In this document: in pieces, positions 1 through 64,000 of the stretch
How the letters are laid out: each line of letters opens with the position of its first letter
How positions within the stretch are numbered: position 1 is the first letter of the stretch
NCBI GenBank assembly: GCA_964576535.1
Contig: CAZNWB010000001.1
Location: forward strand, 243-64,242
Length of the DNA stretch: 64,000 nucleotides
Direction of reading: 5' to 3'
Source: an uncultured bacterium
GTDB taxonomy: Bacteria; Methylomirabilota; Methylomirabilia; Methylomirabilales; 2-02-FULL-66-22
The notes under the pieces: model-generated
Database searches by the model: none
Seen by the model: only the letters and a program-made list of their open reading frames with translations
What the model was told of the DNA's origin: nothing
Program-made: the position numbers and the translations under genes

Positions 1-425
1 ACCCTACCTCCTCCAGCAATCTTCACAGGTTGCGACCCTCGAGGTGATCTTGAGGGCCTGGCAGCCCCATGCTGCCCACACTGGACCCGGGGTCGCGGTC
101 CCCATGGTCCGGGTTGACGCGAACAGGCTAGGATGTGTGCAGACCGTATGCCAGGCGGGAACGCAAGCCCTCGGAAATGACCTCGAACCGGTAGATCCTG
201 ACATGATGGGCAGTTACAGCCTACGTAGTATTCTTCAACGGGTTACACCGGGCTTTCGGAGACCTGTCCCGATACTCCAAATGGGATTGTCCCACCCGAA
301 ATGCCGCGCCCGGGCCTCACCCACACTTTCCCGCACCCGCCATGCATCCACGCCCGCAGGTCGCCGCTCCAGCGCGGAGGGCCCGCCCCCTCATCATTCG
401 ACTCGGGGCGAGACCCCGGCCAACC

Positions 426-842
426 TCAGGGCATCGTGCCGCGGGTACGCTGGCGTTTCGAATCCCCGGCCCCCTGCAGGGCCTTCTGGCAGCCAGGGGA
501 CAGCTTCGTCTGATTCGCTTGCAGGCACTGCTCCATCGCCTGGCGCTCCGTCGAGGCCCGGGGATGGTAGCAGTAGGCGACCCAGTCGTCCCGGCAGGCG
601 CCCATTGGCCCGCTGACAGCTTGTTGGAGATTATTCATCCGTTGCGCACAAGCCGGAGAAAGCTTCGACTCGTTGTCCTTCAGGCACTGCAGGATGCGTC
701 CGCCCCCGGGCTGGACATCGGGACAGTACATCCGGATCTCCTCGGTGCACGGCATCTCCTGCACTTGTCCGTCGGATGGAATCACTGCCATTACGAGACC
801 CAATACCGTTCCGAGTCCGATGACTTGTCCACGCCACACCAT
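426..842 (-). CDS. secreted cysteine-rich repeat protein
   Basis: The ATG at 842 is preceded by GGAGGA. A hydrophobic N-terminus (VIGLGTVLGLVMAVIP) is followed by two copies of a four-Cys unit, each ending QCLxxNxxKLSPxC. Confidence 0.6.
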   Translation of the reverse strand: MVWRGQVIGLGTVLGLVMAVIPSDGQVQEMPCTEEIRMYCPDVQPGGGRILQCLKDNESKLSPACAQRMNNLQQAVSGPMGACRDDWVAYCYHPRASTERQAMEQCLQANQTKLSPGCQKALQGAGDSKRQRTRGTMP

Positions 843-919
843 GGGGATCCTCCTACCATTCGCATCTGGGCCGGCGGGTGCCATGAGGGATCTCTCTGCC
901 CACTCCCGCGCAGTCGTCG

Positions 920-2257
920 CTAGGGCTTGATCGTTGCCTTTGTCAGATCCCCCACCACGGCGAGCGCATACTTCTCCGGGTCAAGGTGCTTCTGCGCCAC
1001 GCGCTGGATGTCGGCGGCAGTGACGGCGTTGATCCGCGCCGCATATTTCTCGACGTAGTCGAGGCCGAGGCCGTAGTACTCGATCGTCGCCAGCATGCCC
1101 ACGATCTTCTTGCTGGTATCCAGGCGGAGAGGGAAGCTTCCCGTCATGTAGGCCTTGGCGTCCTTCAGGTCCTGGTCGCTCACCGGCTGGTCCCGGATGC
1201 GCCGGATCTGCGCCAGCGCCTCGTCAATGGCGTCCTGGGCCACCTCGTTCTTCGTCTGCATGCTCACGCTGAAGTCCCCGGCGACCTTGGCCGCGGCGAA
1301 GTAGCTCCCCACGTCATAGGCCCAGCCCTTCTCCTCCCGGATCTTGGAGATGAGATACGAGTTGAACCCGCCGCCCAGGAGGTAGTTCATCACCTGCACC
1401 GCATAGTAGTCGGGGTTGTCGCGGGTGATCCCCAGATGTCCCAGGTTGATGCTGGACTGGGTGACCTGCCGCTGGATCGTCTTCACCACCCGCTGGCTCA
1501 GGGGGGCGGGGAGTCGCGGGGGCGTGAAAACGGCCTTGCCAGGCTGCCAGGCAGAGAGCTTGGCCACCAGCCGTTGCCGGATGTCCGCCAGGCTGGTATC
1601 GCCCACGACGGCCACGATCGCCGTGTTCGGCCGGAAATACGCCTCGTGGAACTTCACCAGGTCGTCCCGGGTGATGGTCGGGACGGACTGCTCGGTCCCC
1701 TCCACCGGGCGGCCGAAGGGGTGACTCCCGTACACCAGCGGCAGGAAGGCCTGCGAGGAGACCGTGCCCGGGTCCTCCTGGTCGCGCTTGATGCCCGCCA
1801 CGACTTCCTGGATCTTCCGCTGCAGGTCGGCCTGGTTGAAGACCGGATTCAGCAGGACGTCGGCCAGCAGGTCCAGCCCCGTGTCCAGATCCTTACTCAG
1901 CACCGACAGGGAAATGGTCGCCAGCTCCTGGCCCGCTTCGACACTCAGGGAGCCCCCGAGGAATTCAATGGCCTCGCTGATCTGGGGGGACGTCCGGGTT
2001 TTGGTGCCCTGGGTCATCATCTGGGCCACCAGGTTGGCCACCCCGGGTTTGTCGGGGGGATCCAGGATGGCGCCGGCCTGGACGAGCATGGACACCGTCA
2101 CGATCGGGACGGCGCGCTGCTCCACACCCAGCAGGACCATGCCGTTCGGCAGAACCTCGCGCTGGCCGAGCATCGCCGCCTGCGCCACGGACGCCGCGAG
2201 GCTCACGACCACCACCAGGACGAGGCGTAGCCAGATTGAACGCGTTCGAGTGCGCAT
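920..2257 (-). CDS. M16 (pitrilysin) family peptidase, non-catalytic-type subunit
   Basis: The internal ATG at 2257 has a GGAGGAGGG RBS and a signal peptide (IWLRLVLVVVVSLAASVAQA). The protein has the M16 fold, but the zinc motif position reads VANLVAQMM instead of HxxEH. Confidence 0.8.
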   Translation of the reverse strand: MRTRTRSIWLRLVLVVVVSLAASVAQAAMLGQREVLPNGMVLLGVEQRAVPIVTVSMLVQAGAILDPPDKPGVANLVAQMMTQGTKTRTSPQISEAIEFLGGSLSVEAGQELATISLSVLSKDLDTGLDLLADVLLNPVFNQADLQRKIQEVVAGIKRDQEDPGTVSSQAFLPLVYGSHPFGRPVEGTEQSVPTITRDDLVKFHEAYFRPNTAIVAVVGDTSLADIRQRLVAKLSAWQPGKAVFTPPRLPAPLSQRVVKTIQRQVTQSSINLGHLGITRDNPDYYAVQVMNYLLGGGFNSYLISKIREEKGWAYDVGSYFAAAKVAGDFSVSMQTKNEVAQDAIDEALAQIRRIRDQPVSDQDLKDAKAYMTGSFPLRLDTSKKIVGMLATIEYYGLGLDYVEKYAARINAVTAADIQRVAQKHLDPEKYALAVVGDLTKATIKP

Positions 2258-2270
2258 GATGTCCCTCCTC

Positions 2271-3671
2271 CTATTTCCCTGCGCCGGCGGCGGCATCACC
2301 CGGCTTTACCGGGATCAGGATGGCCACGGTCCGATTGTCTTGGGTGAGGTACTGGCGCGCCACCCGCTGCACGTCGGCGGCTGTCACCTTGCGTACACCA
2401 TCCAGGAAGCCATCCAGCAGCTTCCAGCTTGCCACGGTTTCATACTTCCCCAGCAGGTTGGCCAGTTGGTGGACCGAATCCATGGAGAAGACGAACTCGG
2501 ACTCGATCTGGTTCTTGGCCTTCTGCAGCTCGCGGTCCATCACCGGCTCCCGCTGAACCCGCTCGACCTCAGCCTGGAGGACCTGCTCGACCTCCTCGGC
2601 AGTCTTTCCCGGCAGCGGCCCGGCGCTGAACCCGAAGAGGAACGGATCCGTGTAGATCGGGTTGTAATCGGCGCCGGCGTAGGACGCGAGCTGCTTCTCA
2701 TAGACCACCTTCTGATGGAATCGGGCGCTCTCGCCCCCGCCCAGGATGTAGGCCAGGACCTGCAGGGCGAAGCTGTCGGGGTGGGTCAGGTTGGGCACGT
2801 GATGGACCATGAACAGGAGTGGCAGCTCCGCCTCCTTCCGAACGTACACGCGCCGCTCGCCGACTTGGGGAGGCTCCTGGGTGATCACCTTGGGCGGATC
2901 CGGCTGCCGGGGGATGCCTCCATAGAGAGCCTGGATCTTGGGGAGGATGGCATCCTTCTTCACGTCCCCCGCCACGACCAGGGTGGCGTTGTTGGGGGCA
3001 TAGTAGATCCGGTAGTGCCTGGCAAGGTCCTCCCGGGTCCATCCTTTAATGTCGCTGGGCCACCCGATGGTGGGCCGGCCGTACGGATGCGCCAGGAAGG
3101 CGGTGGCCCGCATGACCTCCCCCAACACATTGGAGGGCTGGTCCTCTATGCGCAAGCTGCGCTCCTCGACCACGACCTGTCGCTCCGACAGGAAATCCTT
3201 CTCGTCAATCAGAAGACTGGCCATCCGGTCCGCCTCCAACTCCAGGCCCAGCTCAACGCGGTCGGCGGAAAAGTCCTCGTAGTACCCACTCACGTCCCGC
3301 TGGGTCTCGGCGTTGTCCACGCCGCCGTTCCGGGTCACCAGGAGGTCGAACTGCTTGGGGCCGACCTTGGCCGTCCCCTTGAACATCATGTGCTCCAGCA
3401 TGTGGGAGAGCCCGGTCTTGCCCGCCTGCTCGTTGCGCGAGCCCACCTTGTACCAGACCTGCACGGTCACCACCGGCGCCTTCGGCTCCTCCAGGATGAG
3501 GACCTTGAGGCCGTTGGCCAGGGTGGTCTCGAAAACCCGCTCGGTCAAGGTCCCGGCCGGGGCGAGGCTTGCCAATCCGAAGCATATGAGCGGAACAGCT
3601 ACCCACACCGGGAGCCATACGGACCTCACCCCCATCAGGTCCACCCGTCTTCCTCGATCCTCTCGCGCCAT
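2271..3671 (-). CDS. M16 family zinc peptidase, catalytic-type subunit
   Basis: The HxxEH motif is present (LSHMLEHMMFKGT), as is an N-terminal signal sequence. The gene sits immediately upstream of the second M16 gene, the typical active/inactive pair. Confidence 0.85.
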   Translation of the reverse strand: MAREDRGRRVDLMGVRSVWLPVWVAVPLICFGLASLAPAGTLTERVFETTLANGLKVLILEEPKAPVVTVQVWYKVGSRNEQAGKTGLSHMLEHMMFKGTAKVGPKQFDLLVTRNGGVDNAETQRDVSGYYEDFSADRVELGLELEADRMASLLIDEKDFLSERQVVVEERSLRIEDQPSNVLGEVMRATAFLAHPYGRPTIGWPSDIKGWTREDLARHYRIYYAPNNATLVVAGDVKKDAILPKIQALYGGIPRQPDPPKVITQEPPQVGERRVYVRKEAELPLLFMVHHVPNLTHPDSFALQVLAYILGGGESARFHQKVVYEKQLASYAGADYNPIYTDPFLFGFSAGPLPGKTAEEVEQVLQAEVERVQREPVMDRELQKAKNQIESEFVFSMDSVHQLANLLGKYETVASWKLLDGFLDGVRKVTAADVQRVARQYLTQDNRTVAILIPVKPGDAAAGAGK

Positions 3672-3742
3672 ATCATCCTCCCCAGAGTGCTGGAACTCTT
3701 GTCCTCGTTCCTTGGGTCCCTGACACTGATCGCTGCACGCGT

Positions 3743-4987
3743 CTACGGCTTCTCCCCCAGGAAATCGCGGAGACGCGAGATGGCGCGCTCCACATCCAGG
3801 AGTCCGGGCACGAGCTTGTCCGCCGCCTCCGCGTGGGTGAGGGCGTCGCGGTAGCGCCCCTCGATGATGGCCTCGACGGCCTGATCCCAGACCCGCGTGA
3901 AGGGACTGTCGGAGGTCGGCGTCAGGCCGATCTGCCGCGCCATCGCCTGGATCGTGTCAATGGGAATCAGGAAGTTGAAGCCCTGGATGGCCTGGTCACC
4001 CTCCAGCGTCGTGGAGATGAATGTGGCCAATCCGATGACCTCGCCCCGCACGTTGAAGGCCGGGCCCCCGCTGTTGCCCCACGAGATGGCGGCGTCGGTC
4101 TGCAGGATCTGCCGCTCGTTCACGTCCTGCCGGAAGCTCGAGACCCGCCCGTAGGTCACCGTGGCCTCGGCCCGAGACTTCTTGCTAAGGAAATCGTGCC
4201 ACACGACCACGCCCGGATACCCGACGATGACGAGCTGCTGGCCGAAAAACACCAGCCGGATATTGGGCGCGAGGCGGACGGTGGGGAGGTTCGTCGCATC
4301 GATCTTGATGATGGCGGCATCCAGCATGGGCGGGTCCGGCTTGCTGCCATCCTTGGACAGCAGGTCGGGATCAATAGGCGGGCTGTAGGCCTTGACCACG
4401 GCGGGGTACCCCGTCCGGGCCGGGGCGCCGGGCGGCAGAACCGTGGGCAGGAAGACGTCCAGCTTCTTGGTGAGGCGGACCCCCTTCCGGTTCTCCGGAT
4501 CCTTGAGGATGGCCTCCATCCGGGCCTTGCGCCGCTTCTCGGGGAGCTTCGCCAGTCCCGGGCCGCAAGCGGCGTTTGCCGCCTGCTCCAGGAAGTCGGT
4601 GATGTGCTCCTGGTCGTCCTTGTACACGGGCTTGACCACGTGGCCGTTGGTGGCGATCCAGCCGTCGGGATGGATGATGGAGCCGGTCCCATTCTCGCGA
4701 TCCGCATCCGGCTTCACAACATAGACGTCGTTCTTCCCGCAGCGGACGGTCACCTCGGCCCCCACCTCCACGAGGATCCCCACCACCCCGGGGAGCACCC
4801 GGTTGATCCGGGCGGCCACGATCTCTTCCTGGCGCTCGCCGCTGGTCTCCCCCGCCGCCGCACAAAGGGGGAGGACCAGGACGCCGAGGAGTAGGCCGCA
4901 GGCAAGCAGGCAGCCGTGCCTATCCGCTTCGGGGTGGGACACGCGATGGCGCTCCCCACCTTTTCGAAGGATATCCCACCGGACCAT
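3743..4987 (-). CDS. trypsin-like serine protease (S1C/DegP-like protease domain)
   Basis: Triad context is present (TNGHVV, DAAIIKID, GNSGGPAF). The real start is an ATG at 4987 behind GGAGGAGG. The 530-aa ORF in the track is an upstream extension. Confidence 0.8.
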   Translation of the reverse strand: MVRWDILRKGGERHRVSHPEADRHGCLLACGLLLGVLVLPLCAAAGETSGERQEEIVAARINRVLPGVVGILVEVGAEVTVRCGKNDVYVVKPDADRENGTGSIIHPDGWIATNGHVVKPVYKDDQEHITDFLEQAANAACGPGLAKLPEKRRKARMEAILKDPENRKGVRLTKKLDVFLPTVLPPGAPARTGYPAVVKAYSPPIDPDLLSKDGSKPDPPMLDAAIIKIDATNLPTVRLAPNIRLVFFGQQLVIVGYPGVVVWHDFLSKKSRAEATVTYGRVSSFRQDVNERQILQTDAAISWGNSGGPAFNVRGEVIGLATFISTTLEGDQAIQGFNFLIPIDTIQAMARQIGLTPTSDSPFTRVWDQAVEAIIEGRYRDALTHAEAADKLVPGLLDVERAISRLRDFLGEKP

Positions 4988-5261
4988 GACAACCTCCTCC
5001 CAGCTCCCGGCTGGGCGAGCCACCAGACCGTGGCCGGAAATTCCGTGAACGTTGCGCAGGGGAAGTCGTCCTCCCCCCGGGGCATCACACACCGCCCATT
5101 CTATGCGAGGGGACAGGGCACCGGGAATTGGACCTTGGTCCAATGTCTGGCGGTTTGTGCCGGATGGCGTAGGACACGGTGCAAATGGCCAATGGAGCCC
5201 GGTGGGCCTGAACCACGCGCCGTGCGCTACGAGCCGTAACCGGGCCAGGGCACCAGACGGA

Positions 5262-5906
5262 TTACCCCGTGCCGCGCGACGACCCGCCGCTCGCGTGGAT
5301 GCGAACTTTCTCGGCCAGGCGGACCAGCTCCGCAACTGAGCCTGCCCGCATCTTCTCCATGACCCTCGCCCTATGCACCTTGACCGTCTTTTCTCTGATC
5401 CCCAGCTCGAAGGCGATCTGCTTGTTCAGCATCCCGGTGACCACGAGGACCATCACCTCGCGCTCCCGCGATGTCAGCGCCTGGACCCTTTCTTGGATGC
5501 CCCGGATCTCGGCCCGGGCGACCCGGGCCTGACGCGCCTTGGCCAGGGACCGCGTCACTGCCTCGAGCAGGTCCCGGCCGTTGAACGGCTTGGGGAGGAA
5601 GTCTATGGCGCCGGCCTTCATGGCCTTGACGCTGGTAGGGATGTCGCTCTGGCCGCTGATGAAGACGACGGGGAAGGTGTTCTCCGCCCTGGCCAGCGTC
5701 TCTTGCAGGTCCAGGCCGGTCAGTCCCGGCATGTGCACGTCCAGCACCAAACAGCCTACGCCGTCACCCCGTTCGCGCTTCAGGAACTCCTCGGCGGAGA
5801 CAAAGGTCTCCGCCCGGTAGCCGGCGGATCGCAGGAGCCGTGCCAGCGCCTTGCGCACCGACGGCTCGTCATCAATCACGAAAACCGTGCCCTCACGGTC
5901 TGCCAT
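5262..5906 (-). CDS. response regulator, REC + LuxR/FixJ-type HTH
   Basis: The REC domain shows VFVIDDEPSVR...LVLDVHMPGLTG. The C-terminal HTH reads LTSREREVMVLVVTGMLNKQIAFELGIREKTVKVHR. The start is an ATG at 5906, and no histidine kinase lies adjacent. Confidence 0.85.
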   Translation of the reverse strand: MADREGTVFVIDDEPSVRKALARLLRSAGYRAETFVSAEEFLKRERGDGVGCLVLDVHMPGLTGLDLQETLARAENTFPVVFISGQSDIPTSVKAMKAGAIDFLPKPFNGRDLLEAVTRSLAKARQARVARAEIRGIQERVQALTSREREVMVLVVTGMLNKQIAFELGIREKTVKVHRARVMEKMRAGSVAELVRLAEKVRIHASGGSSRGTG

Positions 5907-6460
5907 GCGGACCCCTTTTTCGGACGCAGGCCAGACAGGCCCACCAGCCCTGATCGCCCGCGAGCCCACCCGAAGAGCTACCGGAGCCCGAAACGCCGGC
6001 GGATCCTGGAACGGGATACCCTCGCCTTCGTTCCAGGGCTGGGCTCGGGGCGCTCTGCAATCAAGGAGGTAACGCGGGATTTTCTACGGATTGGCGTGCA
6101 AAGGCAACTGGTATTTTTCACGCCTGCGGCTCTTGCCGTGCCCGAGCCGAGATCTTGCCCATCTTCCAGAGTCCGCACGGGGAGCCCGGCCCTGAAGCTT
6201 CCGCACAACTCCGTGCGGGGGAACGCCAGCAGAGTTGGGCCCGAACGACCGGCGCCCGCATCCATAGGCTCAAAGCCGGGATGGTTCATCTTGGAACTCC
6301 TCTTTTTTCCCCAAAGAGGGTGGGGGTCCAAGGCGTCATGGCCCCTCTCGGGGTTGCGTTCTATATTGGGAAGCGATAGGGTTCTGGCCTGGGTCCTTGG
6401 GGATGGTTCGCAGAGATTCCAACACCACAACCATATCACCGGAAAGAAGGAGTTGCCCTC

Positions 6461-7456
6461 ATGTCAAACCCGATTCGAGTCATCCAGTACGGGCTGGGCC
6501 CCATCGGCTGCGCCGTGGCGCGTCACGTGGTGGAACGCGCGGGACTGGAACTGGTCGGGGGCGTGGACATCGATCCGGCCAAGATCGGCAAAGACGTGGG
6601 CGAGGTCATCGGCCTCGGGCGCCCGCTGGGCATTCCGGTGGACGCCACACTCGGACAGCTCCTGGCACGGACCAAAGCCGACGTGGTCCTTCACACCACC
6701 AGCTCGTACTTTGCCCTGTTTACGGATCAGATCCTTGAAATCCTGCAGGCAGGGTTGGACGTTGTTTCCACGTCCGAGGAACTGTCCTTTCCGTGGCTGG
6801 CCCACTCGAAAGAGGCGGGCGAAATCGATCGCGTCGCCCGGAAGGCCGGCAAGACGGTACTGGGGACCGGTGTCAATCCTGGCTTCCTGATGGATTCGCT
6901 GCCGCTGAATCTGACCGCGATCTGCCAGCGGGTGGATCGCATTGACGTGACCCGGCGGATGAACGCCTCAAACCGCCGGGGTCCCTTTCAGGCCAAGATC
7001 GGATCCGGCATGACGGTGGATGCCTTCACCGCCAAGATGACTCAGGGTCGGATGGGTCATGTGGGCCTGCCCGAGTCCATGGGCATGGTCTTTCACACGC
7101 TGGGGAAGAAGCTGGTCCGATACGAGTCGAGCGTGGAGCCGGTGCTGGCCGAGCGCTTCGTGAAGACCGATTATTTCGAGGTGAAAGCCGGTCAGGTGCG
7201 GGGCCTGAAGCAGGTGGCGCGGGGCTATACCGATCGAGGTGAGTTCATGACCTTGACCTTCGTCGCCGCCTTGGGCGAGGACGGGGAAGGGGACGTCATC
7301 CAGATCACGGGCCGCCCCAACCTGGAGGCCAAGCTCACGGGGACCAACGGCGACATCGCCACGGTGGCCATCACCGTCAACGCCATTCGCCGCGTCAAAG
7401 AGGCTGGGCCGGGCCTGGTCACGATGTGCGACCTGCCCATCGTCACCCATTGGTAG
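6461..7456 (+). CDS. DapB-like NAD(P)-dependent oxidoreductase / amine dehydrogenase family protein
   Basis: An AAGGAG RBS precedes the start. The N-terminal Rossmann motif reads IRVIQYGLGPIGCAVARHVV. Size and layout resemble the dihydrodipicolinate-reductase-like amine dehydrogenase family, but substrate is not inferable. Confidence 0.55.
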   Translation: MSNPIRVIQYGLGPIGCAVARHVVERAGLELVGGVDIDPAKIGKDVGEVIGLGRPLGIPVDATLGQLLARTKADVVLHTTSSYFALFTDQILEILQAGLDVVSTSEELSFPWLAHSKEAGEIDRVARKAGKTVLGTGVNPGFLMDSLPLNLTAICQRVDRIDVTRRMNASNRRGPFQAKIGSGMTVDAFTAKMTQGRMGHVGLPESMGMVFHTLGKKLVRYESSVEPVLAERFVKTDYFEVKAGQVRGLKQVARGYTDRGEFMTLTFVAALGEDGEGDVIQITGRPNLEAKLTGTNGDIATVAITVNAIRRVKEAGPGLVTMCDLPIVTHW

Positions 7457-7493
7457 TCGGCGAAGGCTCATGCAGTGAGCAGGCCAGCGACAA

Positions 7494-7528
7494 GGGGGGT
7501 AGGCCCTACAGGCCTGCCCCCCTTCTTT
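7494..7528. terminator. bidirectional rho-independent terminator between convergent genes
   Basis: The stem is GGGGGGTAGGCC / GGCCTGCCCCCC with a 5-nt loop, followed by TTCTTT. It lies between the stop at 7456 (+) and the stop at 7535 (-). Confidence 0.6.
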
Positions 7529-7534
7529 GGGGAT

Positions 7535-8092
7535 CTACTTCTGCGGTGTTGGCGGGACGGGGAAGGGGACTTGATTCTTGACAGGAGGAATACTGCGCAA
7601 GTACGACCAGATTGATTTCAGATCCTCGTCGGTCGCCGCCTTAATATCCTCCCAGGGCATGGGCGGCAGGATGTCGCGGCCGGTGGGCTGACCTTGATGC
7701 TTTCCGGTCCGCATTGAACGGATGAAGGATTCCTCGCTCCATTCGGCGATCCCCGTCTCCTTGTGCGGGGTGAGGTTGGCGGCGAAGCTGACCCCCCAGG
7801 GACCCGCCCAGGCGGTCAGCATGGCAGTGGTGAGTGCCAGGGCACTCCGCTGCTTCAGATCGTCTGGTGTCCACGTCGGATAGGGCAGGTCCGCCGGATG
7901 GCCGGAAAGCAAGCGCGCCGTATCGAGCGCTGGCGCGCCCCCTGGTCCTGGGACCTTCGGTGTGTGGCAATCGTGGCAGCCCATGATGGTCACCAGGTAC
8001 TTGCCACGTTCGACAGGATCGGGCTTCTTCTCACAGCCAAGGATAAGCACCCCCAGGTTCACCGCAAGCACGAATCCGATCAGTCTTCGCAT
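7535..8092 (-). CDS. lipoprotein c-type cytochrome
   Basis: The start is an ATG at 8092. There is a lipobox (LGVLILGC) and a single CxxCH heme motif (CHDCH). The 252-aa ORF in the track is an upstream extension. Confidence 0.75.
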   Translation of the reverse strand: MRRLIGFVLAVNLGVLILGCEKKPDPVERGKYLVTIMGCHDCHTPKVPGPGGAPALDTARLLSGHPADLPYPTWTPDDLKQRSALALTTAMLTAWAGPWGVSFAANLTPHKETGIAEWSEESFIRSMRTGKHQGQPTGRDILPPMPWEDIKAATDEDLKSIWSYLRSIPPVKNQVPFPVPPTPQK

Positions 8093-8126
8093 CGTTTGCC
8101 CCTTTCGGCTCCAGAGACAGCCGGGT

Positions 8127-8885
8127 TTACCCGGTGCTGGCGGCGAGGATGAGGGGAGCGACCTCGGCGACCCAGGCGGACTCGTGTGCTTGACGCCGTG
8201 GCGAACGACGATAGGCACAATCGCGCATGTCACACGAGCGACAGGGAGATCCACCGGCTCCCATGATCGCGTCACGCCCGATGCCCACGGCAAAGGAAAT
8301 GGATTTCCGCGGCGTCATGATGCAGTAGGGATTCAGGTGCACCCCGATGCTGCCGGTGGATAGGAGAGCAAAGATCTTCGGCTGTTCCTCAATTGCCCAC
8401 CGCGCATACCCCGGGCTCTCGCGAGGCGTTACCTTGAGGCCCTGGGCCAGCCGGTCCTCACATATCCTGCGGTGCACGGCCTCCCCCAGCGCCTCCACCG
8501 CCACCGATCCCAGGCTGTCCAGCATGTAGGCGACGGGGAATTCTCTCGCCGCAAACAGGGCCTCGATACGATTCTCCAGAGAATCGCCAATGGTGCAGAG
8601 GGCAAAGCCCAGCGCAGAAATCCTTCCCCACCGCCCAGGATTCTCCCGGATCAAGAGTTCTGACCCATCTGAAAGACGGACACCTGAGTCGTCGGCCGAA
8701 TCCACCGGGAATTCTTGGTAGAGCCACCGCGGCTGGAAGACCTGCCGGGCCTCGACCATGGCAGCGCGGAGGATACCCAGGACCTCGGAAGTGGGGATGT
8801 CTGAGGCTCGCCGGTACCCCTGAAGCCGCAAGACCTCTTGAGGATCAACCTCGAACGTCAGCGCAACCTTCTGCTCATTGCTCAT
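8127..8885 (-). CDS. stand-alone methionine-synthase reactivation (AdoMet-binding, Met_synt_B12-like) domain protein
   Basis: The motif RESPGYARWAIEEQPKIFALL...GVHLNPYCIMTPRKSISFAVGIG matches the pattern of the MetH activation domain. A C-terminal Cys cluster (CRSCDMRDC) is also present. Confidence 0.65.
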   Translation of the reverse strand: MSNEQKVALTFEVDPQEVLRLQGYRRASDIPTSEVLGILRAAMVEARQVFQPRWLYQEFPVDSADDSGVRLSDGSELLIRENPGRWGRISALGFALCTIGDSLENRIEALFAAREFPVAYMLDSLGSVAVEALGEAVHRRICEDRLAQGLKVTPRESPGYARWAIEEQPKIFALLSTGSIGVHLNPYCIMTPRKSISFAVGIGRDAIMGAGGSPCRSCDMRDCAYRRSPRRQAHESAWVAEVAPLILAASTG

Positions 8886-8915
8886 GGCTCATGGTTCATT
8901 GCTCATGGCTCATGG
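8874..8915 (-). repeat. 21-nt tandem duplication spanning the start codon of the 8127-8885 gene
   Basis: The minus strand reads CCATGAGCCATGAGCAATGAA followed by CCATGAGCCATGAGCAATGAG (20/21 identical). This creates several upstream ATGs, including an in-frame mini-ORF MSNEP-stop just before the main MSNEQK start. Confidence 0.8.
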
Positions 8916-8945
8916 CAGGAAGCAGGATGAGCCAAGAGCTATGAG

Positions 8946-9863
8946 CTACATGATCCGGCGCTTATGGACAACCTCGGCGATCCGGCGGATGTGGGCCGGT
9001 GTGCTGCCGCAGCAGGCGCCGACAATGTTCGCTCCAGCATTCAGGATGGCCGGATATCCGGCGGCCATCTCCTCCGGGGGCAATTCGTAGATCGTCCGGC
9101 CCCCCACAATGCGAGGCAGTCCCGCATTGGGATAGGCGATCAGCAGGCCGTCGCTTACACCGCGCATTCCCCGAAGGATGGCCGCGGCCCGCTCGGGTCC
9201 CCCGTCCCCGCAATTGCATCCCACCACGTCCGCCCCGGCCTCAAAGAGAACCTTGGCCGACTCTTCCGGGCTGGTTCCCCACATCGTCCGGTCCCGGCGC
9301 TGCTCTTGCTCCCATTGGAAGAACATGGTGCACATCACCGGGAGGCCCGTGCTTTCCTTGGCGGCGCGGATCGCTACTACGGCCTCCTCTGGGTACATCA
9401 TCGTCTCGACCGCGAACAGGTCCACCCCGCCCTCGGCCAGGGCCAGCACCTGCTCACGAAAGTTGGCGTAGAACTCCTCCTCGCTCACGTCGCCCAACGG
9501 TTCGAAGGCATCGGGCAGGTGCCCCGTGGGGCCGATGGAACCCGCCACGTACTTGCCGGGAGGGCACGCGCTCCGCGCCAGCTTTGCCCCCAGGACGTTC
9601 AGCTCCCGCGTCCGGTCGGCGAGACCGTATGCGGTAAGCTTGAGCCGGGTGCCCCCGAAGGTGTTCGTCTCGACGAAATCGCTCCCCGCCTCGAAGTACG
9701 CCTTGTGGATGTTCCGGACCACGTCGGCGCGGGTGTCGTTCCACAGCTCCGGGCAGGCCCCGTCCGTGAGGCCTGCCTCGAAGAGCATGGTGCCCATCGC
9801 CCCGTCGAAGATGAGGATTTCTGATCTCAGCCGCTCCAGAAACTCCTTCCCCCGAGGCTGCAT
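8946..9863 (-). CDS. homocysteine S-methyltransferase domain protein (MetH N-terminal module-like)
   Basis: The zinc-ligand contexts GCNCG and GACCGS are present, along with the family N-terminus LIFDGAMGTML. The track start at 9869 is a GTG. An ATG at 9863 sits a better distance from GAGGTGG. Confidence 0.8.
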   Translation of the reverse strand: MQPRGKEFLERLRSEILIFDGAMGTMLFEAGLTDGACPELWNDTRADVVRNIHKAYFEAGSDFVETNTFGGTRLKLTAYGLADRTRELNVLGAKLARSACPPGKYVAGSIGPTGHLPDAFEPLGDVSEEEFYANFREQVLALAEGGVDLFAVETMMYPEEAVVAIRAAKESTGLPVMCTMFFQWEQEQRRDRTMWGTSPEESAKVLFEAGADVVGCNCGDGGPERAAAILRGMRGVSDGLLIAYPNAGLPRIVGGRTIYELPPEEMAAGYPAILNAGANIVGACCGSTPAHIRRIAEVVHKRRIM

Positions 9864-9990
9864 CCTCACGCCACCTCAATTCAAAATTTTCTCGCGAAGA
9901 CGCCAAGGGCGCTAAGGGGGGTAGTCCTTTTTCACCCTCGTGTGCGTTCTTTGCGTCTTTGCGAGAGAATGGTTTTTCATTGAGCGCCGA

Positions 9991-10671
9991 TTACGGCTTG
10001 TCGTTTTTCCTCACCAGGGCCTTGGCCTTGACCACGGCCGCGGTCGACTCCCTGGCGTAGCCGTCCCCGCCGATCTCGTCGCAGAAGGCCTGGTTGACCG
10101 GGGCGCCGCCCACCATCACCTTGACCCGATCACGAAGCCCGTCCCGCATCAGGGCCTCGATGGTTCGCCGCATGGCCGGCATCGTCGTCGTCATCAGGGC
10201 GGAGATGCCTACGATGCTGGCGTCTTTTTCTTTGACGGCCTCCACGAACTTTTCGGGCGCCACGTCCCGCCCCAGGTTGTGCACCGTGAAGCCGGCTCCC
10301 TCCAGCATCATCGCCACCAGATTCTTGCCGATGTCGTGCAGGTCCCCCTGGGCGGTTCCGATCACCACGGTGCCCAGGTGATCGTCCACGGCCGTCTTGG
10401 TCAGGAGTGGCTTCAGCAGGTCCAGGCCGGCATACATCGCCCGGGCCGACAGCAGGACCTGCGGGACGTAGTACTCGTTCCGGCGGAACTTTTCCCCGAC
10501 CACGTCCATGCCTGGGATGAGTCCCTTGAAGATGATGGTCTTGGGCTCGATTCCCTCGTCCAGGGCCCGCCGGGTCATCTCTCCTACCACAATGTGGTGC
10601 CCCAGGATAATGGCCCTCGCCATGGCCGGGTAGTTGAATGTCTCGTGTCCCACTCTATCCTTTCCAATCAA
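9991..10671 (-). CDS. corrinoid (cobalamin)-binding protein, B12-binding_2 + B12-binding domains
   Basis: The DxHxxG motif is present (GDLHDIGKNLV), followed by a Rossmann-like B12 domain. The start is uncertain: the track start is a TTG, and GTG/ATG alternatives lie downstream. Confidence 0.8.
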   Translation of the reverse strand: MIGKDRVGHETFNYPAMARAIILGHHIVVGEMTRRALDEGIEPKTIIFKGLIPGMDVVGEKFRRNEYYVPQVLLSARAMYAGLDLLKPLLTKTAVDDHLGTVVIGTAQGDLHDIGKNLVAMMLEGAGFTVHNLGRDVAPEKFVEAVKEKDASIVGISALMTTTMPAMRRTIEALMRDGLRDRVKVMVGGAPVNQAFCDEIGGDGYARESTAAVVKAKALVRKNDKP

Positions 10672-10738
10672 GTAGTTATGTTGTTTCCCTCAGATCGTGT
10701 ATCAAGAACATCGATCGCCGTTCGAGGGCGTGCATGAT

Positions 10739-12019
10739 TCACTCCCAGGTCCGCTCATCTACGATCTTCTTCGCATCTGCAGGCAGCGTCCCGCCGGGAA
10801 CCACCTCGACCCGGGCCCGAAGCTTGATGCCGTCACGCACGCGCGCCTCCAGGCGTGCGGCGAGGTCTCCCCCCGCGGCCGGACCCTCGACCCGGAGCGT
10901 CAGGTCGTCCTCGAAGCCCTTGCGGCGGACCACGAGCTGATACCGGGTCACCTCTGCCATCTCGGCCATGACTGCGTCGAGCTGGCCGGGGTGCACGAAC
11001 ATCCCGCGGATCTTGGTGGCGTCGTCCGTCCGACCCAGGATCCGGGTGAGACGCGCCGTGGTCCGGCCGCATGCACACACCGATGGGTCCAGCACCGAGA
11101 GATCTCCCGTCCCGAACCGGATCAACGGGTATACCGTGTTGAACGTGGTCACCACGACCTCGCCGGCCGCTCCATCCGGTACCGGATGTCCCGTCTCGGG
11201 ATCCGCGATCTGAACAATCATATCCTCGGACAGGTGCATCCCCGAATGCTGCGGACACTCATAGGCGATGAGTCCCAGATCGGCGCTGGCGTAGGCCTGG
11301 GTGACGTTCACGCCGTATCGCTCTCGCATCGTGGCTCGCAGGGATTCCGGCAGCATGCCGCCCGAGACGAAGGCCACCTCGAGCGAGAGGTCCTGGAGGG
11401 GCTTGATTCCCATCTCCTCGGCCCGCTGCAGGATCGTGTGGAGGAAACTTGGCGTCCCCACGTACCCGGTCGCCTGGACGTGACGGAGCACTTGCACCTG
11501 CGTCTCGGTGTTCCCACCCCCCATTGGGATGACGGCACAGCCGAAGGCGGCCAGGCCCTCGTCGCACATGCTGCCAGCCGGCGTCAGATGGTAGGCGAAG
11601 GTGTTGATGGCGATATCGCCCCGGCGGAATCCGGCCCCATACATGGCCCGCGCCATACGCCAGTAGTTTGGCCCGGTCCCTTCCGGATCGTAGATCGGGC
11701 CCGGGGAGATGAAGATGCGCTGCAGGGCCTGGGGCGCGACCGCCACCAAACCGCCGAAAGGCGGATCCTTCTCCTGGAGCGCCGGCAGCTCTCGCTTTCG
11801 GAGGGGCGGGAGGCGAAGCAGATCGTCGGGTTCGCGAAGTTGCTCAAGGGAAACGCCAGCGGCCGCCAATCGCTGCCCCAAATGGGACGTGTGGCTCACC
11901 GCCTGCCGCAGGATGTCCCGCAGGCGCTCTTGGAGAAAATGGCGCCGGGCATCCGGCGCCATCGTCTCCATGGCCCGATCGTAGAAACCAGGACTCCGGT
12001 CAATCCCACCCCGGCCCAC
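10739..12019 (-). CDS. phenylacetate-CoA ligase-like (PaaK / F390 synthetase family) adenylating enzyme
   Basis: The N-terminus reads FYDRAMETM...RRHFLQERL. The family layout is present (TGYVGTPSF, YASADLG, C-terminal ...KIVDERTWE). The start is a GTG behind GGAGGGGG. Confidence 0.7.
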   Translation of the reverse strand: MGRGGIDRSPGFYDRAMETMAPDARRHFLQERLRDILRQAVSHTSHLGQRLAAAGVSLEQLREPDDLLRLPPLRKRELPALQEKDPPFGGLVAVAPQALQRIFISPGPIYDPEGTGPNYWRMARAMYGAGFRRGDIAINTFAYHLTPAGSMCDEGLAAFGCAVIPMGGGNTETQVQVLRHVQATGYVGTPSFLHTILQRAEEMGIKPLQDLSLEVAFVSGGMLPESLRATMRERYGVNVTQAYASADLGLIAYECPQHSGMHLSEDMIVQIADPETGHPVPDGAAGEVVVTTFNTVYPLIRFGTGDLSVLDPSVCACGRTTARLTRILGRTDDATKIRGMFVHPGQLDAVMAEMAEVTRYQLVVRRKGFEDDLTLRVEGPAAGGDLAARLEARVRDGIKLRARVEVVPGGTLPADAKKIVDERTWE

Positions 12020-12082
12020 AGTCTTCCCCCTCCGGCTCGACAGTTCTCCTGGCTCTCGGCTCTCAACTCTAGGCTCTGAGAA

Positions 12083-12649
12083 TCACTTCTTCGGGAAGCT
12101 ATCCTCGAAGGGGACGATCATGCTGGCACCATTGAAGATGGCCACCCCCTCGCTCACCTTAACGCCGAAGCTGAAGTCTCCGATCTTCTCCCACCACTCC
12201 TTCACGACGTCACCAGGCTTCAAGCCCAAGGCGAGGACCCGCTGACCCGAGGTCACGGCGAGGTTGCCCGGGGCGATCAGCGAGTCGAAAACCGCGATCA
12301 CCCGAAGCTCGTTGCTGGTCTTGCCGGGAATGTACATTGTCTCGTACACCGTGGGCGTGTTGAGGGCGAAGTACTCGCCTGGCTTGGCCTCGAACGAAAC
12401 GGTGAACTTCATCTCCTCCAAGGCCACCGGGGTGTCATTGGGATTGCTCACTTTGTAGACGAACGCCAGCACCAGGGGCACGCGAGCCGGAGGCGCCGCG
12501 TAGGGGAAGTAGCTGGCCACCTCCACCCGCTCCAACTTCACCCGTGGGGGCTGAGGCGTCCCACCGGCCCCCGGCATGGTCGCACAACCAACCAGAGCCA
12601 GGGTGACCAGACAGAGGATAACAAGGACCCCTTTCTCACGCGTCCGCAT
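12083..12649 (-). CDS. lipoprotein of unknown function
   Basis: The lipobox reads LVTLALVGCATM, and a [12 protein letters not shown] precedes the start. The body looks beta-rich. A possible LEA_2/WHy-like fold is only an impression. Confidence 0.5.
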   Translation of the reverse strand: MRTREKGVLVILCLVTLALVGCATMPGAGGTPQPPRVKLERVEVASYFPYAAPPARVPLVLAFVYKVSNPNDTPVALEEMKFTVSFEAKPGEYFALNTPTVYETMYIPGKTSNELRVIAVFDSLIAPGNLAVTSGQRVLALGLKPGDVVKEWWEKIGDFSFGVKVSEGVAIFNGASMIVPFEDSFPKK

Positions 12650-12679
12650 CGTTCTCCCCCCTTTTCCTCGACGATTGCG

Positions 12680-13501
12680 TCAGGTCAGCCATCGTTTCCG
12701 TCGCTTATAATGTTTCACCGCCCGAAAGCTTTTCCGGACCCCCAGATCGGTGAGCCCCAGGTAGAAATCTCGGATGTCCGGGTTCTCCCGCAGCTTCTCG
12801 GCCGGCCCGTCCATCACCACCCGACCGGTCTCCAGGACATAGGCGTACGGGGCCGTGGCCAGCGCCAGCTTCACGTTCTGCTCCACCAATAGGATGGAGA
12901 TCCCCTCCTCCCGGTTCAGGCGGGTGATGATGTCAAAGATCTCCTTGATCAGCATGGGGGCCAGTCCCATAGAGGGCTCGTCCAGCAGCATGACCTTCGG
13001 CCGCGCCATCAGGGCCCGGCCGATGACCGTCATCTGCTGTTCCCCACCGGAAAGATACCCAGCCTGGACGTCCCGGCGATCCTTCAGCCGCGGGAAGTAG
13101 TCGTAGACTGCTTCCAGTCCACGCCGCAGGCTGGCCCCGTTGCCTCTGAGGTGGGCACCCACCCGGAGGTTCTCCTCGGTCGTGAGGTGCTCGAAGACCC
13201 GGCGTCCCTCGATGACCTGTACGATCCCCAGGGCCGCGATCTCCTCGGCCGACTTCCGGTCGATCCGCTGGCCGAGGAATTCGATGCTGCCATCGGTCAC
13301 CTCGCCGTCCTCGTGGCGCAAGAGGCCGGAGATGGCTTTCAGGGTGGTGCTCTTGCCAGCTCCGTTGGCGCCCAGCAGGCCGACGATCCCGCCCTGGGGC
13401 AGCTCGAGCGAGACCCCCTTGAGGGCCAGGATCACCTCGTGGTACATGACCTCGATGTTGTTGATCCGCAGGGCGCTCCCCGGCGATTGCACCGCAGTCA
13501 T
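12680..13501 (-). CDS. livF: branched-chain-type ABC transporter ATP-binding protein
   Basis: Walker A is GANGAGKST, the signature is LSGGEQQ, and Walker B is MLLDEPS. Confidence 0.85.
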   Translation of the reverse strand: MTAVQSPGSALRINNIEVMYHEVILALKGVSLELPQGGIVGLLGANGAGKSTTLKAISGLLRHEDGEVTDGSIEFLGQRIDRKSAEEIAALGIVQVIEGRRVFEHLTTEENLRVGAHLRGNGASLRRGLEAVYDYFPRLKDRRDVQAGYLSGGEQQMTVIGRALMARPKVMLLDEPSMGLAPMLIKEIFDIITRLNREEGISILLVEQNVKLALATAPYAYVLETGRVVMDGPAEKLRENPDIRDFYLGLTDLGVRKSFRAVKHYKRRKRWLT

Positions 13502-13548
13502 CCCCTATGCCGATCCGCCTTCACTACAGGACCATGAGCCGAATCCGC

Positions 13549-14835
13549 CTACCAGCCCAGCCATTCCTTCTCCCACTTATCGGGCCAGCGCTTCTTGAGG
13601 TCAACCTCCTTCAACAGGGCGAACTTCTTGTCCTTGATCATGTAGATCCGAACCAGCGGGCCGGGCCGATGGTCGGACGCCGTGATGGTGATGGGTGCCC
13701 GGCCCAGTCCTGGCGTCCACTCCCGCAGGGTCTCGAAGGCCTCCTTCACCCCGGGGCCACGCACTTCCCGCGGCAGCTCCTTTCCATCCTTATCAAACAG
13801 CTTCCCGGCTTTGTCAGCGCGGACCAGCGCCTCCCGCATCATCAGGACGTCCACCCAGGACTGCACCGTCCGGATGAGACGGTTCTCCAGCGGCACGCCA
13901 GGGTTCATTCGTTTGGCGTACTCCATTACCTTGTCCATCAGGGGGACCGGCTCGCCAAAGAAGGCATTGACGGCCGCGCCCATAACCCGTTCCGAGGCCG
14001 GTCCCGCCAGCTTGATCAGGTTCTCGTCGTAGCCCCAGTTGTTGACGATGTGGTCGGCGCCCAACCCCAGGGCGTGGGCGTCCTTCACCGCCGTGGCCAC
14101 GGACATCGTCGTGTTGCCGTGCCAGACCAGGTGCGGGCCGAAGTTCTTGGCGGCCAGGACCTGGCTCTTGGTGTCCAGGGCGGTCAGGGGGACGTCCTGA
14201 TCCGGGCCGATCTCAAAGCCCAGGAGCGTGGCTTGGTCCTTGATAGCCTTGATCGGGGCGCTGGCATACGGGACGGGCCACCCGTAAAAGGCGACGAATC
14301 GGGGCTTCACCCCCTTCTCCCGGTCCGCCTTGAACTTGGGGTCCTTGAGCCAGACCTCGTCATACCACGCCGTGAGGGCCGCCCGTGCATTGCTGGAATA
14401 GTCGGTCCCGTAGACGAAATTGTACGGCGTCTTCTTGGGGTCGGTCAGGTGAGACGAGAAGGAGTGGGAGAGATATGGCATCTTGTCGGCGTTTACCGTG
14501 GGCGAGAGGGCCTCGGTGTCGCCCGTCCCCCACCCCCAAACCGCCCCCACCTTGTCGAAGTCCCGGAACCGCTTGTAGGTGGTTATGGCCTCCGGCACCC
14601 GGTAGCCGTAGTCGTAGAGGAACAGCTTGATGGGCTTGCCATTGATCCCGCCCGTGTCGTTCACGTACTGCACCGCCTCGCGCATCCCCAGGGCAATGTC
14701 CTTTCCCACATCCGAGGTGGGGCCTGTGAGGTCGTTGAGGGAACCCATCTTGACCACGCTCTGGGCGACGGCCTCGGATCCCATCGCCAGAAACAGGAAC
14801 AACCAGACAATTGACCACGCTCTTCTACGCATCAT
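13549..14835 (-). CDS. periplasmic substrate-binding protein, LivK/Leu-Ile-Val-binding family
   Basis: A signal peptide is present (WSIVWLFLFLAMGSEAVAQS). The size is typical of the type I periplasmic-binding fold, and the gene lies between the permease and ATPase genes. Confidence 0.75.
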   Translation of the reverse strand: MMRRRAWSIVWLFLFLAMGSEAVAQSVVKMGSLNDLTGPTSDVGKDIALGMREAVQYVNDTGGINGKPIKLFLYDYGYRVPEAITTYKRFRDFDKVGAVWGWGTGDTEALSPTVNADKMPYLSHSFSSHLTDPKKTPYNFVYGTDYSSNARAALTAWYDEVWLKDPKFKADREKGVKPRFVAFYGWPVPYASAPIKAIKDQATLLGFEIGPDQDVPLTALDTKSQVLAAKNFGPHLVWHGNTTMSVATAVKDAHALGLGADHIVNNWGYDENLIKLAGPASERVMGAAVNAFFGEPVPLMDKVMEYAKRMNPGVPLENRLIRTVQSWVDVLMMREALVRADKAGKLFDKDGKELPREVRGPGVKEAFETLREWTPGLGRAPITITASDHRPGPLVRIYMIKDKKFALLKEVDLKKRWPDKWEKEWLGW

Positions 14836-15107
14836 TCCCCCTCCTTTCTAAGTGCAACGTTCCGTCAACTCTACCCGCCTCGCACTCCAATTTCGAATAT
14901 CGAATCACGAAGGTCGAATTCTGAAATTCCCGTCGTGGTGCGTTGTAGGGAGGAGGCTGCACCCACGCTCTGCGTGGCTCTGCGTGGGTACCCACCTCCG
15001 AGAACGGAGGGCCACAAGGGCCCTCCCTACGGCGTAGGGCGGGGGCTTGTCCCCCGCCGGTCTGGTTTCCATCTTCATGGTGAACGAGTGGGCCCCGCCC
15101 ATGGCAC

Positions 15108-16172
15108 CTAATACGAGAACGGCCACAGGTTGAAATAGTTCTTCATCTGCTGCCAGCGGTAGGCCAGCCCCTTCGGCTCATACAAGAGGAACAGGACGAT
15201 GGCCAGGCCGAAGGCGGCCTCCTTGACATACAGGAATCGCTCCTGGAGCGCGGGGAAGCTATCGCTCAGGGGAATGATGGCAAACTTCAGGCCCTCCAGG
15301 ATCAGGGTGATGAACATGGCGCCGAAGATCGTCCCGTGCAAGCTCCCCGCGCCACCGATGAGGATCACCCCCACGATCCAGAGGGACCAGCTAAACTGGA
15401 AATGCTCCGGGCTCACGGCCAGGATGGAGGAGATCCAGAAGGCCCCCGCGATCCCCCCCAGGACGCCCGCCACGAAGAAGGCCAGGAGTTTGTACTTGAA
15501 AATGTTCACCCCCATGGCCTCGGCGGCGATGTCGTTGTCCCGGATGGCGATCCAGGCCCTGCCGACGCGGCTGCGGAGGAGGTTCGCCATGCCGGCCGTA
15601 CACAGGATGACCAGGACGATCATGAGGTAGTAGACCTTCAGCTCCGAGTCGATGATCCACGGGCCTATGCGGATGGTCCCGGGCGGCAGCGAGAAGAAAA
15701 TCCCCCGACCGCCGATCTGGCTGACGTACTGGGTGATGATGAAGTCCACGGTGATGAACTGGGCAGCCATGGTCGTCATGATCAGGTAGAAACCCTTCAC
15801 CCGGGCCGACGGCAGGCCGAAGAGAACGGACCAGAGGCCTGCCGCGATCGCACCCAAGACCACGCCGACGGGATAGGGAAGCCCGTACTGAAGCATGGCG
15901 ATGGCCGTGGCGTAGGCGCCCACGGCAATGAAGGCCGCATGGCCCAGGGTGATCTGGCCGCAGTACCCGATAAGCAGTTGCACCCCCATGGCGGACAGGA
16001 TCGTGTAGCCGATGATGTTGGCCACGGAAACCAGGTAGAGATTGGCCGTGAGGGGAAAGACCACCAGGAGGAACACGAGCAGGGCCACCATCTTGGCCCG
16101 GAGGAACGTTGTCCGCCACCAGGCGTGATCCTTGGCGTAATGCTCGAAGTAGACACCTGCTGGCAAATACAT
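15108..16172 (-). CDS. livM: ABC transporter permease
   Basis: This is a polytopic hydrophobic protein with LivM-like length and operon position. Confidence 0.8.
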   Translation of the reverse strand: MYLPAGVYFEHYAKDHAWWRTTFLRAKMVALLVFLLVVFPLTANLYLVSVANIIGYTILSAMGVQLLIGYCGQITLGHAAFIAVGAYATAIAMLQYGLPYPVGVVLGAIAAGLWSVLFGLPSARVKGFYLIMTTMAAQFITVDFIITQYVSQIGGRGIFFSLPPGTIRIGPWIIDSELKVYYLMIVLVILCTAGMANLLRSRVGRAWIAIRDNDIAAEAMGVNIFKYKLLAFFVAGVLGGIAGAFWISSILAVSPEHFQFSWSLWIVGVILIGGAGSLHGTIFGAMFITLILEGLKFAIIPLSDSFPALQERFLYVKEAAFGLAIVLFLLYEPKGLAYRWQQMKNYFNLWPFSY

Positions 16173-16200
16173 CTCAATCCTGCCTCAATGCAAAACTGAC

Positions 16201-16265
16201 AACCGACAACTGACAATGTGAAACCGAGGAGGTGGGATGCATTGGCCGGCTGTCAGTTGTCGGTT
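16201..16265. repeat. intercistronic hairpin with arms built from GACAAC units
   Basis: AACCGACAACTGACA (16201-16215) pairs perfectly with TGTCAGTTGTCGGTT (16251-16265). It lies between the livH stop and the livM start. Confidence 0.8.
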
Positions 16266-16287
16266 TTACATTTTTCATTGAGCGTCC

Positions 16288-17172
16288 TTAGACGCGTTCG
16301 ATCTTCACCCAGCCCCACAGGCCGTACGGACGGAACCACAGGATGATGACCATGAAGGCGAAGGGGGCGATCTCCTTGATCCCGCCAGGGGTGAAGCGGC
16401 TCAGATAGCCGTCGGACAGGTTCTGCAGGAGGCCGATGGCGAATCCGCCCACGATGGCACCAGGCACGGAGTTGAGTCCTCCCAAGACCACGGCCGGGAG
16501 CACCAGGAGGCCCAGGTACCCCACCGAGATGTTCAGGCCGTTGATGTTCCCCAAGAGAGTTCCCCCGACGCCCGCCGCCATGAAGGCGATGGCCCAGGCC
16601 AGGGCGTACACTCGATGGGCGCTGACGCCCAGGGAGAGCGCGGCCATCTCGTCGTCTGCAGTGGCCTGCATGGACAGCCCCCACCGCGTGTACTTGAAGA
16701 AGGCCACGAAGACCACCAGCATGACCAGGGCGGCGAGGAAGCTCCACACGTAGACCTCCCCTACCACGATCCGTCCCCACCGAATCGGCTCGGCCGGGAA
16801 GACCGGCGGCGTAAAGACCCGCGTGTCGGTCCCCCAGATGAATGCCACGATCCCACGAAAGAAGAAGGACAGGCCGACCGTCACCATGATGACCGCCAGG
16901 ACCGACTCCCCAATCATCCGGCGGAGGAATAGCCGTTCCGTGAGCAGTCCCAGGATGAAGCCGATGATCAGCGTCCCCACCACAGCGAGGGGGAAGGGGA
17001 TGCCCCAGGTGTAGAAGCTCAGGCAGACATAGCCGCCGATCAGTGTGAGCTCTCCCATGGCGAGGTTTAGGACCCCCGAGCACTTGTATATAAGGGTCCA
17101 GCCCAGAGCCACCAGGGCGTAGATACTCCCCACCATGAGGCCCGTGATCAGGAGCTGGCTGAAGAGGTCCAT
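16288..17172 (-). CDS. livH: ABC transporter permease
   Basis: This is a polytopic hydrophobic protein with the LivH-like N-terminus MDLFSQLLITGLMVGSIYALVALG. Confidence 0.85.
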   Translation of the reverse strand: MDLFSQLLITGLMVGSIYALVALGWTLIYKCSGVLNLAMGELTLIGGYVCLSFYTWGIPFPLAVVGTLIIGFILGLLTERLFLRRMIGESVLAVIMVTVGLSFFFRGIVAFIWGTDTRVFTPPVFPAEPIRWGRIVVGEVYVWSFLAALVMLVVFVAFFKYTRWGLSMQATADDEMAALSLGVSAHRVYALAWAIAFMAAGVGGTLLGNINGLNISVGYLGLLVLPAVVLGGLNSVPGAIVGGFAIGLLQNLSDGYLSRFTPGGIKEIAPFAFMVIILWFRPYGLWGWVKIERV

Positions 17173-17176
17173 GGCC

Positions 17177-19120
17177 TTAGCTTCCTGCCGCGTCGGGGAC
17201 CTCGAGGACGGAAAGTTCCGCCTTCACCTCCGCCACCCGACCATCCTCGTAGGTGACGGTCGTCCCCACGCCGACTCGTTCGGCCCCACTGTAGATCGAC
17301 TCCACCAAGTCGTGATAGCGGTCCTCCAGGAAGGCCCGCCGGAGTTTCCGCGTCCGCGTCAGTTCCTCGTCGTCGGCGTCGAACTCCTTGGACAGGTTGA
17401 GGAACCGCCGGACCCGCGCCGCGGCCGGCAACTGGGCGTTGGCCTTCCGGATCTCCCCCTGGATGAGCTTGTAGATCCGGGGATCCTGGGACAGCTCCTG
17501 GTAGCTGGTGTAGGCGATGTGATTGTCCTCGGCCCACTTGCCCACCACGCTGTAGTCTATGCAGATGACGGCCGCGCCGAAAGGCCGCTGGTGGCCCAGG
17601 ACCCAGGCATCCTTGATGTATGGGCTGAACTTCAACCGGCTCTCCAGGAACATGGGCGAGAAGCGGCTCCCGTCGCTGAGGATGAAGACGTCCTTGGTCC
17701 GGTCAAAGAAGACCAGGTGGCCGTCCGGGTCGATGAAGCCGGTGTCCCCGGAGTATAGCCACCCGTCCCGTAGGGTCTTGGCCGTCGCCTCGGGGTCCTT
17801 GTAGAAACCCTTGAAGACCGAGGGGCTGCGCGAGATGATTTCGCCCTCGGGGGTAATCCGGACGTCCGTTTCGGGGATCGGCTTGCCGACCGTGTCGCAC
17901 TTGATGTCGTCGCTCCGGTGGACCACCGAGATGCCGGCAATCTCGGTCTGGCCGTAGATCTGCTTCAGGTTCACACCGATGGCGTGGAAGAAGCGGAAAA
18001 AGTCGGGTCCCAGGGCGGAGCCGCCGCTGTAGGCGTTCCGGATGCGGGAGAGTCCCAGGTGGTCCCGGAGCTTCCTGTGGACCGCCTGATCCGCCAGATA
18101 CCCCAGGACCCGCCAGGGCCAGGGGGCGGCACGCTTGGCCAGCTTGAAATCCGCCAGCCGGTAGCCGATGTCGAAAGCCCACTCGTACATCGCGCGTTTC
18201 GCGCGACTGGCGTCCAGGTACTTCACCTGGATGGTCCGCACCATCTGCTCGTAGAACCGGGCTGAGGAAAAAACTGCGTGGGGGGATATCTCCCGGAGGT
18301 TGGCAACGACCGTTTCCGGTTCCTCGGGAAAGTTGAGGGTGAATCCGGCCATGAGCCCGCAGGAGAGGGACATCATCTGCTCGCCGATCCAGGCCATGGG
18401 CAGGAAGGAGACGAAGTCGTCCGCCTCCAGGCAGGGATCCACCCGCATGAGGTTCTGCCCCATCTTCAGCATGTTGGTGTGGGTGAGCAGCGCTCCCTTC
18501 GGCTTGGCCGTGGTCCCGGAGGTGTAGAAGAGCAGGCAGATGTCCTCGCCGTGTCCCTGCTCAATTAGGGCCTCGAACCGGCCCGCCTGGCGTTCCGCGA
18601 GGTCGCGGCCCAGGCGCTGGACCTCGCTGAATCGGATGAGGGCCGGATCCTGGTAACCGCGCATCCCCTTGGGATCGTCCCAGATGATCCGTTCCAGCCT
18701 GGGGCAGCGGGCCTTGATGGCCAGCGCCTTGTCCACCTCTTCCTGGCCCTCGGCCACCAGGAAGCGGGCGTCCGAATGATCCACGATGTACTGGACTTCA
18801 TCTATCAGGGCGTCCTGGAACAGCCAGACAGCCACCCCGCCCGCGCACAGGGCCGCCATCTCCGCGAACAACCCCTCGGGGCGATTGTCCCCGATCATGG
18901 CCACCTTGTCCCCGCGCCGAAGGCCGAGGGCGGTGAGTCCCAGGGCGAAGGATCGGACGTTGTCCAGGTAGCCGGCCCAGGTGATCGGGCGCCAGATGCC
19001 GAATTCCTTCTCTCGCATCGCCACCCGCTGGTCCTGCTCTCCCGCCTTCCGGGCAAAGAGTTTGGGGATGGTGAGATCAGGCGTGATCCCGATCTCTACC
19101 CCGCTAGCGACGCGAGACAT
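17177..19120 (-). CDS. AMP-dependent acyl-CoA ligase embedded in the ABC transporter operon
   Basis: AMP-binding motifs are present (FYTSGTTAKPKGA, IYGQTEIAG). Its start overlaps the livG stop. Confidence 0.8.
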   Translation of the reverse strand: MSRVASGVEIGITPDLTIPKLFARKAGEQDQRVAMREKEFGIWRPITWAGYLDNVRSFALGLTALGLRRGDKVAMIGDNRPEGLFAEMAALCAGGVAVWLFQDALIDEVQYIVDHSDARFLVAEGQEEVDKALAIKARCPRLERIIWDDPKGMRGYQDPALIRFSEVQRLGRDLAERQAGRFEALIEQGHGEDICLLFYTSGTTAKPKGALLTHTNMLKMGQNLMRVDPCLEADDFVSFLPMAWIGEQMMSLSCGLMAGFTLNFPEEPETVVANLREISPHAVFSSARFYEQMVRTIQVKYLDASRAKRAMYEWAFDIGYRLADFKLAKRAAPWPWRVLGYLADQAVHRKLRDHLGLSRIRNAYSGGSALGPDFFRFFHAIGVNLKQIYGQTEIAGISVVHRSDDIKCDTVGKPIPETDVRITPEGEIISRSPSVFKGFYKDPEATAKTLRDGWLYSGDTGFIDPDGHLVFFDRTKDVFILSDGSRFSPMFLESRLKFSPYIKDAWVLGHQRPFGAAVICIDYSVVGKWAEDNHIAYTSYQELSQDPRIYKLIQGEIRKANAQLPAAARVRRFLNLSKEFDADDEELTRTRKLRRAFLEDRYHDLVESIYSGAERVGVGTTVTYEDGRVAEVKAELSVLEVPDAAGS

Positions 19121-19919
19121 ACAAATCCTCCACCTCTCCCAGGTATGCGCGAGTCACCTCGGGGTTGGTCTGCACCTCGGCCGGGGGTCCCTCCGCGATC
19201 TTCTCCCCGAAGTTCAGCACCGCCACCCGGTGCGAGATGTCCATGACGACCCCCATGTCATGCTCGACCAGGACACAGGTCACCCGCCAGCGCTCTTCCT
19301 CGTTGAGGTCCAGGATGAAACGCGCCATGTCCTCCACCTCCTCCAGGTTCAAGCCGGCCATGGGCTCGTCCAGGAGGAGGATCCGGGGCTGCAGGGCCAG
19401 GGCCCGCGCCAGCTCCACCCGCTTCTGCAGGCCGTAGGGAAGCATGCCGACAATCTTGTCACGGACGTGGGCGATCTCCAGGAGGTCAATGATCTCCCGC
19501 TCGATGAACTCTCGGTGGACCCGTTCCTCTCGCGCGGCCTTCCCGGCGTAAATCGCGCCGGAAAGTATTCCGGCGCGCATGTGCAGATGGCGCCCCAGGC
19601 GAATGTTGTCCAGGACGGTCATCCCCGAGAAGAGTTCGATCTTCTGGAAAGTCCGGGCGATCCCCAGCTCCGCGCGCTTGTGCGGCGCAAGGTGGGCAAT
19701 GTCCTGGCCCTCGAAGAGGATTCGCCCCCCGTCTGGGCGGTAGAGGCCATTGATGCAATTCAAGAGGACCGTCTTTCCGGCCCCGTTCGGCCCGATGAGG
19801 GAAAAGATCTCCCCCCGGCGGACATCCAGGCTGACCCCGACCAGGGCCTGGACCCCACCGAACGAAATGCGCAGGTCGTCCACCTTGAGATGGATCTCGT
19901 CGCGCGCCGGCTGGGTCAT
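19104..19919 (-). CDS. livG: ABC transporter ATP-binding protein
   Basis: Walker A is GPNGAGKTV and Walker B is LLLDEPMAG. The C-terminal extension typical of LivG is present. Confidence 0.85.
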   Translation of the reverse strand: MTQPARDEIHLKVDDLRISFGGVQALVGVSLDVRRGEIFSLIGPNGAGKTVLLNCINGLYRPDGGRILFEGQDIAHLAPHKRAELGIARTFQKIELFSGMTVLDNIRLGRHLHMRAGILSGAIYAGKAAREERVHREFIEREIIDLLEIAHVRDKIVGMLPYGLQKRVELARALALQPRILLLDEPMAGLNLEEVEDMARFILDLNEEERWRVTCVLVEHDMGVVMDISHRVAVLNFGEKIAEGPPAEVQTNPEVTRAYLGEVEDLYVSRR

Positions 19920-19933
19920 CCCCCTCCTCGGGA

Positions 19934-19981
19934 CCCCCTCACTTCCCCCTCATCCCCTTGGGGAGAGGAAAGGTGAGGGGG
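19934..19981. repeat. CCCTCAC...GGGAGAGG...GTGAGGG hairpin repeat, copy 1
   Basis: CCCCCTCACTTCCCCCTCATCCCCTTGGGGAGAGGAAAGGTGAGGGGG lies directly upstream of the livG start. Related copies occur at 20948 and 30889. Confidence 0.7.
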
Positions 19982-20020
19982 ATTTCGGAATGCGCAATTC
20001 GGAATGCGGAATGACCAGCA

Positions 20021-20064
20021 CATTCCGCACTCGGGTACCCTATGGGTGTTCGCCATTCCGCATT
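20021..20064. repeat. about-45-bp dispersed repeat (CATTCCGCAYTCGGGTACCCnnTGGGTGTTCCGCATT family), copy 1
   Basis: CATTCCGCACTCGGGTACCCTATGGGTGTTCGCCATTCCGCATT is preceded by a GGAATGC-unit hairpin. Related copies occur at 42087, 51871, 51944 and 52019. Confidence 0.8.
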
Positions 20065-20860
20065 ATCTTTCCACCCGGATCTTCTCGCCGCGGATGACGA
20101 TCCCGGACGGATCGATCTCACCCCGAAGGACCCGAAGCTCCTCGTCTGTCGGAGGGGCCAGCGCCTCGAGCCGCTCCGCCAGCAACGGCTTGAACTCCAT
20201 GCCCTGGAGGACTTCCGATGCGCTCAAGCCCCTCAGAACCCCCAGGAGCGTCAACCGTTTCGTCTCGTCGTCAAAGCCGAAGAGCGCCCGGGAGGTGACG
20301 ACGCGCCAGGGGCCCGTCCCCCGGGGGAGGCCCGCCTTCTCGCGCCCGCCCGGCCCGCTGAGGTACCCGGGGGACGTCACGAAGTCCAGCCGCTCCACGA
20401 AGCGGCGCGGCTCGTGCTTCATCACCAGGATCGTCCGCCAGCAAAGCGAGGCCACCTCGTTCCCCCCACCGCTCCCCGGGAACCGGCGGCCCGGCCGCTC
20501 GTAGGTCCCACCCAGCAACGTGGAGTTGACGTTGCCATGGGCGTCGATCTGGGCCGCCCCGATCATGCCGTAATCCACGTAGCCGGCGGCGGCATAGGCG
20601 AAGGCCCAGTTCATGTTGCTCCACTGCAGCGACCGATAGACATTCGTGGGGCCCCCCATGGTGCCGCGGACGAAGGGGGTCTGGCTCTGGGGTCCCACCG
20701 CCCCGAACTCGAAGACCTGGACAAGCTGGGGCGTGTACAGCCGCTCGGCCAGCATGGCCACGAGCTGTGGCATCCCCCACCCCACGAAGACCGTCTTCCG
20801 GTCCTCCAGCAGGCGGGCCGCCGTGCAGATCATGAACTCCGTATCGGTGAACTCAACCAT
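20063..20860 (-). CDS. CoA-transferase subunit B (glutaconate CoA-transferase type)
   Basis: Family layout is present (FVGWGMPQ..., GGTYERPGRRFPGSGGG), and it pairs with the subunit A gene upstream. The track start at 20869 is a TTG. I prefer the ATG at 20860, but the boundary is uncertain. Confidence 0.75.
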   Translation of the reverse strand: MVEFTDTEFMICTAARLLEDRKTVFVGWGMPQLVAMLAERLYTPQLVQVFEFGAVGPQSQTPFVRGTMGGPTNVYRSLQWSNMNWAFAYAAAGYVDYGMIGAAQIDAHGNVNSTLLGGTYERPGRRFPGSGGGNEVASLCWRTILVMKHEPRRFVERLDFVTSPGYLSGPGGREKAGLPRGTGPWRVVTSRALFGFDDETKRLTLLGVLRGLSASEVLQGMEFKPLLAERLEALAPPTDEELRVLRGEIDPSGIVIRGEKIRVER

Positions 20861-20947
20861 CTTTTCCAATGCGGAATGGGGAGTGCGGAATGCGGAATAC
20901 CAAGGGAGTTTTCATTCCGCATTCCGAAATCCGCATTCCGAAATCCA

Positions 20948-20996
20948 CCTCACCCTACCCTCTCCCACAACGAGGGAGAGGGGGGTGGGTGAGGGG
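20948..20996. repeat. CCTCACCC...GGGAGAGG...GGGTGAGG hairpin repeat, copy 2
   Basis: CCTCACCCTACCCTCTCCC-ACAACGA-GGGAGAGGGGGGTGGGTGAGGGG lies between CoA-transferase A and B. It follows a GGAATGC/GCATTCC-unit hairpin at 20871-20945. Confidence 0.75.
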
Positions 20997-20997
20997 T

Positions 20998-21966
20998 TCA
21001 GTGATATCCTTCGCGGATGGTGGCACGTCGCGCCAACTCTTGAAGCTTCTGCCGGCCGACCTTCCGATCCAGGAAGTCGGCGTGATCCTGCACCCCGTAG
21101 ATGTATTCGGTGAGATAGGCCTGCATCTGCTCCTCGGTCTGGATGGCGTTCACTTTGTCGATGTGCTCCAGGTCCAGCTCATACCGCGCCTGGACCCCGC
21201 CGGGGTACGCGCCGAAGGGCAGATGCACGACGGCATCCACCAGGAAGTACGGGATCGTGGTCGCGAGGGGATCCTTCCGGAACTCCAACGGGTCCACGAT
21301 CTCCTCGGTGGAGACGATCACTTTCCTGGCGGCCATGGCGGCTTCCAGCGCGAAGAGATTCGTCCCGAAGATGCGCGCGTTCCCGAACACGTCCGCCTGG
21401 TGGACATGGACCAGGAACGCGTCCGGATTCAGGGCCGGCACCAGGCAGATGGGGTCTCCCGTAAAGGGATCGTGCACCACCCTGGCCCCGGAATAGCGCA
21501 GGGTGTCGGTCCCCAGCAGATTTCGCATGGGCATGAAGGGGATGCCGCGCGCACCCGCCAGCATGCGGGACGCCAGTGATCCGTTCGTCCATTCAAAGAC
21601 CCGCACGCGACCTTCGCTCACGGCCCGGCCGATGTAGTTGCCGTAGCCCAGGAACCCGACGTCGATCCGCGAGGCGCAGCCGCTTCCCACCAGGAGCGCG
21701 CTCTCGTGCAGCGTGAACTCCGCGCAGACCCAGAGGTCTTTCCGGCGCTGGCGGATGATCTCTCGGACCAGGGCCTGGGGACCGCGGGTGAGCGAGGAGA
21801 AGTCGTAGGCCAGGTAGTCCCCGTCGGCAACGTAGCGGGTGATGGCCTCGCGCTCGGTCAGGCGCTTCTCGACCATCTCGCGCCGCTTGTGCTGGCGCAC
21901 CCAGTCCCGGAAATCATCCGGATGCGCGAACCGGATCTCCGCCGTCCCCTGCAGGATCGTCTCCAT
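20998..21966 (-). CDS. CoA-transferase subunit A (glutaconate CoA-transferase type)
   Basis: The length (322 aa) and the motifs DGDYLAYDFSS..., ...GIPFMPMRNLLGTD resemble the GctA family. Confidence 0.75.
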   Translation of the reverse strand: METILQGTAEIRFAHPDDFRDWVRQHKRREMVEKRLTEREAITRYVADGDYLAYDFSSLTRGPQALVREIIRQRRKDLWVCAEFTLHESALLVGSGCASRIDVGFLGYGNYIGRAVSEGRVRVFEWTNGSLASRMLAGARGIPFMPMRNLLGTDTLRYSGARVVHDPFTGDPICLVPALNPDAFLVHVHQADVFGNARIFGTNLFALEAAMAARKVIVSTEEIVDPLEFRKDPLATTIPYFLVDAVVHLPFGAYPGGVQARYELDLEHIDKVNAIQTEEQMQAYLTEYIYGVQDHADFLDRKVGRQKLQELARRATIREGYH

Positions 21967-22119
21967 GGATTATGTCAGGCCCGGCCTGAGGATCAGCCCC
22001 CCTGGCACCCTGCCGGATTGTCCCCTCCCCACATCGGACCCGTATGCATTCGTACTGCCCGCCATGGTGAACGTCCATAGCCAGTGGCAACGACCGATGT
22101 CCCGTGACGGGTCTCGAGC

Positions 22120-23058
22120 TTACAAGCCCGCCTTCCTGAGGACCTCTTCGACGGCCGAGTAGGGGTCGGTTTCACGGGCCGCGATCCGCTCGATCAGCCG
22201 GTCCAGCGTGCCATTGCCGATGACCTTCTCCACGACCCGTCCCGTCACCTGCTCCTGGAGCAGCTCCCAGAACACCCACCGGCTCCGCTCCTTCCCCTTT
22301 TGCCGGCGCCCTTCCGCCGTTTGCATGAAGGCCTGGTGCTCCAGGATGGTCTGGGTGAGCTCGGCGATGCCCTCTCCCTTCACCGCCACGGTCTTCAGCA
22401 CCCTGGGCTGCCATCCCTCCGTCGCCTTGCCTAGGTGCAGCATCATCTCGATCTCGGTGACCGTCTTGTCGGCACCGTCGCGGTCGGCCTTGTTCACCAC
22501 GAAGAGATCCCCGATCTCCATGATGCCGGCCTTGATGGCCTGGATCTCATCCCCCATCCCCGGGACGGCCACCACGACGCTCGTATGGGCGGCCTTGACC
22601 ACTTCCACCTCGTCCTGACCGACGCCCACGGTCTCGATGATCACGTAGTCTTTCCCGGCGGCGTCCAGAATGTCCACCACATCGTTCGTGGCGCGGGCCA
22701 GGCCCCCGAGATGCCCCCGCGTCGCCATGCTGCGGATGAAGACGCCCGGATCCAGGCTGTGGCGCTGCATCCGGATCCGGTCGGCCAGGATGGCGCCGCC
22801 GGTGAATGGGCTGGTGGGGTCCACCGCGACGATGCCAACAGACTTGTCGAGGCGGCGCAGCTCTTCCGTGATCCCGTCCACCAGGGTGCTCTTGCCGGAG
22901 CCTGGCGGACCGGTCACGCCGACGACATAGGCTTTGCCCGTGTGGGGATACAGGGCCTTCAAGGCGGGGATGGCCCCTTGGGTGGCGTTCTCGATCATGC
23001 TCATCAAGCGAGCGGCCGCCCGAATGTCGCCCTGCAGGGTTTTCTGGACGAGGTCCAT
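22120..23058 (-). CDS. meaB: MeaB/ArgK-type G-protein chaperone of B12 acyl-CoA mutases
   Basis: The P-loop is GVTGPPGSGKSTL. The family motifs GVGQDE and NKADRDGA are present, and the size is 312 aa. Confidence 0.85.
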   Translation of the reverse strand: MDLVQKTLQGDIRAAARLMSMIENATQGAIPALKALYPHTGKAYVVGVTGPPGSGKSTLVDGITEELRRLDKSVGIVAVDPTSPFTGGAILADRIRMQRHSLDPGVFIRSMATRGHLGGLARATNDVVDILDAAGKDYVIIETVGVGQDEVEVVKAAHTSVVVAVPGMGDEIQAIKAGIMEIGDLFVVNKADRDGADKTVTEIEMMLHLGKATEGWQPRVLKTVAVKGEGIAELTQTILEHQAFMQTAEGRRQKGKERSRWVFWELLQEQVTGRVVEKVIGNGTLDRLIERIAARETDPYSAVEEVLRKAGL

Positions 23059-23192
23059 CCCGTGTGATTTCTCGGTGTAAACCGGCGTTTGTGAACGGGA
23101 AAGCTATCACAGCAAAAACCGCCATGTCCATAAAAAAACTCGACAAAATCCGAGTCCCAACGGGCCGTTGGCAGCGGAAGAGCGACTCGGTC

Positions 23193-23221
23193 TTGACCCG
23201 GCGGCAGTGAGGGATTATACA
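23193..23221 (+). promoter_or_regulatory. candidate sigma70-type promoter for the M24 peptidase gene
   Basis: TTGACC (23193-23198), a 17-nt spacer, then TATACA (23216-23221), about 48 nt upstream of the ATG at 23269. Confidence 0.4.
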
Positions 23222-23268
23222 GAACAGACATGCCTGGGTAATTCGAGAGAGAAAAGGAGCGATTGCCT

Positions 23269-24396
23269 ATGGTGCCGTTTGACGCCAAGAAGCTGGCAGG
23301 TCTCATGGAAGACGCGGGGGTTTCCCTGGTCCTCGCCAGCACCCGCCACAATGTCCGCTATCTTACCGGCGGCTACTACTTCCACTTCCACGAGCGCTTC
23401 ACCCGTATCGGGAGAAGCCAATACCTTCCACTGGTCGGCCTGCCCCACCGGCGCCTCGAAGAGGCCTTCTATACCGGCCGCCCCGACGAGGCAGGTCAGA
23501 TCGAGGCCGAGGGTCTCTGGATCGTCAACCGCCCCACTGCCACGCGCGGCACCGTTGGCGCAGCCGAGGCGGCGGCTGCCGCGACGCAGAAGCTTGGCCT
23601 GGCCAACGCCACCATCGGCGTGGAACTCCCCTTCCTGCCGGCGGACGCCTTTCTCGTCCTCCAGCGGTTGCTGCCGCACGCGCAATTTGTGGATGCCACC
23701 ACGGTCCTAGACGAGTTGCGCGCCGTGAAGAGCGCTGCCGAACTGGCTCACCTGCGGACGGTGTACGACCGGACGGCCCAGGCTATCCAGGCGACCTTTG
23801 CTTCGGGCACGCCAGGCATCACGACCGCGGCCGTCGCTGAGCGCGTCCGCCGGGAGATGGCGGACCGGGGCTTGGAGTTCCTCTGGGCCTTCACCTGCGC
23901 CGGGCCGGGCACCCTGCGGGCGCCCTCCCAGGTCCGGTGGGAGCGGGGACGCGTCCTGCACATTGATGCCGGGGGCGAGGACCGGGACTACCTGGCCGAC
24001 GTCTGCCGGATGGGGTGCCTGGGGGAACCCTCTCCCCTTGCCAGGGAGCTACACGCCGCCTGCCTCGAGGTCCAAGGGCGTGTCCGAAAGATCGTCCGGG
24101 CGGGCTTGCCGTGCAAGGAGGTGCTGGCAGAGGGCGAGCGCGCCGTCCGCGAGAACCGGTTCGCCCTGTACGCTCGCTTCATTGCCCATGGGATCGGCAT
24201 GGTCTCCCACGAGCAGCCGGAGATCACGCCGACCAACTCCCGCGCGCTGGCGGCCGGAATGGTCCTCTCCATCGAGACCGAGTGCATTTATCCCCAGGTC
24301 GGCCACGTGAAGATCGAGGACGCGGTGGCGGTGACGGAGAGAGGGTGCGAGGGACTCGGGGACATCGGTCGCGAGTGGCAGATCGTCCCGGCGTGA
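23269..24396 (+). CDS. M24 family metallopeptidase (Xaa-Pro dipeptidase/creatinase-like)
   Basis: Metal-ligand contexts are present (HIDAGG, YLADVCR, AHGIGM, SIETE, KIEDAV). The ATG at 23269 lies 9 nt after AAGGAG. The track start at 23263 is a TTG. Confidence 0.75.
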   Translation: MVPFDAKKLAGLMEDAGVSLVLASTRHNVRYLTGGYYFHFHERFTRIGRSQYLPLVGLPHRRLEEAFYTGRPDEAGQIEAEGLWIVNRPTATRGTVGAAEAAAAATQKLGLANATIGVELPFLPADAFLVLQRLLPHAQFVDATTVLDELRAVKSAAELAHLRTVYDRTAQAIQATFASGTPGITTAAVAERVRREMADRGLEFLWAFTCAGPGTLRAPSQVRWERGRVLHIDAGGEDRDYLADVCRMGCLGEPSPLARELHAACLEVQGRVRKIVRAGLPCKEVLAEGERAVRENRFALYARFIAHGIGMVSHEQPEITPTNSRALAAGMVLSIETECIYPQVGHVKIEDAVAVTERGCEGLGDIGREWQIVPA

Positions 24397-24413
24397 CCGG
24401 TTTTCCCGCATTT

Positions 24414-25444
24414 GGGGTCAGGCCTTTATAACTTTATTTTCCACGCAAGCGCTCCTCCACCCGACCGACCAGCCGGGCGAGAGTTGGATTCGAGTCGAGG
24501 CGTTGCCGCAGTCGCTGGACTTGGAGGCTGAGAGTCACGGCCGCGCGACGTAACGCCCGGGCAGTCTCCGAATATTGGATGCCAGCAAGGTCGTAACCCA
24601 CGTAGGCGGCAATCGCCCGCGCCGTGGCCAAGTTGCGAACCCGGCTAGGTGTCCGGATGTCGAGCGGCCGCACCCCAGTCACTTCACACGTAGCACGGAC
24701 ACATTCCTCAACCGTCAGGCGGAGCCGCCGATGCTCAGGGCGGATCCTCCCTTTTCGCTCTGCTGTCTCAATGAACGCTTCACTGCCGAGATACCGCTGC
24801 TCGACTAGCTCGTACAAGTCCTCCCGATGGCCTTCGCCCATGCCATCCGCAATGAACCGGCGGTAGGCCGTGCGCCGACGAGGACCTCCTCGGCCGAAAT
24901 GGCCCAGAATCTGTTCCACGGAGACCCAGCTGGAAGGTGCCGACTCCAGGTAGGCCTTGTGACTGCTCCATCCCCATCGTTCCGGCGCCTGGACCAACCC
25001 GGCGCGAACCGGATTCAGATGGAGGTACCGCACAAGGGTGAGAAGATAGGCGTCTCGATCACACAGGATCGCCTTGTAGCGGCCCTGAAAGCAGTGGCCC
25101 GTAAGTCGATATTTCTTGTTGAAGTAGGCCGTGTAGCTTTGCTGGATTCCCTGCATGATCTTCGCCAATGGGACGCTGTCCGTTTCTACCAGTAGGTGGA
25201 TGTGATTCGGCATCAGAACATAGGCGTACACGTGAAAACCATAGCGCTGGTGATATCGCTGTAGGAGGTTTTCGTACCTGGCGTAGTCGCTGGCATCGCG
25301 GAAGGATCGCTGCTTCTGGTTTCCGCGACCCATAACATGGAACAGGGCGCCTGGGAAATCTATGCGAGTCGGGCGTGCCATGGTGCGATTTATAGCCCAA
25401 CATAACATGGAATGGCAATAATAAAGTTATAAAGGCCTGACCCC
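24414..25444 (-). mobile_element. RayT/IS200-like single-gene element bounded by a perfect 25-bp inverted repeat
   Basis: GGGGTCAGGCCTTTATAACTTTATT (24414-24438) is the exact reverse complement of AATAAAGTTATAAAGGCCTGACCCC (25420-25444). The outer ends carry a CCTGACCCCRAAT motif, which is tandemly duplicated at 25438-25462. Confidence 0.8.
24434..25381 (-). CDS. REP-associated tyrosine (HUH, Y1) transposase-like protein with C-terminal DnaA-C-like HTH
   Basis: The HUH motif context is YVLMPNHIHLLVE, and the downstream Tyr region is QQSYTAYFNKKY. The C-terminal segment RNLATARAIAAYVGYDLAGIQYSETARAL looks like an HTH. The start is an ATG at 25381. Confidence 0.8.
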   Translation of the reverse strand: MARPTRIDFPGALFHVMGRGNQKQRSFRDASDYARYENLLQRYHQRYGFHVYAYVLMPNHIHLLVETDSVPLAKIMQGIQQSYTAYFNKKYRLTGHCFQGRYKAILCDRDAYLLTLVRYLHLNPVRAGLVQAPERWGWSSHKAYLESAPSSWVSVEQILGHFGRGGPRRRTAYRRFIADGMGEGHREDLYELVEQRYLGSEAFIETAERKGRIRPEHRRLRLTVEECVRATCEVTGVRPLDIRTPSRVRNLATARAIAAYVGYDLAGIQYSETARALRRAAVTLSLQVQRLRQRLDSNPTLARLVGRVEERLRGK

Positions 25445-25491
25445 GAATTCTGACCCCGAATTGGCTTCGGCAAGGTGCGCTGGCCAGGAGT

Positions 25492-26643
<1,152 letters not shown>

Positions 26644-26657
26644 TGTTCCTTCAAATG

Positions 26658-26788
26658 AGCGTTCGGTCGTTCGGGGCACCCACGCCACGGCGGTGGAGAT
26701 CCACCGCGGTGCCGTGGGTCCCGGTGGTTCGGTCGTTCTTGATCTGAGGGAACCACCGAACGACCGAACTGCCGAACCGTCGAACGCT
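26658..26788. repeat. CGAAC/GTTCG-unit palindromic intercistronic element, copy A
   Basis: The element runs AGCGTTCGGTCGTTCGG...GGTGGTTCGGTCGTTC-loop-GAACCACCGAACGACCGAACTGCCGAACCGTCGAACGCT. A nested palindrome CCCACGCCACGGCGGTGGAGATCCACCGCGGTGCCGTGGG is inserted in the left arm. Confidence 0.85.
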
Positions 26789-26796
26789 TTATGTTC

Positions 26797-27333
26797 CTAG
26801 GCGGGTACGAAATACACGTCCGTCGGCTTGAACTTGGACAGGCGCTTGAACTGCGCGCGCACCTTCATTCCCACCCAGTCCAGGGACGGCTTGAGCGGGT
26901 CCACCCCCATCAGCCGGGCCAGGAACAGGGTGTTTACCCCCGGCCACTCGACCAGGATGAGGACGAAGGGAGTCTCCTTCAGGAACTCCTCGCTGCCGTA
27001 GTGGCAGACCGTGAAGGTATGGACGTTGCCTTCCTTCGGCAGCTCGACCCAGTCACACTCGCCCCCGCAGTACATGCAGTGCAGCCGGGGCGTGCCGTAG
27101 GTGTACTTGCACGGCGCGCACCGCGTCCCCAGCAGCTTCCCGTTGGCCAGGCCGGCAAAGAAGGGTGAATCCTGGCCGTAGCTGTGGATATAATCAATGT
27201 GATAGGGCTGCTTGATGATGATGGGCGCCATCCCCTTCAGGTCCTTGAGATCCTTGGGGAACGGCACGTTGAACAGGATGGTCCCGTCGTCGGTCTCCGG
27301 GAGCTTCACCCGCTTCATCTCTTTCTCGCTCAT
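26797..27333 (-). CDS. DUF35 OB-fold / zinc-ribbon acyl-CoA-associated protein
   Basis: The start is an ATG at 27333 (MSEKEMK...). The zinc ribbon is CAPCKYTYGTPRLHCMYCG, followed by an OB-fold-like tail. Only the last 179 codons of the 502-aa track ORF are credible. Confidence 0.8.
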   Translation of the reverse strand: MSEKEMKRVKLPETDDGTILFNVPFPKDLKDLKGMAPIIIKQPYHIDYIHSYGQDSPFFAGLANGKLLGTRCAPCKYTYGTPRLHCMYCGGECDWVELPKEGNVHTFTVCHYGSEEFLKETPFVLILVEWPGVNTLFLARLMGVDPLKPSLDWVGMKVRAQFKRLSKFKPTDVYFVPA

Positions 27334-27335
27334 GG

Positions 27336-28649
27336 CTAGAACCCCTTCTCGAGGATCGAGACCACGACGTAGGTCCCCGTGCCGGCGTGGCTGTGGATGG
27401 CCCCACGCCGTGCGTTTTTCACCTGGAGCTGCTCGCTGCCGAAGTGCTTCCCGATACTCCCCTGGAGCTGCCACAGGGCGAAGACCGCCTGCATGAGACC
27501 CGTGGCCCCCACGGGATGACCGCAGGCAATGAGGCCTCCTGACGGGTTCACCGGGATCGTTCCCTGCTCCGAAAAGGGATACCCGTAATCCAGGTTCGGC
27601 ATGAAGGGCTTGCCGGCCTCGACGAACTTGCCCCCCTCTCCGTAGCGGCAGAGGCCCATGTCCTCGTAGGTCTGGATCTCGGACGAGGTGTAGGCGTCGT
27701 GCAGCTCGATGAAGTTTAGCTCCGCGATCGGGTTGGTGATCCCGGCCATCTGGTAGGCGGTCTTGGACGCCATGCGCCCGGCCCGGAACGAGTGGACCCC
27801 GGGATACTTCAACCCCTTGTAATCCTCGGCCTTCTCGTGGGGGAGCCGAATGACCTCGGCGTGGGGCCGGTCCGCCATTCGCATGGTGTCGATGCCTCCA
27901 CCTACGCCGGTCACCTTGGCGGGCTTTGGCCGGCGGCCCGTGGCCTTCTCCAGCTTGTTCAAACCCTCCTCGCTGGCAAGAATGACGACGGCCGCGCCAT
28001 CGCTCATAACGCAGATGTCCAGCATGGTGAGGGGCCAGGCCACCATCTCCGAGGCCCGGACATCCTCGATTCGGATCTTCATCCGCTTCTGGGCGTATGG
28101 GTTGTGCAAGGCGTTGTTGTGATTCTTCACCGAGACCAGCGCCATCTGCTCCACGGAGGTTCCGAACTCCTGCATGTGGCGGACCACCATCATGGCGTAA
28201 TAGCCGGAGTAGAAGCCGCCCACCGGGTAGTCGAAGCTCACATCCGAGGCCAGGGCGATGAACTCGTTCCCCTTCCATGTATTCACGTGGGACATCGTTT
28301 CCCAACCGTACACGACGCAGAGGTCAAACCGGCCGGAGGCCACGGTCTCCCACCCCGACTGGAATGCCACCCCACCCGTGGCACCCCCCGCCTCAATGCG
28401 CTTGGTGGGCTTGGGACACAGGCCCAGGTAGTCCTGGACCATGCTCCCCGCCTTGAGCTGGCGCATGAAGTGATCCGAGAAATAGGACGCCACGGTCCCG
28501 TCCACGATCTCGGCGGCCTTCCGGAATTCCAGCCCGATGTCCTTGAGGGCGTAATCGTACGCCTCCTTGACCATCGCCTGGAACGTCACGTCCGGCCGTG
28601 CCTTGGCGAACTTGCTGACCCCCCCCGAAACCAGGTACACGGGTCGCAT
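27336..28649 (-). CDS. SCP2-thiolase-fold protein lacking the nucleophilic cysteine (Ltp2-like, candidate aldol-lyase)
   Basis: Thiolase-fold motifs are present (NPSGGLIACGHPVGATG). The position of the nucleophile reads IEAGGATGG, where thiolases carry C in NNNCATGS / ACASG. The gene is adjacent, across a 2-nt gap, to the DUF35 gene. Confidence 0.7.
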   Translation of the reverse strand: MRPVYLVSGGVSKFAKARPDVTFQAMVKEAYDYALKDIGLEFRKAAEIVDGTVASYFSDHFMRQLKAGSMVQDYLGLCPKPTKRIEAGGATGGVAFQSGWETVASGRFDLCVVYGWETMSHVNTWKGNEFIALASDVSFDYPVGGFYSGYYAMMVVRHMQEFGTSVEQMALVSVKNHNNALHNPYAQKRMKIRIEDVRASEMVAWPLTMLDICVMSDGAAVVILASEEGLNKLEKATGRRPKPAKVTGVGGGIDTMRMADRPHAEVIRLPHEKAEDYKGLKYPGVHSFRAGRMASKTAYQMAGITNPIAELNFIELHDAYTSSEIQTYEDMGLCRYGEGGKFVEAGKPFMPNLDYGYPFSEQGTIPVNPSGGLIACGHPVGATGLMQAVFALWQLQGSIGKHFGSEQLQVKNARRGAIHSHAGTGTYVVVSILEKGF

Positions 28650-28682
28650 ACTCAGCCCCCCACTCGTTCACACGCTAAACGA

Positions 28683-29087
28683 TCACCTGGGTTTCACGTT
28701 GGTCTTCACGAAGGCAATGGCATCCTGGGTGCTGGCACCCGGCGTGTAGACTTCGGCGATCCCGCAGGCCTTCAGCTTGGGGATGTCCTCGTCAGGAATG
28801 GTGCCCCCGCCAAAGACCAGGACGTCGTCCGCACCCCGGGCCTTCAGGAGTTCCATCACCTTGGGAAATAGATGCATGTGGGCCCCGGAGAGGCAGCTCA
28901 TGCCGATGACGTCCACGTCTTCCTGGATGGCGGCGCTCACGATCATCTCCGGCGTCTGCCGTAACCCGGTGTAGATGACCTCCATCCCCGCGTCGCGAAA
29001 CGCCCGCGCAATGACTTTCGCTCCTCGGTCGTGTCCATCTAATCCCGGTTTGGCAATCAATACTCGAATCTTCCGCTCATTGGTCAT
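28683..29087 (-). CDS. B12-binding small subunit of a split acyl-CoA mutase (IcmB-like)
   Basis: The start is an ATG at 29087 ([25 protein letters not shown]). The DxHxxG cobalamin motif is present, and the size is about 134 aa. Confidence 0.9.
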
Positions 29088-29118
29088 GGCTCTGTCCCCT
29101 GGCCCCTGGCCCCCGTCT

Positions 29119-30819
29119 CTAAATGATATTCGGCTCCGTGTACTCGCCCCACGCCTCGCGCAAGACGCCGATGATCTCGCCCACCGTCGCCTGGGCCTTG
29201 ACTGCCTCCAAGATCTTCGGCATGAGCACGTCTTTCCCCCACGGGTCCTTGCCCAGGGCGGCGGCGCGCAGATCGTCAATCGCGCGATTCCACCGGTCCT
29301 TGTCCCGGCTCTTTCGAAGCGAGGCCAGGCGCTCCACCTGCTTCCGGTGCAGTGCCTCGTCAATGAGGAGAATGGGGATCGGGCGCTGCTCATTGTCATC
29401 CACGAAGCGGTTCACGCCCACGATCACCTTCTCCCCCCGCTCCACCGCCCGCTGGTAGGCATAGGCGGAGTTGGCAATCTCCTGCTGCGGGAATCCCAAC
29501 TCGATGGCACGAACCATCCCGCCCAGCTCGTCAATGCGGCGCAGGTAGTCGAGGGCCCCTTCCTCCATCTCGTCGGTCAGCCGCTCGATGAAATAGGACC
29601 CGGCCAGCGGGTCAATGGTATTGGTCGCGCCCGTTTCGTGCGCGATCACCTGCTGCGTCCGGAGGGCGATGGTCACCGCCTCTTGCGTGGGCAGGGCGTA
29701 GGCTTCGTCCATGGAGTTGGTGTGCAACGACTGGGTACCGCCCAGGACGCCGGCGAGGGCCTGGAGGGCCACCCGGGCGATGTTCACGTACGGCTGCTGC
29801 GCCGTGAGGGACACCCCGGCGGTCTGGGCGTGGGTCCGGAGCATCCAGGAGCGGGGATTCTTGGCCTTGAACCGCTCCCGCATCAGGCGCGCCCACAGCC
29901 GACGAGCCGCGCGGAACTTGGCGATCTCCTCGAAGAGATCGTTGTGGATGTCCCAGAAGAACGAAAGCCGCGGCGCGAAGTCGTCCACGTCCAGACCGGC
30001 TCGGATCCCTTCCTCGACATAGGTGACGCCGTCGGCGATGGTAAAGGCCAGCTCCTGCAGCGCGGTGGCGCCCGCCTCGCGGATGTGATACCCGCTGATG
30101 CTGATGGTGTTCCACTTGGGGAAGTGCCGGCTGCCGAACAGGATGGTGTCGGTCACGAGGCGGAGCGACGGCTTCAAGGGAAAGATGTATTCCTTCTGGG
30201 CGATGTACTCCTTCAGGATGTCGTTCTGGAGCGTCCCCCCGATGTCGTCGTGGGCGACCCCCATCTGCTCGCACACCGCGATGTACATGGCCCATGCCAC
30301 CGCCGCGGTCGAGGTGATCGTCATGGAGGTGGTGACCTTGTCCAGGGGCAGGCCGCGGAACAGGACCTCCATGTCCTGAATCGAGTCGATGGCCGCCCCG
30401 CACTTCCCCACTTCGCCAAACGCCAAGGGATGATCGGAATCGTACCCCATGAGGGTCGGCAGGTGGAACGCCACCGACAGGCCCATCTGCCCCTGTCCCA
30501 GGAGATACCGGTAGCGCTGGTTGGTCTCCTCGGCCGAGCCAAAGCCCGAGTACTGCCGCATGGTCCAGAGCCTGCCCCGGTACATCGTGGACTGGACCCC
30601 GCGGGTGAACGGATACTCCCCGGGAAATCCCAGGTCCTTTCGGTAATCCAGCTCAGGGACGTCCAGGGGCGTGTATAGGCGTTCGATCGGTTTCCCGGAC
30701 ACGGTGGTGAACCGGTCGGACAGTTCCGGGGCCCGGTCCACATGCGGCCCCAGCGTCTCTCGTTCCCAACGGGCCTTGTCCTGTTTCAGCCGCTCAATTT
30801 CTTCCGGGTCGAACGTCAT
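29119..30819 (-). CDS. acyl-CoA mutase large (substrate-binding) subunit, IcmA-like
   Basis: Mutase motifs are present ([53 protein letters not shown]). The size is 566 aa and the RBS is GGAGGGG. Confidence 0.9.
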
Positions 30820-30888
30820 GAATCCCCTCCGCCTTCAAGGGTCCTTCATCCCAAATTTGCCCGGCACATCGTCCCGTCTCGCTGCCGT

Positions 30889-30946
30889 CCCCTCGCCCCC
30901 ACCCCGCCCCCGGCGGGGTACCCGGGAGAGGGTTAGAGTGAGGGGG
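30889..30946. repeat. CCCTC...GGGAGAGGGTTAGAGTGAGGGGG hairpin repeat, copy 3
   Basis: The sequence is CCCCTCGCCCCCACCCCGCCCCCGGCGGGGTACCCGGGAGAGGGTTAGAGTGAGGGGG. It overlaps the last codons of the acyl-CoA dehydrogenase at 30933 and contains a CCCCGCC-n-GGCGGGG mini-hairpin. Confidence 0.65.
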
Positions 30947-32081
30947 AAAGAAGGTGTCGGGAAATGATCAGCCGGTGGACCTCCGACGTGCCCTCGTAGA
31001 TCGTCAGGACCCGGGCGTCTCTGGCGTAACGCTCCACCGGGAAATCCTGAAGATAGCCGTACCCGCCGTGAATCTGCACGGCCTCGTAGGCTGCGCGGTT
31101 GGCGACTTCGGACGCGAAAAGCTTGGCCATCGAGGCCTCCGCGGTGAATGACAGGCCGCGATCCTTCCGCACGGCCGCGCGGAACGTCAAGAGGCGTGCG
31201 GCCTCGATCTCCGTGGCCATGTCGGCCAGCTTCCACTGGATCGCCTGGAAGTTTCCGATCGGCTGCCCGAACTGCCGGCGCTCCTTGGCATACCGGATCG
31301 AGGCATCCAGGCAGGCCTGGGCGATGCCCACCGCCTGGGCCGCGATGCCCGCCCGCCCGTTGACCAAAGAGGCCATGGCGATCTTGAAGCCCTCGCCCTC
31401 CTCTCCGATCCGGTTCTCGATTGGGACGTGGCAGTCTTCCAGCACGAGTTCGACCGTATCTGACGCCCGGAGGCCCATCTTCTCTTCGCGCTTCCCGACC
31501 CGGAACCCCGCCATCGAGGGCGCGACCAGGAACGCCGTGATTCCCTTGTCACCCTGGGACGGGTCACTGGATGCGAACAGAATGATGACCCCGGCACGAC
31601 TCCCGCTCGTCACGAAGAGCTTTGTCCCGTTCAGGACGTAGTGTGCTCCCCGCCGCACGGCCGCCGTCCGGAGGCTTGCCGCATCGCTCCCGCTCGTGGG
31701 CTCGCTCAAGGAGAAGGCGCCCAGGATCTCGCCGCGGCAGAGGGCGGGCAGGTACGTCCGCCGCTGGGTCTCCGTGCCGTAGCGGTAGATGATCTCGCAG
31801 GTCAAGGTGTTGTGGAGGGATACCGTCACGGCGGTACTGGCGCAGGCCCGGCTGATCTCCATCAGGGCCAGGCAACTGCTGACGGTATCCGCGCCCGCCC
31901 CGCCGTATTCCGGCGGCAGCGTCATTCCCAGGATGCCCAGATCCGCCAGGCGCTGCAGGGGCTTCTCCGGAAACTGTTTAAGCCGATCCAGCTCGCCCGC
32001 GAGCGGCGCGAGCTCTTTCTCGGCGAACTCCCGCACCGTGTCGCGGATCAGGCGCTGCGCGTCCGTGAGCTGAAAGTTCAT
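30933..32081 (-). CDS. acyl-CoA dehydrogenase
   Basis: The N-terminus is MNFQLTDAQ... and the C-terminus is IYEGTSEVHRLIISRHLL. The size is 382 aa. Confidence 0.9.
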   Translation of the reverse strand: MNFQLTDAQRLIRDTVREFAEKELAPLAGELDRLKQFPEKPLQRLADLGILGMTLPPEYGGAGADTVSSCLALMEISRACASTAVTVSLHNTLTCEIIYRYGTETQRRTYLPALCRGEILGAFSLSEPTSGSDAASLRTAAVRRGAHYVLNGTKLFVTSGSRAGVIILFASSDPSQGDKGITAFLVAPSMAGFRVGKREEKMGLRASDTVELVLEDCHVPIENRIGEEGEGFKIAMASLVNGRAGIAAQAVGIAQACLDASIRYAKERRQFGQPIGNFQAIQWKLADMATEIEAARLLTFRAAVRKDRGLSFTAEASMAKLFASEVANRAAYEAVQIHGGYGYLQDFPVERYARDARVLTIYEGTSEVHRLIISRHLLSPSL

Positions 32082-32084
32082 AAC

Positions 32085-32173
32085 AGGCGTTCGATTGTTC
32101 GAGCGTTCGGTGGTTCGGTGGTTCGCATTCCGAGAGAACGATCGAACAACCGAACTGCCGAACGACCGAACGC
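32085..32173. repeat. CGAAC/GTTCG-unit palindromic intercistronic element, copy B
   Basis: The sequence is AGGCGTTCGATTGTTCGAGCGTTCGGTGGTTCGGTGGTTCG-loop-AACGATCGAACAACCGAACTGCCGAACGACCGAACGCT. It begins 7 nt after the upstream stop codon. Confidence 0.85.
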
Positions 32174-32180
32174 TTTTGCA

Positions 32181-34154
32181 CTAAAGTGAACGTGCCACCA
32201 GCTCCGCCAGATCCATCGCCTTCATCTGCTCCGTCGCGTCCTTGGCCCGGAGGCCATCCTCGAACATCGTGAGGCAGAAGGGACAGGCCGTCCCCACCAC
32301 GTCCGGCTTGACCCGCAGCGCCTCTTCGGTCCGCTCGATATTCACCCGTTTTCCGATCCGCTCCTCGAACCACATCATGCCGCCGCCGGCGCCGCAGCAG
32401 AACCCCTGTTCCCGGTTGCGCTCCATCTCTTTCGTCTGCACCCCCGGCAGCATCTGGAGGATCTGGCGCGGCGCTTCGAAGATCCCGTTGTGCCGGCCCA
32501 GGTAGCAGGCATCGTGGTACGCGATGGTCTGCTCGATCGGCTTGCTGGGTGTAACCCGGCCCTGCTGCAGGAGATCGTTGATCAGGACCGAGTGGTGGGT
32601 CACCTGGTAGTGGCCGCCGAACTGCCCGTATTCGTTCTGAAGGGTGTTGAAGCAGTGTGGGCACGCCGTGATGATCTTCTTCACGCCGTACCCGTTCAGC
32701 GTCCCGATGTTGGCCTGGGCCTGCATCTGGAACAGGAACTCGTGGCCGATCCGCCGAGCGGGATCGCCGGTGCAGCGCTCGCCCTCTCCCAGGATGGCAA
32801 AATCCACCCCAGCCGCCTGGAGCACCTGCACCAGGGCCCGGGCCACCTTCTGGGTGCGGTCGTCAAAGGCGGCGGCACAACCCACCCAGTACAGGTACTC
32901 GGCCGAGCCCTTCTCCGCAAGCAGTGGGACGTCCAGGCCTTGGGCCCACGCCGTCCGGCTGGGGACCGCCCCCTGATAGGGGTGGCCGCGCGTCTCCATC
33001 CCCCGCATGGCCGCCTGCATGGGCTCAGGGAATCGCGCCTCTTCCATGACCAGGAAGCGCCGCATGTTGATGATCTTGGGAATGGGCTCGATCAAGACCG
33101 GACACGCCTGATGGCAGGCGCCGCACGTGGTACAGGCCCAGAGCACGTCCTCGCTGATGATGCCGCCGACCATCGGCTTGCCGTTCCCTTTGCCTTTGCT
33201 CTTGGCCAGCAGGTGGTCGCGGAGGTCAATAATGAGCCCCTTGGGTGTCAGAGGCTTTCCCGTGGCCCAGGCCGGGCAGGCATCCTGGCACCGCCCGCAC
33301 TCCGTGCAGGCCATGAGGTCCAGGAGGTCCTTGCGGGGGAAGCCCTGGATCGTCGAGATGCCGAAGTGCTCCGCCTCTTCCAGGGCGACCGGCTGGATCA
33401 CGCCCGAGGGCTGCGGCCGGCGCAGGGCGATATTGGCCCCCGCCGCCAGGATATGACGGATCAGCGTGTACGGGAGCAGGGCGATGAACCCGAAGGCCAG
33501 GACCGCGTGTCCCCACCACGCCACCCGGTGCCACTGGGCCTGCTGGGATTGGGGGAAGCCCGCAAAGCCAAGGCCCGCCACCCAGCCCCCCGGGGACCAG
33601 AGCCCCCAGGGGTCCCGGGTAGCCACGATCCGCAACCCCTCGACCACGAAGCCGCTCACCAGGATCGCGAGAAACAACCAGAGAAAGAGACCGTAGCCCT
33701 CGGCGTCCCTCGGCTTCCACAACCGCGCCGGCCGTGCGCCGTACCGCCGGACCAGCGCGACGATCACCCCCAGCACCGCGGCCACGCCGAACAGGTCCAC
33801 GGTCAGGGACATGAAGTAGAGGTAGAAATTGCCCGAGAGCGTTGGCAGACCCAGGTAATCCTGGAGGGCGACGAGGCAGGTGGCGATGAACAACACCCCG
33901 AACCCCCAGGAGATGGCGGCATGCAGGCTTCCCCCCAGCGGCTGCGCGAGCAGCCGGCGCTGCAGCACCGCCTGCTGCAGGATCTCGCCAATCTGGCGGC
34001 CAAGCGGGGGGATGTCCTTGTCCGGCTGTCCGAGCGCGAGGACCTTGACGAAGCGGTAGCACCCGTAGAGGAAGATCGCCAGAAAAGGGAGGAAGAGAGG
34101 ATACATCCAAAGATGCGCGGGGATGTTCCAGTAGATTTCCCGGGAAGGGATCAT
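32181..34154 (-). CDS. membrane-bound (Fe-S) oxidoreductase, HdrD/GlpC-like with N-terminal polytopic domain (ETF:quinone-type)
   Basis: About 250 aa of hydrophobic N-terminus is followed by two CxxCxxCxxxCP motifs (CTECGRCQDACP, CTTCGACHQACP) and two CCG-type cysteine-rich domains (FCCGAGGG). It lies immediately downstream of etfBA. Confidence 0.8.
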   Translation of the reverse strand: MIPSREIYWNIPAHLWMYPLFLPFLAIFLYGCYRFVKVLALGQPDKDIPPLGRQIGEILQQAVLQRRLLAQPLGGSLHAAISWGFGVLFIATCLVALQDYLGLPTLSGNFYLYFMSLTVDLFGVAAVLGVIVALVRRYGARPARLWKPRDAEGYGLFLWLFLAILVSGFVVEGLRIVATRDPWGLWSPGGWVAGLGFAGFPQSQQAQWHRVAWWGHAVLAFGFIALLPYTLIRHILAAGANIALRRPQPSGVIQPVALEEAEHFGISTIQGFPRKDLLDLMACTECGRCQDACPAWATGKPLTPKGLIIDLRDHLLAKSKGKGNGKPMVGGIISEDVLWACTTCGACHQACPVLIEPIPKIINMRRFLVMEEARFPEPMQAAMRGMETRGHPYQGAVPSRTAWAQGLDVPLLAEKGSAEYLYWVGCAAAFDDRTQKVARALVQVLQAAGVDFAILGEGERCTGDPARRIGHEFLFQMQAQANIGTLNGYGVKKIITACPHCFNTLQNEYGQFGGHYQVTHHSVLINDLLQQGRVTPSKPIEQTIAYHDACYLGRHNGIFEAPRQILQMLPGVQTKEMERNREQGFCCGAGGGMMWFEERIGKRVNIERTEEALRVKPDVVGTACPFCLTMFEDGLRAKDATEQMKAMDLAELVARSL

Positions 34155-34203
34155 CCGGACGACTCCAATGTGCGACTACCACGCGGCGCGGCGCGCGTGG
34201 TCA

Positions 34204-34302
34204 ACGGCGTTCGGCAGTTCGGCAGTTCGGTCGTTCGGTGGTACGAGAACAACCGAACAACCGAACCGTCGAATCCCGCAAGGCGGGAAACAGCCGAACG
34301 TT
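34204..34302. repeat. CGAAC/GTTCG-unit palindromic intercistronic element, copy C
   Basis: The sequence is ACGGCGTTCGGCAGTTCGGCAGTTCGGTCGTTCGGTGGT-loop-AACAACCGAACAACCGAACCGTCGAA-[TCCCGCAAGGCGGGA]-AACAGCCGAACGTT. Confidence 0.85.
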
Positions 34303-34308
34303 TTTGCA

Positions 34309-35292
34309 TTAGCCTTGAATCAACTCCCGGCACTTCTCGATGAACTTGGGGAGGACTGCCTTGAAGTCACCCACCACCCCGAGATGGGCGACCTTGAAGA
34401 TCGGCGCGTCGGGGTCGGTGTTGATCGCCACGATGGTCTTGGCGCTGGTCATGCCTGCCAGATGCTGGGTGGCACCGGAGATCCCCACGGCGATATACAG
34501 ATCGGGGCTGACGGTCTTTCCCGTCTGCCCGACCTGCCAGGAGGCGGGCACCCACCCGGCATCCGTGGCGGCCCGCGACGCGCCTACCGCCCCCTTGAGA
34601 ATCTGTGCTAGCTCCTCGAGCTGCTTGAAGGCCTCGGGGCCCTTCAGGCCGCGCCCGCCGCTCACGACCACCCGAGCGTTCTCCAGCTTGACGCCACGGA
34701 CCTCCTCGGCGACCCGCTCCAGGACCTTGGTGCGGACCACGGACGCGTCCAGGGAAACCGGGACCGAAACCTCTTCGCCCACGCGCCCCGCCTGCTCCGG
34801 GGCCGGGGCCATCATCCGGGGCTTGACCGTGGCCACCACGGGAAACCGCCGGGTGCTGATCGCCGCGATCGTCCGCCCCCCGTACATCTGGCGACGGAAG
34901 ACGACCTCGGAGCCCTCGCCCTCTATTGCAATCACCTCGGTCACCACTCCGCCGCCAAGCCTGTGGGCCAGACGCGGGGCCACCTCCTTGCCCAGCGAGT
35001 CGTCTGCCAAGAGCACAATCTGAGCCTTGGCTTGCCCGGCAACCTGGGCCAGCACGCTCACGTACGCGTCCGCCTGGACTCCATTCAAGAGGGAATGCTC
35101 CGCCCGGAAGACCTGGTCCGCTCCGTACGCGAACACACGCTTAGAAAGCCCCGTGGTCGCGCTTGCCAGTACCGCGGCCTGCACTTTCCCCCGGGTGGCG
35201 TCCGCCACCTGCCGGGCCGCCCCCAGGAGCTCCAGCGTATTCTGCGAGGGAACGCCTGCCTGCCCATCGGCCAGCACCAGGACATCGGTCAT
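34309..35292 (-). CDS. etfA: electron transfer flavoprotein alpha subunit
   Basis: The C-terminal FAD domain signature is [28 protein letters not shown], and the RBS is GGGAGGAGG. Confidence 0.9.
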
Positions 35293-35378
35293 CTACTCGC
35301 CTCCTCCCTATACCAAGCTGTCATCGCTCAGCGATCAGCTCTTGGCTGAGGGCTGATGCTGATGGCTGATAGCCTTCC

Positions 35379-36179
35379 TTAGATCACCTTGAGTTCCCGC
35401 AGGCGCAGGGCGAGCCGTCCAGCCTTCTCGTCCGGCGTGTCCCCGTCCAGCAGCTCGCACCGCGACTCGCGCTTCGGCACATACACATCCATGATCTGCA
35501 GCCGAGCGGCCCCGGCCCCGACCCTGGCAGCATCCAGGTTCAGGTCCGCCCCCTTCCACGTCGGCACCTGCTTCTTGGCCGCCGCCATGATGTCCTTCAG
35601 CTTGGAGTACCGGGGCACGTTGGTGTCGTCGCTGACAACGGTCACCACGAGGGGGAGCGGCGCCTCCACCCGCTCGTACCCATCCTCCACGATCCGGCGC
35701 GCCACGGCCTTGCCGGCCGTGACCTCGATCCGGCTGGCAAAGGTCACGCAGGGAAGATCCATCTCCTCGGCGAGAAGCGGCCCGACCACCTTGTTGCCCG
35801 TATCGGCCGACACGCACCCCGTCAGAATCAGGTCTGCCGTCCCGATCTTTCGAATGGCCTGAGCCAGCACGTGGGCCACCCCGAAGGAATCGCTGTCCGG
35901 CAGGGACGGATCGCTGACGAGGACTCCGTCATCCACTCCCATGCCCAGGGCGCTCTTGACCGCCGACATGGCCCCCGCCTCCCCCAGGCAGAGGGCCGTG
36001 ACCTTCCCGCCCGTCTTCTCCCGCAGTTGCAGCGCCACCTCCAAGGCATTCTGGTCGTAGGCGCTGATAACCAGGGACAGGCCGCCGCGGACCTGCCGCT
36101 TGGTGGCCGGGTCCAGCTTGAATTGGTCGGTCGGGATCTCGGGATCAATGATTTGTTTGATGCAGACGACGATGTGCAT
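35379..36179 (-). CDS. etfB: electron transfer flavoprotein beta subunit
   Basis: The N-terminus MHIVVCIKQIIDPE is typical of EtfB. The start is an ATG at 36179. The track start at 36182 is a GTG one codon upstream. Confidence 0.9.
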   Translation of the reverse strand: MHIVVCIKQIIDPEIPTDQFKLDPATKRQVRGGLSLVISAYDQNALEVALQLREKTGGKVTALCLGEAGAMSAVKSALGMGVDDGVLVSDPSLPDSDSFGVAHVLAQAIRKIGTADLILTGCVSADTGNKVVGPLLAEEMDLPCVTFASRIEVTAGKAVARRIVEDGYERVEAPLPLVVTVVSDDTNVPRYSKLKDIMAAAKKQVPTWKGADLNLDAARVGAGAARLQIMDVYVPKRESRCELLDGDTPDEKAGRLALRLRELKVI

Positions 36180-36212
36180 CACGCGACTCCCAGGGTGCAG
36201 ATACTAGAATTA

Positions 36213-36301
36213 GAGCGTTCGGTGGTTCAGTGGTTCGACCGTTCGGTGGTTCCCGGACCCCGGAACAACCGAACTACCGAACCGTCGAACTGCCGAACGC
36301 T
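36213..36301. repeat. CGAAC/GTTCG-unit palindromic intercistronic element, copy D
   Basis: The sequence is GAGCGTTCGGTGGTTCAGTGGTTCGACCGTTCGGTGGTTCC-CGGACCCCG-GAACAACCGAACTACCGAACCGTCGAACTGCCGAACGCT. It abuts the stop codon at 36302. Confidence 0.85.
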
Positions 36302-37441
36302 TTAGGATAGAAGAGCGTTGGCGATTACCATCCGCTGCACCTCGGAGGTGCCCTCGTAGATCTCGGTGATCTTCGCGTCACGCATGAACCGCTGCGCGGG
36401 ATAGTCCATCATGTAGCCGTAGCCCCCGAAGATCTGGACGCCCTTGACGCCGCAGCGCATCGCCACCTCGGAGGCGTACAGCTTGGCCATGGCGGATTCG
36501 CGGGTGTACCGCACGCCCTGGTCCTTCAACAGGGCAGCGCTCAGGACGAGCAGGCGGGCCGCGTCAATTTCCGTGGCCATGTCGGCCAGCATGAACTGGA
36601 TAGCCTGGTTCGCCGCGATGGGCTTCCCGAACTGCACCCGCTGCTTCGAGTAGTCCAGCGAGGCCTCCAGCGCCGCCCGGGCGATTCCCACTGCCTGGGC
36701 AGCGATCCCGATCCGTCCGCCGTCGAGCGCCTTTAGGGCGATCTTGAACCCCTCGCCTTCCTTTCCCAGGAGGTTGGCCGCCGGGACCCGGCAGTTCTCC
36801 AGAGTGATCTGGGCACAACTGCTCCCGCGGATTCCCAGCTTCTTCTCCAGGTGGGCCACGCTGAACCCCGGCGTCCCGCGTTCCACCACGAAGGCGCAGA
36901 TCCCCTTGTGCTTTAATTCCTTGCTAACCGTGGCAAAGACAATCGCATATTCGGCCTCGGCGCCGTTGGTAATGAAGTTCTTGGTTCCGTTCAGGGCGTA
37001 GAAATCGCCCTCGCGCCTGGCGGTCGTCTCCTGGTTAGCGGCGTCGCTGCCCGCATTGGGCTCACTCAGGCAGAAACAGCCGATGGTTTTGCCGCTGGCC
37101 ACGGGGACGAGGAACCGCCGTTTCTGCTCCTCCGTGCCGAACCGCACCAAGGGATCGCAGTAGAGCGAGTTGTTCACCGTCATGATGACGCCGTGGGAGG
37201 CACAGGCCCGGCTGATCTCCTCCAGCGCCACCACGTAGCAGACGGTGTCCGCCCCCGCCCCGCCATACTCCTGGGGCACCCCGATGCCCATGAAACCCAG
37301 CGCTCCCAGCTTCAGGATGGTCTCATGGGGAAACTGCCCCTGCTCGTCCACCTTCTCGGCGATGGGCGCGATCTCCTTGTCGGCGAACTGCCGCGCCGTC
37401 TCCTGGAACATCCGCTGCTCGTCGGTCAGCTCAAAATCCAT
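36302..37441 (-). CDS. acyl-CoA dehydrogenase (short/medium-chain type)
   Basis: The N-terminus is MDFELTDEQ... and the C-terminus is IYEGTSEVQRMVIANALL. The size is 379 aa. Confidence 0.9.
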   Translation of the reverse strand: MDFELTDEQRMFQETARQFADKEIAPIAEKVDEQGQFPHETILKLGALGFMGIGVPQEYGGAGADTVCYVVALEEISRACASHGVIMTVNNSLYCDPLVRFGTEEQKRRFLVPVASGKTIGCFCLSEPNAGSDAANQETTARREGDFYALNGTKNFITNGAEAEYAIVFATVSKELKHKGICAFVVERGTPGFSVAHLEKKLGIRGSSCAQITLENCRVPAANLLGKEGEGFKIALKALDGGRIGIAAQAVGIARAALEASLDYSKQRVQFGKPIAANQAIQFMLADMATEIDAARLLVLSAALLKDQGVRYTRESAMAKLYASEVAMRCGVKGVQIFGGYGYMMDYPAQRFMRDAKITEIYEGTSEVQRMVIANALLS

Positions 37442-37559
37442 GTCAAAACCCTACTGGAACCGCTAATGGACGCAGATGAACACAGATAAAACACCCCCTG
37501 TCTTCCGAACCACTCAGAAAACAATTCGCGCTTATCTGCGTTCATTTGCCGTTGCTTTC

Positions 37560-38342
37560 TCAGCGGCCCGTGAAGTTGGCCTTCCGCTTGTCCAGGAACG
37601 CCTGGATCCCCTCCACGTGATCCTCGGTGGTGAAACAGAGGCTCCAGGCCTTGGCCTCGATCTCCATGCCGCTGGCCAAGTCCACCTGGGAGCCCGCCTC
37701 GATGGCCTCTTTCACCATCCGCAGGGTGACGTCGCTCTTGCTGAGGATCTTCGCGCAGAGCTTCTGCACCTCGGCCATCAGCTCCCCCGCCGGCACCACC
37801 TTGCATACCAGCCCGATCCGCAGCGCCTCCTCGGCCGAGAGCATGTCTCCCGTCATCTCGAGTTCCTTGGCCTTCTGCTTTCCCACCAGGCGTGACAGGC
37901 GCTGGGTCCCCCCGGCGCCCGGGATGATGCCCAAATTGATCTCCGGCTGGCCCATCTTGGCCGTGTCGGCGGCATAGGCGATGTCGCAGGCCATCATCAG
38001 CTCGCAGCCGCCCCCCAGGGCGAAGCCGTTGACCGCCGCGATCGTCGGCTTGGACACGGTCTCCAGCTTCCGGAAGATCCGCTGGGCGTTCCGGCTGAAG
38101 TCCAGGGCCGGCATCGGTCCCATCCCCACGAACTCCCGGATGTCCGCCCCTGCGGCAAAGGCGCGGTCCCCCGACCCGGTGATCACCACGACGCGCGCCG
38201 CGGGGTCCGCCGCCACCTGATCAAAGGCCGCGTCCAGCTCCCGGAACATCTGCCGGTTCAGGGCGTTCAGTTGCTGGGGTCGGTTCAACGTGATGGTAGC
38301 GATCCCCTCCTTCACGGTCACGACAATCGTCTCGAATCCCAT
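37560..38342 (-). CDS. enoyl-CoA hydratase (crotonase family)
   Basis: The start is an ATG at 38342 (MGFETIVVTVKEGIATITLNRPQQLNAL). The oxyanion-hole context is FAAGADI...GGGCELMMACD. Confidence 0.85.
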   Translation of the reverse strand: MGFETIVVTVKEGIATITLNRPQQLNALNRQMFRELDAAFDQVAADPAARVVVITGSGDRAFAAGADIREFVGMGPMPALDFSRNAQRIFRKLETVSKPTIAAVNGFALGGGCELMMACDIAYAADTAKMGQPEINLGIIPGAGGTQRLSRLVGKQKAKELEMTGDMLSAEEALRIGLVCKVVPAGELMAEVQKLCAKILSKSDVTLRMVKEAIEAGSQVDLASGMEIEAKAWSLCFTTEDHVEGIQAFLDKRKANFTGR

Positions 38343-38377
38343 GGAACCTCCCTGACGGGGTTGTGGGTGGGGCCGAA

Positions 38378-39229
<852 letters not shown>

Positions 39230-39364
39230 GGCGACTCCCCCAAGTGATGAAAACCCGACAACGACAGCCGACAGGGAAATCCGAGGAATAGAGTTCTTCG
39301 CAACCGCGAGAGAATCCCGACAGTGAAACCAGATCCCGCCTGTGGCGGGACTGTCCCTGTCGGT

Positions 39365-40543
39365 TCAAATCCGTTCCACCGCCATGGCGAGACCCTCTCC
39401 TCCCCCCAGGCAGAGGGTGGCCACGCCGCGCCGGGCGCCCCGATCGGCCATGGCATAGAGCAGGGTGACCAGCAGGCGCGCCCCCGTCGCCCCGATGGGG
39501 TGCCCCAGGGCCACGACGCCGCCGTTCACGTTCACCCGTTCCGGGTCCAGTCCCAGCTCCTGAATGGCCGCCATGGCCACTACGGAGAAGGCCTCGTTGA
39601 CCTCGTACAGGTCCACGCTGTCTGCGGACCAGCCGGTCTTCTTGAGCACCTTCCGCACGGCCTCGATGGGCGCCACCGTGAACCACTCCGGCGCAGTCGC
39701 CGCGCCCGCAAACCCGACGATCCGGGCCAGGGGGGTGAGGCCGAGCGCCTCGGCTCGACGGGCCGAGGCGACGACCAGCGCCGCCGCCCCGTCATTGACC
39801 GAGGGCGAATTGGCCGCGGTCACCGTCCCGCCCTCCTTGAAGGCCGGCTTGAGCCGCCGCATCTTGGTGAGATCGCCCCGCTTCGGCTCCTCGTCCTCGG
39901 CCACCGTCGCGACCTCGCCCTTGCGAGCCGGGACAGGCACCGGCACGATCTCGGCCGAAAACCTCCCGGCGGCCTGGGCCGCCAGGGCGCGGGTGTAGCT
40001 CCGTGCAGCGTAGTCGTCCTGTGCCTCGCGCCTGAAGCGGTACTTCTCGGCGCACAACTCCCCGCAATAGCCCATGGAATACTGGTTGTACACGTCCCAC
40101 AGGCCGTCCAGGATCATGGAGTCAATGAGCTGGGCGTGGCCCATCCGGTATCCGGTGCGGGCCCGATCCAGGAGGTAGGGTGCGCGGCTCATGCTCTCCA
40201 TGCCGCCGACCAGGACCATCTCTGCCTCGCCCACCTGGATGCGGTTGGCGGCCAGGATCGCGGCCATCATCCCGGACCCGCACACCTTGTTTACCGTGAG
40301 GGCCCCGGCCGTCACCGGCACCTTGGCGCCGATGGCCACCTGGCGGGCCGGCGCCTGGCCCAGCCCGGCCGACAGGACGTTGCCGAAGATCGCTTCGTCC
40401 ACCTGCGCGGGCTCCACGCCGCCGCGGCGCAACGCCTCGGCCGCGGCGATGCTGCCGAGTTGCGTGGCCGGAATCGCCGCCAGGCTGCCGCTGAAACTCC
40501 CGATGGGGGTTCTGGCTGCCCCCACAATCAGAACATCTTGCAA
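39365..40543 (-). CDS. acetyl-CoA C-acetyltransferase (true thiolase)
   Basis: The nucleophile context is VNKVCGSG, and the C-terminal catalytic motifs are GHPIGATG and CLGGGEG. The probable start is a TTG at 40543 behind GGAGAG (393 aa). The ATG at 40615 gives an atypical extension. Confidence 0.85.
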   Translation of the reverse strand: MQDVLIVGAARTPIGSFSGSLAAIPATQLGSIAAAEALRRGGVEPAQVDEAIFGNVLSAGLGQAPARQVAIGAKVPVTAGALTVNKVCGSGMMAAILAANRIQVGEAEMVLVGGMESMSRAPYLLDRARTGYRMGHAQLIDSMILDGLWDVYNQYSMGYCGELCAEKYRFRREAQDDYAARSYTRALAAQAAGRFSAEIVPVPVPARKGEVATVAEDEEPKRGDLTKMRRLKPAFKEGGTVTAANSPSVNDGAAALVVASARRAEALGLTPLARIVGFAGAATAPEWFTVAPIEAVRKVLKKTGWSADSVDLYEVNEAFSVVAMAAIQELGLDPERVNVNGGVVALGHPIGATGARLLVTLLYAMADRGARRGVATLCLGGGEGLAMAVERI

Positions 40544-40577
40544 TGCTCTCTCCTCTGCCCGCAGGCTCCCCGGCGCC

Positions 40578-41258
40578 TCAGCTCCCCTGCCCCGCCGCAC
40601 CGAGGTTGCCGTCATTGGATGTGAGGTATGCCGGCCGGTCAGCGCTGATGCCGTCCAGGATCAGGTTGGTCAGGCACTCGATCACGGCATCCAGTGTGTA
40701 GCTCTTCAGATTCCATCGCTTCAGATCCCACACCGCGCAGAGGAACAGGAGGCACACCGCCAGGAGGTGCGGTTCCTTCACGGCAAAGTGCCCGGCTCGA
40801 TTTCCCCGCTCCAGGATCTCCCGGAAGACTCCGACGTAGGTGCGATCCACCTCGAAGAGGGCTTGGAGTCCCTGGCGGCCCAGGGCGTGTGACTCCTGGT
40901 ACAGCAGGACGACGACGTCCTCGCACTCGTCGTAGATCTTGAGGGTCGCCTCCAGCGCCGCCTTGAGCTGCAGGCGGGGATCCTGGATGCCCTGCGTGGC
41001 CGCTAGCATCCTGGCTTCGAACGTCCCGAGGATCCGGCGGTACACCAGGCAGAGGATGTCTTCCTTGGTCTTGATGTAGCTGTACAGGGTGCCGATGCCC
41101 AGGCCGCAGCTCTCGGCGATCTCGCGGACGCTGGTCTGGTGATACCCCTTCTTGGAGAAGAGCTTGATCGCGGCATCGCAGATCTGCGCATGCCGCTTGC
41201 CAACCAACTCCTGGTCTTTGACGATTGTTTCGATCTCTTGGGGCGTGTTTTTTCCCAT
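40578..41258 (-). CDS. TetR family transcriptional regulator
   Basis: The N-terminal HTH is GYHQTSVREIAESCGLGIGTLYSYIKTKEDIL. This is the first gene of the co-directional acyl-CoA catabolic array. Confidence 0.85.
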   Translation of the reverse strand: MGKNTPQEIETIVKDQELVGKRHAQICDAAIKLFSKKGYHQTSVREIAESCGLGIGTLYSYIKTKEDILCLVYRRILGTFEARMLAATQGIQDPRLQLKAALEATLKIYDECEDVVVLLYQESHALGRQGLQALFEVDRTYVGVFREILERGNRAGHFAVKEPHLLAVCLLFLCAVWDLKRWNLKSYTLDAVIECLTNLILDGISADRPAYLTSNDGNLGAAGQGS

Positions 41259-41307
41259 GAGCGTCCCAGGAAGTCTACCCGATCGAGCGTTCGTTCAGGG
41301 TGGAAAA

Positions 41308-41336
41308 ATCCTATAGAATCCGGATAGTTGTGTCAA
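41308..41336 (-). promoter_or_regulatory. candidate sigma70-type promoter of the TetR-headed operon
   Basis: On the minus strand: TTGACA (41336-41331), a 17-nt spacer, then TAGGAT (41313-41308), about 50 nt upstream of the ATG at 41258. Confidence 0.4.
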
Positions 41337-41519
41337 GGCAAATCCTGGTCTTCTAAGGTTTTGGATCCGACGGTCGGCGTGCGGATACGCGGCTGAGACG
41401 GGGACGGGAAGCCCGGGCTTCCTACTGGACGGCAGGTGGCGGAGAGGCACCCCTTTGTGACTTCGATCCCTGCGAGGTGGGAGTTCGAGTCCACAAAACA
41501 GATTGTCGGGCCTGCAGGA

Positions 41520-42029
41520 TCAAGCCAGCAAGTTGATATACTCGGGCTGTTCCCGGTTCCTCCTTAACCCGACGTCCTGGCCCAAGGATTTCCCGAGAAG
41601 CCCCTTGGCAATGGGAGCGCTCGGCGTGATTACCCGAACTCTCCCTTGCCCGTCGTCCAGCGGGATCTCCATGCCTCCACAGACCGGCAGGATGAAGTAC
41701 AGGGAGTCCACCGAACCATCCGCGGGACCGATGCCAACGACACATCCAAGGGCAACGTGCTCCGGCGCTTCAGGCATCCGGAGCTCTCGGAGGGTCCGCA
41801 GCCAGAATTCCCGCTCCTGGATGGTCCCGGCCAACGCATTTGCCAGGTACGAGGCCTCGATCCCCGTGACCTCGCGCTTGCTCTTCATCACGTGCGGAGA
41901 GTCCAGGGTCGCCTGCCTGGCCACGGCATACCCCGACCCCAGCCGCCGCAACGTCTCCTCCACCTGCGCAATCACCTGCCGCAGCAACTTCGTCTTGTCA
42001 ACCCGAATCTCGCCCAGGCCACACCTCAT
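41520..42029 (-). CDS. GreA/GreB-family (Rnk-like) transcription factor
   Basis: The C-terminal domain pattern is VITPSAPIAKGLLGKSLGQDVGL, after an N-terminal coiled-coil-like region. Confidence 0.6.
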   Translation of the reverse strand: MRCGLGEIRVDKTKLLRQVIAQVEETLRRLGSGYAVARQATLDSPHVMKSKREVTGIEASYLANALAGTIQEREFWLRTLRELRMPEAPEHVALGCVVGIGPADGSVDSLYFILPVCGGMEIPLDDGQGRVRVITPSAPIAKGLLGKSLGQDVGLRRNREQPEYINLLA

Positions 42030-42086
42030 TCTTATGATCCATCAAGATCCCGCAATCGAGCCACACGCTCCAGCGTTCGCTCCCAT

Positions 42087-42141
42087 ATTCCGCATTCGGG
42101 TACCCCCTGGGTGTTCGGGTACCCCCCGGGTGTTCCGCATT
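42087..42141. repeat. about-45-bp dispersed repeat family, copy 2 (with internal duplication)
   Basis: The sequence is ATTCCGCATTCGGGTACCCCCTGGGTGTTCGGGTACCCCCCGGGTGTTCCGCATT. It lies between the GGDEF gene stop and the GreA-like start. Confidence 0.8.
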
Positions 42142-43396
42142 ACGTTACCACCCGATTCCGCCCGGCGTCCTTGGCACGGTACAGGGCCTGGTCCGCCGCC
42201 TTGACGACCTGATCCGGCTTCCGCTTGCGTTCCTCCCGCTCAGCCACGCCGATGCTCACCGTCACCAGCACGGCCTTTGGAGGGCCACTCTGTGCTTTAG
42301 GGGTGTCGGGCTTCTTCTCGGGCCGGTCCGCCCCGCGGAGAACAAAACAGGATGCCTGCACTTCCCTGCGCAGGCTGTCGAGATGCGGCATCACATCCTT
42401 GGCGGACTGACCCGGAAACACCACGGCAAACTCCTCGCCCCCATAGCGGAACGCCTTTCCCCCGCCGGCCACCCGCTCGAGTTTCGAAGCAACCATCCGG
42501 AGGACCTGATCGCCCACGTCGTGACCGTACCGGTCGTTGAATTGCTTGAAGTGATCAACGTCCACCATCCCCACCGCGTACTGGCTGCCCAGTGTGAGGA
42601 GTTCCTCGTTCAGCGCCCGCCGCCCGGGCAGTCCCGTCAATTCGTCATAATACGCCATTCGGTAGGAGGTTTCGATCAATGCCACCACAAGGATGAGCCC
42701 GGCGGTTGCCAGGAAGGAGGTTCCGTCCCACCCGGCGCGGATGGTTTGCAGTGCTGTGAAGGCCGCGACCAGCGCCCACGCAAACCCCTTTCCGATTGCG
42801 TCCCGATGCAGGAAGAAACGGGCCACAAGGAGAATGGCCCCCCCACCAAAGGCCACCAACCCCGCCTGCGAGATCGGAGTCCACGCGACGAGATTCACAC
42901 CAACGAACTGGTATTGCAGCATGGCCGCCAGCTCACGCGGCCTGAAAAAAGATAGCACCCCAAGGACACACACCTGCCCGAAGATCGGAATCAGGCGCTC
43001 CAGGCCCCGGGTGGTGAAGAGGCTGCGCTCGGACAGAAGCGCGTATGCTGCCAGATTCGCCGGCAACAGCAGCGCGACGGCGTGAAAGACGATTCGACCG
43101 ATGTCGCCCCCTGGTGCCGGGTCCTGGGGAAAGAGCACCAATGCCCTGTCGGCCAGCGCCAGGATGAGCAGGGCGTACACCACTCGACTGCGGTTGAAGT
43201 ACCAACCCAGAATCACTCCCAGCGTTGCGGCCGCATAGGGATACGCCCGGAGGAACGGCAGGGCCGAGTCAGGCAACACCCCCGGCCGCAGACAGACCAG
43301 GGCCGCGACCCATACGAGGCCCCCCGGAACCACAAAGTCGTACAGCCGTCTCATAAGAGAGACTCTGGCAGACGCATTACGTTTTCCCAAACACAT
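42140..43396 (-). CDS. membrane-anchored diguanylate cyclase (GGDEF)
   Basis: The polytopic N-terminal half is followed by a GGDEF domain with an intact RYGGEEFAVVF motif. The start is uncertain: an ATG at 43396 or at 43354. Confidence 0.8.
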   Translation of the reverse strand: MCLGKRNASARVSLMRRLYDFVVPGGLVWVAALVCLRPGVLPDSALPFLRAYPYAAATLGVILGWYFNRSRVVYALLILALADRALVLFPQDPAPGGDIGRIVFHAVALLLPANLAAYALLSERSLFTTRGLERLIPIFGQVCVLGVLSFFRPRELAAMLQYQFVGVNLVAWTPISQAGLVAFGGGAILLVARFFLHRDAIGKGFAWALVAAFTALQTIRAGWDGTSFLATAGLILVVALIETSYRMAYYDELTGLPGRRALNEELLTLGSQYAVGMVDVDHFKQFNDRYGHDVGDQVLRMVASKLERVAGGGKAFRYGGEEFAVVFPGQSAKDVMPHLDSLRREVQASCFVLRGADRPEKKPDTPKAQSGPPKAVLVTVSIGVAEREERKRKPDQVVKAADQALYRAKDAGRNRVVT

Positions 43397-43586
43397 TTCT
43401 GCCTGAGGAGAAGGGCGGCGAAGAGCGGCAGGGGGAAACGAAAGGCGGGCTGCGGCGCCCGGGCGCCGCCAGGTTCAGTGCGAATCCGGGCATCGGAGAG
43501 CATGGATCAGCCACGTTCCGGTTCCGGTGTCTCTCTGATCCGGTTCTCGAGCCGGCTGCGATGCGCGTGGGGATCCCCTGTGATTC

Positions 43587-44021
43587 CTATCGGCCTCCGG
43601 TGATGTAGTTCTCGAGTTGCTTGATCAGGAAATCCTTTTCTTCAATCGTCGCCTTGACGAGATCCCCGATGGAAATCACGCCGACGACTTTGTCGCCCTC
43701 CATCACCGGCAGGTGCCGGATATGTTTGTCCGTCATCAGCGCCATGCATTCTTCAACAGTCTGCGCCGGGCGAATGAAGAATACCTTCGCGGTCATGATC
43801 TCCCGGACGGAGGTATCCAAGGATGATTTCCCCTTCAGAATGACCTTCCTGGCGTAATCGCGCTCCGACATGATGCCGACCAGCTTTCCGCCATCCAGCA
43901 CCAGTAACGCTCCGACCTCTTTCTCGGCCATGAGCTTCAGGGCGTCAATGACCATCGTGTCCGGACCCACGGACCACAACCGCTGCCCCTTCTCTTTCAA
44001 GATATGCCTGACGATTTTCAT
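43587..44021 (-). CDS. CBS-pair domain protein
   Basis: The start is an ATG at 44021 (MKIVRHILKEKG...). Two CBS repeats are present (VGALLVLDGGKLVGIMSERD / HLPVMEGDKVVGVISIGD). Confidence 0.8.
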   Translation of the reverse strand: MKIVRHILKEKGQRLWSVGPDTMVIDALKLMAEKEVGALLVLDGGKLVGIMSERDYARKVILKGKSSLDTSVREIMTAKVFFIRPAQTVEECMALMTDKHIRHLPVMEGDKVVGVISIGDLVKATIEEKDFLIKQLENYITGGR

Positions 44022-44177
44022 GGCTGCCCCCGATGTCCCCGCGCTGTCACCCCGTGGATGCCTGGCGCACGAACGGCCCACCTGGGGTGCCGCCCGGCAT
44101 GGATTTCGTGGCCAGAAGGCTATCGAAACCCCGCTCGACTGTCAAGAAAAAGGCCTGAGCGGGCAGGGGCCAGGAGG

Positions 44178-45812
44178 TCAGTCCGCCTTCTTGGCCTGCT
44201 CCCGGAGCACGTACTTCTGAATTTTCCCGGTGGCGGTCTTCGGCAGGGGCCCGAAGACGATGCGCTTGGGCACCTTGAAGCGCGCCAGGTTCTCCCGGCA
44301 CCACTGGATGAGGTCGTCCGATGTGGCGGGCCCGGCGTCCGGCTTGAGGGTCACGAAGGCGCACGGGGTCTCGCCCCACGTGTCGTCGGGCCGGGCCACG
44401 ACCGCCGCCTCCATCACGGCCGGATGGCGGTACAGCATCTCCTCCACCTCGATGGAGGAGATGTTCTCGCCCCCCGAGATGATGACGTCTTTGGAGCGGT
44501 CCTTCACCTCCATGTAACCGTCGGGGTGCCGGACGGCCAGATCGCCCGTCCGGAACCAGCCCCCGCGGAAGGCCTCTTCCGTCGCCTTGCGGTTCTTGAG
44601 GTACCCCTTCATCACGGTGTTGCCTCGCAGCATGACCTCGCCCATGGTCCGGGCGTCCCCGGGCACGGGAGTCAGCGTCTGCGGATCCGCCACTATCATG
44701 TCTTCCAGGGTGGGGTACCGAACCCCTTGCCGGGCCATGCGGGCCGCCCGTTCCTGCTGTCCGAGTCCATCCCAGTCCGCCTGCCAGGCACACACCGTGG
44801 CCGGTCCATAGGATTCCGTCAGCCCGTACAGATGCGTGACGCGGAAACCCATGGACTCCATCGCCGTGATCACCGCCGACGGGGGAGCGGCCCCGCCCGT
44901 CGCCACCTCGACGGTGCGCTCGAGCCGTCGCCTCACCTCGGCCGGGGCGTGGATCAGCATCGACAGGACGATCGGCGCGCCGCACATGTGGGTGACGCCA
45001 TGCTGCTCGATGGCGGGAAAGATCAGCGTGGGATCCGCCCGCCGCAGGCACACGTGGGTCGCGCCCACGGCCGTGACCGCCCAGGTATAGGTCCACCCGT
45101 TGCAGTGGAACATGGGCAGCGTCCACAGATAGACGGCTCGCGGAGAAAGGCCGAAGGTCAGGGCGTTTCCCAGGGCGTTCAGGTAGGCGCCGCGGTGACT
45201 GCCGACGACCCCCTTGGGATTTCCCGTCGTGCCCGAGGTGTAGAGCAGATAGATGGCCTGCCACTCGTCCGCGGGTCGCGGCCAGTCGAATTCGGCATCG
45301 CCCTCCTGGAGAAAGGCCTCATAGTCCTTCTCGCCCAGGAGCGTCCGGCCCCTGTCACCCGGGTAGAGCGGGTCGTCGATGTCGATGACCGGGATCTTCC
45401 GGGGAACCAGGGTCAAAGCCTCCCGGATTGTGTCGGAGAACTCCGTGTCGGTGAGGAGAAGCTTGGCCTCTGCGTGCTCCAGGATGAAGGCGATTGACTT
45501 GGCGTCCAACCGGTAGTTGAGCGCGTTGAGGACGGCCCCCGCCATGGGCACACCGTAATGGGCCTCGAGCATCGCCGGGACGTTGGGGGCCATGATCGTC
45601 ACCGTGTCGCCCACGCCGATCCCGCGCCGCGTGAGGGCCGAGGCCAGTCGCCGGCAGCGCGCGAAGAACTCGGCATAGGTGAACGTCCGCTCCCCGTGGA
45701 TGACTGCGGGCTTGTTCGGGTAGACGGCGGCCGACCGCGCCAGGAAGGACACGGGGGTCAAGGGGGCGTAGTTGGCCGGTCCCCGGCCCAGATCCATCTC
45801 ATAGGGATTCAT
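44178..45812 (-). CDS. AMP-forming acyl-CoA synthetase (medium-chain type)
   Basis: The motifs LLYTSGTTGNPKGV, LYGLTESYG and GWFRTGDLA are present, and the size is 544 aa. Confidence 0.85.
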   Translation of the reverse strand: MNPYEMDLGRGPANYAPLTPVSFLARSAAVYPNKPAVIHGERTFTYAEFFARCRRLASALTRRGIGVGDTVTIMAPNVPAMLEAHYGVPMAGAVLNALNYRLDAKSIAFILEHAEAKLLLTDTEFSDTIREALTLVPRKIPVIDIDDPLYPGDRGRTLLGEKDYEAFLQEGDAEFDWPRPADEWQAIYLLYTSGTTGNPKGVVGSHRGAYLNALGNALTFGLSPRAVYLWTLPMFHCNGWTYTWAVTAVGATHVCLRRADPTLIFPAIEQHGVTHMCGAPIVLSMLIHAPAEVRRRLERTVEVATGGAAPPSAVITAMESMGFRVTHLYGLTESYGPATVCAWQADWDGLGQQERAARMARQGVRYPTLEDMIVADPQTLTPVPGDARTMGEVMLRGNTVMKGYLKNRKATEEAFRGGWFRTGDLAVRHPDGYMEVKDRSKDVIISGGENISSIEVEEMLYRHPAVMEAAVVARPDDTWGETPCAFVTLKPDAGPATSDDLIQWCRENLARFKVPKRIVFGPLPKTATGKIQKYVLREQAKKAD

Positions 45813-45849
45813 TGTAGGAAACCCTCACCACCAAGACACCATGGCGGCG

Positions 45850-45924
45850 GCTAGCAATCAGGCAATCCGGCAATCAGGGGTTCCGAGTTTCCCGATTGCC
45901 AGGTTGCCCAGTTGCCAGATTGCC
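45850..45924. repeat. GGCAAT/ATTGCC-unit hairpin repeat, copy 1
   Basis: The sequence is GCTAGCAATCAGGCAATCCGGCAATCAGGGGTTCCGAGTTTCCCGATTGCCAGGTTGCCCAGTTGCCAGATTGCC. It shares the loop CAGGGGTTCCRAGTT with the copy at 50236. Confidence 0.8.
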
Positions 45925-45933
45925 TCCCCGCTC

Positions 45934-48900
45934 TTACCCACCCAACCTCCGGACTTCCTCGCGGAACCGCTCCACGCTTCGCAGCTTGACCTCCTCGTAC
46001 CCGCGGATCAGGTCGGGCAGGTTGGCCAGGGTGACCGCCCGCTCGTAGCTCTCGCGCGAGAGGCCGACCAGCGCCTTCTCGATGAGGGCCCGGTACTCGC
46101 CGATCAGCGCCCGCTCGAGGCGCCGCACCCGGGTGTGCCCAAAGACGTCGAGGGGAGTCCCCCGCAGTCCCCGCAAGGCCACCAGCATCCCGAAGACCCC
46201 CGTGATCCATCGGCCGAACCTGAGCTTCTTCTTCAGACCCAGGCCGCGCAGCAGGGGTGGGTGGAGGTGGTACTCCACCCGGACTCCGCCGGGGTAACGC
46301 CGGGTCAGCTCACGCGTTAATCCGTCCGCGAGGTGCAGGCGGGCAACCTCGTACTCGTCCTTGTATGCCATCAGCTTGAAGAGGTGGCAGGCGACCCCTA
46401 CGGCCAGGCGGTCCTCGCCGGGCACCGCCGCCTGCTCCGCCTCCCGGACCTTCCTGACGAAGTCCACATACTCGCGTGCATAGGCCACGTTCTGAAAGGC
46501 GATCAGCTCCGGCACCCAGATCTCGAGGCGGCGCTTGAGCTCGCCGCCCGCCCCCACGCTCTCCACCAGGGCACGGGCCTGGGCCGAAGGCGCCGGGGAG
46601 GCCTCGACGGCTCCCAGCCGAGGTCGCGTGAGGCTGCCCGCCCAGGCGGGGTCGATCACGGCTAGACGGCCTGCACGGAACGCCTGGACGTTCACCTCCA
46701 CCGACACCCCGTTGAATGCGATGGCGTCTTCAATTGCCTTGGCACTGACGGGGATGGCGCCGGCCTGGTACGCGGCCCCGAGGAGAAGCAGGTTGGCAAC
46801 CATGTGGTCGTCGAAGAGGGTCTCGGCCATCTCGACGGCGTCGAGGTACACGTTCTCATCCTTCCGGGTGTATCGGGTGACCGATGCCACGAGTTCCCTC
46901 GCATCAGGGAAGTGGATCTCGGTGGAGGCGATCATGGCCCCGGTCGGCACGCGGCTCGTGGACACGATGGCGATGGTCTTGTCGGGCCGGGCACAGCTCA
47001 GATTCTGCGGCGCGGTCCCCGCGAGCAGGTCGAAGACCAGGTAGCCATCCGCCTCGCCGGCCGCGGTCTTGTTGGAGACGTCCTCGGGCCGGTCCATGAT
47101 CTTGAGGTGCGAGACGACGGGTCCACCCTTCTGGCTGAGGCCGGTCTGGTCGAGGCCGCGCACGACCCGGCCGTCCAGCAGCGCCGCCGTCCCGAGGATT
47201 TGGTTCACGGTCACGACGCCGGTCCCGCCGATTCCCATCATGACGAGCCCGCACTCCCGCGGGACCGCAAGGGAAGGCTCCGGCAGCTCGCGCTCGAGGC
47301 GAAACGCCTTGTCCTCCCTCCGCTCCCCGGCCGCACGGGGGGTCACAGTGACGAAGGCCGGGCAGTCGCCGTCCAGGCACGAATAGTCCTTGTTGCACGA
47401 CCCCTGGTGGACCTGGGTCTTGCGCCCGAACTCCGTCTCCACCGGGTGGACGGACAGGCAGTTGCTCTTGACCCCGCAGTCCCCGCACCCCTCGCACACC
47501 GCCTCGTTGATGACGACCCGCATCGGCGGGTCCGGGAGGTTTCCGCGCTTCCGCAGCCGGCGCTTCTCCGCCGCGCATCGCTGGTCATGGATGAGGGCCG
47601 TGACGCCGGGCGTCTCCCGCAGCACGCGCTGGGCCTCCTCCAGCCGGTCGCGGTGCCAGACCTCGACTCCGGGCGCCCACCGGGCGCCCCGGGGATACTT
47701 CGCGGGCTCATCCGTGGTCACGATCACGCGCCCGACACCCTCGGCCTCGAGCAGATGCGTGAGTCCGGGGACCGTCATCCCGCCGGCCGGCTGCTGCCCG
47801 CCCGTCATCGCCACCGCCGAGTTGTACAGGACCTTGAACGTGATGTTCGCGCCGGCGGCCACGGCCTGTCGGATAGCCAGGGATCCGGAGTGGAAGAGGG
47901 TCCCGTCGCCGAGGTTCTGGAACATGTGGGGGATCTCGGTAAAGGGCGCCATGCCGACCCACTGCGCCCCCTCGCCGCCCATCTGGGTGACGCCCACCGT
48001 CGTGGGCCGGGTTCCCAGGGCCAGCGTATGACACCCGATGCCGCCACCCGCGTAGGACTCCTCCGGCACCACCGTGGAGCGGTTGTGCGGGCAGCCCGAG
48101 CAGAAATAGGGCTGCCGCTGAAGGCTGACCGGCGCCGGCCGGTCTCCCACCTCTTCCAGCAGCGCAACCCGTGCCCGGATGGTTTCCAACGGCACGCGTC
48201 GCGTGAGGCGCGAGGCCACCAGTCTCGCAATCCGGTCGGCATCCAGGTCACCCGTGGACGGCACGAGGGGCTGGCCCAACTCGTCCTGTTTGCCGACGAG
48301 GCGCGGCCGCTCCCCCTGGTTATAGAGGATCTGGCCGATGAAGAGCTCGAGGAAGGCCCGCTTCTCCTCGATGACCAAGACCTCCTCCAGGCCCTTCGCG
48401 AACTCCCGGATGATCTCCGGCTCCATCGGATAGAGCATCCCCACCTTGAGGAGGCGGATACCAGCGCGCCGTAACGCATCGTCGTCGAGCCCCAGGTGGC
48501 GGAGCGCCTCCCGCAGGTCGTGATAGGTCTTCCCCGCCGCCGCGATGCCCAGCCAGGCCCCAGGCGTCGGCACGGAGATGCGGTTCAGCCGGTTCACGGC
48601 CGCGAAGGCCTTGGCCGCCTCCAATCGCCCGGTGTGCAGTTCCCGCTCCAGCTCCAGGCTCCAGGGCGGGAGGAGCATCGGGCTCTGCGTCGGCCGCCAT
48701 GGGCGCCCTCCCCAGGTGAAGCCCGGGTTCACAACCGGGATGCGGTCTGGCGTCACGTCGGCCGTGCCGATCTCGTCCGCCACGTTCGTCACGACCTTGA
48801 ATCCCACCCAGAGGCCGGAGTAGCGCGACAGCTCAAAGCCAAGCCGCCCGAGGTCCAGGATTTCCTGAACGCTTCCGGGAAAGAGCACCGGGAAGAAGGC

Positions 48901-49398
48901 GTCGTAGAACGCGACCGTCGAGTCGCTGGGCAGCGTCGAGGACTTGCACGCGGGGTCGTCGCCCCCCAGGGCCAGCACCCCGCCGTGGCGGCCGGCCCCC
49001 GCATAGTTGGCATGCTTGAAGGCATCACCCGTCCGGTCCACCCCGGGGCCCTTGCCGTACCACATCCCCAGGACGCCGTCGTATTTGCTCCGGGGCAGCA
49101 GATTCACCAGCTGGCTGCCGAAGACCGCCGTCGCCCCCTGCTCTTCGTTCACGGTGGGGAGAGAGACGATGTGGTGCGCGCGGAGGAGATCGCGATTGCG
49201 CTCCAGCGTGATGTCGAGCCCGCCAAGGGGGGAGCCGCGGTACCCCGCGATGAGCGTCGCAGTGTGCAGGCCCCTGCGCCGATCGGCCCGGTGCTGGTCC
49301 AGCGGCAGGCGGACCAGCGCCTGGATCCCGGAGAGGAAGATGCGCCCTTCCTCCCGGTGGTATTTCTCATCCAAGGTGAAGTCCCGGTTCCTCGCCAT
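45934..49398 (-). CDS. indolepyruvate:ferredoxin oxidoreductase family protein (fused alpha/beta, about 1155 aa)
   Basis: The start is an ATG at 49398 (MARNRDFTLDEKYHREEGRIFLSGIQALVRL). The TPP motif is NLGDGTLFHSG and the ferredoxin motif is CEGCGDCGVKSNC. The upstream 159 codons of the track ORF overlap the SDR gene and are not credible. Confidence 0.85.
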   Translation of the reverse strand: MARNRDFTLDEKYHREEGRIFLSGIQALVRLPLDQHRADRRRGLHTATLIAGYRGSPLGGLDITLERNRDLLRAHHIVSLPTVNEEQGATAVFGSQLVNLLPRSKYDGVLGMWYGKGPGVDRTGDAFKHANYAGAGRHGGVLALGGDDPACKSSTLPSDSTVAFYDAFFPVLFPGSVQEILDLGRLGFELSRYSGLWVGFKVVTNVADEIGTADVTPDRIPVVNPGFTWGGRPWRPTQSPMLLPPWSLELERELHTGRLEAAKAFAAVNRLNRISVPTPGAWLGIAAAGKTYHDLREALRHLGLDDDALRRAGIRLLKVGMLYPMEPEIIREFAKGLEEVLVIEEKRAFLELFIGQILYNQGERPRLVGKQDELGQPLVPSTGDLDADRIARLVASRLTRRVPLETIRARVALLEEVGDRPAPVSLQRQPYFCSGCPHNRSTVVPEESYAGGGIGCHTLALGTRPTTVGVTQMGGEGAQWVGMAPFTEIPHMFQNLGDGTLFHSGSLAIRQAVAAGANITFKVLYNSAVAMTGGQQPAGGMTVPGLTHLLEAEGVGRVIVTTDEPAKYPRGARWAPGVEVWHRDRLEEAQRVLRETPGVTALIHDQRCAAEKRRLRKRGNLPDPPMRVVINEAVCEGCGDCGVKSNCLSVHPVETEFGRKTQVHQGSCNKDYSCLDGDCPAFVTVTPRAAGERREDKAFRLERELPEPSLAVPRECGLVMMGIGGTGVVTVNQILGTAALLDGRVVRGLDQTGLSQKGGPVVSHLKIMDRPEDVSNKTAAGEADGYLVFDLLAGTAPQNLSCARPDKTIAIVSTSRVPTGAMIASTEIHFPDARELVASVTRYTRKDENVYLDAVEMAETLFDDHMVANLLLLGAAYQAGAIPVSAKAIEDAIAFNGVSVEVNVQAFRAGRLAVIDPAWAGSLTRPRLGAVEASPAPSAQARALVESVGAGGELKRRLEIWVPELIAFQNVAYAREYVDFVRKVREAEQAAVPGEDRLAVGVACHLFKLMAYKDEYEVARLHLADGLTRELTRRYPGGVRVEYHLHPPLLRGLGLKKKLRFGRWITGVFGMLVALRGLRGTPLDVFGHTRVRRLERALIGEYRALIEKALVGLSRESYERAVTLANLPDLIRGYEEVKLRSVERFREEVRRLGG

Positions 49399-49436
49399 TC
49401 GCCCATCCGCATCGGCCCCGAGAGCCGCGGAGCATC

Positions 49437-50204
49437 TCAGAGCGTGCTCAGGAGGTGGCCTCCATCCACGGGAATGATGGCACCGGTCATGTATCGCGAC
49501 GCATCCGACGCCAGGAGCAGGAGCGCACCGTCGAGGTCGCCCGGTTCTCCCAGGCGACGCTGGGGGATGCGCCGGACCATCGCCTGTCCGGCCTCGCCTT
49601 CGAAGAAGTCCCGGTTGAGATCGGTCCGGATGTAGCCAGGCGCGATCGCGTTGACCCGGATGTTGTGCCGGGCCAGCTCCAGGGCCATGACCTTGGTGAG
49701 GTGGATCAGTCCGGCCTTCGAGGCGCAGTACTCGGGAACCCCTCCGACAGCCCGGAGGCCCAGGATGGAGGCGATGTTGATGATGCACCCACCCTGACCG
49801 TGGGCCACCATCCGCCGGGCGACCTCCTGGGCAACCAGCCAGGCCCCCTTCAGGTTGGTGTCCATCACCCGGTCCCAATCGTTCTCATCGTGCTCGAAGA
49901 GGGGCTTGCTGACGACGACACCCGCGCTGTTGACCAGCGTCGTGATCCCACCCAGTTCGGCCTCGGCCCTGGCCACCGCCTCGCGGACGCTCGAGGCATC
50001 CGTGACATCCAGAGCGACGACAATGGCGCGGCCGCCGAGACGGCCGATCTCCGCCGCCGCCTCGGCCAGCTTGTCGGCTGACCGCGCCGCCAGCGCCACC
50101 ACGGCCCCCGCCCGGGCCAGGGTCAGGGCAAAGTGCCGCCCCAGCCCGCTGGACGCCCCGGTCACGAGAATCTTTTTCCCTTCAAGCCTGAGCAGATCGG
50201 CCAC
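49437..50204 (-). CDS. short-chain dehydrogenase/reductase (SDR)
   Basis: The cofactor motif is TGASSGLG and the catalytic motif is YCASKAG. The start is a GTG. Confidence 0.85.
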   Translation of the reverse strand: MADLLRLEGKKILVTGASSGLGRHFALTLARAGAVVALAARSADKLAEAAAEIGRLGGRAIVVALDVTDASSVREAVARAEAELGGITTLVNSAGVVVSKPLFEHDENDWDRVMDTNLKGAWLVAQEVARRMVAHGQGGCIINIASILGLRAVGGVPEYCASKAGLIHLTKVMALELARHNIRVNAIAPGYIRTDLNRDFFEGEAGQAMVRRIPQRRLGEPGDLDGALLLLASDASRYMTGAIIPVDGGHLLSTL

Positions 50205-50235
50205 CGGAAATTCTCACCACAAAGCCTCTAAGGTC

Positions 50236-50338
50236 CAGATTGGCAATCAGGCAACCCCGCCGGTGGCGGGGCCACTCGGCAACCAGGGGTTCCAAGTTGC
50301 CCAATTGCCGAATTGCCAAGTCGCCAGGATTCCTTGGT
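50236..50338. repeat. GGCAAT/ATTGCC-unit hairpin repeat, copy 2
   Basis: The sequence is CAGATTGGCAATCAGGCAA-[CCCCGCCGGTGGCGGGG]-CCACTCGGCAACCAGGGGTTCCAAGTTGCCCAATTGCCGAATTGCCAAGTCGCCAGG. Confidence 0.8.
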
Positions 50339-50389
50339 GCCCTTGTCCCGCCGATGGCGGGATTGGTCGTTCGTTCGCACCATCTGCGC

Positions 50390-51835
50390 TCACTCCTGGA
50401 TCCCGGCCACCCACTTGGCGTACTCGTAGGCGGCCCGGGAGTCGTAAGAGCGGAAGATCGCCAGCTTCTCCGCCTCGATGGACCCCTCGGCGTGCACCGC
50501 CAGGACCTCCTGATAGCCGCCGAAGTCCGAGGCAGTCAGATCGCGCACCATCTTGAAGGCCTGCAGGCGCTTGTCCCCGGAGACCCCCTTCTTGCCGGCC
50601 AGGTATTTCTTGACATACGGCCCAATCTCGGGACTCTGCAGGTCCCGGCCGGACGGCCCGGTGACCACCAGGCCGCCGCTGATGTCCTGGACCCATTGCA
50701 CCGCCTGATGGTACTGGCTGGCGAAGTGATGCTTGGCGATGTTGACCAACATCTGGTTCGGGACCGCGATGCCCGGCTCCATCATGCGGCACGTGAGCGC
50801 CGCGTGGTGTGTGAGGACCCGGAGGGTCTCGGCGTAGCTGATCAGGTGGATCATCTTGTCCCGGACGTGGGAGACTTTCTCCAGGCCGTTGTACTCCGCC
50901 ATCAACCGGGCGCACCCCACCAGCAGGTCCACCAAAGGCAGCTTGTAGGAAATCGCCGTGAAGCGGTGGAACTCGACAAACGTCAGGGCCAGGGGTCCCG
51001 CATACTGCCACTCCCCCTTCAGGAAGACCCGGTCCCACGGGACCAGCACGTCATCGAAGACGGTCAGGGTCTCCATCATGCGGTGCTGGCCGCTGATGGG
51101 GTGATCGAAGCGGTCCATCCGGGCAGCGCCGTACGGGGCGGCGATGAGCTTCAGCCCTTTGGCATCGGCCGGAACGGCGAAGCTCACCGCATAGTCTCGG
51201 TCCTTCTCCCCGAGGGCGCGCGTCGGCAGGACGATGATCTCGTTGGCGTTGGTGGAGACAGAGGTGTGGACCTTGGCGCCCCGGATGCGGATCCCCTCCG
51301 AGGTCTCCCCCACGATATGGACGTAGAGATCGGGGTCCGCCTGCTCCGAGGGTGCCAGGCTCCGGTCGCCCTTCACGTCGGTCTGGGCCACGGCTACCGC
51401 CAGGTCGTTGTCCCGGCAGGTGGCATGATACCGGCGCACCCGCTCGAGGTATCTCGTCCCGAGCTTGTCGTCCATCTGCTTGGCCAGAATGTGCAGGGCA
51501 AAGAGCGCGTCGGTGCCGATCTCTTTGATCAGCACCACCAGGGTCCGTCCCAGTCGGGTGGCCTGTTCGATGAGTGCGCTCCGTTTCATCAGGTCGTCGC
51601 TGGTCCGGGGGAGCTGGTAGTACCGGCTGATGAGTTGCCCGGTCGCCTCGTCCTTAACGGTCGCCAGGTCTTTCCACTTCGGCTCCTCGGCCATGCGGTA
51701 GTCAATGCTGGCGTGCTCGATCGCGACCTGGATGACCGGGTGCTCCGTGACGTCGGACACCCGCTCGCCCTTGTAATAGACGGCCCGGCCGTCTCGCAGC
51801 GAGGCGACGTACTGTTCAGGAGTTCTCAGCGCCAT
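50390..51835 (-). CDS. 4-hydroxybutyryl-CoA dehydratase / 4-hydroxyphenylacetate 3-hydroxylase (AbfD/HpaB) family protein without Fe-S ligands
   Basis: The start is an ATG at 51835 behind GGAAGGAGGGGG. The family core is DVKGDRSLAPSEQADPDLYVHIV...IRIRGAKVHTS. There is no Cys in the first 139 residues and only three Cys overall. Confidence 0.75.
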   Translation of the reverse strand: MALRTPEQYVASLRDGRAVYYKGERVSDVTEHPVIQVAIEHASIDYRMAEEPKWKDLATVKDEATGQLISRYYQLPRTSDDLMKRSALIEQATRLGRTLVVLIKEIGTDALFALHILAKQMDDKLGTRYLERVRRYHATCRDNDLAVAVAQTDVKGDRSLAPSEQADPDLYVHIVGETSEGIRIRGAKVHTSVSTNANEIIVLPTRALGEKDRDYAVSFAVPADAKGLKLIAAPYGAARMDRFDHPISGQHRMMETLTVFDDVLVPWDRVFLKGEWQYAGPLALTFVEFHRFTAISYKLPLVDLLVGCARLMAEYNGLEKVSHVRDKMIHLISYAETLRVLTHHAALTCRMMEPGIAVPNQMLVNIAKHHFASQYHQAVQWVQDISGGLVVTGPSGRDLQSPEIGPYVKKYLAGKKGVSGDKRLQAFKMVRDLTASDFGGYQEVLAVHAEGSIEAEKLAIFRSYDSRAAYEYAKWVAGIQE

Positions 51836-51870
51836 GGCATTCCCCCTCCTTCCGTGTTGCACTGCCATGG

Positions 51871-52064
51871 CCATTCCGCATTCCGCAATCGGGTACCCAC
51901 TGGGTGTTTCGCATTCATGTCCGCCCCCTTCCATCCCCTACCGCCATTCCCATTCCGCACTCGGGGACCCCTTGGGTGTTCCGCATTCGTCCTCTCGGCT
52001 CTCGGCTCTCAGTCCTCTTCATTCCACATTCCACATTCGGGTACCCCCTGGGTGTTCCGCATTT
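51871..52064. repeat. three degenerate copies of the about-45-bp repeat family spaced about 73-75 bp apart
   Basis: The copies lie at 51871-51916, 51944-51988 and 52019-52064, separated by 27-30 bp. They differ at several positions, for example GGGTACCCACTGGGTGTTTCGC versus GGGGACCCCTTGGGTGTTCCGC. Confidence 0.85.
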
Positions 52065-52073
52065 CTGTCCACC

Positions 52074-52631
52074 TTACCTGGCCGTCGAATGCCCCCGACC
52101 TAGTGGTCGCAAGTAGTCGGGAAGTCGGGTCTTCTCGTCGATGACCGCCGACTCGATCTGCTGAGGCCTGAGACCTATTGCCCCCGAAAGATCGACCCCC
52201 TGAAGCTGGGCACCCTGCAGATTGGCCTGCCAGAAAAACGTCTCGCGGAGATCCGCTCCTTCGAAGTTCGCCTCCTGGAGATTGGCTCCCTGCAGGCTGG
52301 CTCCCTGGAGCTGGGCTTTCTCGAGGTTGGCGCCCTGCAGGTCCGCGCCCTGAAGATGGGCCCCCTGGAGGTTGGCCCCCTGAAGCTGGGCCTCCTGAAG
52401 GTTCGCGCCCTTCAGGTCTGCCCCTTGCAGATCCGCTCCCCGCAGGTCGGCCCCCGCAAGTATCGCACGTTTGCTCAACGGCGCTGATGCAGCCTCAAGG
52501 TTTCGACCGTCAGACAGAGCCCACCCAAGTATAGCCAGGACCGCACAGATTGCCGCTAGCCGGGCGAAAGACCCGGTGCGCCACGGGAATCTCTGGATGG
52601 GCAACCAAAACTGCGGGTGCTGTCGGGCCAT
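52074..52631 (-). CDS. pentapeptide-repeat protein with N-terminal membrane anchor
   Basis: A long run of A(D/N)LxG pentapeptides is present (ADLRGADLQGADLKGANLQEAQLQGANLQGAHLQGADLQGANL...). The start is probably the ATG at 52631. Confidence 0.8.
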   Translation of the reverse strand: MARQHPQFWLPIQRFPWRTGSFARLAAICAVLAILGWALSDGRNLEAASAPLSKRAILAGADLRGADLQGADLKGANLQEAQLQGANLQGAHLQGADLQGANLEKAQLQGASLQGANLQEANFEGADLRETFFWQANLQGAQLQGVDLSGAIGLRPQQIESAVIDEKTRLPDYLRPLGRGHSTAR

Positions 52632-53218
52632 GGACCCCCCTCCCCGGAGGCACCATACATACCCCGGCAGTCCCACTTTCAGCAATACCCTTTACACAGA
52701 GACACCGGGAAGGGGTGGGGAGCGGTCAGGCGGCAAGCGGAACGACCACTATGGGAGGGGATCTTGCCAAAGAGATAAACTACCGCTATCGTCCCCCCTA
52801 TGCCCTGCGGTCTCCGCCGGGCCGCCTCAGTGGTCCTGGACTCCGGGAGAATCCGCGGGATCGAGGAATGCTTTCTTCCCTGTGCGCGGCCTCTCCTCAC
52901 AGGCCCTCCACGCCGCTGCCCAGCGGGGCCAGATGGCCGCGCCCCGGTGGAGGGCGGTGTGGAAGAAGTTGATGTAATTGACAACGTCCCCAATCCCCAA
53001 CGTCCCCAATCCCTACGGATGCAACGTGCCCGCATTTCGCATTTTAAGAACCTCAGAGACCAGATGAGAAGGGGAGAGAGACTCAAATGGGATGAAATGT
53101 GGATGGATCTGCACAACAACCGCGAGGGCCGTTCCGGGAGAAGTGCGTGGGACCTGTTGTGCGAGGGACGTCTAAGAACAATTGATCCCCCCTATAGGGG
53201 GAAAGGCGGTTTCTATTA

Positions 53219-53695
53219 ATGCGCGGTCGAATTCTCGCATGTATATTGGGTATGGTCGCGATGGGATGTTCAAGAAGCGGTGACTGGGCAAGAGGACCAA
53301 TACTCCACATTACAGGGGATGAGCAGTCGGTGGGCGCTGAGATATTTGTCGATGGAGAGAAGATTGGGGTCATGCAGAGGCAGGTTTATGCCGGCCCGGA
53401 ACTGAGCGAGGATGAACTCAAGAAACAACATGAGGCTCAGGGACGTCTTGGGATTCAGCCATCGCGTCCTATGAAGCCAGGGGATGTTTTTGCGGTTGCG
53501 GTGGACATAAGAATCGCGAAAGGGGACAAACAGCCCGAATACGGTGTCCAAAGCTTCCCAAGAGTACCGCTCGGGAAGCATGAAATTGTGTTCATGGGCC
53601 CAAAGGGGCAACAATTAAGAAAGCATTTCGCCATGAAAGGTGAGACTTACATGCGTGTGGATTTCCAGAAGATGGTAATCCGGGGGGCTGATTAA
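53219..53695 (+). CDS. hypothetical lipoprotein (PEGA-like impression) in an A+T-richer islet
   Basis: The lipobox is ACILGMVAMGCS. The segment GAEIFVDGEKIGV resembles PEGA-type beta-sandwich motifs. The composition is visibly less G+C-rich than the flanks. Confidence 0.45.
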   Translation: MRGRILACILGMVAMGCSRSGDWARGPILHITGDEQSVGAEIFVDGEKIGVMQRQVYAGPELSEDELKKQHEAQGRLGIQPSRPMKPGDVFAVAVDIRIAKGDKQPEYGVQSFPRVPLGKHEIVFMGPKGQQLRKHFAMKGETYMRVDFQKMVIRGAD

Positions 53696-54253
53696 AGATA
53701 CCTGCATAAATAGAGTGACATCACCATGGAAGCTCCGAGGCTTGCAAGAAGGACTGTAATGGGAGACCGTAGGTCTAGGGAAGAATGCGGGACGGAATGC
53801 GGAATGTTGCATCTGGACGGATACGGGACGGGATACGGGACGGGGATACGGGACGGATACGGGACGTTGCATCCGGACGATCTCTGTGGCACGCTTGCCA
53901 TCGCCATGCCCCGCCAGGCGCGCCTCGACGCCTTCCGCTCTTCGTCCGGAAACTGCGCCCGGCATTCTCCCCTACATCATCCTGCGCGGAATCGAGCGGC
54001 GCCCCCTCGCGCCGCGGCTCGGCATCTCGCCCCAGGCGGTCTACGCCGCGGCCCAGCAGGGCGCCCAGTATCGGGCCGAGTGGGACCACATGGTTCCGAA
54101 GAGCAAAAGGCGATAAATGCGGCAACGTCCCGTAAGACCGTAAGAACGGTAGACGTCCCGTAAGAATGAGAAGTGGGAGAAGCTGACAGAGGGGAAACGA
54201 AACGTGGAAGAGCATGAAGCCTGACAACTCAGGCCGGCAGGTGCATTAGCTCG

Positions 54254-54502
54254 TCAGGCGCTTCGCCGCTTCGCCCCGGCTCCACGTTGCTGCCGAAGGA
54301 CCGGCGCGAGAGCGCGTAATGCCTCGTTTACCGTCGCGCCGTCTGGAAAGACATCCAGCACCTCCGGATCGATCACGACGATGTTCGCACCCTGCACATA
54401 TCTCGCGGCCGTTACGCCTCGTACCGCCGTGGAGAAGTCGTACTCAGGCCGCATCGTGTCCCGATCCATATTTCGCCTGCGCTGACTAGCCTTCTTCCTC
54501 AT
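54254..54502 (-). CDS. brnA: BrnA-like antitoxin
   Basis: The pattern MRPEYDFS...VVIDPEVLDVFPDGATVNEALRAL is typical of the small antitoxins encoded just downstream of DUF497/BrnT toxins. The start overlaps the BrnT remnant by 17 nt. Confidence 0.6.
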   Translation of the reverse strand: MRKKASQRRRNMDRDTMRPEYDFSTAVRGVTAARYVQGANIVVIDPEVLDVFPDGATVNEALRALAPVLRQQRGAGAKRRSA

Positions 54503-54780
54503 ATCGCCTCTGCTCTTGTCGTGTGGCCCGCCTCGCGGAGATCAAACGGGTCCGAGGTGGTCGCTCCGCAAAGGCCACCACCACGACCCTTCGCCGATTC
54601 GACACTCCAAGAAGAAGATTCCGTTCCTCACCGAGGGCAGGATCCGGGTCTGGCATGAGCATCGCAAGTGGGTCTCAGAAGACCGTTGATGCTTTATCGA
54701 AGGCCACCCCGTGCTTTCGAGCGTTCGACTCGGCTATCTTCGGATGCCATCGGAAAACGTAGCCCGCTACGCCTCCGCAT
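54486..54780 (-). pseudogene. brnT: BrnT (DUF497) toxin remnant with a frame disruption near the 5' end and an in-frame TGA
   Basis: The minus-strand translation is FRWHPKIAESNARKHGVAFDKASTVF-TGA-DPLAMLMPDPDPALGEERNLLLGVSNRRRVVVVAFAERPPRTRLISARRATRQEQRRYEEEG. This matches the feWDxxKxxxNxxKHGVxFxEAxxVFxDP...EERxxxxG...iRiISARxAtxxE pattern. The stop is at 54675-54677. The only upstream ATG (54780) is in another frame. Confidence 0.75.
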
Positions 54781-54888
54781 GTAGCCCCGGTCGTTCATCG
54801 AGTGCGTCTATCTAATAGGGCGACGGTGTGCCGCAGGCGGGACGGCGAGGAGGCTCGCTAGACTCGCGGGACGCTTCATCCGCGCCAC

Positions 54889-55227
54889 TTAGGCGGCTCC
54901 TTGTAAGATCTGTTCAATCTGCGGCCTGACTTCAGCAAGACGCTCCTTGATCGTTTTCCATACCAGTTCGTAATCTACCCCAAAGTAGAAGTGAATCAGC
55001 CTATCCCTCATCCCGGCCATCTCCCTCCAGGGAACCTCAGGATGACGTTGCCGTATCTCCTCAGGGACCCCCTTCGTCGCCTCGCCAATGATCTCGAACT
55101 TCCTGATGACCGCGCTCGCAGTCTTGTCATCGAGGCGGAATGCCTCCAAGTCCATCCCCTCTACGAAAGCTTCGATGCTGCGCATTGCGGCCAGGATATC
55201 CTTCAGATAGAGCCTGTAATCCCTCAC
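54889..55227 (-). CDS. hepT: HepT (DUF86, HEPN) toxin
   Basis: The Rx4H HEPN motif is present (RDRLIH). The N-terminus is family-typical ([11 protein letters not shown]). The GTG start overlaps the mntA stop (GTGA). Confidence 0.8.
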
Positions 55228-55523
55228 AGGGGCAGAACCTCTTTAAGCACCGACTCCCGGAGCTCTGCCCTCAGGGCACGCTTGGGGATCACGTCTACCC
55301 CTCGCCCGAGCTCTTCCTCCAGGAACAGCGCCAGCCCCACCAGGTGAAACAGGTCCGCTCCCTCCTCAAAGTCCACCAAGACATCAATATCACTGGCACT
55401 CCGCTGCTCCCCTCGAACGAAAGAACCGAAGAGCCCTACCTCTTTCACCTTGTACCGTGCCGCCATCTTGGGTTTCAGTGCTTTCAGCTTCATCAGAAGA
55501 TCTTTTGTGCTGATACTTGACAT
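55224..55523 (-). CDS. mntA: MntA-type nucleotidyltransferase antitoxin
   Basis: The minimal nucleotidyltransferase motif is [24 protein letters not shown] prefer the ATG at 55523 behind GGGGGAG. The ATG at 55550 is also possible. Confidence 0.8.
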
Positions 55524-55720
55524 TGACTCCCCCACAACTGCTGCAACCATGGGCGGCCTGGCGACGGAGGCTCGCCGGTATCGCGCTGAGCAGGGCCGTC
55601 AGGTGAGTCGAGGCAACCGAGAGAAGCCTGTGAGGCTTCGAGCGCCCAAGTCTTTGGAACGATCGTCAGGACACTGGCCGCGGGCAACCCCGGTCAGATA
55701 GTAGAGGATCTGGCTGGCGA

Positions 55721-56017
55721 TTACGCCCCGTTTCGATCGCCAGTTCCTCCGGCGATCGCCGGCACTATTGACACCTGATCACCGGCCTTCAGGGGTGTCG
55801 CCTGCCCCTGCAGGAAGCGGATGTCTTCCTCGTTCACGTAGATATTGATGAACCGACGGATGTTCCCATCCGCCTCGCACAGGCGGGCTCTGATCCCCGC
55901 ATAGTCCTGCTCCAGGCGGTCGATCAGCTCCTTGACCGTCGCCGCCTCGGCCTTCAGCTCGCCCTGCCCTTTCGTCACTGCCCGCAGCGGGGTGGGAACG
56001 CGCACGAGAACGCTCAT
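55721..56017 (-). CDS. MoaD/ThiS/CysO-like ubiquitin-fold sulfur carrier with a 7-residue extension after the GG motif
   Basis: The sequence reads ...INIYVNEEDIRFLQGQATPLKAGDQVSIVPAIAGG-TGDRNGA-stop. I prefer the ATG at 56017. The GTG at 56023 is the track start. Confidence 0.8.
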   Translation of the reverse strand: MSVLVRVPTPLRAVTKGQGELKAEAATVKELIDRLEQDYAGIRARLCEADGNIRRFINIYVNEEDIRFLQGQATPLKAGDQVSIVPAIAGGTGDRNGA

Positions 56018-56086
56018 ACTCACATGCCCCCTGTGATTGAAACGTGATGGGTGCCTGACTGCCGTATCCGACCAACCGCCAACGGC

Positions 56087-57358
56087 TCAGGCGCGCCGGG
56101 CGGTCGGGCCCTCCCCGTTCAGCGAGGGGTGCTGGGCCAGCGCCTCGTCAAAGGACGCCAGGGTCGGCTGGATGCCGGTCGGCGCCCGCAGCGCGCCGCC
56201 CAGCGCCTCCTGCGTCTTCAGCCCGTGGCCGGTCACCGAGATCACGGTGACGTCGTCCCGGCCGATCACCCCCTGCTGCGCCAGCTTGCGCGTGGCAGCC
56301 ACGGTGACGCCGCCCGCCGTTTCCGCGAAGATCCCCTCGGTGGCGGCGAGCATCTTCATGGCTTCCACGATCTCGTCGTCCGTGGCGTGCTCCCCGGCCC
56401 CACCGCTCTCCTTGACCACCTTGTAGGCATAGTACCCGTCGGCCGGGTTGCCGATGGCCAGGGACTTGGCGATGGTCCGGGGTTGCTTGACCGGGCGGAT
56501 GATCTCGCTCCCGGCCTTCACCGATGTCACGATGGGCCCGCACCCGGCCGCCTGCGCCACGTGCATCCGCGTGGCAACGGCCGGCAGCAGCCCCAGCTTG
56601 TAGAACTCCTGCAGGCCCTTCCAGACCTTCGTGATCAGGGAGCCGCCGGCGGCCGGCACGATGATGTGGTCGGGCGCCCGCCAGCCCAATTGCTCGGCGA
56701 TCTCGTAACCGAAGGTCTTGGACCCTTCGGCATAATATGGGCGAATATTGATGTTGACGAAGGCCCAGCCGTACTTGTCGGCGACCTCGCTGCACAGCCG
56801 GTTCACCTCGTCGTACGTCCCATCCACCGCCACCACGTTGGGGGCATAGATGGAGGTCCCCAGGACCTTGCCCTGCTCCAGGTCGGCCGGGATGAACACG
56901 AAGCTGGTGAGGCCCCCCTCGGCGGCGTGGGCGGCCACCGAGTTCGCCAGGTTCCCTGTGGAGGCGCAGGCGACTACCGGGAACCCGAACTCCAGCGCCC
57001 GGATCACCGCCACCGCGACCACCCGGTCCTTGAAGGACAGCGTCGGGTGATTGACCGTGTCGTTCTTGACGTAGAGGTTGCTGAGTCCCAGGGCCTTCCC
57101 CAGGTTCCGGGCCCGGACCAGCGGGGTCAGGCCGCAATGCCGCCCCACCGTCACCTCGCCGTCGATGGGAAGCAGCGCCCGGTAGCGCCACATGTTGGGA
57201 GGGCCGGCCTCGATGGCGCGGTGGGTCAGTACCCGCCCGATGCCTGCGTAATCGTAATCCACCTCCAGCGGACCGAAACAGAACTCGCACACGTGAAGCG
57301 GCTTGGCCGGATAGGGTCGGGCGCACTCCCGGCACTTCAGGCCAATCACATATCCCAT
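56087..57358 (-). CDS. threonine-synthase-family PLP enzyme with N-terminal zinc ribbon (MetM-like candidate homocysteine synthase)
   Basis: The zinc ribbon is LKCRECARPYPAKPLHVCEFCFGPLEV and the PLP-lysine context is HPTLSFKDRV. The gene sits inside a SAM-riboswitch-controlled unit next to a MoaD-like gene. The start is an ATG at 57358, with an alternative at 57409. Confidence 0.75.
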   Translation of the reverse strand: MGYVIGLKCRECARPYPAKPLHVCEFCFGPLEVDYDYAGIGRVLTHRAIEAGPPNMWRYRALLPIDGEVTVGRHCGLTPLVRARNLGKALGLSNLYVKNDTVNHPTLSFKDRVVAVAVIRALEFGFPVVACASTGNLANSVAAHAAEGGLTSFVFIPADLEQGKVLGTSIYAPNVVAVDGTYDEVNRLCSEVADKYGWAFVNINIRPYYAEGSKTFGYEIAEQLGWRAPDHIIVPAAGGSLITKVWKGLQEFYKLGLLPAVATRMHVAQAAGCGPIVTSVKAGSEIIRPVKQPRTIAKSLAIGNPADGYYAYKVVKESGGAGEHATDDEIVEAMKMLAATEGIFAETAGGVTVAATRKLAQQGVIGRDDVTVISVTGHGLKTQEALGGALRAPTGIQPTLASFDEALAQHPSLNGEGPTARRA

Positions 57359-57405
57359 CGAGCCATTGCCTCCCGCGGAACCCCGCCGTGGATGGTGAGG
57401 TGATG

Positions 57406-57648
57406 TCACGCAGTTGCCCCGGGGGTGCCGATCGGCCTGACCTTGACCCCCAGGCGGGTCAGGTGCTCAATGCCGCGCTTCAGGTCGTCCTCCGCCCCGG
57501 TGAAATCCAGCGTGGCCTCTCCCGACGCCTCCGTGACCCGGGCCTTGCGGATGTTCGGCACCAGACGGTATGTCTTGGACACGGTGTAGATCAGCGGCTC
57601 ACGCACCAGGTCCGGCGGAAAGATCAACAACAGGCGCAGGGTGGCCAT
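57406..57648 (-). CDS. free-standing NIL-domain protein (about 80 aa), first gene after the SAM riboswitch
   Basis: MATLRLLLIFPPDLVREPLIYTVSKTYRLVPNIRKARVTEASGEATLDFTGAEDDLKRGIEHLTRLGVKV follows the NIL (MetN C-terminal) pattern. The start is an ATG at 57648. Confidence 0.7.
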   Translation of the reverse strand: MATLRLLLIFPPDLVREPLIYTVSKTYRLVPNIRKARVTEASGEATLDFTGAEDDLKRGIEHLTRLGVKVRPIGTPGATA

Positions 57649-57663
57649 GGGGTTTCCCCGGGC

Positions 57664-57698
57664 AAAGAAAAAGCCCCCTCTCGATCCTGAGAAGGGGC
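57664..57698 (-). terminator. intrinsic terminator (expression platform of the SAM-I riboswitch)
   Basis: In the minus-strand RNA, GCCCCUUCUC-AGGAUC-GAGAGGGGGC forms a 10-bp stem with one G-U pair. It is followed by UUUUUCUUU and lies 16 nt upstream of the NIL start codon. Confidence 0.8.
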
Positions 57699-57724
57699 TC
57701 ACGAAAATTCCCGTCAGCCGCCTT

Positions 57725-57824
57725 CTCATCTTTCCCCGCCGAAGGCGGGGCAGGAGTTGGCACCCCGCGTCTCGCGGGGTTGCCGTGGCTTCGTAGGGCC
57801 AGTCCCTCAGCCACTCGGGATGAG
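57725..57824 (-). promoter_or_regulatory. SAM-I (S-box) riboswitch aptamer
   Basis: The minus strand reads CUCAUCCCGAGUGGCUGAGGGACUGGCCCUACGAAGCCACGGCAACC[CCGCGAGACGCGG]GGUGCCAACUCCUGC[CCCGCCUUCGGCGGGG]AAAGAUGAG. It matches the S-box consensus block by block: CUUAUCAAGAG-GG-GGAGGGACUGGCCC-AUGAA-CC-GGCAACC...GGUGC-AA-UCC-GC...AAAGAUAAG. Confidence 0.9.
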
Positions 57825-57839
57825 TCAGCGTTGCGGCGG

Positions 57840-57868
57840 ATTTAAGCAGAGCCAGGTAGTGGTGTCAA
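57840..57868 (-). promoter_or_regulatory. candidate sigma70-type promoter driving the riboswitch leader
   Basis: On the minus strand: TTGACA (57868-57863), a 17-nt spacer, then TTAAAT (57845-57840). The aptamer P1 starts about 15 nt downstream. Confidence 0.6.
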
Positions 57869-57879
57869 GCAAAAAGACG

Positions 57880-58122
57880 CTATCCCGCCACCACGTCCTG
57901 CTCGATGGGGGCGACGATCACGCCCCGCTCCTCCAGCCAGTGAAGGGCATCCGCCAGTTTCCGGTTCTCTCCCTCCAGTTCGAGCATGATCCAGCCGATT
58001 CCCTCCTCCAGGTCGGCCTGGCGGATGTTGAAGACCAGGTCGAATTGCTGGCTCATCGTCCAGATGGCTGGTTCGTCCGCCAGTTGCCCCTGGAAGGTCA
58101 GGTGTACCCGTCGCTTGCCCAT
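57880..58122 (-). CDS. free-standing NIL-domain protein (about 80 aa), last gene of the upstream cysteine module
   Basis: MGKRRVHLTFQGQLADEPAIWTMSQQFDLVFNIRQADLEEGIGWIMLELEGENRKLADALHWLEERGVIV follows the NIL pattern. The start is an ATG at 58122, and the track start is a GTG at 58134. Confidence 0.65.
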   Translation of the reverse strand: MGKRRVHLTFQGQLADEPAIWTMSQQFDLVFNIRQADLEEGIGWIMLELEGENRKLADALHWLEERGVIVAPIEQDVVAG

Positions 58123-58283
58123 GAACCGCCCCACTCAGTGCTTGATTTCATAAACCCGTGACCGCCTCAACCATACCCCAAGAATGTCGCAGACGTAAAG
58201 CCCCTTCTGCTTTCCGGGACCCGGTGAAACTCGAAGGGGAGGCAACCTGAGGCAGGCTGAGGCGGCGATCTGGGGACGATCCG

Positions 58284-58808
58284 TCAGGCCGCCGGCAGGC
58301 TGGCCGGAACCTCGGCGAAGTCCCCACGGACACCGTCCCAGACGTAGTAACGGGCGTCCACGGCCCGGCCAGTGCGGACGGAAACCACCAGGTAGTTGGC
58401 GCCGGGCCAGAGGGGTTCTGAGTCGGCCCGGAGGGCCCGATCCCGATCCATCAGGGAAAAGTAGGCGTCGTGATCCGGGTGAGAGTGGTAGAAGGTCACG
58501 ACATCCCACCCCGCATCGTCCGCCTCGCGGAGCACGCGCAGCACCTCCCGGTCATCCATCCGGTAGGCGGTCCGCGCATCCCGCTCGAATCCCGCGGGAT
58601 CCCGCTGGCGGTCCTGATTGGCGATGTTGCGCACCTGGCGGACCTGGTAGGTCTCGGGCTTCCCCGGCTTGCCGATGACGATCCCGCAGATCTCCTCCGG
58701 GTATCCCGCCTCGGCCTGCCGGACGATCTCGGCCATCTGGATCGCCTGCAAGGGATAGACGGCCGCCATCCGCTCCCCCGTCGTGGTCATCTCCCTCTCG
58801 GTTCGCAT
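58284..58808 (-). CDS. JAMM/MPN+ metalloprotease (Mec/HcyD-like)
   Basis: The motif ExnHxHx7Sx2D is complete (PEEICGIVIG ... HSHPDHDAYFSLMD). The start could be any of three ATGs (58808, 58790, 58769). Confidence 0.85.
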   Translation of the reverse strand: MRTEREMTTTGERMAAVYPLQAIQMAEIVRQAEAGYPEEICGIVIGKPGKPETYQVRQVRNIANQDRQRDPAGFERDARTAYRMDDREVLRVLREADDAGWDVVTFYHSHPDHDAYFSLMDRDRALRADSEPLWPGANYLVVSVRTGRAVDARYYVWDGVRGDFAEVPASLPAA

Positions 58809-59013
58809 CTTCTCACCCGAGGCCCATCCCGTTGGATTTCGGATTGTGGATCACCCAGGGGGTACCCGATTTCGGATTGGTCAAATTCGAAATTCGAAAT
58901 TGGGGTCAGGTCCCGGTGTCTCGGCTCTGGGCTCTCGGCCCGCATTTATCACACGGGGCCCCGTCCCGACCTCCACCTCCCTCGTCGGCGGCGGTCGGGT
59001 CCCTCCCCGGGGG

Positions 59014-59946
59014 CTACCACCAGATATGACTCTGGACGTTCTCCCCCAGGTTCGGGATCTCCTTGAACCAGACGCCAAGGCTCACGTACTTCCATCCACC
59101 ATCGCAGAGCACGCAGACGATCGTGCCCTTCTCCATCCGGTGGGCCACCCGGATGGCGCAGTGAATGACGGCGCCCGAGGAGATACCGGCGAAGATGGCT
59201 TCCTTCGTGGTCAGATCCTTGGTGGCAGCGAAGGCGCACCGGCTGTCCACGATGATCTTCCCATCCAGCAGGCTAGTATCCAGGATCGGCGGGATGAAGC
59301 CCTCCTCCAGGCTCCGCAGTCCCTGCACCAGATCTCCCGGATGGGGTTCCACGGCCACGACCCGGATCTTGGGATTGTATTCCTTCAGGCGCCGGGCGCA
59401 CCCCATGAGGGTCCCCCCGGTCCCCAGGCCCGCCACCAGCACGTCCACCTCGGGACAGTCGCGGATGATCTCGGCCGCCGTCGTCTCGTAGTGCGCCAGG
59501 GGATTGGCCGGATTCCCGTACTGGTATGGCATGTAGTACCGCGGGTCCGCCGCCAGCTGCTGCGCCAGCTTGATGGAGCCGTTGGTGCCCTGGTTCCCAT
59601 CCGAGTAGACGATCTCCGCGCCGAACAGTTCCAGGAGCTGTCTCCGTTCCACGGTCACGTTGTCCGGCACCACGACTTTGACCTTGTACCCCTTCAGCCG
59701 CGCCACCATGGCCAGCGCGATCCCGGTGTTCCCGCTGGTCGGCTCGAGGATGACCTTGTCCGGCGTGAGGTCGCCGCTCCGCTCGGCCGCCTCGATCATG
59801 TACATGGCGATGCGATCCTTCAGGCTGCCGGTGGGGTTGTTCCCCTCCAGCTTGGCGTAGATCCGGACCGTCGGTTTCGGGCTGATCCGGCGGAGCTCAA
59901 CCAGCGGGGTGTTCCCGATGGCCTCCAGGATGCTGGCCGCTTTCAT
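59014..59946 (-). CDS. cysM: CysM-type cysteine synthase (O-phosphoserine / protein-thiocarboxylate-dependent type)
   Basis: The PLP-lysine context is NPTGSLKDR. The strings [36 protein letters not shown] and YQYGNPANP and the aromatic C-terminal tail (...HIWW) closely resemble my recollection of mycobacterial CysM. Confidence 0.8.
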   Translation of the reverse strand: MKAASILEAIGNTPLVELRRISPKPTVRIYAKLEGNNPTGSLKDRIAMYMIEAAERSGDLTPDKVILEPTSGNTGIALAMVARLKGYKVKVVVPDNVTVERRQLLELFGAEIVYSDGNQGTNGSIKLAQQLAADPRYYMPYQYGNPANPLAHYETTAAEIIRDCPEVDVLVAGLGTGGTLMGCARRLKEYNPKIRVVAVEPHPGDLVQGLRSLEEGFIPPILDTSLLDGKIIVDSRCAFAATKDLTTKEAIFAGISSGAVIHCAIRVAHRMEKGTIVCVLCDGGWKYVSLGVWFKEIPNLGENVQSHIWW

Positions 59947-60053
59947 GGATGCAACTCCACCCTGGAGCTCTTCATGCGCCTGCGGAATATCCGGGGCACC
60001 TCAAGGCAAATTGCCATTCTCTCCCCTTCGACTACGGGACCGGTCACACTCGA

Positions 60054-60143
60054 AGCCGTTCGGTTGTTCGGTGGTTCGTTGGTTCGGTGGTTCCCTTCTG
60101 AGACGAACAACCGAACCACCGAACAGTCGAACCCCCGAACGCC
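60054..60143. repeat. CGAAC/GTTCG-unit palindromic intercistronic element, copy E
   Basis: The sequence is AGCCGTTCGGTTGTTCGGTGGTTCGTTGGTTCGGTGGTTCC-CTTCTGAGAC-GAACAACCGAACCACCGAACAGTCGAACCCCCGAACGCC. It lies between the Ubl-E1 stop and the cysM start. Confidence 0.85.
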
Positions 60144-60149
60144 TTTTCC

Positions 60150-61241
60150 TCAGGTCGGGCGTGCCGACTGTGGGACGCCGCAGAATTCCTGGTAGTCGAT
60201 GAGGTCCGTGATCGTCGGGTGATCCCCGCACACCGGACAGGTGGGATCCCGGCGGATTTTCACCTGCCGGAACTCCATGCCCAAAGCGTCGAAGAACATC
60301 AGGCGGCCCACCAGGGATTCGCCCAGGCCCAGGAGCAGCTTGATCGTCTCGATGCCCTGGATGGAGGCCACGACACCGCACAGGACGCCGAAGACCCCCG
60401 CCTCCTGGCAGCTCGGCACGAGTCCCGGGGGCGGGGGAGCCGGATACAGGCAGCGGTAGCAGCCCTTCCCGGGCACGAACACCGTGACCTGCCCCTCGAA
60501 CTTGAAGATACTTCCGTCCACCATGGGCTTGTTCAGGAAAAAACAGGCGTCATTCGCCAGGTAGCGCGTCGGGAAGTTGTCGCAGCCATTCACGATCACG
60601 TCGTACTCGGCGAAGATCTGCTTCACGTTCTCCGAGGTCAGGGCCTGGTTGTATGGAACCACCTTCACGTCTGGATTGAGGTCGGCGATGGTCTCCACCG
60701 CCGACTGCACCTTGGGCCGCCCGATGTCGTGGACGTGGTGCAGGATCTGCCGCTGCAGGTTGCTGAGATCCACCACGTCGAAATCCACGATGCCCAGGGT
60801 GCCGACCCCGGCCGCCGCCAGGTACAGTGCCGCCGGCGAGCCGAGCCCGCCCGCCCCGATCAGCAGGACCTTGCTGTTCAGGAGCTTTCGCTGGCCCATG
60901 CCCCCGACCTCGGGGAGGATGATGTGCCGGCTGTACCGCCGGATCTGCTCCTCGGTGAAGCTCAGCGCCCCACCCACCATGGCGGGAATCACCGCCACCT
61001 GATCCCCGTCCCGCAGCGGCGTCTGCATGCCTTGCAGGTCGTCCACCGGCTCATCGTTCACGTAGATGTTCAGGTGCCGGTAGATCTTCCCCTCCGAGTC
61101 CAGGATGCGATCCCGCAGCCCCGGAAACCGCCCCTCCAGCGCCCGGACCAGGGCCAGGACATCGTTCTCCTGGACCTCCACCCGCGAGGCATTGTCGGTG
61201 TACTTGCGGTATGGGGTGGGGATATATACGGTCACAGCCAT
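60150..61241 (-). CDS. fusion protein: MoaD/CysO-like ubiquitin-fold domain (res 1-91, ending GG) + MoeB/ThiF-type E1 adenylyltransferase
   Basis: The junction reads ...LNIYVNDEPVDDLQGMQTPLRDGDQVAVIPAMVGG-A-LSFTEEQIRRYSRHIILPEVGGMGQRKLLNSKVLLIGAGGLGSP.... The E1 zinc motifs are CYRC and CPVC. There is no rhodanese domain. The ORF is continuous and has an AAGGAGGAGG RBS. Confidence 0.8.
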   Translation of the reverse strand: MAVTVYIPTPYRKYTDNASRVEVQENDVLALVRALEGRFPGLRDRILDSEGKIYRHLNIYVNDEPVDDLQGMQTPLRDGDQVAVIPAMVGGALSFTEEQIRRYSRHIILPEVGGMGQRKLLNSKVLLIGAGGLGSPAALYLAAAGVGTLGIVDFDVVDLSNLQRQILHHVHDIGRPKVQSAVETIADLNPDVKVVPYNQALTSENVKQIFAEYDVIVNGCDNFPTRYLANDACFFLNKPMVDGSIFKFEGQVTVFVPGKGCYRCLYPAPPPPGLVPSCQEAGVFGVLCGVVASIQGIETIKLLLGLGESLVGRLMFFDALGMEFRQVKIRRDPTCPVCGDHPTITDLIDYQEFCGVPQSARPT

Positions 61242-61495
61242 CGTCCTCCTCCTTGAGCACCCACCAGAGCCATCAGGACAGGAAGCACTCGCAATATTGC
61301 ATCGCCATGATCACCCAGTCCGCCAGAGGCGGACGCTGGGTACCCGGGTCGCCAAGAAACCACTACTTCCTCAAAGAGACCGGCAGGTTGCCAGTGTTCC
61401 GGTGCGCCCGTTTCAGGACTGCTCTTTCTTTCGGCGTCAGCCCTTTCGACCCATGGCGTTCTTGGCGCCTTGGCGGTTGAAATTCCGGACCCGGG

Positions 61496-62440
61496 CTAGA
61501 TCGCCATGCTGAGATAGCGCTCGCCTGTATCGGGCAGCATGGTGACCACCGTCTTCCCCACGCCCAGCCGCTCCGCCACGCGGAGGGCCGCCACCACGTT
61601 GGCCCCCGAGGACACGCCCACCAGCAGGCCCTCCTCCCGCGAGAGGCGCCGGGTCATGGCCAAGGCCTCCTCGTCGCGAACCCCGATGACCTCGTCGTAG
61701 ATCTCCCGGTTCAGGACGCCGGGGACGAAGCTGGCGCCGATCCCCTGGATCGCGTGCGGCCGGAATTTGCCCCCCTGCAAGACCGGCGCGCGCGCCGGCT
61801 CCACCGCCACCACCAGGACGCCCGGCCGCTCGCGCTTGAGCACCTCCCCCACACCGGTGATGGTGCCCCCCGTCCCCACGCCGGCCACGAAGGCGTCCAC
61901 CTGGCCGTCGGTAGCCTTCAGGATCTCCTGGGCGGTCGTCCGGCGGTGGATCTCGGGATTCGCCGGATTCACAAACTGCTGAGGCATGAAGAATCCCGGG
62001 TGTTCCCGCACCAGCTCCTCGGCCGCAAACACGGCGCCGGTCATTCCCTCCACCGCCGGGGTCAGCGCCAGCTCCGCCCCAAACCGCTGGAGGAGCGCGC
62101 GGCGCTCCAGGCTCATATCCTCGGGCATAGTCAGGATCAGGCGGTAGCCCTTGACCGCCGCCACCATGGCCAAGCCGATGCCGGTGTTGCCCGACGTCGG
62201 CTCGACGATCGTATCGCCGGGCTTCAGCCGGCCCTCGCGCTCCGCCTCCTCCACCATGGCGAGGGCGATCCGATCCTTGACGCTCCCCCCAGGGTTGAGT
62301 GACTCAAGCTTCCCGAACACCGCGGCCCACCCCGGCTTCACCAGCCGGCGCAGGCGGACCAACGGGGTGTCCCCGATCAGGTCCAGTGCGCTGGAAACCA
62401 GCCGTGTCACGCAGGCCTCTTCGCGGAATCCGGTCCGCAT
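61496..62440 (-). CDS. cysK: cysteine synthase A-type PLP enzyme
   Basis: The N-terminal region is [10 protein letters not shown]...NPGGSVKDR, and [10 protein letters not shown] is present. The start is an ATG at 62440, or a GTG at 62410. The 389-aa track ORF overlaps the Rrf2 gene and is an extension. Confidence 0.85.
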
Positions 62441-62477
62441 CCGTCCGATCGCCCGATCGCCCCGCCATCGGCTGGGG

Positions 62478-62924
62478 TCAGATCTGATACGTGATCCGCT
62501 CCTTGGTTCTGGTCCGGATCCGCTCGCAGATGTCCTGGAGCGTCGTGTGATCCACGATGGCCGAGACCGCATCCCGCACGTCGGCCCAGGTATCGCGCAG
62601 GGTGCAGAAGCTTTCCTGCGAGCAATGCTCCCGCGGGCTCTCCGAGACGCAGAAGATGGGCGCAATGGGTCCGTCCACGGCGCGGAGGATTTGCCCCAGG
62701 GTGATCTCCCGTGGCGGCTTGGCCAGGTAATAGCCGCCCTTGACGCCCCGCTTGCTGGCCAGGAACCCGGCTCGCTTCAGGATGAGGAGGAGCTGCTCCA
62801 GATACCTGGCAGGAAGGGCCTGACGTTGTGCGATGGCCTCGATCGGAACCGGCCCCTCCTCGTACCGCATCGCCAAGTCTTGCAAAGCCCGAGTGGCGTA
62901 GTCGCCTTTTGTCGAGATCCTCAT
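62478..62924 (-). CDS. Rrf2 family transcriptional regulator with three-Cys cluster motif
   Basis: The N-terminus is [14 protein letters not shown] and the wHTH is [30 protein letters not shown]. The Cys motif is [16 protein letters not shown] (Cx8Cx5C). Confidence 0.85.
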
Positions 62925-63339
62925 AACAGCACCCTCGGCTTAAACCCCAGAATGCCGACCGATTGACTCAAGTTTTATCATGAGGCCTGTCTTCTGTCAA
63001 TCCTGATGGGGGCCTCCGGAGCCTTGGCGTAGGATAAGGTTGTCAGATATTGCCGCAACTACCCGGCACGAGAAGGATCCAGGTGCGCTTGGGATTCGGC
63101 ACGGTGAAGGCCCGCGAACGCGGCTTCCCTTCAGAATCAACGGCTCCCTGGGCGCGCTGGACCTGTTGACCTCCCGCTCCCCATGGGCTGCGATTTGGCC
63201 GCTCGATCCGCTCGCGGGTGGGAAGGATGTCCAGGCTCCCCGTCGCCGTCGCTCCTGTCGACCCCGCGATTGCAACGCGTCCTTTCCGGCCCTATATTGG
63301 AGAGTGCGTATCCCCGAACCGCTGTCCAGGAGGAGACAC

Positions 63340-63867
63340 ATGATCTCTGCCAAGGCTCGGTTGGTTAGCCGCCAGAAGGCCCCCTCCTCCACTCCTCCCC
63401 AGGCCGACCCGAAGCCCCCCAGGGGCGGGGCCATCTGTTCGAAATGCCAAGCCGTCTGGCGCAAAGGCATCTGGTCGCTCGACCCCGCCATCCTGCGCGA
63501 GGTTCGGCGCTGGGGCGCGCCCGCCGCCGTGTTGTGCCCGGCCTGCCGAAGCGCCAGCCAGGGCACGCCCACCGGCATCCTGTACCTCACCGGCTCGTTC
63601 CTCGCACGAAACCGGACCGAGGTCCTGAATCGCCTCCGCAGTGCAGAGCGGGCCGCGACCGCCAAGAACCCCATGGAGCGGGTCATCCGGATCCAGGACG
63701 ACTCCCGCTCCCGCGTCGTGGTGGAGACGACGTCAGAGAAGCTGGCGCGCCGCCTGGGCCGGGCCATCAGCAGGGCCTGTGGCGGCAGCCTGGAGATCCG
63801 CTTCTCCCACGAGGATCGGCTGGTCCGGGTGTACTGGCAGCGGGATGCCGCCGGGTCCGCGGCGTGA
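63340..63867 (+). CDS. conserved hypothetical zinc-ribbon protein
   Basis: The start is an ATG at 63340 behind GGAGGAG. The zinc-ribbon cysteines are CSKC...CPAC. The C-terminal segment VVVETTSEKLARRLGRAISRACGGSLEIRFSHEDRLVRVYWQRD recalls a widespread uncharacterised family that I cannot name with certainty. Confidence 0.45.
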   Translation: MISAKARLVSRQKAPSSTPPQADPKPPRGGAICSKCQAVWRKGIWSLDPAILREVRRWGAPAAVLCPACRSASQGTPTGILYLTGSFLARNRTEVLNRLRSAERAATAKNPMERVIRIQDDSRSRVVVETTSEKLARRLGRAISRACGGSLEIRFSHEDRLVRVYWQRDAAGSAA

Positions 63868-64000
63868 CCGGCGTCCCGCCCACCTTGACTTCGGACCAGC
63901 GCGCGGAATTGCTCGCCACCGCCCGGTGGGCGATTCGCGAGCGTGTCCGGGGTCTTGGGTCCACGGCGGGTCCCTCCCGGGATCCGCAGCTGCAGGCGGA
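63864..64000 (+). CDS. 5' end of an AMMECR1-like gene (partial, runs off the window)
   Basis: The GTG at 63864 overlaps the upstream stop (GTGA). The translation VTGVPPTLTSDQRAELLATARWAIRERVRG resembles AMMECR1 N-termini. The ORF is open to the window end. Confidence 0.4.
   Translation, partial: MTGVPPTLTSDQRAELLATARWAIRERVRGLGSTAGPSRDPQLQA

What the first reader, a model, noticed from the sequence alone, without database searches (positions are those of the whole stretch)
8127..10671. Split methionine-synthase-like trio without any pterin/methyl-THF-binding module
Three consecutive genes encode the cobalamin-binding module (DxHxxG), the homocysteine-binding zinc module (GCNCG, GACCGS) and the AdoMet-dependent reactivation module (RESPGYARW...). 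Together these are three of the four MetH modules, encoded as separate polypeptides. No methyltetrahydrofolate-binding (pterin) domain is encoded here or anywhere else in the window, so the methyl donor for the corrinoid is not identifiable. The trio closes a long array devoted to organic-acid uptake and CoA activation and follows a PaaK-like ligase, so it may use a non-folate methyl donor or serve methyl transfer in catabolism.
Basis: partly seen in the sequence, partly recalled or inferred. Interest (0 to 1): 0.55.

Follow-up and report, generated by a model that had tools for sequence, protein, structure and literature searches.

The report
Folate-free split methionine synthase trio
Three neighbouring genes encode the B12-carrier, homocysteine and repair parts of vitamin-B12 methionine synthase as separate proteins with no folate part; this is a real, conserved module of a kind already predicted in the literature, and its methyl donor is still unknown.

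Summary
On the minus strand lie a corrinoid protein (9991-10671), a MetH-type homocysteine/zinc module (8946-9869) and a TM0269-like SAM-binding reactivation protein (8127-8885). No pterin-binding domain lies in the window.

The trio is not a decayed metH copy. The genome has a canonical four-module metH on another contig, stand-alone metF and folP. The trio keeps every catalytic motif and is conserved, in the same gene order, in most Methylomirabilota genomes searched.

In other lineages the same homocysteine-module/reactivation pair sits beside MttB-, MtmB- or MtaA-type methyltransferases. A paralogous set in this genome sits with an MtmB-family enzyme and a RACo activase. The best reading is therefore the acceptor-and-repair half of a modular B12 methyl-transfer system that makes methionine from a non-folate donor. 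The donor enzyme is encoded elsewhere.

The best donor candidate is a DUF169-MtaA fusion with a thiol-type zinc site, which lies near the trio in many relatives. The PaaK/Liv neighbourhood is specific to this genus.

The idea was published as an untested hypothesis in 2022 (PMC9324843). A related split MetH was shown genetically in roseobacters (PMC12478193). This scan has met such clusters often on other DNA. This is a new member of a known kind.

The parts
9991..10671 (-). Stand-alone corrinoid (B12-carrier) protein, MtgC/MtbC-like. The ORF starts at TTG 10671; the real start is probably the GTG about 18 nt downstream (near 10653), judging from where orthologues begin.
   Evidence: PF02607 plus PF02310; TIGR02370 218.4 bits (cut-off 215.3); DLHDIG motif; 73-89% identical orthologues in the same position in all 22 Methylomirabilota-type loci examined.
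8946..9869 (-). Stand-alone homocysteine-binding, zinc-dependent methyltransferase module (MetH Hcy-module / MtgE-Bmt type).
   Evidence: PF02574 241 bits over the full length; best PDB matches are MetH Hcy modules (8g3h 183.5, 8ssc 179.2, 1q7m 176.7 bits), against BHMT at 66.6 and MmuM at 65.3 bits; the NC and CC zinc-ligand cysteines are invariant.
8127..8885 (-). TM0269-like stand-alone MetH reactivation (SAM-binding) protein with an extra C-terminal CxxCx4C motif (C215, C218, C223).
   Evidence: PF02965 20.2 bits, below the cut-off; family profile against 1j6r (TM0269) E=2e-28. AF2 model pLDDT 90.7; fold hits are 1j6r, 8ssd, 6bdy and 1msk. G159 invariant, P158 80/81, S157 71/81, R155 69/81 and Y160 59/81 in the RxSPGY motif; C215 and C218 invariant and C223 in 99% of 81 homologues.

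Best explanation
The trio is the methyl-acceptor and maintenance half of a modular cobalamin-dependent methyl-transfer system that ends in methionine. There are three steps.

1. A substrate-specific methyltransferase encoded outside the window methylates the Co(I) form of the corrinoid protein P0003. This step is inferred.

2. The MetH-type homocysteine module P0002 uses its Cys3-zinc site to move the methyl group from methyl-Co(III)-P0003 to homocysteine, giving methionine. This is inferred from homology.

3. When the cofactor is oxidised to Co(II), the TM0269-like protein P0001 restores it by reductive methylation with S-adenosylmethionine. Its invariant CxxCx4C motif may hold a metal or Fe-S centre that takes part in electron input. 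This is inferred, and the metal site is speculative.

The donor is not methyl-tetrahydrofolate delivered through a classical pterin-binding module. The only such domains in the genome are FolP and the resident full-length MetH.

The most likely donor-side enzyme is one of the genome's five MtaA/CmuA-family methyltransferases. The leading candidate is the DUF169-MtaA fusion on contig C88. It follows the same family-level distribution as the trio across the phylum and lies 0.2-18 kb from it in many relatives. It keeps the His-Cys-Cys zinc site typical of thiol-type members, which points to a methylated sulfur compound as the donor.

Housekeeping methionine synthesis in this organism is covered by metF plus metH, so the trio is an additional route that captures methyl groups into methionine.
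For: Module identities.

Inventory of this genome:
- Canonical metH on C183 (TIGR02082, 1313 bits, cut-off 1011), and the C22 pterin hit is DHPS/FolP.
- metF is present and no MetE was found.
- No MttB; one MtmB-family gene; five MtaA/CmuA-like genes, none a hemE equivalog.

Paralogous locus on C39: Hcy module (74% identical to P0002), DMGDH-like gene, non-Pyl MtmB-family gene, corrinoid protein, activation-like protein, RACo.

The pair is portable:
- HcyMT-Act-MTTB in a Glassbacteria contig.
- CP-HcyMT-Act followed by a 500-aa gene in another contig.
- HcyMT-Act-CP-URO-D.
- Act-CP-URO-D.
- RACo followed by Act.

Conservation:
- P0001 homologues occur in 190 of 251 Methylomirabilota genomes. 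A minority of these hits are weak matches to MetH's own activation domain.
- The order CP-HcyMT-Act holds in all 22 Methylomirabilota-type loci examined (20 genome loci plus metagenomic L016 and L018).
- In L018 the three genes have 4-nt overlapping junctions.

DUF169-MtaA fusion:
- It is present in 192 of 251 genomes with the same family-level pattern as the trio (f7 0/20, f8 0/2, f9 147/159, f4 5/6, f10 20/21).
- It lies on the same contig close to the trio in many genomes. In G012 of the window's own genus it is 168 bp away and convergent.
- HxC and the second Cys align with the MtaA zinc ligands of 4ay7.

Literature:
- The same module set with an MttB homologue was hypothesised to make methionine from an unknown donor (PMC9324843).
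Against: - No donor methyltransferase is encoded in the window, and none of the candidates has been linked to this corrinoid protein by any experiment.
- In this genome the DUF169-MtaA gene is on a different contig.
- Synteny within one bacterial family (f9) may reflect shared ancestry and not function. Related genomes are not independent observations.
- In most f9 loci the trio's closest conserved neighbour is a YitJ-like Hcy-domain/MTHFR fusion. That hints at a folate link and not a catabolic donor.
- The intergenic gaps in the window (about 60-120 nt) are looser than in the overlapping versions.
- P0001 fails the Pfam gathering score.
- Nothing shows that the Cys motif binds a metal.
- No riboswitch or other regulatory clue was found.
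Confidence: 0.6

Rival explanations
1. The homocysteine module works alone as a Bmt/BHMT-like enzyme. It methylates homocysteine directly from betaine, DMSP or S-methylmethionine without cobalamin. The adjacent corrinoid and activation proteins serve other methyltransferases.
For: The NCBIfam bacterial BHMT model scores 212 bits and the YitJ model 261 bits, both above the metH model at 188 bits. The roseobacter stand-alone module (Bmt/MtgE) makes methionine directly from DMSP and betaine in vitro (PMC12366255). The 74%-identical paralogue on C39 lies beside a dimethylglycine-dehydrogenase-like gene.
Against: All those NCBIfam scores are below their cut-offs (338 and 453). Against solved structures P0002 is far closer to MetH Hcy modules than to BHMT or MmuM. 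The corrinoid-Hcy-activation order is invariant across the phylum and the genes overlap in L018. The same roseobacter protein is also the Hcy subunit of a split B12 enzyme, so the two roles do not exclude each other.
Confidence: 0.15
2. The trio is a second, folate-dependent split methionine synthase. Its methyl-THF-binding partner is not a classical pterin-binding domain, or the methyl-THF site of the resident MetH or another protein acts in trans.
For: In most loci examined across the phylum the trio is followed by a shikimate-kinase-like gene and a YitJ-like Hcy-domain/MTHFR fusion, the enzyme that makes methyl-THF. A three-part split MetH with a separate pterin subunit is proven in Phaeobacter and Ruegeria.
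Against: The only PF00809 matches in this 96.5%-complete genome are FolP and full-length MetH. This genome has a plain metF and no YitJ-like fusion. No non-pterin methyl-THF:corrinoid methyltransferase is known. More distant relatives of the pair sit with MttB-, MtmB- or MtaA-type enzymes instead.
Confidence: 0.12
3. The system runs the other way. The Hcy-type module loads the corrinoid from a sulfonium or thioether donor such as S-methylmethionine, and an MtaA-type enzyme then methylates a thiol or metalloid acceptor.
For: MtsA-type enzymes are known to catalyse both half-reactions with methyl thioethers (own knowledge; cited). The DUF169-MtaA fusion has a thiol-type zinc site.
Against: Methyl transfer from methylcobalamin to homocysteine thiolate is strongly favourable, and no PF02574 member is known to methylate a corrinoid (own knowledge). 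Across the phylum the genomic context is methionine and C1 metabolism.
Confidence: 0.05
4. The trio is a decaying remnant of a duplicated metH.
For: A complete metH exists elsewhere in the genome.
Against: All motifs are intact, GC3 is typical of coding sequence, and same-genus orthologues are 70-87% identical. The trio is conserved in most of the phylum. P0003 is closer to methyltransferase-cognate corrinoid proteins than to the resident MetH, with which it shares 32% identity.
Confidence: 0.02

Closest known systems
[quoted passage not shown] 2022, Environ Microbiol, PMC9324843; hypothesis only)
   Same: It has the same three MetH-derived stand-alone modules, lacks a pterin module, and co-exists with a normal multidomain MetH. 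The window's activation protein family includes members from exactly such clusters (L025).
   Different: No MttB-family or other donor methyltransferase lies next to the trio here, and PF06253 was not found in this genome. In this phylum the recurrent partners are a DUF169-MtaA fusion and a YitJ-like fusion.
Three-part split MetH / MtgBCDE of Phaeobacter inhibens and Ruegeria pomeroyi (10.1101/192971; PMC12478193; PMC12366255)
   Same: The corrinoid protein and the homocysteine module are separate proteins. The corrinoid protein is shared between methionine synthesis and demethylation of a methylated substrate.
   Different: The roseobacter system has a separate pterin-binding subunit (MtgD) and no PF02965 protein; it relies on RamA plus DUF1638 for reactivation. 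Here there is no stand-alone pterin subunit, and a TM0269-like activation protein is present.
Thermotoga maritima MetH (TM0268) with its separate activation protein TM0269 (PDB 1j6r)
   Same: P0001 is a full-length homologue of TM0269 by profile (E=2e-28) and by fold.
   Different: TM0268 still carries Hcy, pterin and B12 modules in one chain. By the alignment, TM0269 (214 aa) ends before the region holding the CxxCx4C motif, whose cysteines are invariant or nearly so in the P0001 family.
Core methionine synthases MesA/MesB/MesC (PMC7857596, PMC7005905)
   Same: They make methionine without folate from a methyl-corrinoid donor.
   Different: Those enzymes are MetE-fold proteins (PF01717). Here the catalytic module is MetH-type (PF02574), and no PF01717 gene was found in this genome.
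Methanogen MtaABC / MtsA-type corrinoid methyltransferase systems
   Same: The architecture is MT1, corrinoid protein, then a zinc thiol-methylating MT2. The genome holds five MtaA/CmuA-family genes.
   Different: The acceptor module is a homocysteine domain and not a coenzyme M methyltransferase.

Membership tests
Methyltransferase-cognate corrinoid protein (TIGR02370; PF02607+PF02310) | Score above the curated cut-off, with a cap domain plus a Rossmann B12 domain | tested here: met
   218.4 bits against cut-off 215.3; both Pfam domains score above their cut-offs.
Methyltransferase-cognate corrinoid protein (TIGR02370; PF02607+PF02310) | DxHxxG His-on cobalamin-binding motif | tested here: met
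   DLHDIG in P0003.
Homocysteine S-methyltransferase domain (PF02574), MetH Hcy-module type | Full-length domain match above the cut-off | tested here: met
   241.3 bits, profile positions 1-283 of 283.
Homocysteine S-methyltransferase domain (PF02574), MetH Hcy-module type | Three zinc-ligand cysteines (one in the NC motif, two in the CC motif) | tested here: met
   C220, C286 and C287 are invariant in an alignment with the MetH and YitJ-like domains.
Homocysteine S-methyltransferase domain (PF02574), MetH Hcy-module type | Methylcobalamin:homocysteine methyl-transfer activity | not testable with these tools
   This needs an enzyme assay.
MetH activation (reactivation) domain, PF02965 / TM0269-like | Pfam gathering score | tested here: not met
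   20.2 bits against cut-off 25, and only the C-terminal half matches.
MetH activation (reactivation) domain, PF02965 / TM0269-like | Full-length homology and the same fold as a solved member | tested here: met
   profile against 1j6r, E=2e-28, 200 of 232 profile positions. Foldseek places 1j6r at E=4e-13 (TMt 0.75), followed by the MetH reactivation domains.
MetH activation (reactivation) domain, PF02965 / TM0269-like | RxxxGY S-adenosylmethionine-binding motif | tested here: met
   RESPGY in P0001. Across 81 homologues G159 is invariant, P158 is kept in 80, R155 in 69 and Y160 in 59. The motif aligns with the same motif in this genome's own MetH.
Cobalamin-dependent methionine synthase MetH (TIGR02082 equivalog) | One chain with Hcy, pterin, B12 and activation modules, scoring above 1010.85 bits | tested here: not met
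   the three proteins score 188, 125 and 20 bits, and there is no pterin module. The genome's real metH is on C183 (1313 bits).
Bacterial betaine--homocysteine S-methyltransferase (NF005718) | Curated equivalog cut-off | tested here: not met
   212.2 bits against cut-off 338.
Split B12 methionine synthase with a non-folate donor module (PMC9324843 cluster) | Adjacent stand-alone Hcy module, corrinoid protein and activation protein | tested here: met
   The order is conserved in relatives.
Split B12 methionine synthase with a non-folate donor module (PMC9324843 cluster) | Donor-side methyltransferase (MttB/MtgB homologue) in the same cluster | tested here: not met
   Searches show none in the window. 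One search finds no PF06253 in the genome. The candidate donor enzymes lie on other contigs.
Roseobacter MtgBCDE / three-part split MetH | Separate pterin-binding subunit (MtgD, PF00809) | tested here: not met
   the only PF00809 matches are FolP and full-length MetH.
Roseobacter MtgBCDE / three-part split MetH | RamA/RACo-type ATP-dependent activase in the genome | tested here: met
   RACo genes on C39 and C19, neither of them in the window.

The most novel reading that the evidence does not exclude
Two linked ideas remain open.

First, the P0001 family (more than 1600 sequence clusters at E<=1e-10, with an invariant CxxCx4C motif that TM0269 and MetH lack) could be a metal- or Fe-S-containing, ATP-independent, SAM-driven reactivase for stand-alone corrinoid proteins in general.

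Second, in Methylomirabilota the trio together with the DUF169-MtaA thiol-type methyltransferase could form a pathway that strips the methyl group from a methylated sulfur compound (methanethiol, DMS or a methylthio-metabolite) and places it directly on homocysteine. In many genomes of family f9 the trio is preceded by a persulfide-dioxygenase/rhodanese fusion, which could deal with the released sulfide.
Probability: 0.2. Interest if true: 0.65.

Novelty: new member of a known kind. Interest (0 to 1): 0.35.

Why it matters
Rokubacteria-type Methylomirabilota are abundant soil and subsurface bacteria without cultured representatives. A conserved extra route into methionine that bypasses folate would change how their one-carbon, sulfur and B12 economy is modelled. 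It would also add to the growing evidence that MetH is one fixed version of a mix-and-match family of corrinoid methyl-transfer modules. The family-wide cysteine motif in the stand-alone reactivation protein has not been studied. It could reveal a second, ATP-independent way of keeping corrinoid proteins active. None of this has been tested biochemically in any organism.

Tried and rejected
- A riboswitch or other RNA element near the trio (SAM or B12): only chance-level miRNA-type matches below their thresholds.
- Promoter and terminator scan of 7000-13000: nothing above the shuffle expectation, so the operon limits are unresolved.
- Fused forms of the activation protein. A 'longer' search found none. 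The one 536-aa representative, P0124, has no Hcy domain. The large 'open frame' values are not fusions, because the Hcy and activation genes lie in different frames in L058.
- The idea that the trio is the only methionine synthase in genomes that lack MetH. Five high-quality trio genomes have FolP as their only pterin domain, but all carry MetE-type (PF01717) genes.
- A functional link to the PaaK-like ligase and Liv array: this neighbourhood is confined to the window's own genus.
- MttB as the donor in this genome: no PF06253 was found.
- A literature search for DUF169 together with corrinoid methyltransferases gave nothing relevant.
- I could not measure cysteine geometry in the AF2 model. 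The motif region has low confidence (pLDDT 55-76).
Full report
**What is in the window**

Three co-directional minus-strand ORFs have coding-type GC3.

- P0003 (9991-10671) has the B12 cap and B12-binding domains. It passes the NCBIfam model for methyltransferase-cognate corrinoid proteins (218.4 bits, cut-off 215.3) and scores higher on the MtgC/MtbC models than on MetH. It carries DLHDIG.
- P0002 (8946-9869) matches PF02574 over its full length (241 bits). The zinc cysteines (NC and CC motifs) are invariant in an alignment with MetH and YitJ-like domains.
- P0001 (8127-8885) only grazes PF02965 (20.2 bits, cut-off 25). A profile of 81 homologues, however, matches the stand-alone Thermotoga activation protein TM0269 (PDB 1j6r) at E=2e-28 over the whole length. 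An AlphaFold model (pLDDT 90.7, pTM 0.88) has 1j6r and the MetH reactivation domains as its top fold matches. The SAM-binding motif RxSPGY is conserved.

Downstream lies a cytochrome c lipoprotein gene (7535-8092).

**The rest of the genome**

The window lies on contig C1 of a 3.72-Mb assembly that is 96.5% complete. PF00809 has two matches only.

- One on C22 is dihydropteroate synthase (TIGR01496, 226.6 bits).
- One on C183 is a canonical four-module metH (TIGR02082, 1313 bits against 1011), cut by the contig end.

A stand-alone metF is present and no MetE-type gene was found. Ordinary methionine synthesis is therefore already covered, and the trio is an extra system.

The genome also holds:
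- three methyltransferase-type corrinoid proteins, on C1, C15 and C39;
- one non-pyrrolysine MtmB-family gene;
- no MttB;
- five URO-D-fold genes that are all MtaA/CmuA-like and not hemE equivalogs;
- two RACo/RamA-type activases, on C39 and C19.

**The paralogous locus on C39 (L003)**

Its gene order is: aldehyde dehydrogenase; Hcy module (74% identical to P0002); dimethylglycine-dehydrogenase-like protein; MtmB-family methyltransferase; corrinoid protein (40% identical to P0003); activation-like protein (33% identical to P0001, without the cysteine motif); RACo. This shows the same kind of Hcy module working in a complete donor, carrier, acceptor and activase set within this organism.

**Relatives**

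P0001 has close homologues mostly in NC10/Methylomirabilota MAGs. Within the phylum, 190 of 251 genomes match. By family the counts are f9 150/159, f4 5/6 and f10 19/21, but 0/15 and 0/20 in two Methylomirabilis-type families. A minority of the 190 are weak matches to MetH's own activation domain. These tallies include four unpublished genomes (G043, G075, G216, G217); no specific claim here rests on them alone.

In all 22 Methylomirabilota-type loci I annotated (20 genome loci plus the metagenomic contigs L016 and L018), the order corrinoid protein, Hcy module, activation protein is kept. In L018 the three genes overlap by 4 nt. The PaaK/Liv neighbourhood is found only in the window's own genus (L016, L075, L076). 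Elsewhere the trio is followed in most loci by a shikimate-kinase-like gene and a YitJ-like Hcy-domain/MTHFR fusion. In 8 of 20 genome loci it is preceded by a metallo-beta-lactamase/rhodanese fusion, which I read as a persulfide-dioxygenase type (that reading is inference). The link to organic-acid catabolism is therefore not supported, while a link to methionine, C1 and sulfur metabolism is.

**A portable module**

More distant members of the P0001 family sit in:
- HcyMT-Act-MTTB (Glassbacteria);
- CP-HcyMT-Act followed by a 500-aa gene;
- HcyMT-Act-CP-URO-D;
- Act-CP-URO-D;
- RACo followed by Act.

An exhaustive search finds 4482 clusters at E<=1e-3 and 1650 at E<=1e-10, almost all stand-alone proteins of 200-250 aa. 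The activation-like protein is thus a general accessory of corrinoid methyltransferase systems. The Hcy module is one of several possible acceptor modules.

**A candidate donor enzyme**

A DUF169-MtaA fusion (C88:9855-11858 in this genome) occurs in 192 of 251 genomes. Its family-level pattern matches that of the trio. Comparing the coordinates, it lies on the same contig 0.2-18 kb from the trio in several dozen genomes. Examples are G012 (168 bp, convergent), G042 (3.4 kb), G203 (6 kb) and many f9 genomes at 10-14 kb. It is also near the trio in the metagenomic contigs L016 and L018.

Its MtaA part aligns with M. mazei MtaA (4ay7) and keeps the HxC and second-Cys zinc ligands. By the rule summarised in PMC10418091, such a site indicates a thiol- or selenol-type substrate.

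This evidence is suggestive only. Related genomes share synteny by descent, and in this genome the gene is on another contig.

**The cysteine motif**

C215 and C218 are invariant and C223 is present in 99% of 81 homologues. R226 is also nearly invariant. Further cysteines at positions 97, 142 and 188 are each kept in 53-64%. By the alignments, TM0269, the genome's own MetH and the C39 paralogue lack the motif. A metal or Fe-S site is a reasonable guess, but it was not tested.

**Mechanism**

The best reading is as follows. A donor-specific methyltransferase encoded elsewhere methylates Co(I)-P0003. P0002 passes the methyl group to homocysteine. P0001 repairs Co(II) by SAM-dependent reductive methylation. 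Every step is inferred from homology and gene context; none is shown.

The rivals are:
- a Bmt-like direct reaction by P0002, given that the roseobacter homologue does both (PMC12366255);
- a folate-dependent system with an unrecognised methyl-THF partner, prompted by the YitJ-like neighbour;
- a reversed flow of methyl groups;
- gene decay, which is effectively excluded.

**Comparison with what is known**

The idea of a corrinoid protein, an Hcy module and an activation protein combined with a non-folate methyltransferase was published as a hypothesis for MttB-type clusters, in MAGs that also keep a normal MetH (PMC9324843). A split MetH whose corrinoid protein also serves glycine-betaine demethylation has been shown genetically in Ruegeria and Phaeobacter.

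Earlier notes of this scan report many such clusters on other DNA, including URO-D/MtaA-partnered ones. I checked the 2022 paper myself.

The window's case is therefore a new member of a known, still untested kind. Its particular features are the absence of a donor gene in cis, its phylum-wide conservation in Methylomirabilota, and its recurrent linkage to a DUF169-MtaA fusion.

Noticed in passing
G000 contig C39:11270-21513 (L003:2270-12513): A complete paralogous system: aldehyde dehydrogenase, Hcy module (74% identical to P0002), DMGDH-like protein (DAO-FAO_M-GCV_T), a non-pyrrolysine MtmB-family methyltransferase (457 aa, no in-frame stop), corrinoid protein, activation-like protein lacking the Cys motif, and RACo. 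The only characterised non-Pyl MtmB demethylates tetramethylammonium and choline (PMC13044021). This locus may be a B12-dependent quaternary-amine-to-methionine route.
   Followed up: partly
window 8886-8945 (minus strand, between the Hcy module and the activation gene): A tandem duplication of a roughly 21-nt unit containing ATGAGC repeats lies just upstream of and overlaps the P0001 start. An inverted AGCTCAT element lies further upstream. I read it; another first-stage note (e1-2378912) also flags it. I did not analyse it.
   Followed up: no
G000 contig C88:9855-11858; also L016:18117-19949, L018:14472-16322, L060:16553-18403: A DUF169 domain fused to an MtaA/CmuA-type methyltransferase with a His-Cys-Cys zinc site. 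It is present in 192 of 251 Methylomirabilota genomes. DUF169 has no known function, and I found no paper linking it to corrinoid enzymes.
   Followed up: partly
G000 contigs C170, C85, C18, C15, C88: All five URO-D-fold genes of this genome score as MtaA/CmuA-like, and none reaches the hemE model. No classical uroporphyrinogen decarboxylase was seen, even though the genome encodes c-type cytochromes. An alternative haem pathway or an assembly gap is possible.
   Followed up: no
L060:6821-8230, L058:6613-8010, L018:6903-8276: In family f9 a metallo-beta-lactamase/rhodanese fusion (probably a persulfide-dioxygenase type) lies directly upstream of the corrinoid gene in 8 of 20 genome loci. In L060 it overlaps the corrinoid gene.
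   Followed up: partly
G203, G201, G199, G214 (relatives): Some Rokubacteria-type genomes that lack MetH carry 3-10 MetE-fold (PF01717) genes of about 350 aa. These include adjacent pairs, which suggests core or split MetE paralogue families.
   Followed up: no
window 7535-8092 (minus strand): A small lipoprotein-type c-type cytochrome (signal peptide with a lipobox-like LILGC, and a CHDCH haem motif) lies directly downstream of the trio. The longer ORF 7535-8293 overlaps the end of P0001, so the real start is most likely the ATG at 8092.
   Followed up: partly
G000 contig C19:35409-37193: A second, orphan RACo/RamA-type activase (40% identical to the C39 copy), with no panel methyltransferase gene hitting the same contig.
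   Followed up: no

Follow-up and report, generated by a model that had tools for sequence, protein, structure and literature searches.

GTTCG-Unit Palindromes as a Dispersed, REP-like Repeat Family at Operon Junctions of Methylomirabilota

Introduction

REP elements are extragenic, palindromic and short (14-40 nt in E. coli), have a common consensus, occur in many copies and are transcribed with the genes that flank them (PMC12306157); their groups are defined by the tags GTAG and CGTC (PMC3733652). They make the mRNA upstream of them more stable and dampen read-through (bioRxiv 10.64898/2026.03.23.713779) and, according to the account of reference 17 given in PMC12306157, the upstream gene is translated less when a REP lies closer than 16 nt to a stop codon. 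For the STRR hairpins between hupS and hupL of cyanobacteria, transcript stabilisation or translation coupling has been proposed (PMC2670836). The effects of REPs and of the cyanobacterial heptamer hairpins on operon mRNA are only partly understood. To our knowledge, the purpose and origin of STRR-type repeats have been unsettled since about 1990.

Operons also harbour co-transcribed MITEs such as Correia/NEMIS, ERIC and Chunjie, palindromic non-autonomous repeats of about 100-150 bp. They are tolerated between cistrons, where they form long RNA hairpins, and they have terminal inverted repeats, target-site duplications and a unique internal sequence. Here we describe a family of palindromes from Methylomirabilota, which are uncultured or hard to grow, and for which we know of nothing on post-transcriptional control.

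Results

The DNA analysed was a single stretch of 64 kb (the window). It contains five GTTCG/CGAAC palindromes, all of those listed in the initial annotation and each within 1-4 nt of the coordinates given there. Their positions, with stem limits taken from RNA folds, and those of two smaller hairpins within them are as follows:

26658..26788, minus strand: copy A, between a DUF35/ChsH2-type OB-fold gene (stop TAG 26797-26799) and an acyl-CoA dehydrogenase gene (ATG 26650-26652)
26673..26724, no strand assigned: nested 50-nt GC-rich hairpin, after a GTTCGG unit of copy A
32083..32179 (core 32087-32173), minus strand: copy B, 5+5 units, between an Fe-S/CCG oxidoreductase gene (stop TAG 32181-32183) and an acyl-CoA dehydrogenase gene (ATG 32079-32081)
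34208..34300, minus strand: copy C, between the ETF-alpha gene (stop TAA 34309-34311) and an Fe-S/CCG oxidoreductase gene (ATG 34152-34154)
34270..34291, no strand assigned: mini-hairpin TTTCCCGCCTTGCGGGATTCG, in place of one unit of copy C
36214..36301, minus strand: copy D, 5+5 units, abutting the stop of an acyl-CoA dehydrogenase gene (TAA 36302-36304), upstream of the ETF-beta gene (ATG 36177-36179)
60053..60145, minus strand: copy E, 5+5 units, after a ThiS-ThiF fusion gene (stop TGA 60150-60152), upstream of a CysM/CysK-type PLP enzyme gene (ATG 59944-59946)

The motif GTTCG-N3-GTTCG matches the window 26 times (shuffles gave an expectation of 0.10), each time inside one of the five elements; neither a relaxed periodicity scan nor TRF found a sixth copy in the window. 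RNA fold prediction, which had been suggested as a check, gave stem-loops for all five copies, with energies of -46 to -85 kcal/mol and z-scores of -4.9 to -8.6 on either strand (copy A, -84 kcal/mol and z -7.8). The unit of the arms is an octamer, GTTCG plus three variable bases, and not the GGTTCG-type hexamer first suggested, whereas the idea of a repeat family with unit-built arms is supported. We conclude that the GTTCG palindromes are a real repeat family, not described before, whose arms consist of 8-base units.

In its basic form of about 82 bp, the element consists of an outer stem AARRGC/GCYYTT, about five GTTCG-R-N-N units, an unconserved loop of 4-12 nt and about five inverse units. 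Placed among genes, the common plan reads: stop codon, AARRGC, about five GTTCGRNN, loop, about five inverse units, GCYYTT, Shine-Dalgarno sequence, ATG. Element sizes range from about 82 to 131 bp, and among 90 elements the median is 82 nt and the commonest unit count 5+5. The ends AGCGTTCGG...CCGAACGCT that the copies had been said to share hold as a consensus but are not identical, each copy having 0-2 mismatches. Similarly, the A-run reported after the stop codon is present but is merely one half of the symmetric outer stem. On the sense strand the copies end in GCUCAUUU, GCCUGUU, GCCGUUG, GCUCUAAU and GGCUUCG.

The element is nearly symmetric, and no strand or orientation bias was found: sense and antisense strands fold equally well (28/51, p = 0.2), and the A-rich and T-rich flanks mirror each other. 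G.U outnumbers A.C at the variable positions of outer stem and spacers (72:50), a trend only (p = 0.057), beyond which we saw no strand-specific RNA signature. An Rfam scan placed no element at or above the gathering score; its sole match was a SAM riboswitch at 57723-57826. Core positions are paired in 75-100% of cases; for spacer positions 7 and 8 the figure is 11-50%, the chance level. A constraint on hairpin stability alone would predict complementary spacers, but the spacers are not complementary.

By Pfam, the genes flanking all five copies lie on the minus strand. The distance from stop codon to element is 8, 6, 7, 0 and 5 nt for copies A to E, within the 0-10 nt reported initially, and that from element to the next ATG is about 14, 5, 55, 30 and 107 nt. 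The gene after copy B lacks a Shine-Dalgarno sequence, and its start codon lies 5 nt from the base of the stem.

A wider sample comprises 90 such palindromes in 72 metagenome and MAG loci (denoted L plus a number); 85 of the 90 are in high-GC loci, on which the gene-context counts are based. All five window copies, and every copy inspected elsewhere, lie between ORFs. From the stop codon to the first GTTC the median is 10 nt, with 37 of 41 distances at or below 16 nt. The median distance to the next start codon is about 17 nt, and this codon is often preceded by GAGG or GGAGG. Context was co-directional in 46 cases, convergent in 14 (several of them miscalled) and divergent in 7 (mostly miscalled). 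Placement is strongly non-random, right behind stop codons and before the ribosome-binding site of the following gene; this is REP-like behaviour, and in this the original reading of intercistronic siting stands.

The metagenome scan yielded at least 120 GTTCG stretches, and the contigs resemble Methylomirabilota loci in G+C and element type. The family belongs to Methylomirabilota (NC10/Rokubacteriales-type) genomes, as a dispersed, non-coding, almost symmetric palindromic repeat. The GTTCG core, the period of about 8 nt and the inverted arrangement also occur in Bacteroidota, Acidobacteriota, Chloroflexota and Planctomycetota, a sharing that is biased by locus choice because these loci were retrieved with a GTTCG query. 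In a Haliscomenobacter MAG, like palindromes stand after stop codons and are followed by runs of 4-7 T. None of the arrays of four GTTCG units in 118 viral contigs is palindromic. In the Acidobacteriota locus L096, the arms have periods of 8 and 9 nt and hence pair poorly, an observation that favours conservation of motif over structure.

The GTTCG family is one of many palindromes with 7-8-nt units, which fill nearly every intercistronic gap of the window. At least eight other unit families in the window, among them GCGGAATG, CTGACAA, CATCAGC and CTGGCAAC, have the same architecture and unrelated cores. One at 16184-16282 has the heptamer TTGTCAG, identical to the csR1.1 unit of Nostoc PCC 7120 (PMC2408588). 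A large short-unit hairpin is found at nearly every junction of the 13-gene beta-oxidation/ETF operon, and different unit families replace one another at the same junction.

Comparison among genomes shows that the family spreads through copies placed at new sites, in one orientation or the other. An element at L015 5558-5681 is 85% identical to copy A, yet its flanking genes are non-homologous and its site is non-orthologous. The nested hairpin, the mini-hairpin and a CGTAC variant are subfamily markers common to several genomes. The initial annotation had placed a CCCGC/GCGGG mini-hairpin in both A and C; this is correct for C, and the same variant recurs at L114 4436-4457, reversed relative to the genes, whereas copy A carries a separate 50-nt hairpin element. 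That insert, which entered copy A secondarily, is also found, at 92-94% identity, inside the GTTCG elements of L015 and L186, but not at the L166 site orthologous to that of L015.

In orthologous beta-oxidation/ETF operons the junctions are occupied, empty, truncated and decaying, or replaced. At the copy B junction, GTTCG elements are also present in L239, L242 and L248. The copy C junction is empty (25 nt) in L245 and holds a truncated element in L239 and L242. The copy D junction has a GTTCG element in L239, L242 and L249, a GGAAAC-unit palindrome in L245 and, in L248, a CCCTCCC hairpin with one GTTCG remnant; in L247 it is empty. GTTCG elements can thus be replaced by other hairpin elements, and can also take them up as insertions; across seven genomes, six have a hairpin of some kind at this acyl-CoA dehydrogenase>ETF-beta junction. 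Because the orthologous junctions in L245 and L247 are empty, the operon works without the element. Single units have been gained and lost between the window and L239, and L248 has a recent 16-nt duplication in one arm, showing that the arms evolve through gain and loss of single units. Within individual copies the cores are intact despite near-saturated third codon positions in the neighbouring genes. In a truncated element that lacks most of one arm, cores mutate freely (L239 versus L242). Overall, copies persist almost exclusively in the few bases that separate a stop codon from the Shine-Dalgarno sequence of the gene behind it, or where two genes converge.

Discussion

The reading towards which we lean is that of a REP-like dispersed repeat, co-transcribed as a long, periodically mismatched hairpin that would modulate mRNA decay, read-through or termination-coupled translation. 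Transcription is probable from the position inside operons. In the folded RNA, 5-6-bp GUUCG(G)/(C)CGAAC helices would alternate with internal loops of 2-3 nt along one long hairpin. By analogy with REP elements, it may block 3'-to-5' exonucleases, and it may partly attenuate read-through and so raise the ratio of upstream to downstream expression. A ribosome terminating at the stop codon would also run into the element, which starts less than 16 nt further on. Folding-out would leave the stop and the next start about 10-30 nt apart, and we therefore propose that insertion leaves the native coupling geometry unharmed. Conservation of the cores alone may arise because units slip frequently, only identical cores being able to pair in any register.

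The main rival is that the family is purely selfish miniature mobile DNA, MITE- or REPIN-like, with a palindrome recognised by a transposase or by recombination, no host function, and post-stop siting that reflects tolerated insertion. Near-identical copies at non-orthologous sites in both orientations, the empty junctions, the markers common to different genomes (nested hairpin, mini-hairpin and CGTAC variant), the symmetry without a strand-specific RNA signature and the prevalent 5+5 size, which suggests a master copy, are all consistent with it. However, no target-site duplication is visible in the copies compared, the 30 window ORFs scanned revealed no transposase or RAYT (Y1_Tnp domain), and no other mobilisation mechanism was identified. 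Cores that stay intact beside near-saturated third codon positions are unexpected for neutrally decaying copies, and where the family is lost another hairpin usually takes its place, as in the six of seven genomes at the junction before ETF-beta. We consider this account unlikely.

A less probable reading still is that a dedicated cross-phylum system makes the short-unit palindromes, either a factor that reads arrays of 5-nt cores after stops or a mechanism that writes or homogenises 7-8-nt arrays and their inverse copies. It would span Methylomirabilota, Cyanobacteria (as STRR), Bacteroidota, Acidobacteriota, Chloroflexota and Planctomycetota, and it would explain identical units (GTTCG; TTGTCAG) in distant phyla, core-only conservation and the near-universal occupancy of operon junctions in this genome.

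It is quite improbable that the element is a binding-site array for a sequence-specific factor, in which the GTTCG core, five times per orientation at 8-nt spacing, is what is recognised and the hairpin is secondary or competes with binding; TRAP (trp RNA-binding attenuation protein), with its spaced triplets, and nucleoid or partition-protein arrays would be models. Conservation of the 5-nt core alone beside random, non-complementary spacers, the unequal arm periods of L096, the viral arrays (four units, 118 contigs) that are never palindromic, and the recurrence of core, period of about 8 nt and inversion in the four other phyla point this way, the last being selection-biased, since it was found through a GTTCG search. 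But the eight or more window families with unrelated cores would each need their own factor, unit families interchange at one junction, and loss of the partner arm lets the cores decay (L239 versus L242), which argues for pairing rather than motif.

Equally improbable are intrinsic bidirectional terminators with unusually long unit-built stems: the symmetric A-rich/T-rich flank AARRGC...GCYYTT, the 14 copies between genes called convergent (several miscalls) and the Haliscomenobacter T runs are compatible with termination, but none of the four elements between 25000 and 38000 was called in a consensus terminator scan of that interval, and the T-tracts, of 2-4 nt, pair with the 5' flank. Most copies stand 10-30 nt upstream of the next cistron in conserved operons, and full termination there would shut off essential partners, for example ETF-alpha and ETF-beta.

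If the short-unit hairpins of this operon set relative cistron expression or mRNA half-life, they would constitute a major unannotated regulatory layer, and unit slippage, replacement and nested insertion would be a source of rapid regulatory change. Core-only conservation and units common with STRRs bear on the purpose and origin of STRR-type repeats, and that question can now be tested on orthologous sites of which some are filled, some empty and some replaced. As a practical point, the elements cause breaks in short-read assemblies; a single public contig was found to encode this ETF-alpha protein, and it stops about 40 nt past the gene, at the start of copy C.

The "REP/BIME-like" label given initially holds for REP-like siting and repeat nature, but not for membership of BIMEs or canonical REPs. 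Like the REP/REPIN elements of Enterobacteria and Pseudomonas, the GTTCG elements are multi-copy (five in 64 kb and at least 120 metagenome stretches), extragenic and palindromic with a common consensus; they lie just past gene ends, co-directional or convergent, often intra-operon and within 16 nt of the stop (PMC12306157), and their presence varies among related genomes. The REP effects used here as a functional model are exonuclease barrier, partial termination and ribosome stalling. The GTTCG elements differ from REPs in size (82-131 bp against 14-40 nt), in arms that are tandem octamer arrays rather than single imperfect palindromes, in ends of AARRGC-GTTCGG without a GTAG/CGTC tag, in pairing at five of eight positions and in phylum. 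Canonical REPs are ruled out by size, by the missing tags and by arms that are not themselves palindromes, and BIMEs, which are mosaics of alternating Y and Z REPs with defined linker motifs (IHF or gyrase sites), by a single hairpin of octamer units without alternating REP types. The MITE type does not fit either: the element is wholly unit repeats without duplication, no flanking direct repeat was found in 51 oriented copies or in comparisons of empty and filled sites, and no parent IS element was seen.

The TAACTGA heptamer repeats of Beggiatoaceae, Cyanobacteria and Bacteroidetes are also short-unit and intergenic, occur in distant phyla and lie near gene boundaries with a suspected post-transcriptional role; they are, however, direct repeats upstream of start codons, inverted in 1 of 170 sets (PMC4679880), whereas GTTCG arrays are inverted and follow stops. 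The closest described analogue in construction is the cyanobacterial STRR hairpin, in which intergenic arrays of 7-8-nt units are sometimes inverted into hairpins between genes of the same operon, for example hupS-hupL (PMC2670836). Other families of the window extend the likeness, being true heptamers, with TTGTCAG the csR1.1 unit itself (PMC2408588). The GTTCG family differs in its period of 8 with three unconserved positions, against the STRR heptanucleotide, and in its occurrence in Methylomirabilota, STRRs having been described from heterocystous cyanobacteria; with a commonest size of 5+5 and conserved outer ends, it behaves as a discrete copied element.

Results

All five GTTCG/CGAAC palindromes that the initial annotation had described were found at the positions it gave. 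On either strand, each arm of these copies is a head-to-tail series of octamers whose neighboring cores lie exactly 8 nt apart: the 5' arm is made of GTTCG plus three variable bases (a five-unit array is written (GUUCGNNN)5), and the 3' arm of three variable bases plus CGAAC. There are 26 matches to GTTCG-N3-GTTCG in the window, where dinucleotide-preserving shuffles predict 0.10, and every match is inside one of the five copies; a relaxed periodicity scan and TRF revealed no sixth copy in the window. All five are predicted to form long hairpins on both strands (-46 to -85 kcal/mol, z -4.9 to -8.6). Rfam holds no family matching them, and the plasmid collection gave no match.

The five palindromes and the genes between which they lie (all minus strand, by Pfam)
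26658-26788, copy A: DUF35/OB-fold protein and acyl-CoA dehydrogenase (ACAD)
32083-32179, copy B: Fe-S/CCG oxidoreductase (Fe-S) and ACAD
34208-34300, copy C: ETF-alpha and Fe-S
36214-36301, copy D: ACAD and ETF-beta
60053-60145, copy E: ThiS-ThiF fusion and CysM-type PLP enzyme

Copies A-D all belong to one long beta-oxidation/electron-transfer flavoprotein (ETF) cluster, in the order TetR regulator, thiolase, 3-hydroxyacyl-CoA dehydrogenase, enoyl-CoA hydratase, ACAD, copy D, ETF-beta, ETF-alpha, copy C, Fe-S, copy B, ACAD, methylmalonyl-CoA mutase, B12-binding protein, thiolase-like protein, DUF35/OB-fold protein, copy A, ACAD. On the coding strand the elements begin 0-8 nt past the upstream stop codon, which bears out the claim that they start close to it, and end 5-107 nt before the next ATG. 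The ETF-beta homologues with a named source belong to candidate division NC10 and Candidatus Methylomirabilis, which assigns the window to a member of the Methylomirabilota; the ATG-start version of the window's ETF-beta (266 aa) is the protein on record, and the GTG-start version had no exact match. In five genomes compared at the Fe-S>ACAD junction (the window, L239, L242, L245 and L248), the ATG of the ACAD gene downstream of copy B (window 32079-32087) lies 5-9 nt from the stem base, without a Shine-Dalgarno sequence. This suggests that translation of the ACAD gene relies on ribosomes that terminate at the end of the upstream gene and re-initiate across the base of the hairpin.

Copy C shares its gap with a second hairpin, GC-only and directly adjoining it (CCACGCGGCGCGGCGCGCGTGG, 34179-34200). 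A single public contig was found to encode exactly the window's ETF-alpha protein (Logan contig SRR12685296_113644, L238), and it ends about 40 nt past that gene, at the start of copy C; short-read assemblies appear to be broken by the palindromes.

The family extends well beyond the window. Four consecutive GTTCG units were present at no fewer than 117 loci, that is at least 117, in a scan of species-representative genomes; among the matches listed, eight loci are Methylomirabilota/NC10 MAGs, and half of these (4/8) have palindromic GTTCG/CGAAC arrays. Such arrays also occur in a Haliscomenobacter MAG (four loci), in Vicinamibacterales and other Acidobacteriota, in a Chloroflexi MAG and in a Planctomycetota MAG. 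A metagenome scan with the family end motif returned at least 120 stretches. Among the matches listed, the pooled sample comprises 90 palindromes at 72 loci, most commonly of 5+5 units, with a median length of 82 nt. In Acidobacteriota the GTTCG core builds giant palindromes of 14+12 and 15+11 units (L060, 7486-7747; L096, 4917-5128); those of L096 have unequal arm periods of 8 and 9 nt. In the Haliscomenobacter MAG (GC 0.47; L012, L053, L068, L078), GTTCG-unit palindromes follow stop codons and precede 4-7 T, resembling intrinsic terminators. In the viral collection, which served as a control, none of 118 contigs with at least four tandem GTTCG-N3 units (L250-L367) had an inverted partner array; these viral arrays may be coding repeats. 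Literature searches on Methylomirabilis, Rokubacteria and NC10/Methylomirabilota yielded no description of such repeats.

Gene context was counted for the 85 of 90 palindromes in high-GC loci (0.59-0.73), with genes called by third-position GC content. There, 46 elements lie between co-directional genes, 14 between convergent and 7 between apparently divergent ones; the seeming exceptions to the placement rule that were checked by eye proved to be gene miscalls, with the rule obeyed. The first GTTC comes a median of 10 nt past the last base of the stop codon (at most 16 nt in 37/41). Beyond the element, the next plausible start is reached after a median of about 17 nt and is commonly preceded by GAGG, GGAGG or TAGGAG. 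The coding-strand consensus is: stop, 0-8 nt, AARRGC, (GTTCGRNN)x5, loop, (NNYCGAAC)x5, GCYYTT, Shine-Dalgarno, ATG. The conserved A-run proposed to follow the stop codon is present in all five window copies; it is half of the symmetric outer stem. Read from the other strand, it could have marked antisense terminators, a reading we rejected because A and T counts are equal in 46 oriented copies (3.5 versus 3.3, p = 0.6).

Sense and antisense folding are equal (28/51, p = 0.2), spacer composition does not differ between the arms, and A-rich and T-rich flanks are balanced; the ratio of G.U to A.C at variable positions of the outer stem and spacers (72:50, p = 0.057) is a trend only, towards the sense strand. 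With 44 regular elements aligned by their outer ends, pairing is 75-100% at core positions, including those of the fourth unit, which had no part in the selection, but only 11-50% at spacer positions 7 and 8, the level given by base composition alone. One arm is therefore not the reverse complement of the other: what they have in common is the core alone. In the predicted RNA, 5-6-bp helices would be stacked, with internal loops of 2-3 nt between them. Cores are retained between genomes that have diverged almost to saturation at third codon positions (0.53-0.65).

The elements are copied. Copy A has a counterpart at L015 (5558-5681) with 85% identity across 124 nt, nested 50-nt hairpin (26673-26724 in the window) included, yet the neighbor genes at L015 are unrelated and the orientation to transcription is reversed. 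The orthologous site in L166 has a GTTCG element without the nested hairpin, which recurs in another GTTCG element, in L186, always directly after GTTCGG; it is therefore a secondary insertion in a unit array. The mini-hairpin variant of copy C (34270-34291) is also found in L114, inverted relative to the genes there.

Orthologous operons (ETF-beta identity 94, 89, 80, 79, 77 and 73%) revealed turnover at the sites themselves.

Contents of the orthologous junctions
ACAD>ETF-beta (copy D): GTTCG element in L239, L242 and L249; GGAAAC-unit palindrome in L245; CCCTCCC hairpin and one GTTCG remnant in L248; empty (24 nt) in L247
ETF-alpha>Fe-S (copy C): truncated in L239 and L242, with cores differing between these two genomes; empty (25 nt) in L245
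Fe-S>ACAD (copy B): GTTCG elements of different subfamilies in L239, L242 and L248; CCCTCCC hairpin in place of the interior in L245

Between the window and L239 (third-position identity 0.72-0.81), the copy D arms have the spacers ACG, GTA and GTT in common, and whole units have been gained or lost. GCG and GGC spacers alternate along one arm in L248, a recent 16-nt duplication unmirrored in the other arm. No target-site duplications were seen at element flanks or between filled and empty orthologous sites, and the 30 window ORFs scanned include no RAYT or transposase.

A distinct family of hairpins, of the CCCTCTCCC/GGGAGAGGG type, occurs in the window (20946-20995, 19999-20045, 30890-30932), in L001 (1357-1406) and at the L245 and L248 junctions, where it took over the interiors of GTTCG elements and only one or two of their terminal units survive.

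When every same-strand gap of the window was folded, almost all of these intercistronic gaps proved to contain a hairpin or an array of 7-8-nt units with other cores, GTTCG being the commonest of the short-unit families.

Other short-unit hairpins and arrays of the window
8873-8948: CATGAGC unit
9870-9990: CGCAAAGA unit
16184-16282: CTGACAA/TTGTCAG unit
19986-20064 and 20868-20946: GCGGAATG unit
35293-35378: CATCAGC unit
39230-39364: CTGTCGG unit
45854-45924: CTGGCAAC unit
several sites: GAGAGCC unit
12051-12077, 50292-50317, 51872-52038, 58833-58939, 61242-61495: further unit-built hairpins or arrays

Further unit cores are AAATTCG and GCGCCAAG. Several of the non-GTTCG families are also present in other Methylomirabilota loci, and TRF found many period-7 families in 756 kb of such loci.

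The surroundings of copy E include a SAM riboswitch upstream of a PLP enzyme gene and a ThiS gene, set in a CysO/Mec-like sulfur-carrier cluster. A possible 24-codon ORF (MAICLEVPRIFRRRMKSSRVELHP; 59943-60017, minus strand) lies between copy E and the CysM-like gene, preceded by a ribosome-binding site (GGGGAGAGA); its stop overlaps the ATG of the CysM-like gene (ATGA). Positions 52000-56000 form a lower-GC island (0.60 versus about 0.65).

Features of the sulfur-carrier cluster and the lower-GC island
52074-52685: pentapeptide-repeat protein gene (island)
53815-53866: 11-12-nt tandem repeat GGACGGGATACG x4.4 (island)
54889-55550: HepT/MNT toxin-antitoxin pair (island)
55721-56023: ThiS gene
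56087-57409: PLP enzyme gene
57723-57826, minus: SAM riboswitch (90.9 bits)
57880-58134: NIL-domain protein
58284-58808: JAB protein
60150-61241: ThiS-ThiF fusion

Discussion

These data show a dispersed, symmetric, copied repeat family that sits between stop codons and ribosome-binding sites and whose units and elements turn over fast. The feature is real, a repeat that resembles REPs and STRRs and is built in an unusual way, and we found no earlier description of such repeats for the phylum Methylomirabilota.

We suppose that the element is co-transcribed and folds as RNA. By analogy with REPs, it could then be an exonuclease barrier and partial attenuator (bioRxiv 10.64898/2026.03.23.713779). 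Because it starts less than 16 nt after the stop codon, the hairpin might also encounter the terminating ribosome, as described for translation-lowering REPs (PMC12306157). With the hairpin folded out, stop and start codons would come near each other. Core-only conservation would be best accounted for by frequent unit slippage: only arrays with one common core can pair after a register shift, so spacers would drift while cores stay frozen. The core decay in the truncated copy C-site elements of L239 and L242 fits this account.

A purely selfish element would explain the empty orthologous sites and the symmetry, but it leaves unexplained both the persistence of cores and the replacement of one family by another at the same junction, and we consider it unlikely. 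Arrays of binding sites would fit the restriction of conservation to the cores and the difference in arm period in L096; they are hard to reconcile with many unrelated unit families of identical architecture, and seem improbable. That the elements are canonical terminators is similarly doubtful, since the terminator scan, which covered 25000-38000, did not return copies A-D as such, for all the T-runs on the related Haliscomenobacter palindromes.

Two resemblances were rejected. A LexA (Cheo-box) site is CGAAC-N4-GTTCG; in the elements GTTCG comes before CGAAC and the repeats are direct, which leaves no Cheo-box. GGTTCGA resembles a tRNA T-arm/B-box; it has no local stem here, and ARAGORN found no tRNA genes.

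The closest parallels are cyanobacterial. The unit ATTGGTC in L074 is, we take it, a rotation of the cyanobacterial STRR2. TTGTCAG, found at 16184-16282 of the window, is the unit of a 44-copy repeat in Nostoc PCC 7120 (PMC2408588). Heptamer repeats that cross phyla have been described in Beggiatoaceae, Cyanobacteria and Bacteroidetes (PMC4679880), and for the Nostoc STRR hairpins between hupS and hupL, transcript stabilization or translational coupling has been proposed (PMC2670836).

Follow-up and report, generated by a model that had tools for sequence, protein, structure and literature searches.

The window, the whole stretch of 64,000 nucleotides that was analysed, encodes on its minus strand a thiolase-fold protein that lacks both catalytic cysteines, followed by a DUF35 protein whose start codon lies 2 nt beyond the stop codon of the first gene (...TTC TAG CC ATG AGC...). 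The ORF coordinates and this spacing, as given in the first-pass annotation, hold at the sequence level. The genes discussed below are:

25492–26688 (−): short-chain acyl-CoA dehydrogenase (ACAD) with an 'IGEGT' motif, directly downstream of the pair (Pfam, NCBIfam)
26797–27333 (−): DUF35 protein, 178 aa, with an N-terminal extension, a CxxC...CxxC zinc ribbon and an OB fold
27336–28649 (−): thiolase-fold protein, 437 aa, without both catalytic Cys residues (ORF, Pfam, NCBIfam, AF2 and fold match)
28683–29090 (−): B12-binding small subunit of an acyl-CoA mutase, immediately upstream of the pair (Pfam B12-binding, TIGR00640)
29119–30819 (−): large subunit of an acyl-CoA mutase, isobutyryl-CoA-mutase-like (PF01642, 1.4e-222)
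39365–40615 (−): genuine type-I thiolase of the same operon (VNKVCGSG, NEAF, GHP (GHPIGATG), CLGGG)

These genes belong to a conserved cluster that comprises a B12-dependent isobutyryl-CoA-type mutase (large and small subunits, MeaB), three short-chain ACADs, a CoA-transferase, a crotonase, a 3-hydroxyacyl-CoA dehydrogenase, the genuine thiolase and EtfAB. The 322-aa CoA-transferase had no match in NCBIfam, and no MaoC-type hydratase is fused or adjacent to the pair or encoded in the cluster. The genuine thiolase, previously recognised by its VNKVCGSG motif, carries the full motif set. As thiolase, crotonase and 3-hydroxyacyl-CoA dehydrogenase are all separately encoded, the pair is not the pathway thiolase.

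The 437-aa ORF matches Pfam Thiolase_C_1 (1.5e-26) and Thiolase_N (4.3e-12), both above their gathering scores, as well as Thiolase_C. Its nearest NCBIfam model is NF004982 (PRK06365, 'thiolase domain-containing protein'), which aligns end to end at 649 bits; this is the closest curated model, yet the protein falls formally outside it, as the curated cutoff is 695. The model has no functional name, so no function is gained from the match. AF2 predicted the structure with a pLDDT of 96.2, and an earlier model built on a shallow 15-sequence alignment (pLDDT 65.5) was discarded. The best Foldseek match of the retained model is 6ESQ_A (E 1.4e-39, TM 0.85/0.94, 29% identity), which supports a predicted thiolase fold. 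The ORF is an SCP2/archaeal-type thiolase-fold protein, with RIEAGGATGGVAF at residues 84–96 and, as first read by eye, NPSGG (residues 368–372) and GHPVGATG (residues 377–384). The segments and residues that distinguish it are:

28467–28487 (−): S55-Y-F-S-D-H-F61, a clade-specific invariant polar segment (alignment columns)
28371–28400 (−): loop R84-I-E-A-G-G-A-T-G-G93, in which Gly89 (codon 28383–28385) occupies the nucleophilic-Cys position
27774–27890 (−): insertion of residues 254–292, DxMRMxDRPH..LPHE..DY..YPGxHSFRxGR (invariant columns in alignment A1)
27690–27701 (−): H317-D-A-Y320, equivalent of the SCP2-thiolase HDCF motif, with the acid/base Cys replaced by Ala319
27516–27518 (−): His378 of the retained NPSGG...GHPVGATG region, invariant in the family and in thiolases
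27384–27395 (−): H419-S-H-A422, the C-beta4/C-beta5 catalytic loop (column comparison, NJ tree)

Replacement of the nucleophilic Cys by Gly had been proposed from a by-eye alignment, and is borne out by HMMER and MAFFT. HMMER aligned 'RVEAACASGS' of 6ESQ_A to 'RIEAGGATGG', setting the nucleophilic Cys opposite Gly89, the second G, and alignments to 7YVY_A, 7PXP_C and 6HSJ_A gave the same position. In MAFFT alignment A2 (145 sequences), all 41 core family members have G in the nucleophile column; the comparison set of 58 thiolase-type sequences, each with C there, had been chosen for having that Cys. HMMER, MAFFT and the pLDDT-96 model agree on Gly89, and residues G88, G89, A90, T91, G92 and G93 are invariant in alignment A1. 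The Cys of LGLCPKP, which the first-pass annotation named as a potential refutation, does not overturn this: Cys78 lies 11 residues upstream, is unaligned with the nucleophile position and is not invariant.

The second catalytic Cys, in HDCF, is also gone, a point absent from the first-pass annotation. Loss of this residue does not by itself exclude a thiolase of the SCP2/archaeal type (EC 2.3.1.9/2.3.1.16/2.3.1.176), since BbsB has HDAF; with both catalytic Cys residues missing, no classical ping-pong thiolase mechanism is possible. The two active-site His residues (H317 and H378) and the NPSGG loop of thiolases are present, and H317, D318, N368–G372 and GH378P are invariant across the family. 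Other positions differ from thiolases. D59 and H60 stand where thiolases have Gly or a gap, and the loop at H419–A422 reads H-N-[VLM]-G in thiolases, with S420 and H421 specific to the Cys-less clade. The insertion of about 40 residues at 254–292 is family-specific, highly conserved and well modelled (block pLDDT 88–94), and corresponds to gaps in 58/58 Cys thiolases. Polar residues Y/H56, D59, H60, Y147, R257, S420 and H421 co-vary with Cys loss, and are also found in archaeal relatives at 43–50% identity. As judged from these columns, the active site of the Cys-less clade is remodelled (D59/H60, S420/H421), and the new polar set suggests neofunctionalisation, not decay.

The 120 closest database homologues are at least 73% identical and come from many phyla; 119 of them match R[IV]E[AG]GGATG, one falls outside that pattern, and HDA[YF] is present in every one of the 120. 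The recurrence of Gly and HDA[YF] across homologues excludes sequencing error or chance, and on this comparison Cys loss characterises the whole family and is no peculiarity of this locus. Relatives are encoded in at least 485 stretches of species-representative genomes. Bacterial carriers include NC10, anammox Planctomycetota, Anaerolineae, Nitrospirota, Acidobacteriota, Deltaproteobacteria, Zixibacteria and Melainabacteria, and archaeal relatives occur in Asgard, Bathyarchaeia and Methanolliviera. One Asgard locus holds a paralogue without the histidines, an example of decay. In an NJ tree from which Sal and Ltp2 were left out, the family and its archaeal relatives form a separate Cys-less clade. 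Family members are annotated in databases as 'acetyl-CoA C-acetyltransferase' or 'thiolase domain-containing protein', and a literature search for DUF35/thiolase-type work found no paper on the Cys-less family.

The DUF35 protein has a Cys4 zinc ribbon (zf-ChsH2, PF12172; 7.1e-6, 26.2 bits) followed by an OB fold (OB_ChsH2_C, PF01796; 5.7e-12, 45.8 bits), both above gathering scores, and no match in NCBIfam. Its PDB matches are 6ESQ_E (the best), 6OK1_B, 3IRB and 9MYR_B. Two of its segments are of note:

27148–27285 (−): N-terminal extension, 'PFP...SYGQDSPFFA', about residues 17–62 (conservation in 64 orthologues)
27067–27120 (−): zinc-ribbon ligands C72, C75, C86 and C89 (sequence)

The extension is the best-conserved part of the protein among the 64 orthologues. 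The HMMER alignment to 6ESQ_E begins at residue 66, and the archaeal DUF35 protein of 6ESQ lacks the extension. The zinc-ribbon Cys4 set is kept in 35/64 orthologues, and all four residues are replaced together in a Chloroflexi branch. The DUF35 gene lies directly downstream of the thiolase-like gene in 70/73 loci, and the two are fused into a single polypeptide in P0130 and P0135; a search for Rosetta-stone fusions to a third partner returned thiolase-like/DUF35 fusions only. By adjacency and fusion, the two genes are coupled in an obligate pairing, and their products are predicted to form a complex.

The best sequence match of the thiolase-like protein (E 3.8e-45) is the acetoacetyl-CoA thiolase of the complex with HMG-CoA synthase and DUF35 in Methanothermococcus thermolithotrophicus (6ESQ/6ET9), which shares the SCP2/archaeal-type fold and a separately encoded DUF35 zinc-ribbon/OB protein. 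However, where the window protein has Gly89 and HDAY, 6ESQ retains a nucleophilic Cys (EAACASGS) and reads HDCF. Insertion 254–292, the HSHA loop and a conserved DUF35 N-terminal extension of about 55 residues are found on the window side only, whereas HMG-CoA synthase belongs to the 6ESQ complex and no gene for it lies near the window pair. BbsAB (7PXP, benzoylsuccinyl-CoA thiolase) offers a bacterial parallel, in which thiolase-fold BbsB works with the obligate DUF35 zinc-finger protein BbsA. BbsB is the third-best sequence and fold match and also lacks the acid/base Cys (HDAF), but it is a true thiolase that keeps its nucleophilic Cys (VQSACSAG); correspondingly, the window protein scores 151 bits against the NCBIfam BbsB model (cutoff 750). 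TbSLP of Trypanosoma brucei (PDB 5AB4-7) is a further Cys-less SCP2-type thiolase fold that binds acyl-CoAs, but it is eukaryotic, ~20% identical, has a YDCF motif and has no DUF35 partner in the literature covered.

Ltp2–ChsH2(DUF35) (6OK1) and Sal–Shy(DUF35) (9MYR) resemble the window pair in having Gly where thiolases carry the nucleophile, and they work with a DUF35 domain, as the window protein is predicted to do. In complex with DUF35, Ltp2 and Sal catalyse retro-aldol cleavage of 3-hydroxyacyl-CoA without a covalent intermediate, and in Sal the Gly backbone contacts the β-hydroxyl (PMC12329534). The catalytic base is the Tyr at the first HDCF-equivalent position (Y294DHF in Ltp2, Y302DCY in Sal), and the catalytic acid is Tyr344 in Ltp2 or Cys304, at the third motif position, in Sal (PMC12329534). 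The window protein has invariant His317 in place of the Tyr base and Ala319 at the third motif position. By spacing, the Tyr344/Gln352 position may correspond to His378, a mapping that is ours and not taken from PMC12329534. HMMER E-values (BbsB, 7.5e-42; Sal, 9MYR_A, 2.5e-17; Ltp2, 6OK1_A, 2.9e-9) and the Foldseek rank of Sal (50) place the protein outside the Ltp2 and Sal clades. As its sequence and fold are much closer to real thiolases, its Cys loss appears independent of theirs. Furthermore, the DUF35 proteins of Ltp2 and Sal are fused to a MaoC hydratase and serve steroid catabolism, whereas the window DUF35 is free-standing and its context is C4–C5 acyl-CoA metabolism with a B12 mutase and short-chain β-oxidation.

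After DUF35, the tightest linkage of the pair is to the B12-binding mutase small subunit, a homologue of which is present in 27/80 related loci. The large subunit has Gln at the MCM Arg207 position ('EYIAQKEY') and Tyr at the Tyr89/Phe80 position ('TMRQYSGF'). Its best PDB match is HcmA (4R3U); the matches returned contained no stand-alone isobutyryl-CoA mutase. Methylmalonyl-CoA mutase was rejected for 29119–30819 on the change of Arg207 to Gln, and 2-hydroxyisobutyryl-CoA mutase on the changes of HcmA Asp117 to Ala and Ile90 to Tyr. Among cluster-linked mutases of other loci, the Phe/Tyr position was readable in 14/26 and is Phe in 11 of those 14, while the second position is Gln in most. 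Isobutyryl-CoA mutases are marked by Phe and Gln where MCM has Tyr89 and Arg207, and several linked mutases in other phyla carry this F/Q pair.

The adjoining ACAD has Gly in 'IGEGT' where other ACADs have Tyr. The motif could be located in 26 orthologues, 25 of which have GE; Tyr is mostly retained in the two remaining ACADs of the cluster. The equivalent Gly in isovaleryl-CoA dehydrogenase (IVD) allows a branched chain to fit (PMC12369846). The adjoining ACAD retains the MCAD-type catalytic Glu. PDB ranking did not discriminate between the flanking ACADs, both of which resemble short-chain/butyryl-CoA dehydrogenases, and only the Tyr-to-Gly motif is informative.

Across many phyla, the thiolase-like gene is flanked by those for the mutase small subunit and the ACAD, with stop and start codons sometimes overlapping. 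Minimal modules in Melainabacteria and Anaerolineae contain the pair, an 'IGEGT'-type ACAD and a CoA-transferase, and nothing else, and deltaproteobacterial operons L026, L028 and L032 combine thiolase, HBD, ACAD, mutase and the pair without a crotonase. In about half of the loci, the pair stands alone with no mutase or ACAD nearby, as it also does in Brocadiia, so that context gives no clue to the substrate there. Neither an aldehyde dehydrogenase near the pair nor a carboxylase in the clusters recurs among related loci. The thiolase-like protein, at a median identity of 71%, is the most conserved protein of the cluster; the mutase large subunit reaches 60% and the ACAD 58%.

The first-pass annotation asked whether the protein is not a thiolase but an aldolase, with Ltp2 as the precedent. 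Much of the first part stands: the protein is not a classical thiolase (both Cys residues are missing), has the Cys-to-Gly change of Sal and Ltp2, is genetically coupled to DUF35 and accompanies a separate canonical thiolase. The precedent itself fits poorly, as the Tyr base and the acid are absent, the family is closer to real thiolases, the context is not steroid catabolism and there is no MaoC hydratase. Aldolase activity is plausible by analogy, but is neither demonstrated nor assigned through family membership.

The reading tentatively preferred here, though it is best regarded as a working possibility, is that the pair is a Cys-independent, retro-aldol-type C–C lyase acting on a branched 3-hydroxyacyl-CoA; reaction, substrate and residue roles are all inferred. 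The thiolase-fold and DUF35 subunits would form a heteromeric complex with a binding site for a short acyl-CoA, whose enolate it would stabilise, and no acyl-cysteine intermediate would arise. Acyl-CoA binding and enolate stabilisation would be kept because the two thiolase His residues and the NPSGG/GHP loops are retained, and preservation of these catalytic loops without the nucleophile argues for retained CoA-thioester/enolate chemistry. The complex would act as a retro-aldol-type lyase, possibly a combined hydratase/lyase, on a short branched 3-hydroxyacyl-CoA beyond the reach of ordinary β-oxidation; an example would be 3-hydroxy-3-methylbutyryl-CoA, from isovalerate or leucine, yielding acetone and acetyl-CoA. 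The cluster would thereby handle three substrates. An acid would be activated by the CoA-transferase, converted to the enoyl-CoA by the adjoining dehydrogenase with its widened 'IGEGT' pocket, hydrated by crotonase or by the complex itself, and cleaved by the complex at the Cα–Cβ bond. His317, clade-specific His421 or Asp59/His60 could serve as base and acid, and the backbone NH of Gly89 could contact the β-hydroxyl as in Sal. The mutase would convert isobutyryl-CoA into butyryl-CoA, and straight-chain 3-ketoacyl-CoA would pass to the genuine thiolase.

Several observations favour a lyase. Ltp2 and Sal, the two characterised DUF35-partnered thiolase folds in which Gly takes the place of the nucleophile, are both retro-aldolases (PMC12329534). 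By analogy, the adjoining ACAD, with Gly for the chain-blocking Tyr as in isovaleryl-CoA dehydrogenase, points to a branched substrate. Minimal modules of pair, ACAD and CoA-transferase fit a self-contained route of activation, dehydrogenation and cleavage, and the absence of a recurring aldehyde dehydrogenase is compatible with a ketone product. Against it, the catalytic residues of the known aldolases appear absent in the alignments (the Tyr base is His, and the Cys/Tyr acid is Ala319/His378), Sal and Ltp2 are more distant from the family than true thiolases are, and no MaoC-type hydratase accompanies it. The argument from the ACAD Gly is purely by analogy, and that enzyme keeps an MCAD-type catalytic Glu. 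Finally, the scheme does not explain mechanistically why the pair is so tightly linked to the mutase small subunit.

The main rival, which seems somewhat unlikely, is a non-catalytic or CoA-ester-holding hub, in which the thiolase-fold dimer and DUF35 dock isobutyryl-CoA mutase and/or the adjoining ACAD, and which might hold CoA while the acyl group moves between active sites, like archaeal DUF35 complexes. DUF35 proteins are known to assemble thiolase with HMG-CoA synthase, and ketothiolase with a reductase and a dehydratase (bioRxiv 10.1101/2024.07.05.601840; PMC12329534). Loss of both catalytic Cys residues, the gene position between mutase small subunit and ACAD in many phyla, and the highest conservation in the cluster, typical of a protein with many interfaces, would all suit a hub. 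A scaffold need not, however, keep the catalytic-loop His residues and NPSGG/GHP invariant or fix new polar residues, and roughly half of the loci, including those of Brocadiia, offer it no mutase or ACAD to dock. To our knowledge, isobutyryl-CoA mutases elsewhere function without a thiolase-fold/DUF35 partner. With a slightly lower probability, which makes it unlikely, the window protein may be the founding example of a large, ancient clade of thiolase-fold enzymes, spanning bacteria, Asgard, Bathyarchaeia and Methanolliviera, in which a His/Asp/Ser set (D59/H60, S420/H421) replaces the Cys/Cys pair; with a DUF35 subunit that bears the conserved N-terminal extension, these enzymes would catalyse an unrecognised anaerobic step on short- or branched-chain acyl-CoA. 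Candidates for such a step are carboxylase-independent cleavage of leucine-derived 3-methylcrotonyl-/3-hydroxyisovaleryl-CoA to acetone and acetyl-CoA, and a reaction mechanistically coupled to B12-dependent isobutyryl-CoA mutase.

Other Cys-independent enolate chemistry, namely alkylmalonyl-CoA decarboxylation, 2-methylacyl-CoA epimerisation supplying a stereospecific mutase, double-bond isomerisation or hydration only, is judged distinctly unlikely. Condensing enzymes decarboxylate malonyl thioesters with a His-His machinery that His317 and His378 resemble, and Cys-less ketosynthase-like proteins decarboxylate such malonyl-type substrates. TbSLP, a Cys-less relative, likewise decarboxylates malonyl-CoA weakly (PMC12329534). 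A helper reaction on the substrate or product of the mutase would fit the tight linkage to its small subunit, but the clusters have no recurrent carboxylase, an epimerase would have no stereocentre to act on in isobutyryl- or butyryl-CoA, and no such activity has a precedent in a DUF35 complex. The crotonase-free operons L026, L028 and L032 are compatible with a hydratase role, whereas many other clusters, that of the window included, encode a crotonase. A thiolase with a relocated nucleophile, such as Cys376 (two residues before His378) or Cys213, is very improbable. Both residues are invariant in the core family, but the wider Cys-less clade, which shares the other signatures, has V, M, Q, F or G at position 376, and an equivalent of Cys376 also occurs in some thiolases with a normal nucleophile. 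The column of Cys213 commonly holds Cys in ordinary SCP2-type thiolases too, Cys78 varies within the family and the acid/base Cys is missing too. Cys78, Cys213 and Cys376 were each rejected as the nucleophile on conservation across the wider Cys-less clade.

The pair represents a very widespread, highly conserved family of short-/branched-chain fatty-acid breakdown operons that probably performs non-thiolytic chemistry, most plausibly aldol-type C–C cleavage. As its members are annotated as thiolases, metabolic reconstructions count a thiolase that cannot be one. This misannotation reaches hundreds of uncultured lineages. High conservation and a remodelled active site make a specific, selected function very likely, in turnover of short- or branched-chain fatty acids or amino acids in anoxic habitats. 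If the pair is an aldol-type lyase, thiolase-fold aldolases would reach from steroid catabolism into central small-molecule metabolism, and the pair would be a compact enzyme for forming or cleaving C–C bonds in small CoA esters, of use in biocatalysis, for example with acetone and acetyl-CoA. If it is instead a hub for the B12 mutase, it would constitute a new type of mutase accessory complex.

Two adjacent minus-strand genes of the window encode a thiolase-like protein and its DUF35 partner:

27336-28649, minus strand: thiolase-like ORF, 437 aa, with Pfam Thiolase_N, Thiolase_C_1 and Thiolase_C
26797-27333, minus strand: DUF35 ORF, 178 aa, with a Pfam ChsH2-type zinc ribbon and OB fold

The junction reads TAG CC ATG, confirming the 2-nt spacing of the pair recorded in the first-pass annotation, and GAGAAGGGG at the 3′ end of the thiolase-like gene occupies the position expected for the ribosome-binding site of the DUF35 gene. 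The same annotation proposed, by eye, that glycine stands in for the nucleophilic cysteine. HMMER alignments to solved thiolases bear this out: RIEAGGATGG is placed on the Cys-bearing loops RVEAACASGS (6ESQ_A, an archaeal acetoacetyl-CoA thiolase) and KIEAACASGG (7YVY_A), and on the equivalent stretches of BbsB and SCP2 thiolases, so the nucleophile column holds Gly89, the second glycine of the GG. The cysteine in LGLCPKP, a possible rescue, is Cys78, which lies 11 residues from the nucleophile site and varies among relatives; therefore, no nucleophile is rescued by alignment software. A second loss was absent from the earlier annotation. The HDCF motif carries the acid/base cysteine in SCP2-type thiolases, and its equivalent is H317-D-A-Y320, from which this cysteine is gone. 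The NPSGG loop is intact, as are the two histidines of thiolases, H317 and H378 (the latter within GHPVGATG). A genuine thiolase is indeed encoded separately, at 39365-40615, with all canonical residues (VNKVCGSG, NEAF, GHPIGATG and CLGGG).

Across related sequences, the loss of cysteine is evidently a family trait. A database search yielded 4,968 relatives (E ≤ 1e-20), of which the 120 best were examined; these are 73–98% identical to the thiolase-like protein and derive from NC10/Methylomirabilota, Zixibacteria, Brocadiia, Deltaproteobacteria, Acidobacteria, Burkholderiales, Melainabacteria and LCP-89. R[IV]E[AG]GGATG was matched in 119 of these 120; all 120 have HDA[YF] and either GHP or a close variant of it. 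Scanning one genome per species revealed at least 485 stretches encoding a relative. Every one of the 80 loci retrieved comes from an uncultured MAG, and together they span more than 10 phyla; the closest is from an NC10 bacterium (95% identity), which hints at the origin of the window. Representatives at 50% identity, placed in a neighbour-joining tree, revealed a wider Cys-less clade with members at 42–51% identity from Asgard archaea (Atabeyarchaeum, Njordarchaeum), Bathyarchaeia, Methanolliviera, Nitrospinota and Bacillota; Cys-bearing thiolases fall apart from it in the same tree.

Other substitutions at the nucleophile position were observed among the representative database proteins: Asp or Glu (P0152, P0194, P0222, P0234, P0237, P0244, P0245, P0248 and P0253), Pro (P0213, P0217 and P0229) and Ser (P0197, P0204, P0249 and P0255). 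These proteins sit within otherwise thiolase-like clades, and some keep HDCF. The thiolase nucleophile has therefore been lost or replaced repeatedly, and such proteins are common in sequence space.

A column-by-column comparison of 41 core-family proteins (close Cys-less homologues), 10 outlying Cys-less relatives and 58 Cys thiolases identified the changes that accompany cysteine loss. A88/C89 becomes G/G, HDCF becomes HDA[YF], and H-N-[VLM]-G in the C-beta4/C-beta5 loop becomes H-S-H-A (S420, H421). Furthermore, a glycine or gap at positions 59-60 is replaced by D-H, N56 by Y/H and F147 by Y, and an insertion of ~40 residues (254-292) is gained, in which R257 is present in all sampled sequences and Y282 in all but one, where there is a gap. 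H317, D318, H378 and N368PSGG are unchanged throughout. The active site thus compared appears remodelled rather than decayed: acyl-cysteine chemistry would be impossible, and the CoA-thioester-binding, enolate-stabilising machinery is apparently kept, with new polar groups added. An Asgard locus (L087:6150-9787, Candidatus Atabeyarchaeum) encodes two Cys-less thiolase-like/DUF35 pairs in tandem, adjoining an ACAD. Copy 1 retains all signatures (HDAYT, GHPVGATG and HSHAGTGTY) at 48% identity to the window protein, and in copy 2 the two histidines are missing as well (YDMS, GAGTALG), a pattern that hints at a catalytic subunit paired with a non-catalytic one. As copy 2 has the look of real decay, conservation in the core family is the more meaningful.

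AlphaFold, supplied with a deep alignment, modelled the thiolase-like protein at pLDDT 96. The structural matches of the model were, in order, the 6ESQ/6ET9 thiolase (TM 0.85/0.94), BbsB, ST0096, SCP2 thiolases, PhlC and TbSLP, with the steroid side-chain aldolase Sal only at rank 50. The nearest curated model, PRK06365 ('thiolase domain-containing protein'), was narrowly missed (649 bits against a cutoff of 695). The protein is a thiolase by fold and ancestry, but not by catalytic residues. The first-pass annotation pointed to the aldolase Ltp2 as a precedent. A functional likeness to Ltp2 and Sal, which have the same glycine and act with a DUF35 domain, stands as a possibility, and the pair may work as they do; membership of their group fails, as two defining residues that were tested differ in the thiolase-like protein, which is remote from both in sequence and fold. 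The pair is classed with the Cys-less thiolase-fold/DUF35 complexes, a kind already known; a literature search found no published work on this Cys-less clade.

The DUF35 gene lies directly 3′ of the thiolase-like gene in 70 of the 73 loci with enough sequence, and the two are fused in one chain in P0130 and P0135. In the PDB, the partner most closely resembles the DUF35 subunits of the archaeal thiolase/HMGCS complex, Ltp2-ChsH2 and Sal-Shy. Its best-conserved region, exceeding the zinc ribbon and OB fold, is an N-terminal extension of ~55 residues ('PFP...L..PI...Y.I.Y.SYGQDSPFFA'; 27148-27285, minus strand), which the archaeal DUF35 of 6ESQ lacks and which may extend into the thiolase-like protein or serve as a different interface. 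The window protein has all four zinc ligands; Cys4 is kept in 35 of 64 orthologues and not in the other 29. In Chloroflexi, the four are replaced together (C72 by D/E, C75 by T/S, C86 by D and C89 by S/T):

L043 (e.g. 11366-11896), L046, L075, L038, L029 and ~25 more loci, 3′ of the match: Chloroflexi Cys4-less DUF35

The remainder of these proteins is still conserved, and zinc binding is therefore inessential to the function of the family.

The pair is part of a minus-strand operon encoding TetR, thiolase, 3-hydroxyacyl-CoA dehydrogenase, crotonase, ACAD, EtfB, EtfA, a CCG-type Fe-S oxidoreductase, ACAD, the large and B12-binding small subunits of an acyl-CoA mutase (29119-30819 and 28683-29090), the thiolase-like protein, DUF35 and a further, downstream ACAD. 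MeaB and a CoA-transferase follow a few kb further, past two intervening genes:

24434-25408, minus strand: Y1 transposase-like protein, 324 aa, IS200-like domain and DnaA-C-like HTH
23263-24396, plus strand: M24 peptidase/creatinase-like gene, between the ACAD and MeaB/CoA-transferase

The former scored 75.6 bits against the REP-associated tyrosine transposase model (cutoff 80). The cluster may have been divided by an insertion here, because ACAD, MeaB and CoA-transferase lie close together in several related loci, L017, L039 and L073 among them, in that order.

Of the 80 related loci, 62 extend at least 3 kb upstream, and 25 of these 62 contain the mutase; the downstream ACAD was found in 25 loci. 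Also recurrent are CoA-transferase A/B, MeaB, EtfAB/Fe-S and ORFs of ~440 aa, of which the LCP-89 one encodes an AtoE-like short-chain fatty-acid transporter (PF02667). The typical order, mutase large subunit, small subunit, thiolase-like, DUF35, ACAD, MeaB and CoA-transferase, occurs in Deltaproteobacteria, Gemmatimonadota, Planctomycetota and NC10, and is rearranged in Chloroflexi. At three loci (L006:9587-11858, L022 and L077), the B12-binding small subunit alone precedes the pair (~133 aa, 63–65% identical to that of the window), and no large subunit was found within 10 kb; in L006, a 331-aa membrane protein is encoded next upstream and gatCAB comes after. The pair is linked more tightly to the small subunit than to the large. 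It stands without partners in Brocadiia and in roughly half of the loci, most of them from Anaerolineae. Median identities are highest for the thiolase-like protein (71%), followed by DUF35 and the mutase small subunit (65% each), the large subunit (60%) and ACAD (58%).

Linked mutases with readable specificity positions mostly have Phe/Gln at MCM Tyr89/Arg207, the isobutyryl-CoA mutase signature, together with AFD. The large subunit of the window mutase (29119-30819) has an unusual signature at these sites, with Tyr at the MCM-Tyr89/ICM-Phe80/HcmA-Ile90 site ('TMRQYSGF'), Gln at the Arg207 site, Ala at HcmA Asp117, and 'AFH' against the 'AFD' of MCM and HCM; beyond the window, the full Y/Q/AFH pattern occurs only in the closest NC10 relatives (L007, L008). 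The downstream ACAD (25492-26688) reads 'IGEGT' against 'IYEGT' in other ACADs, placing Gly at the MCAD Tyr375 site. The motif was located in 26 orthologues, 25 of which share this Gly, and Tyr mostly persists in the two remaining ACADs of the cluster. In isovaleryl-CoA dehydrogenase (IVD), the same Gly admits the branched chain (PMC12369846), and the simplest reading is that the pocket is widened for a branched short acyl-CoA. The catalytic Glu is of the MCAD type, and the enzyme is therefore only partly IVD-like. Its GTG start (26688) is probably too far upstream, because homology begins near Met16.

Upstream of the operon lie genes for an acyl-CoA synthetase (44178-45812, minus strand; PRK08162, 899 bits), a 1314-aa fused indolepyruvate/2-oxoacid:ferredoxin oxidoreductase family protein (45934-49878, minus strand; 1459 bits) and an HpaB-family protein (50390-51934, minus strand; HpaB_N and HpaB), which scores well under the 4-hydroxyphenylacetate monooxygenase cutoffs. 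The HpaB Pfam family includes 4-hydroxybutyryl-CoA dehydratases. These three genes would fit amino-acid or organic-acid catabolism. The window also contains a branched-chain-amino-acid-type ABC transporter operon (12680-19919, minus strand; binding protein, two permeases and two ATPases), with a 647-aa AMP-forming fatty-acid-CoA ligase gene (17177-19120) lodged between one permease gene and one ATPase gene, and a phenylacetate-CoA-ligase-like gene (10739-12019).

The two genes stand as a unit complete in itself, frequently accompanied by genes for a CoA-transferase, a branched-pocket ACAD and an isobutyryl-CoA-type mutase, and the ordinary beta-oxidation enzymes are encoded apart from it. Two thiolase-fold proteins that combine Gly at the nucleophile with a DUF35 partner have been characterised, Ltp2 and Sal, and both are retro-aldolases, acting on 3-hydroxyacyl-CoAs that are not routed through oxidation and thiolysis (PMC12329534). 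By analogy, the pair is tentatively proposed to act, without a catalytic Cys, as a lyase of the retro-aldol type on a short branched 3-hydroxyacyl-CoA. Chemically, the most compelling substrate would be 3-hydroxy-3-methylbutyryl-CoA, which is non-oxidisable because it is a tertiary alcohol. It would be formed from isovaleryl-CoA by the branched-pocket ACAD and a hydratase, and cleaved by the pair into acetone and acetyl-CoA. The cluster would then be a branched-chain-acid kit, in which the mutase straightens isobutyryl-CoA, the lyase solves the beta-branch and the canonical enzymes finish. This proposal is weakened because the catalytic Tyr, Cys and Tyr residues of the aldolases are missing, the Cys-less family is of independent origin, a MaoC hydratase is not adjacent, and the tight linkage to the mutase small subunit is left unexplained.

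Somewhat less likely is that the pair serves as a hub on which the mutase and ACAD assemble, either non-catalytic or holding CoA: DUF35 proteins are documented in the assembly of archaeal thiolase complexes (bioRxiv 10.1101/2024.07.05.601840), and the extreme conservation of the thiolase-like protein and the gene order around the pair speak for such a role, but the catalytic loops are invariant and the pair also occurs standing alone. Other enolate chemistry, by a decarboxylase, epimerase, isomerase or hydratase, is unlikely. A thiolase with a relocated nucleophile is highly improbable, because Cys376 and Cys78 vary in the wider Cys-less clade, and Cys213 is commonplace in SCP2 thiolases. There is a real chance that the pair represents a new enzyme family with a broad environmental distribution.
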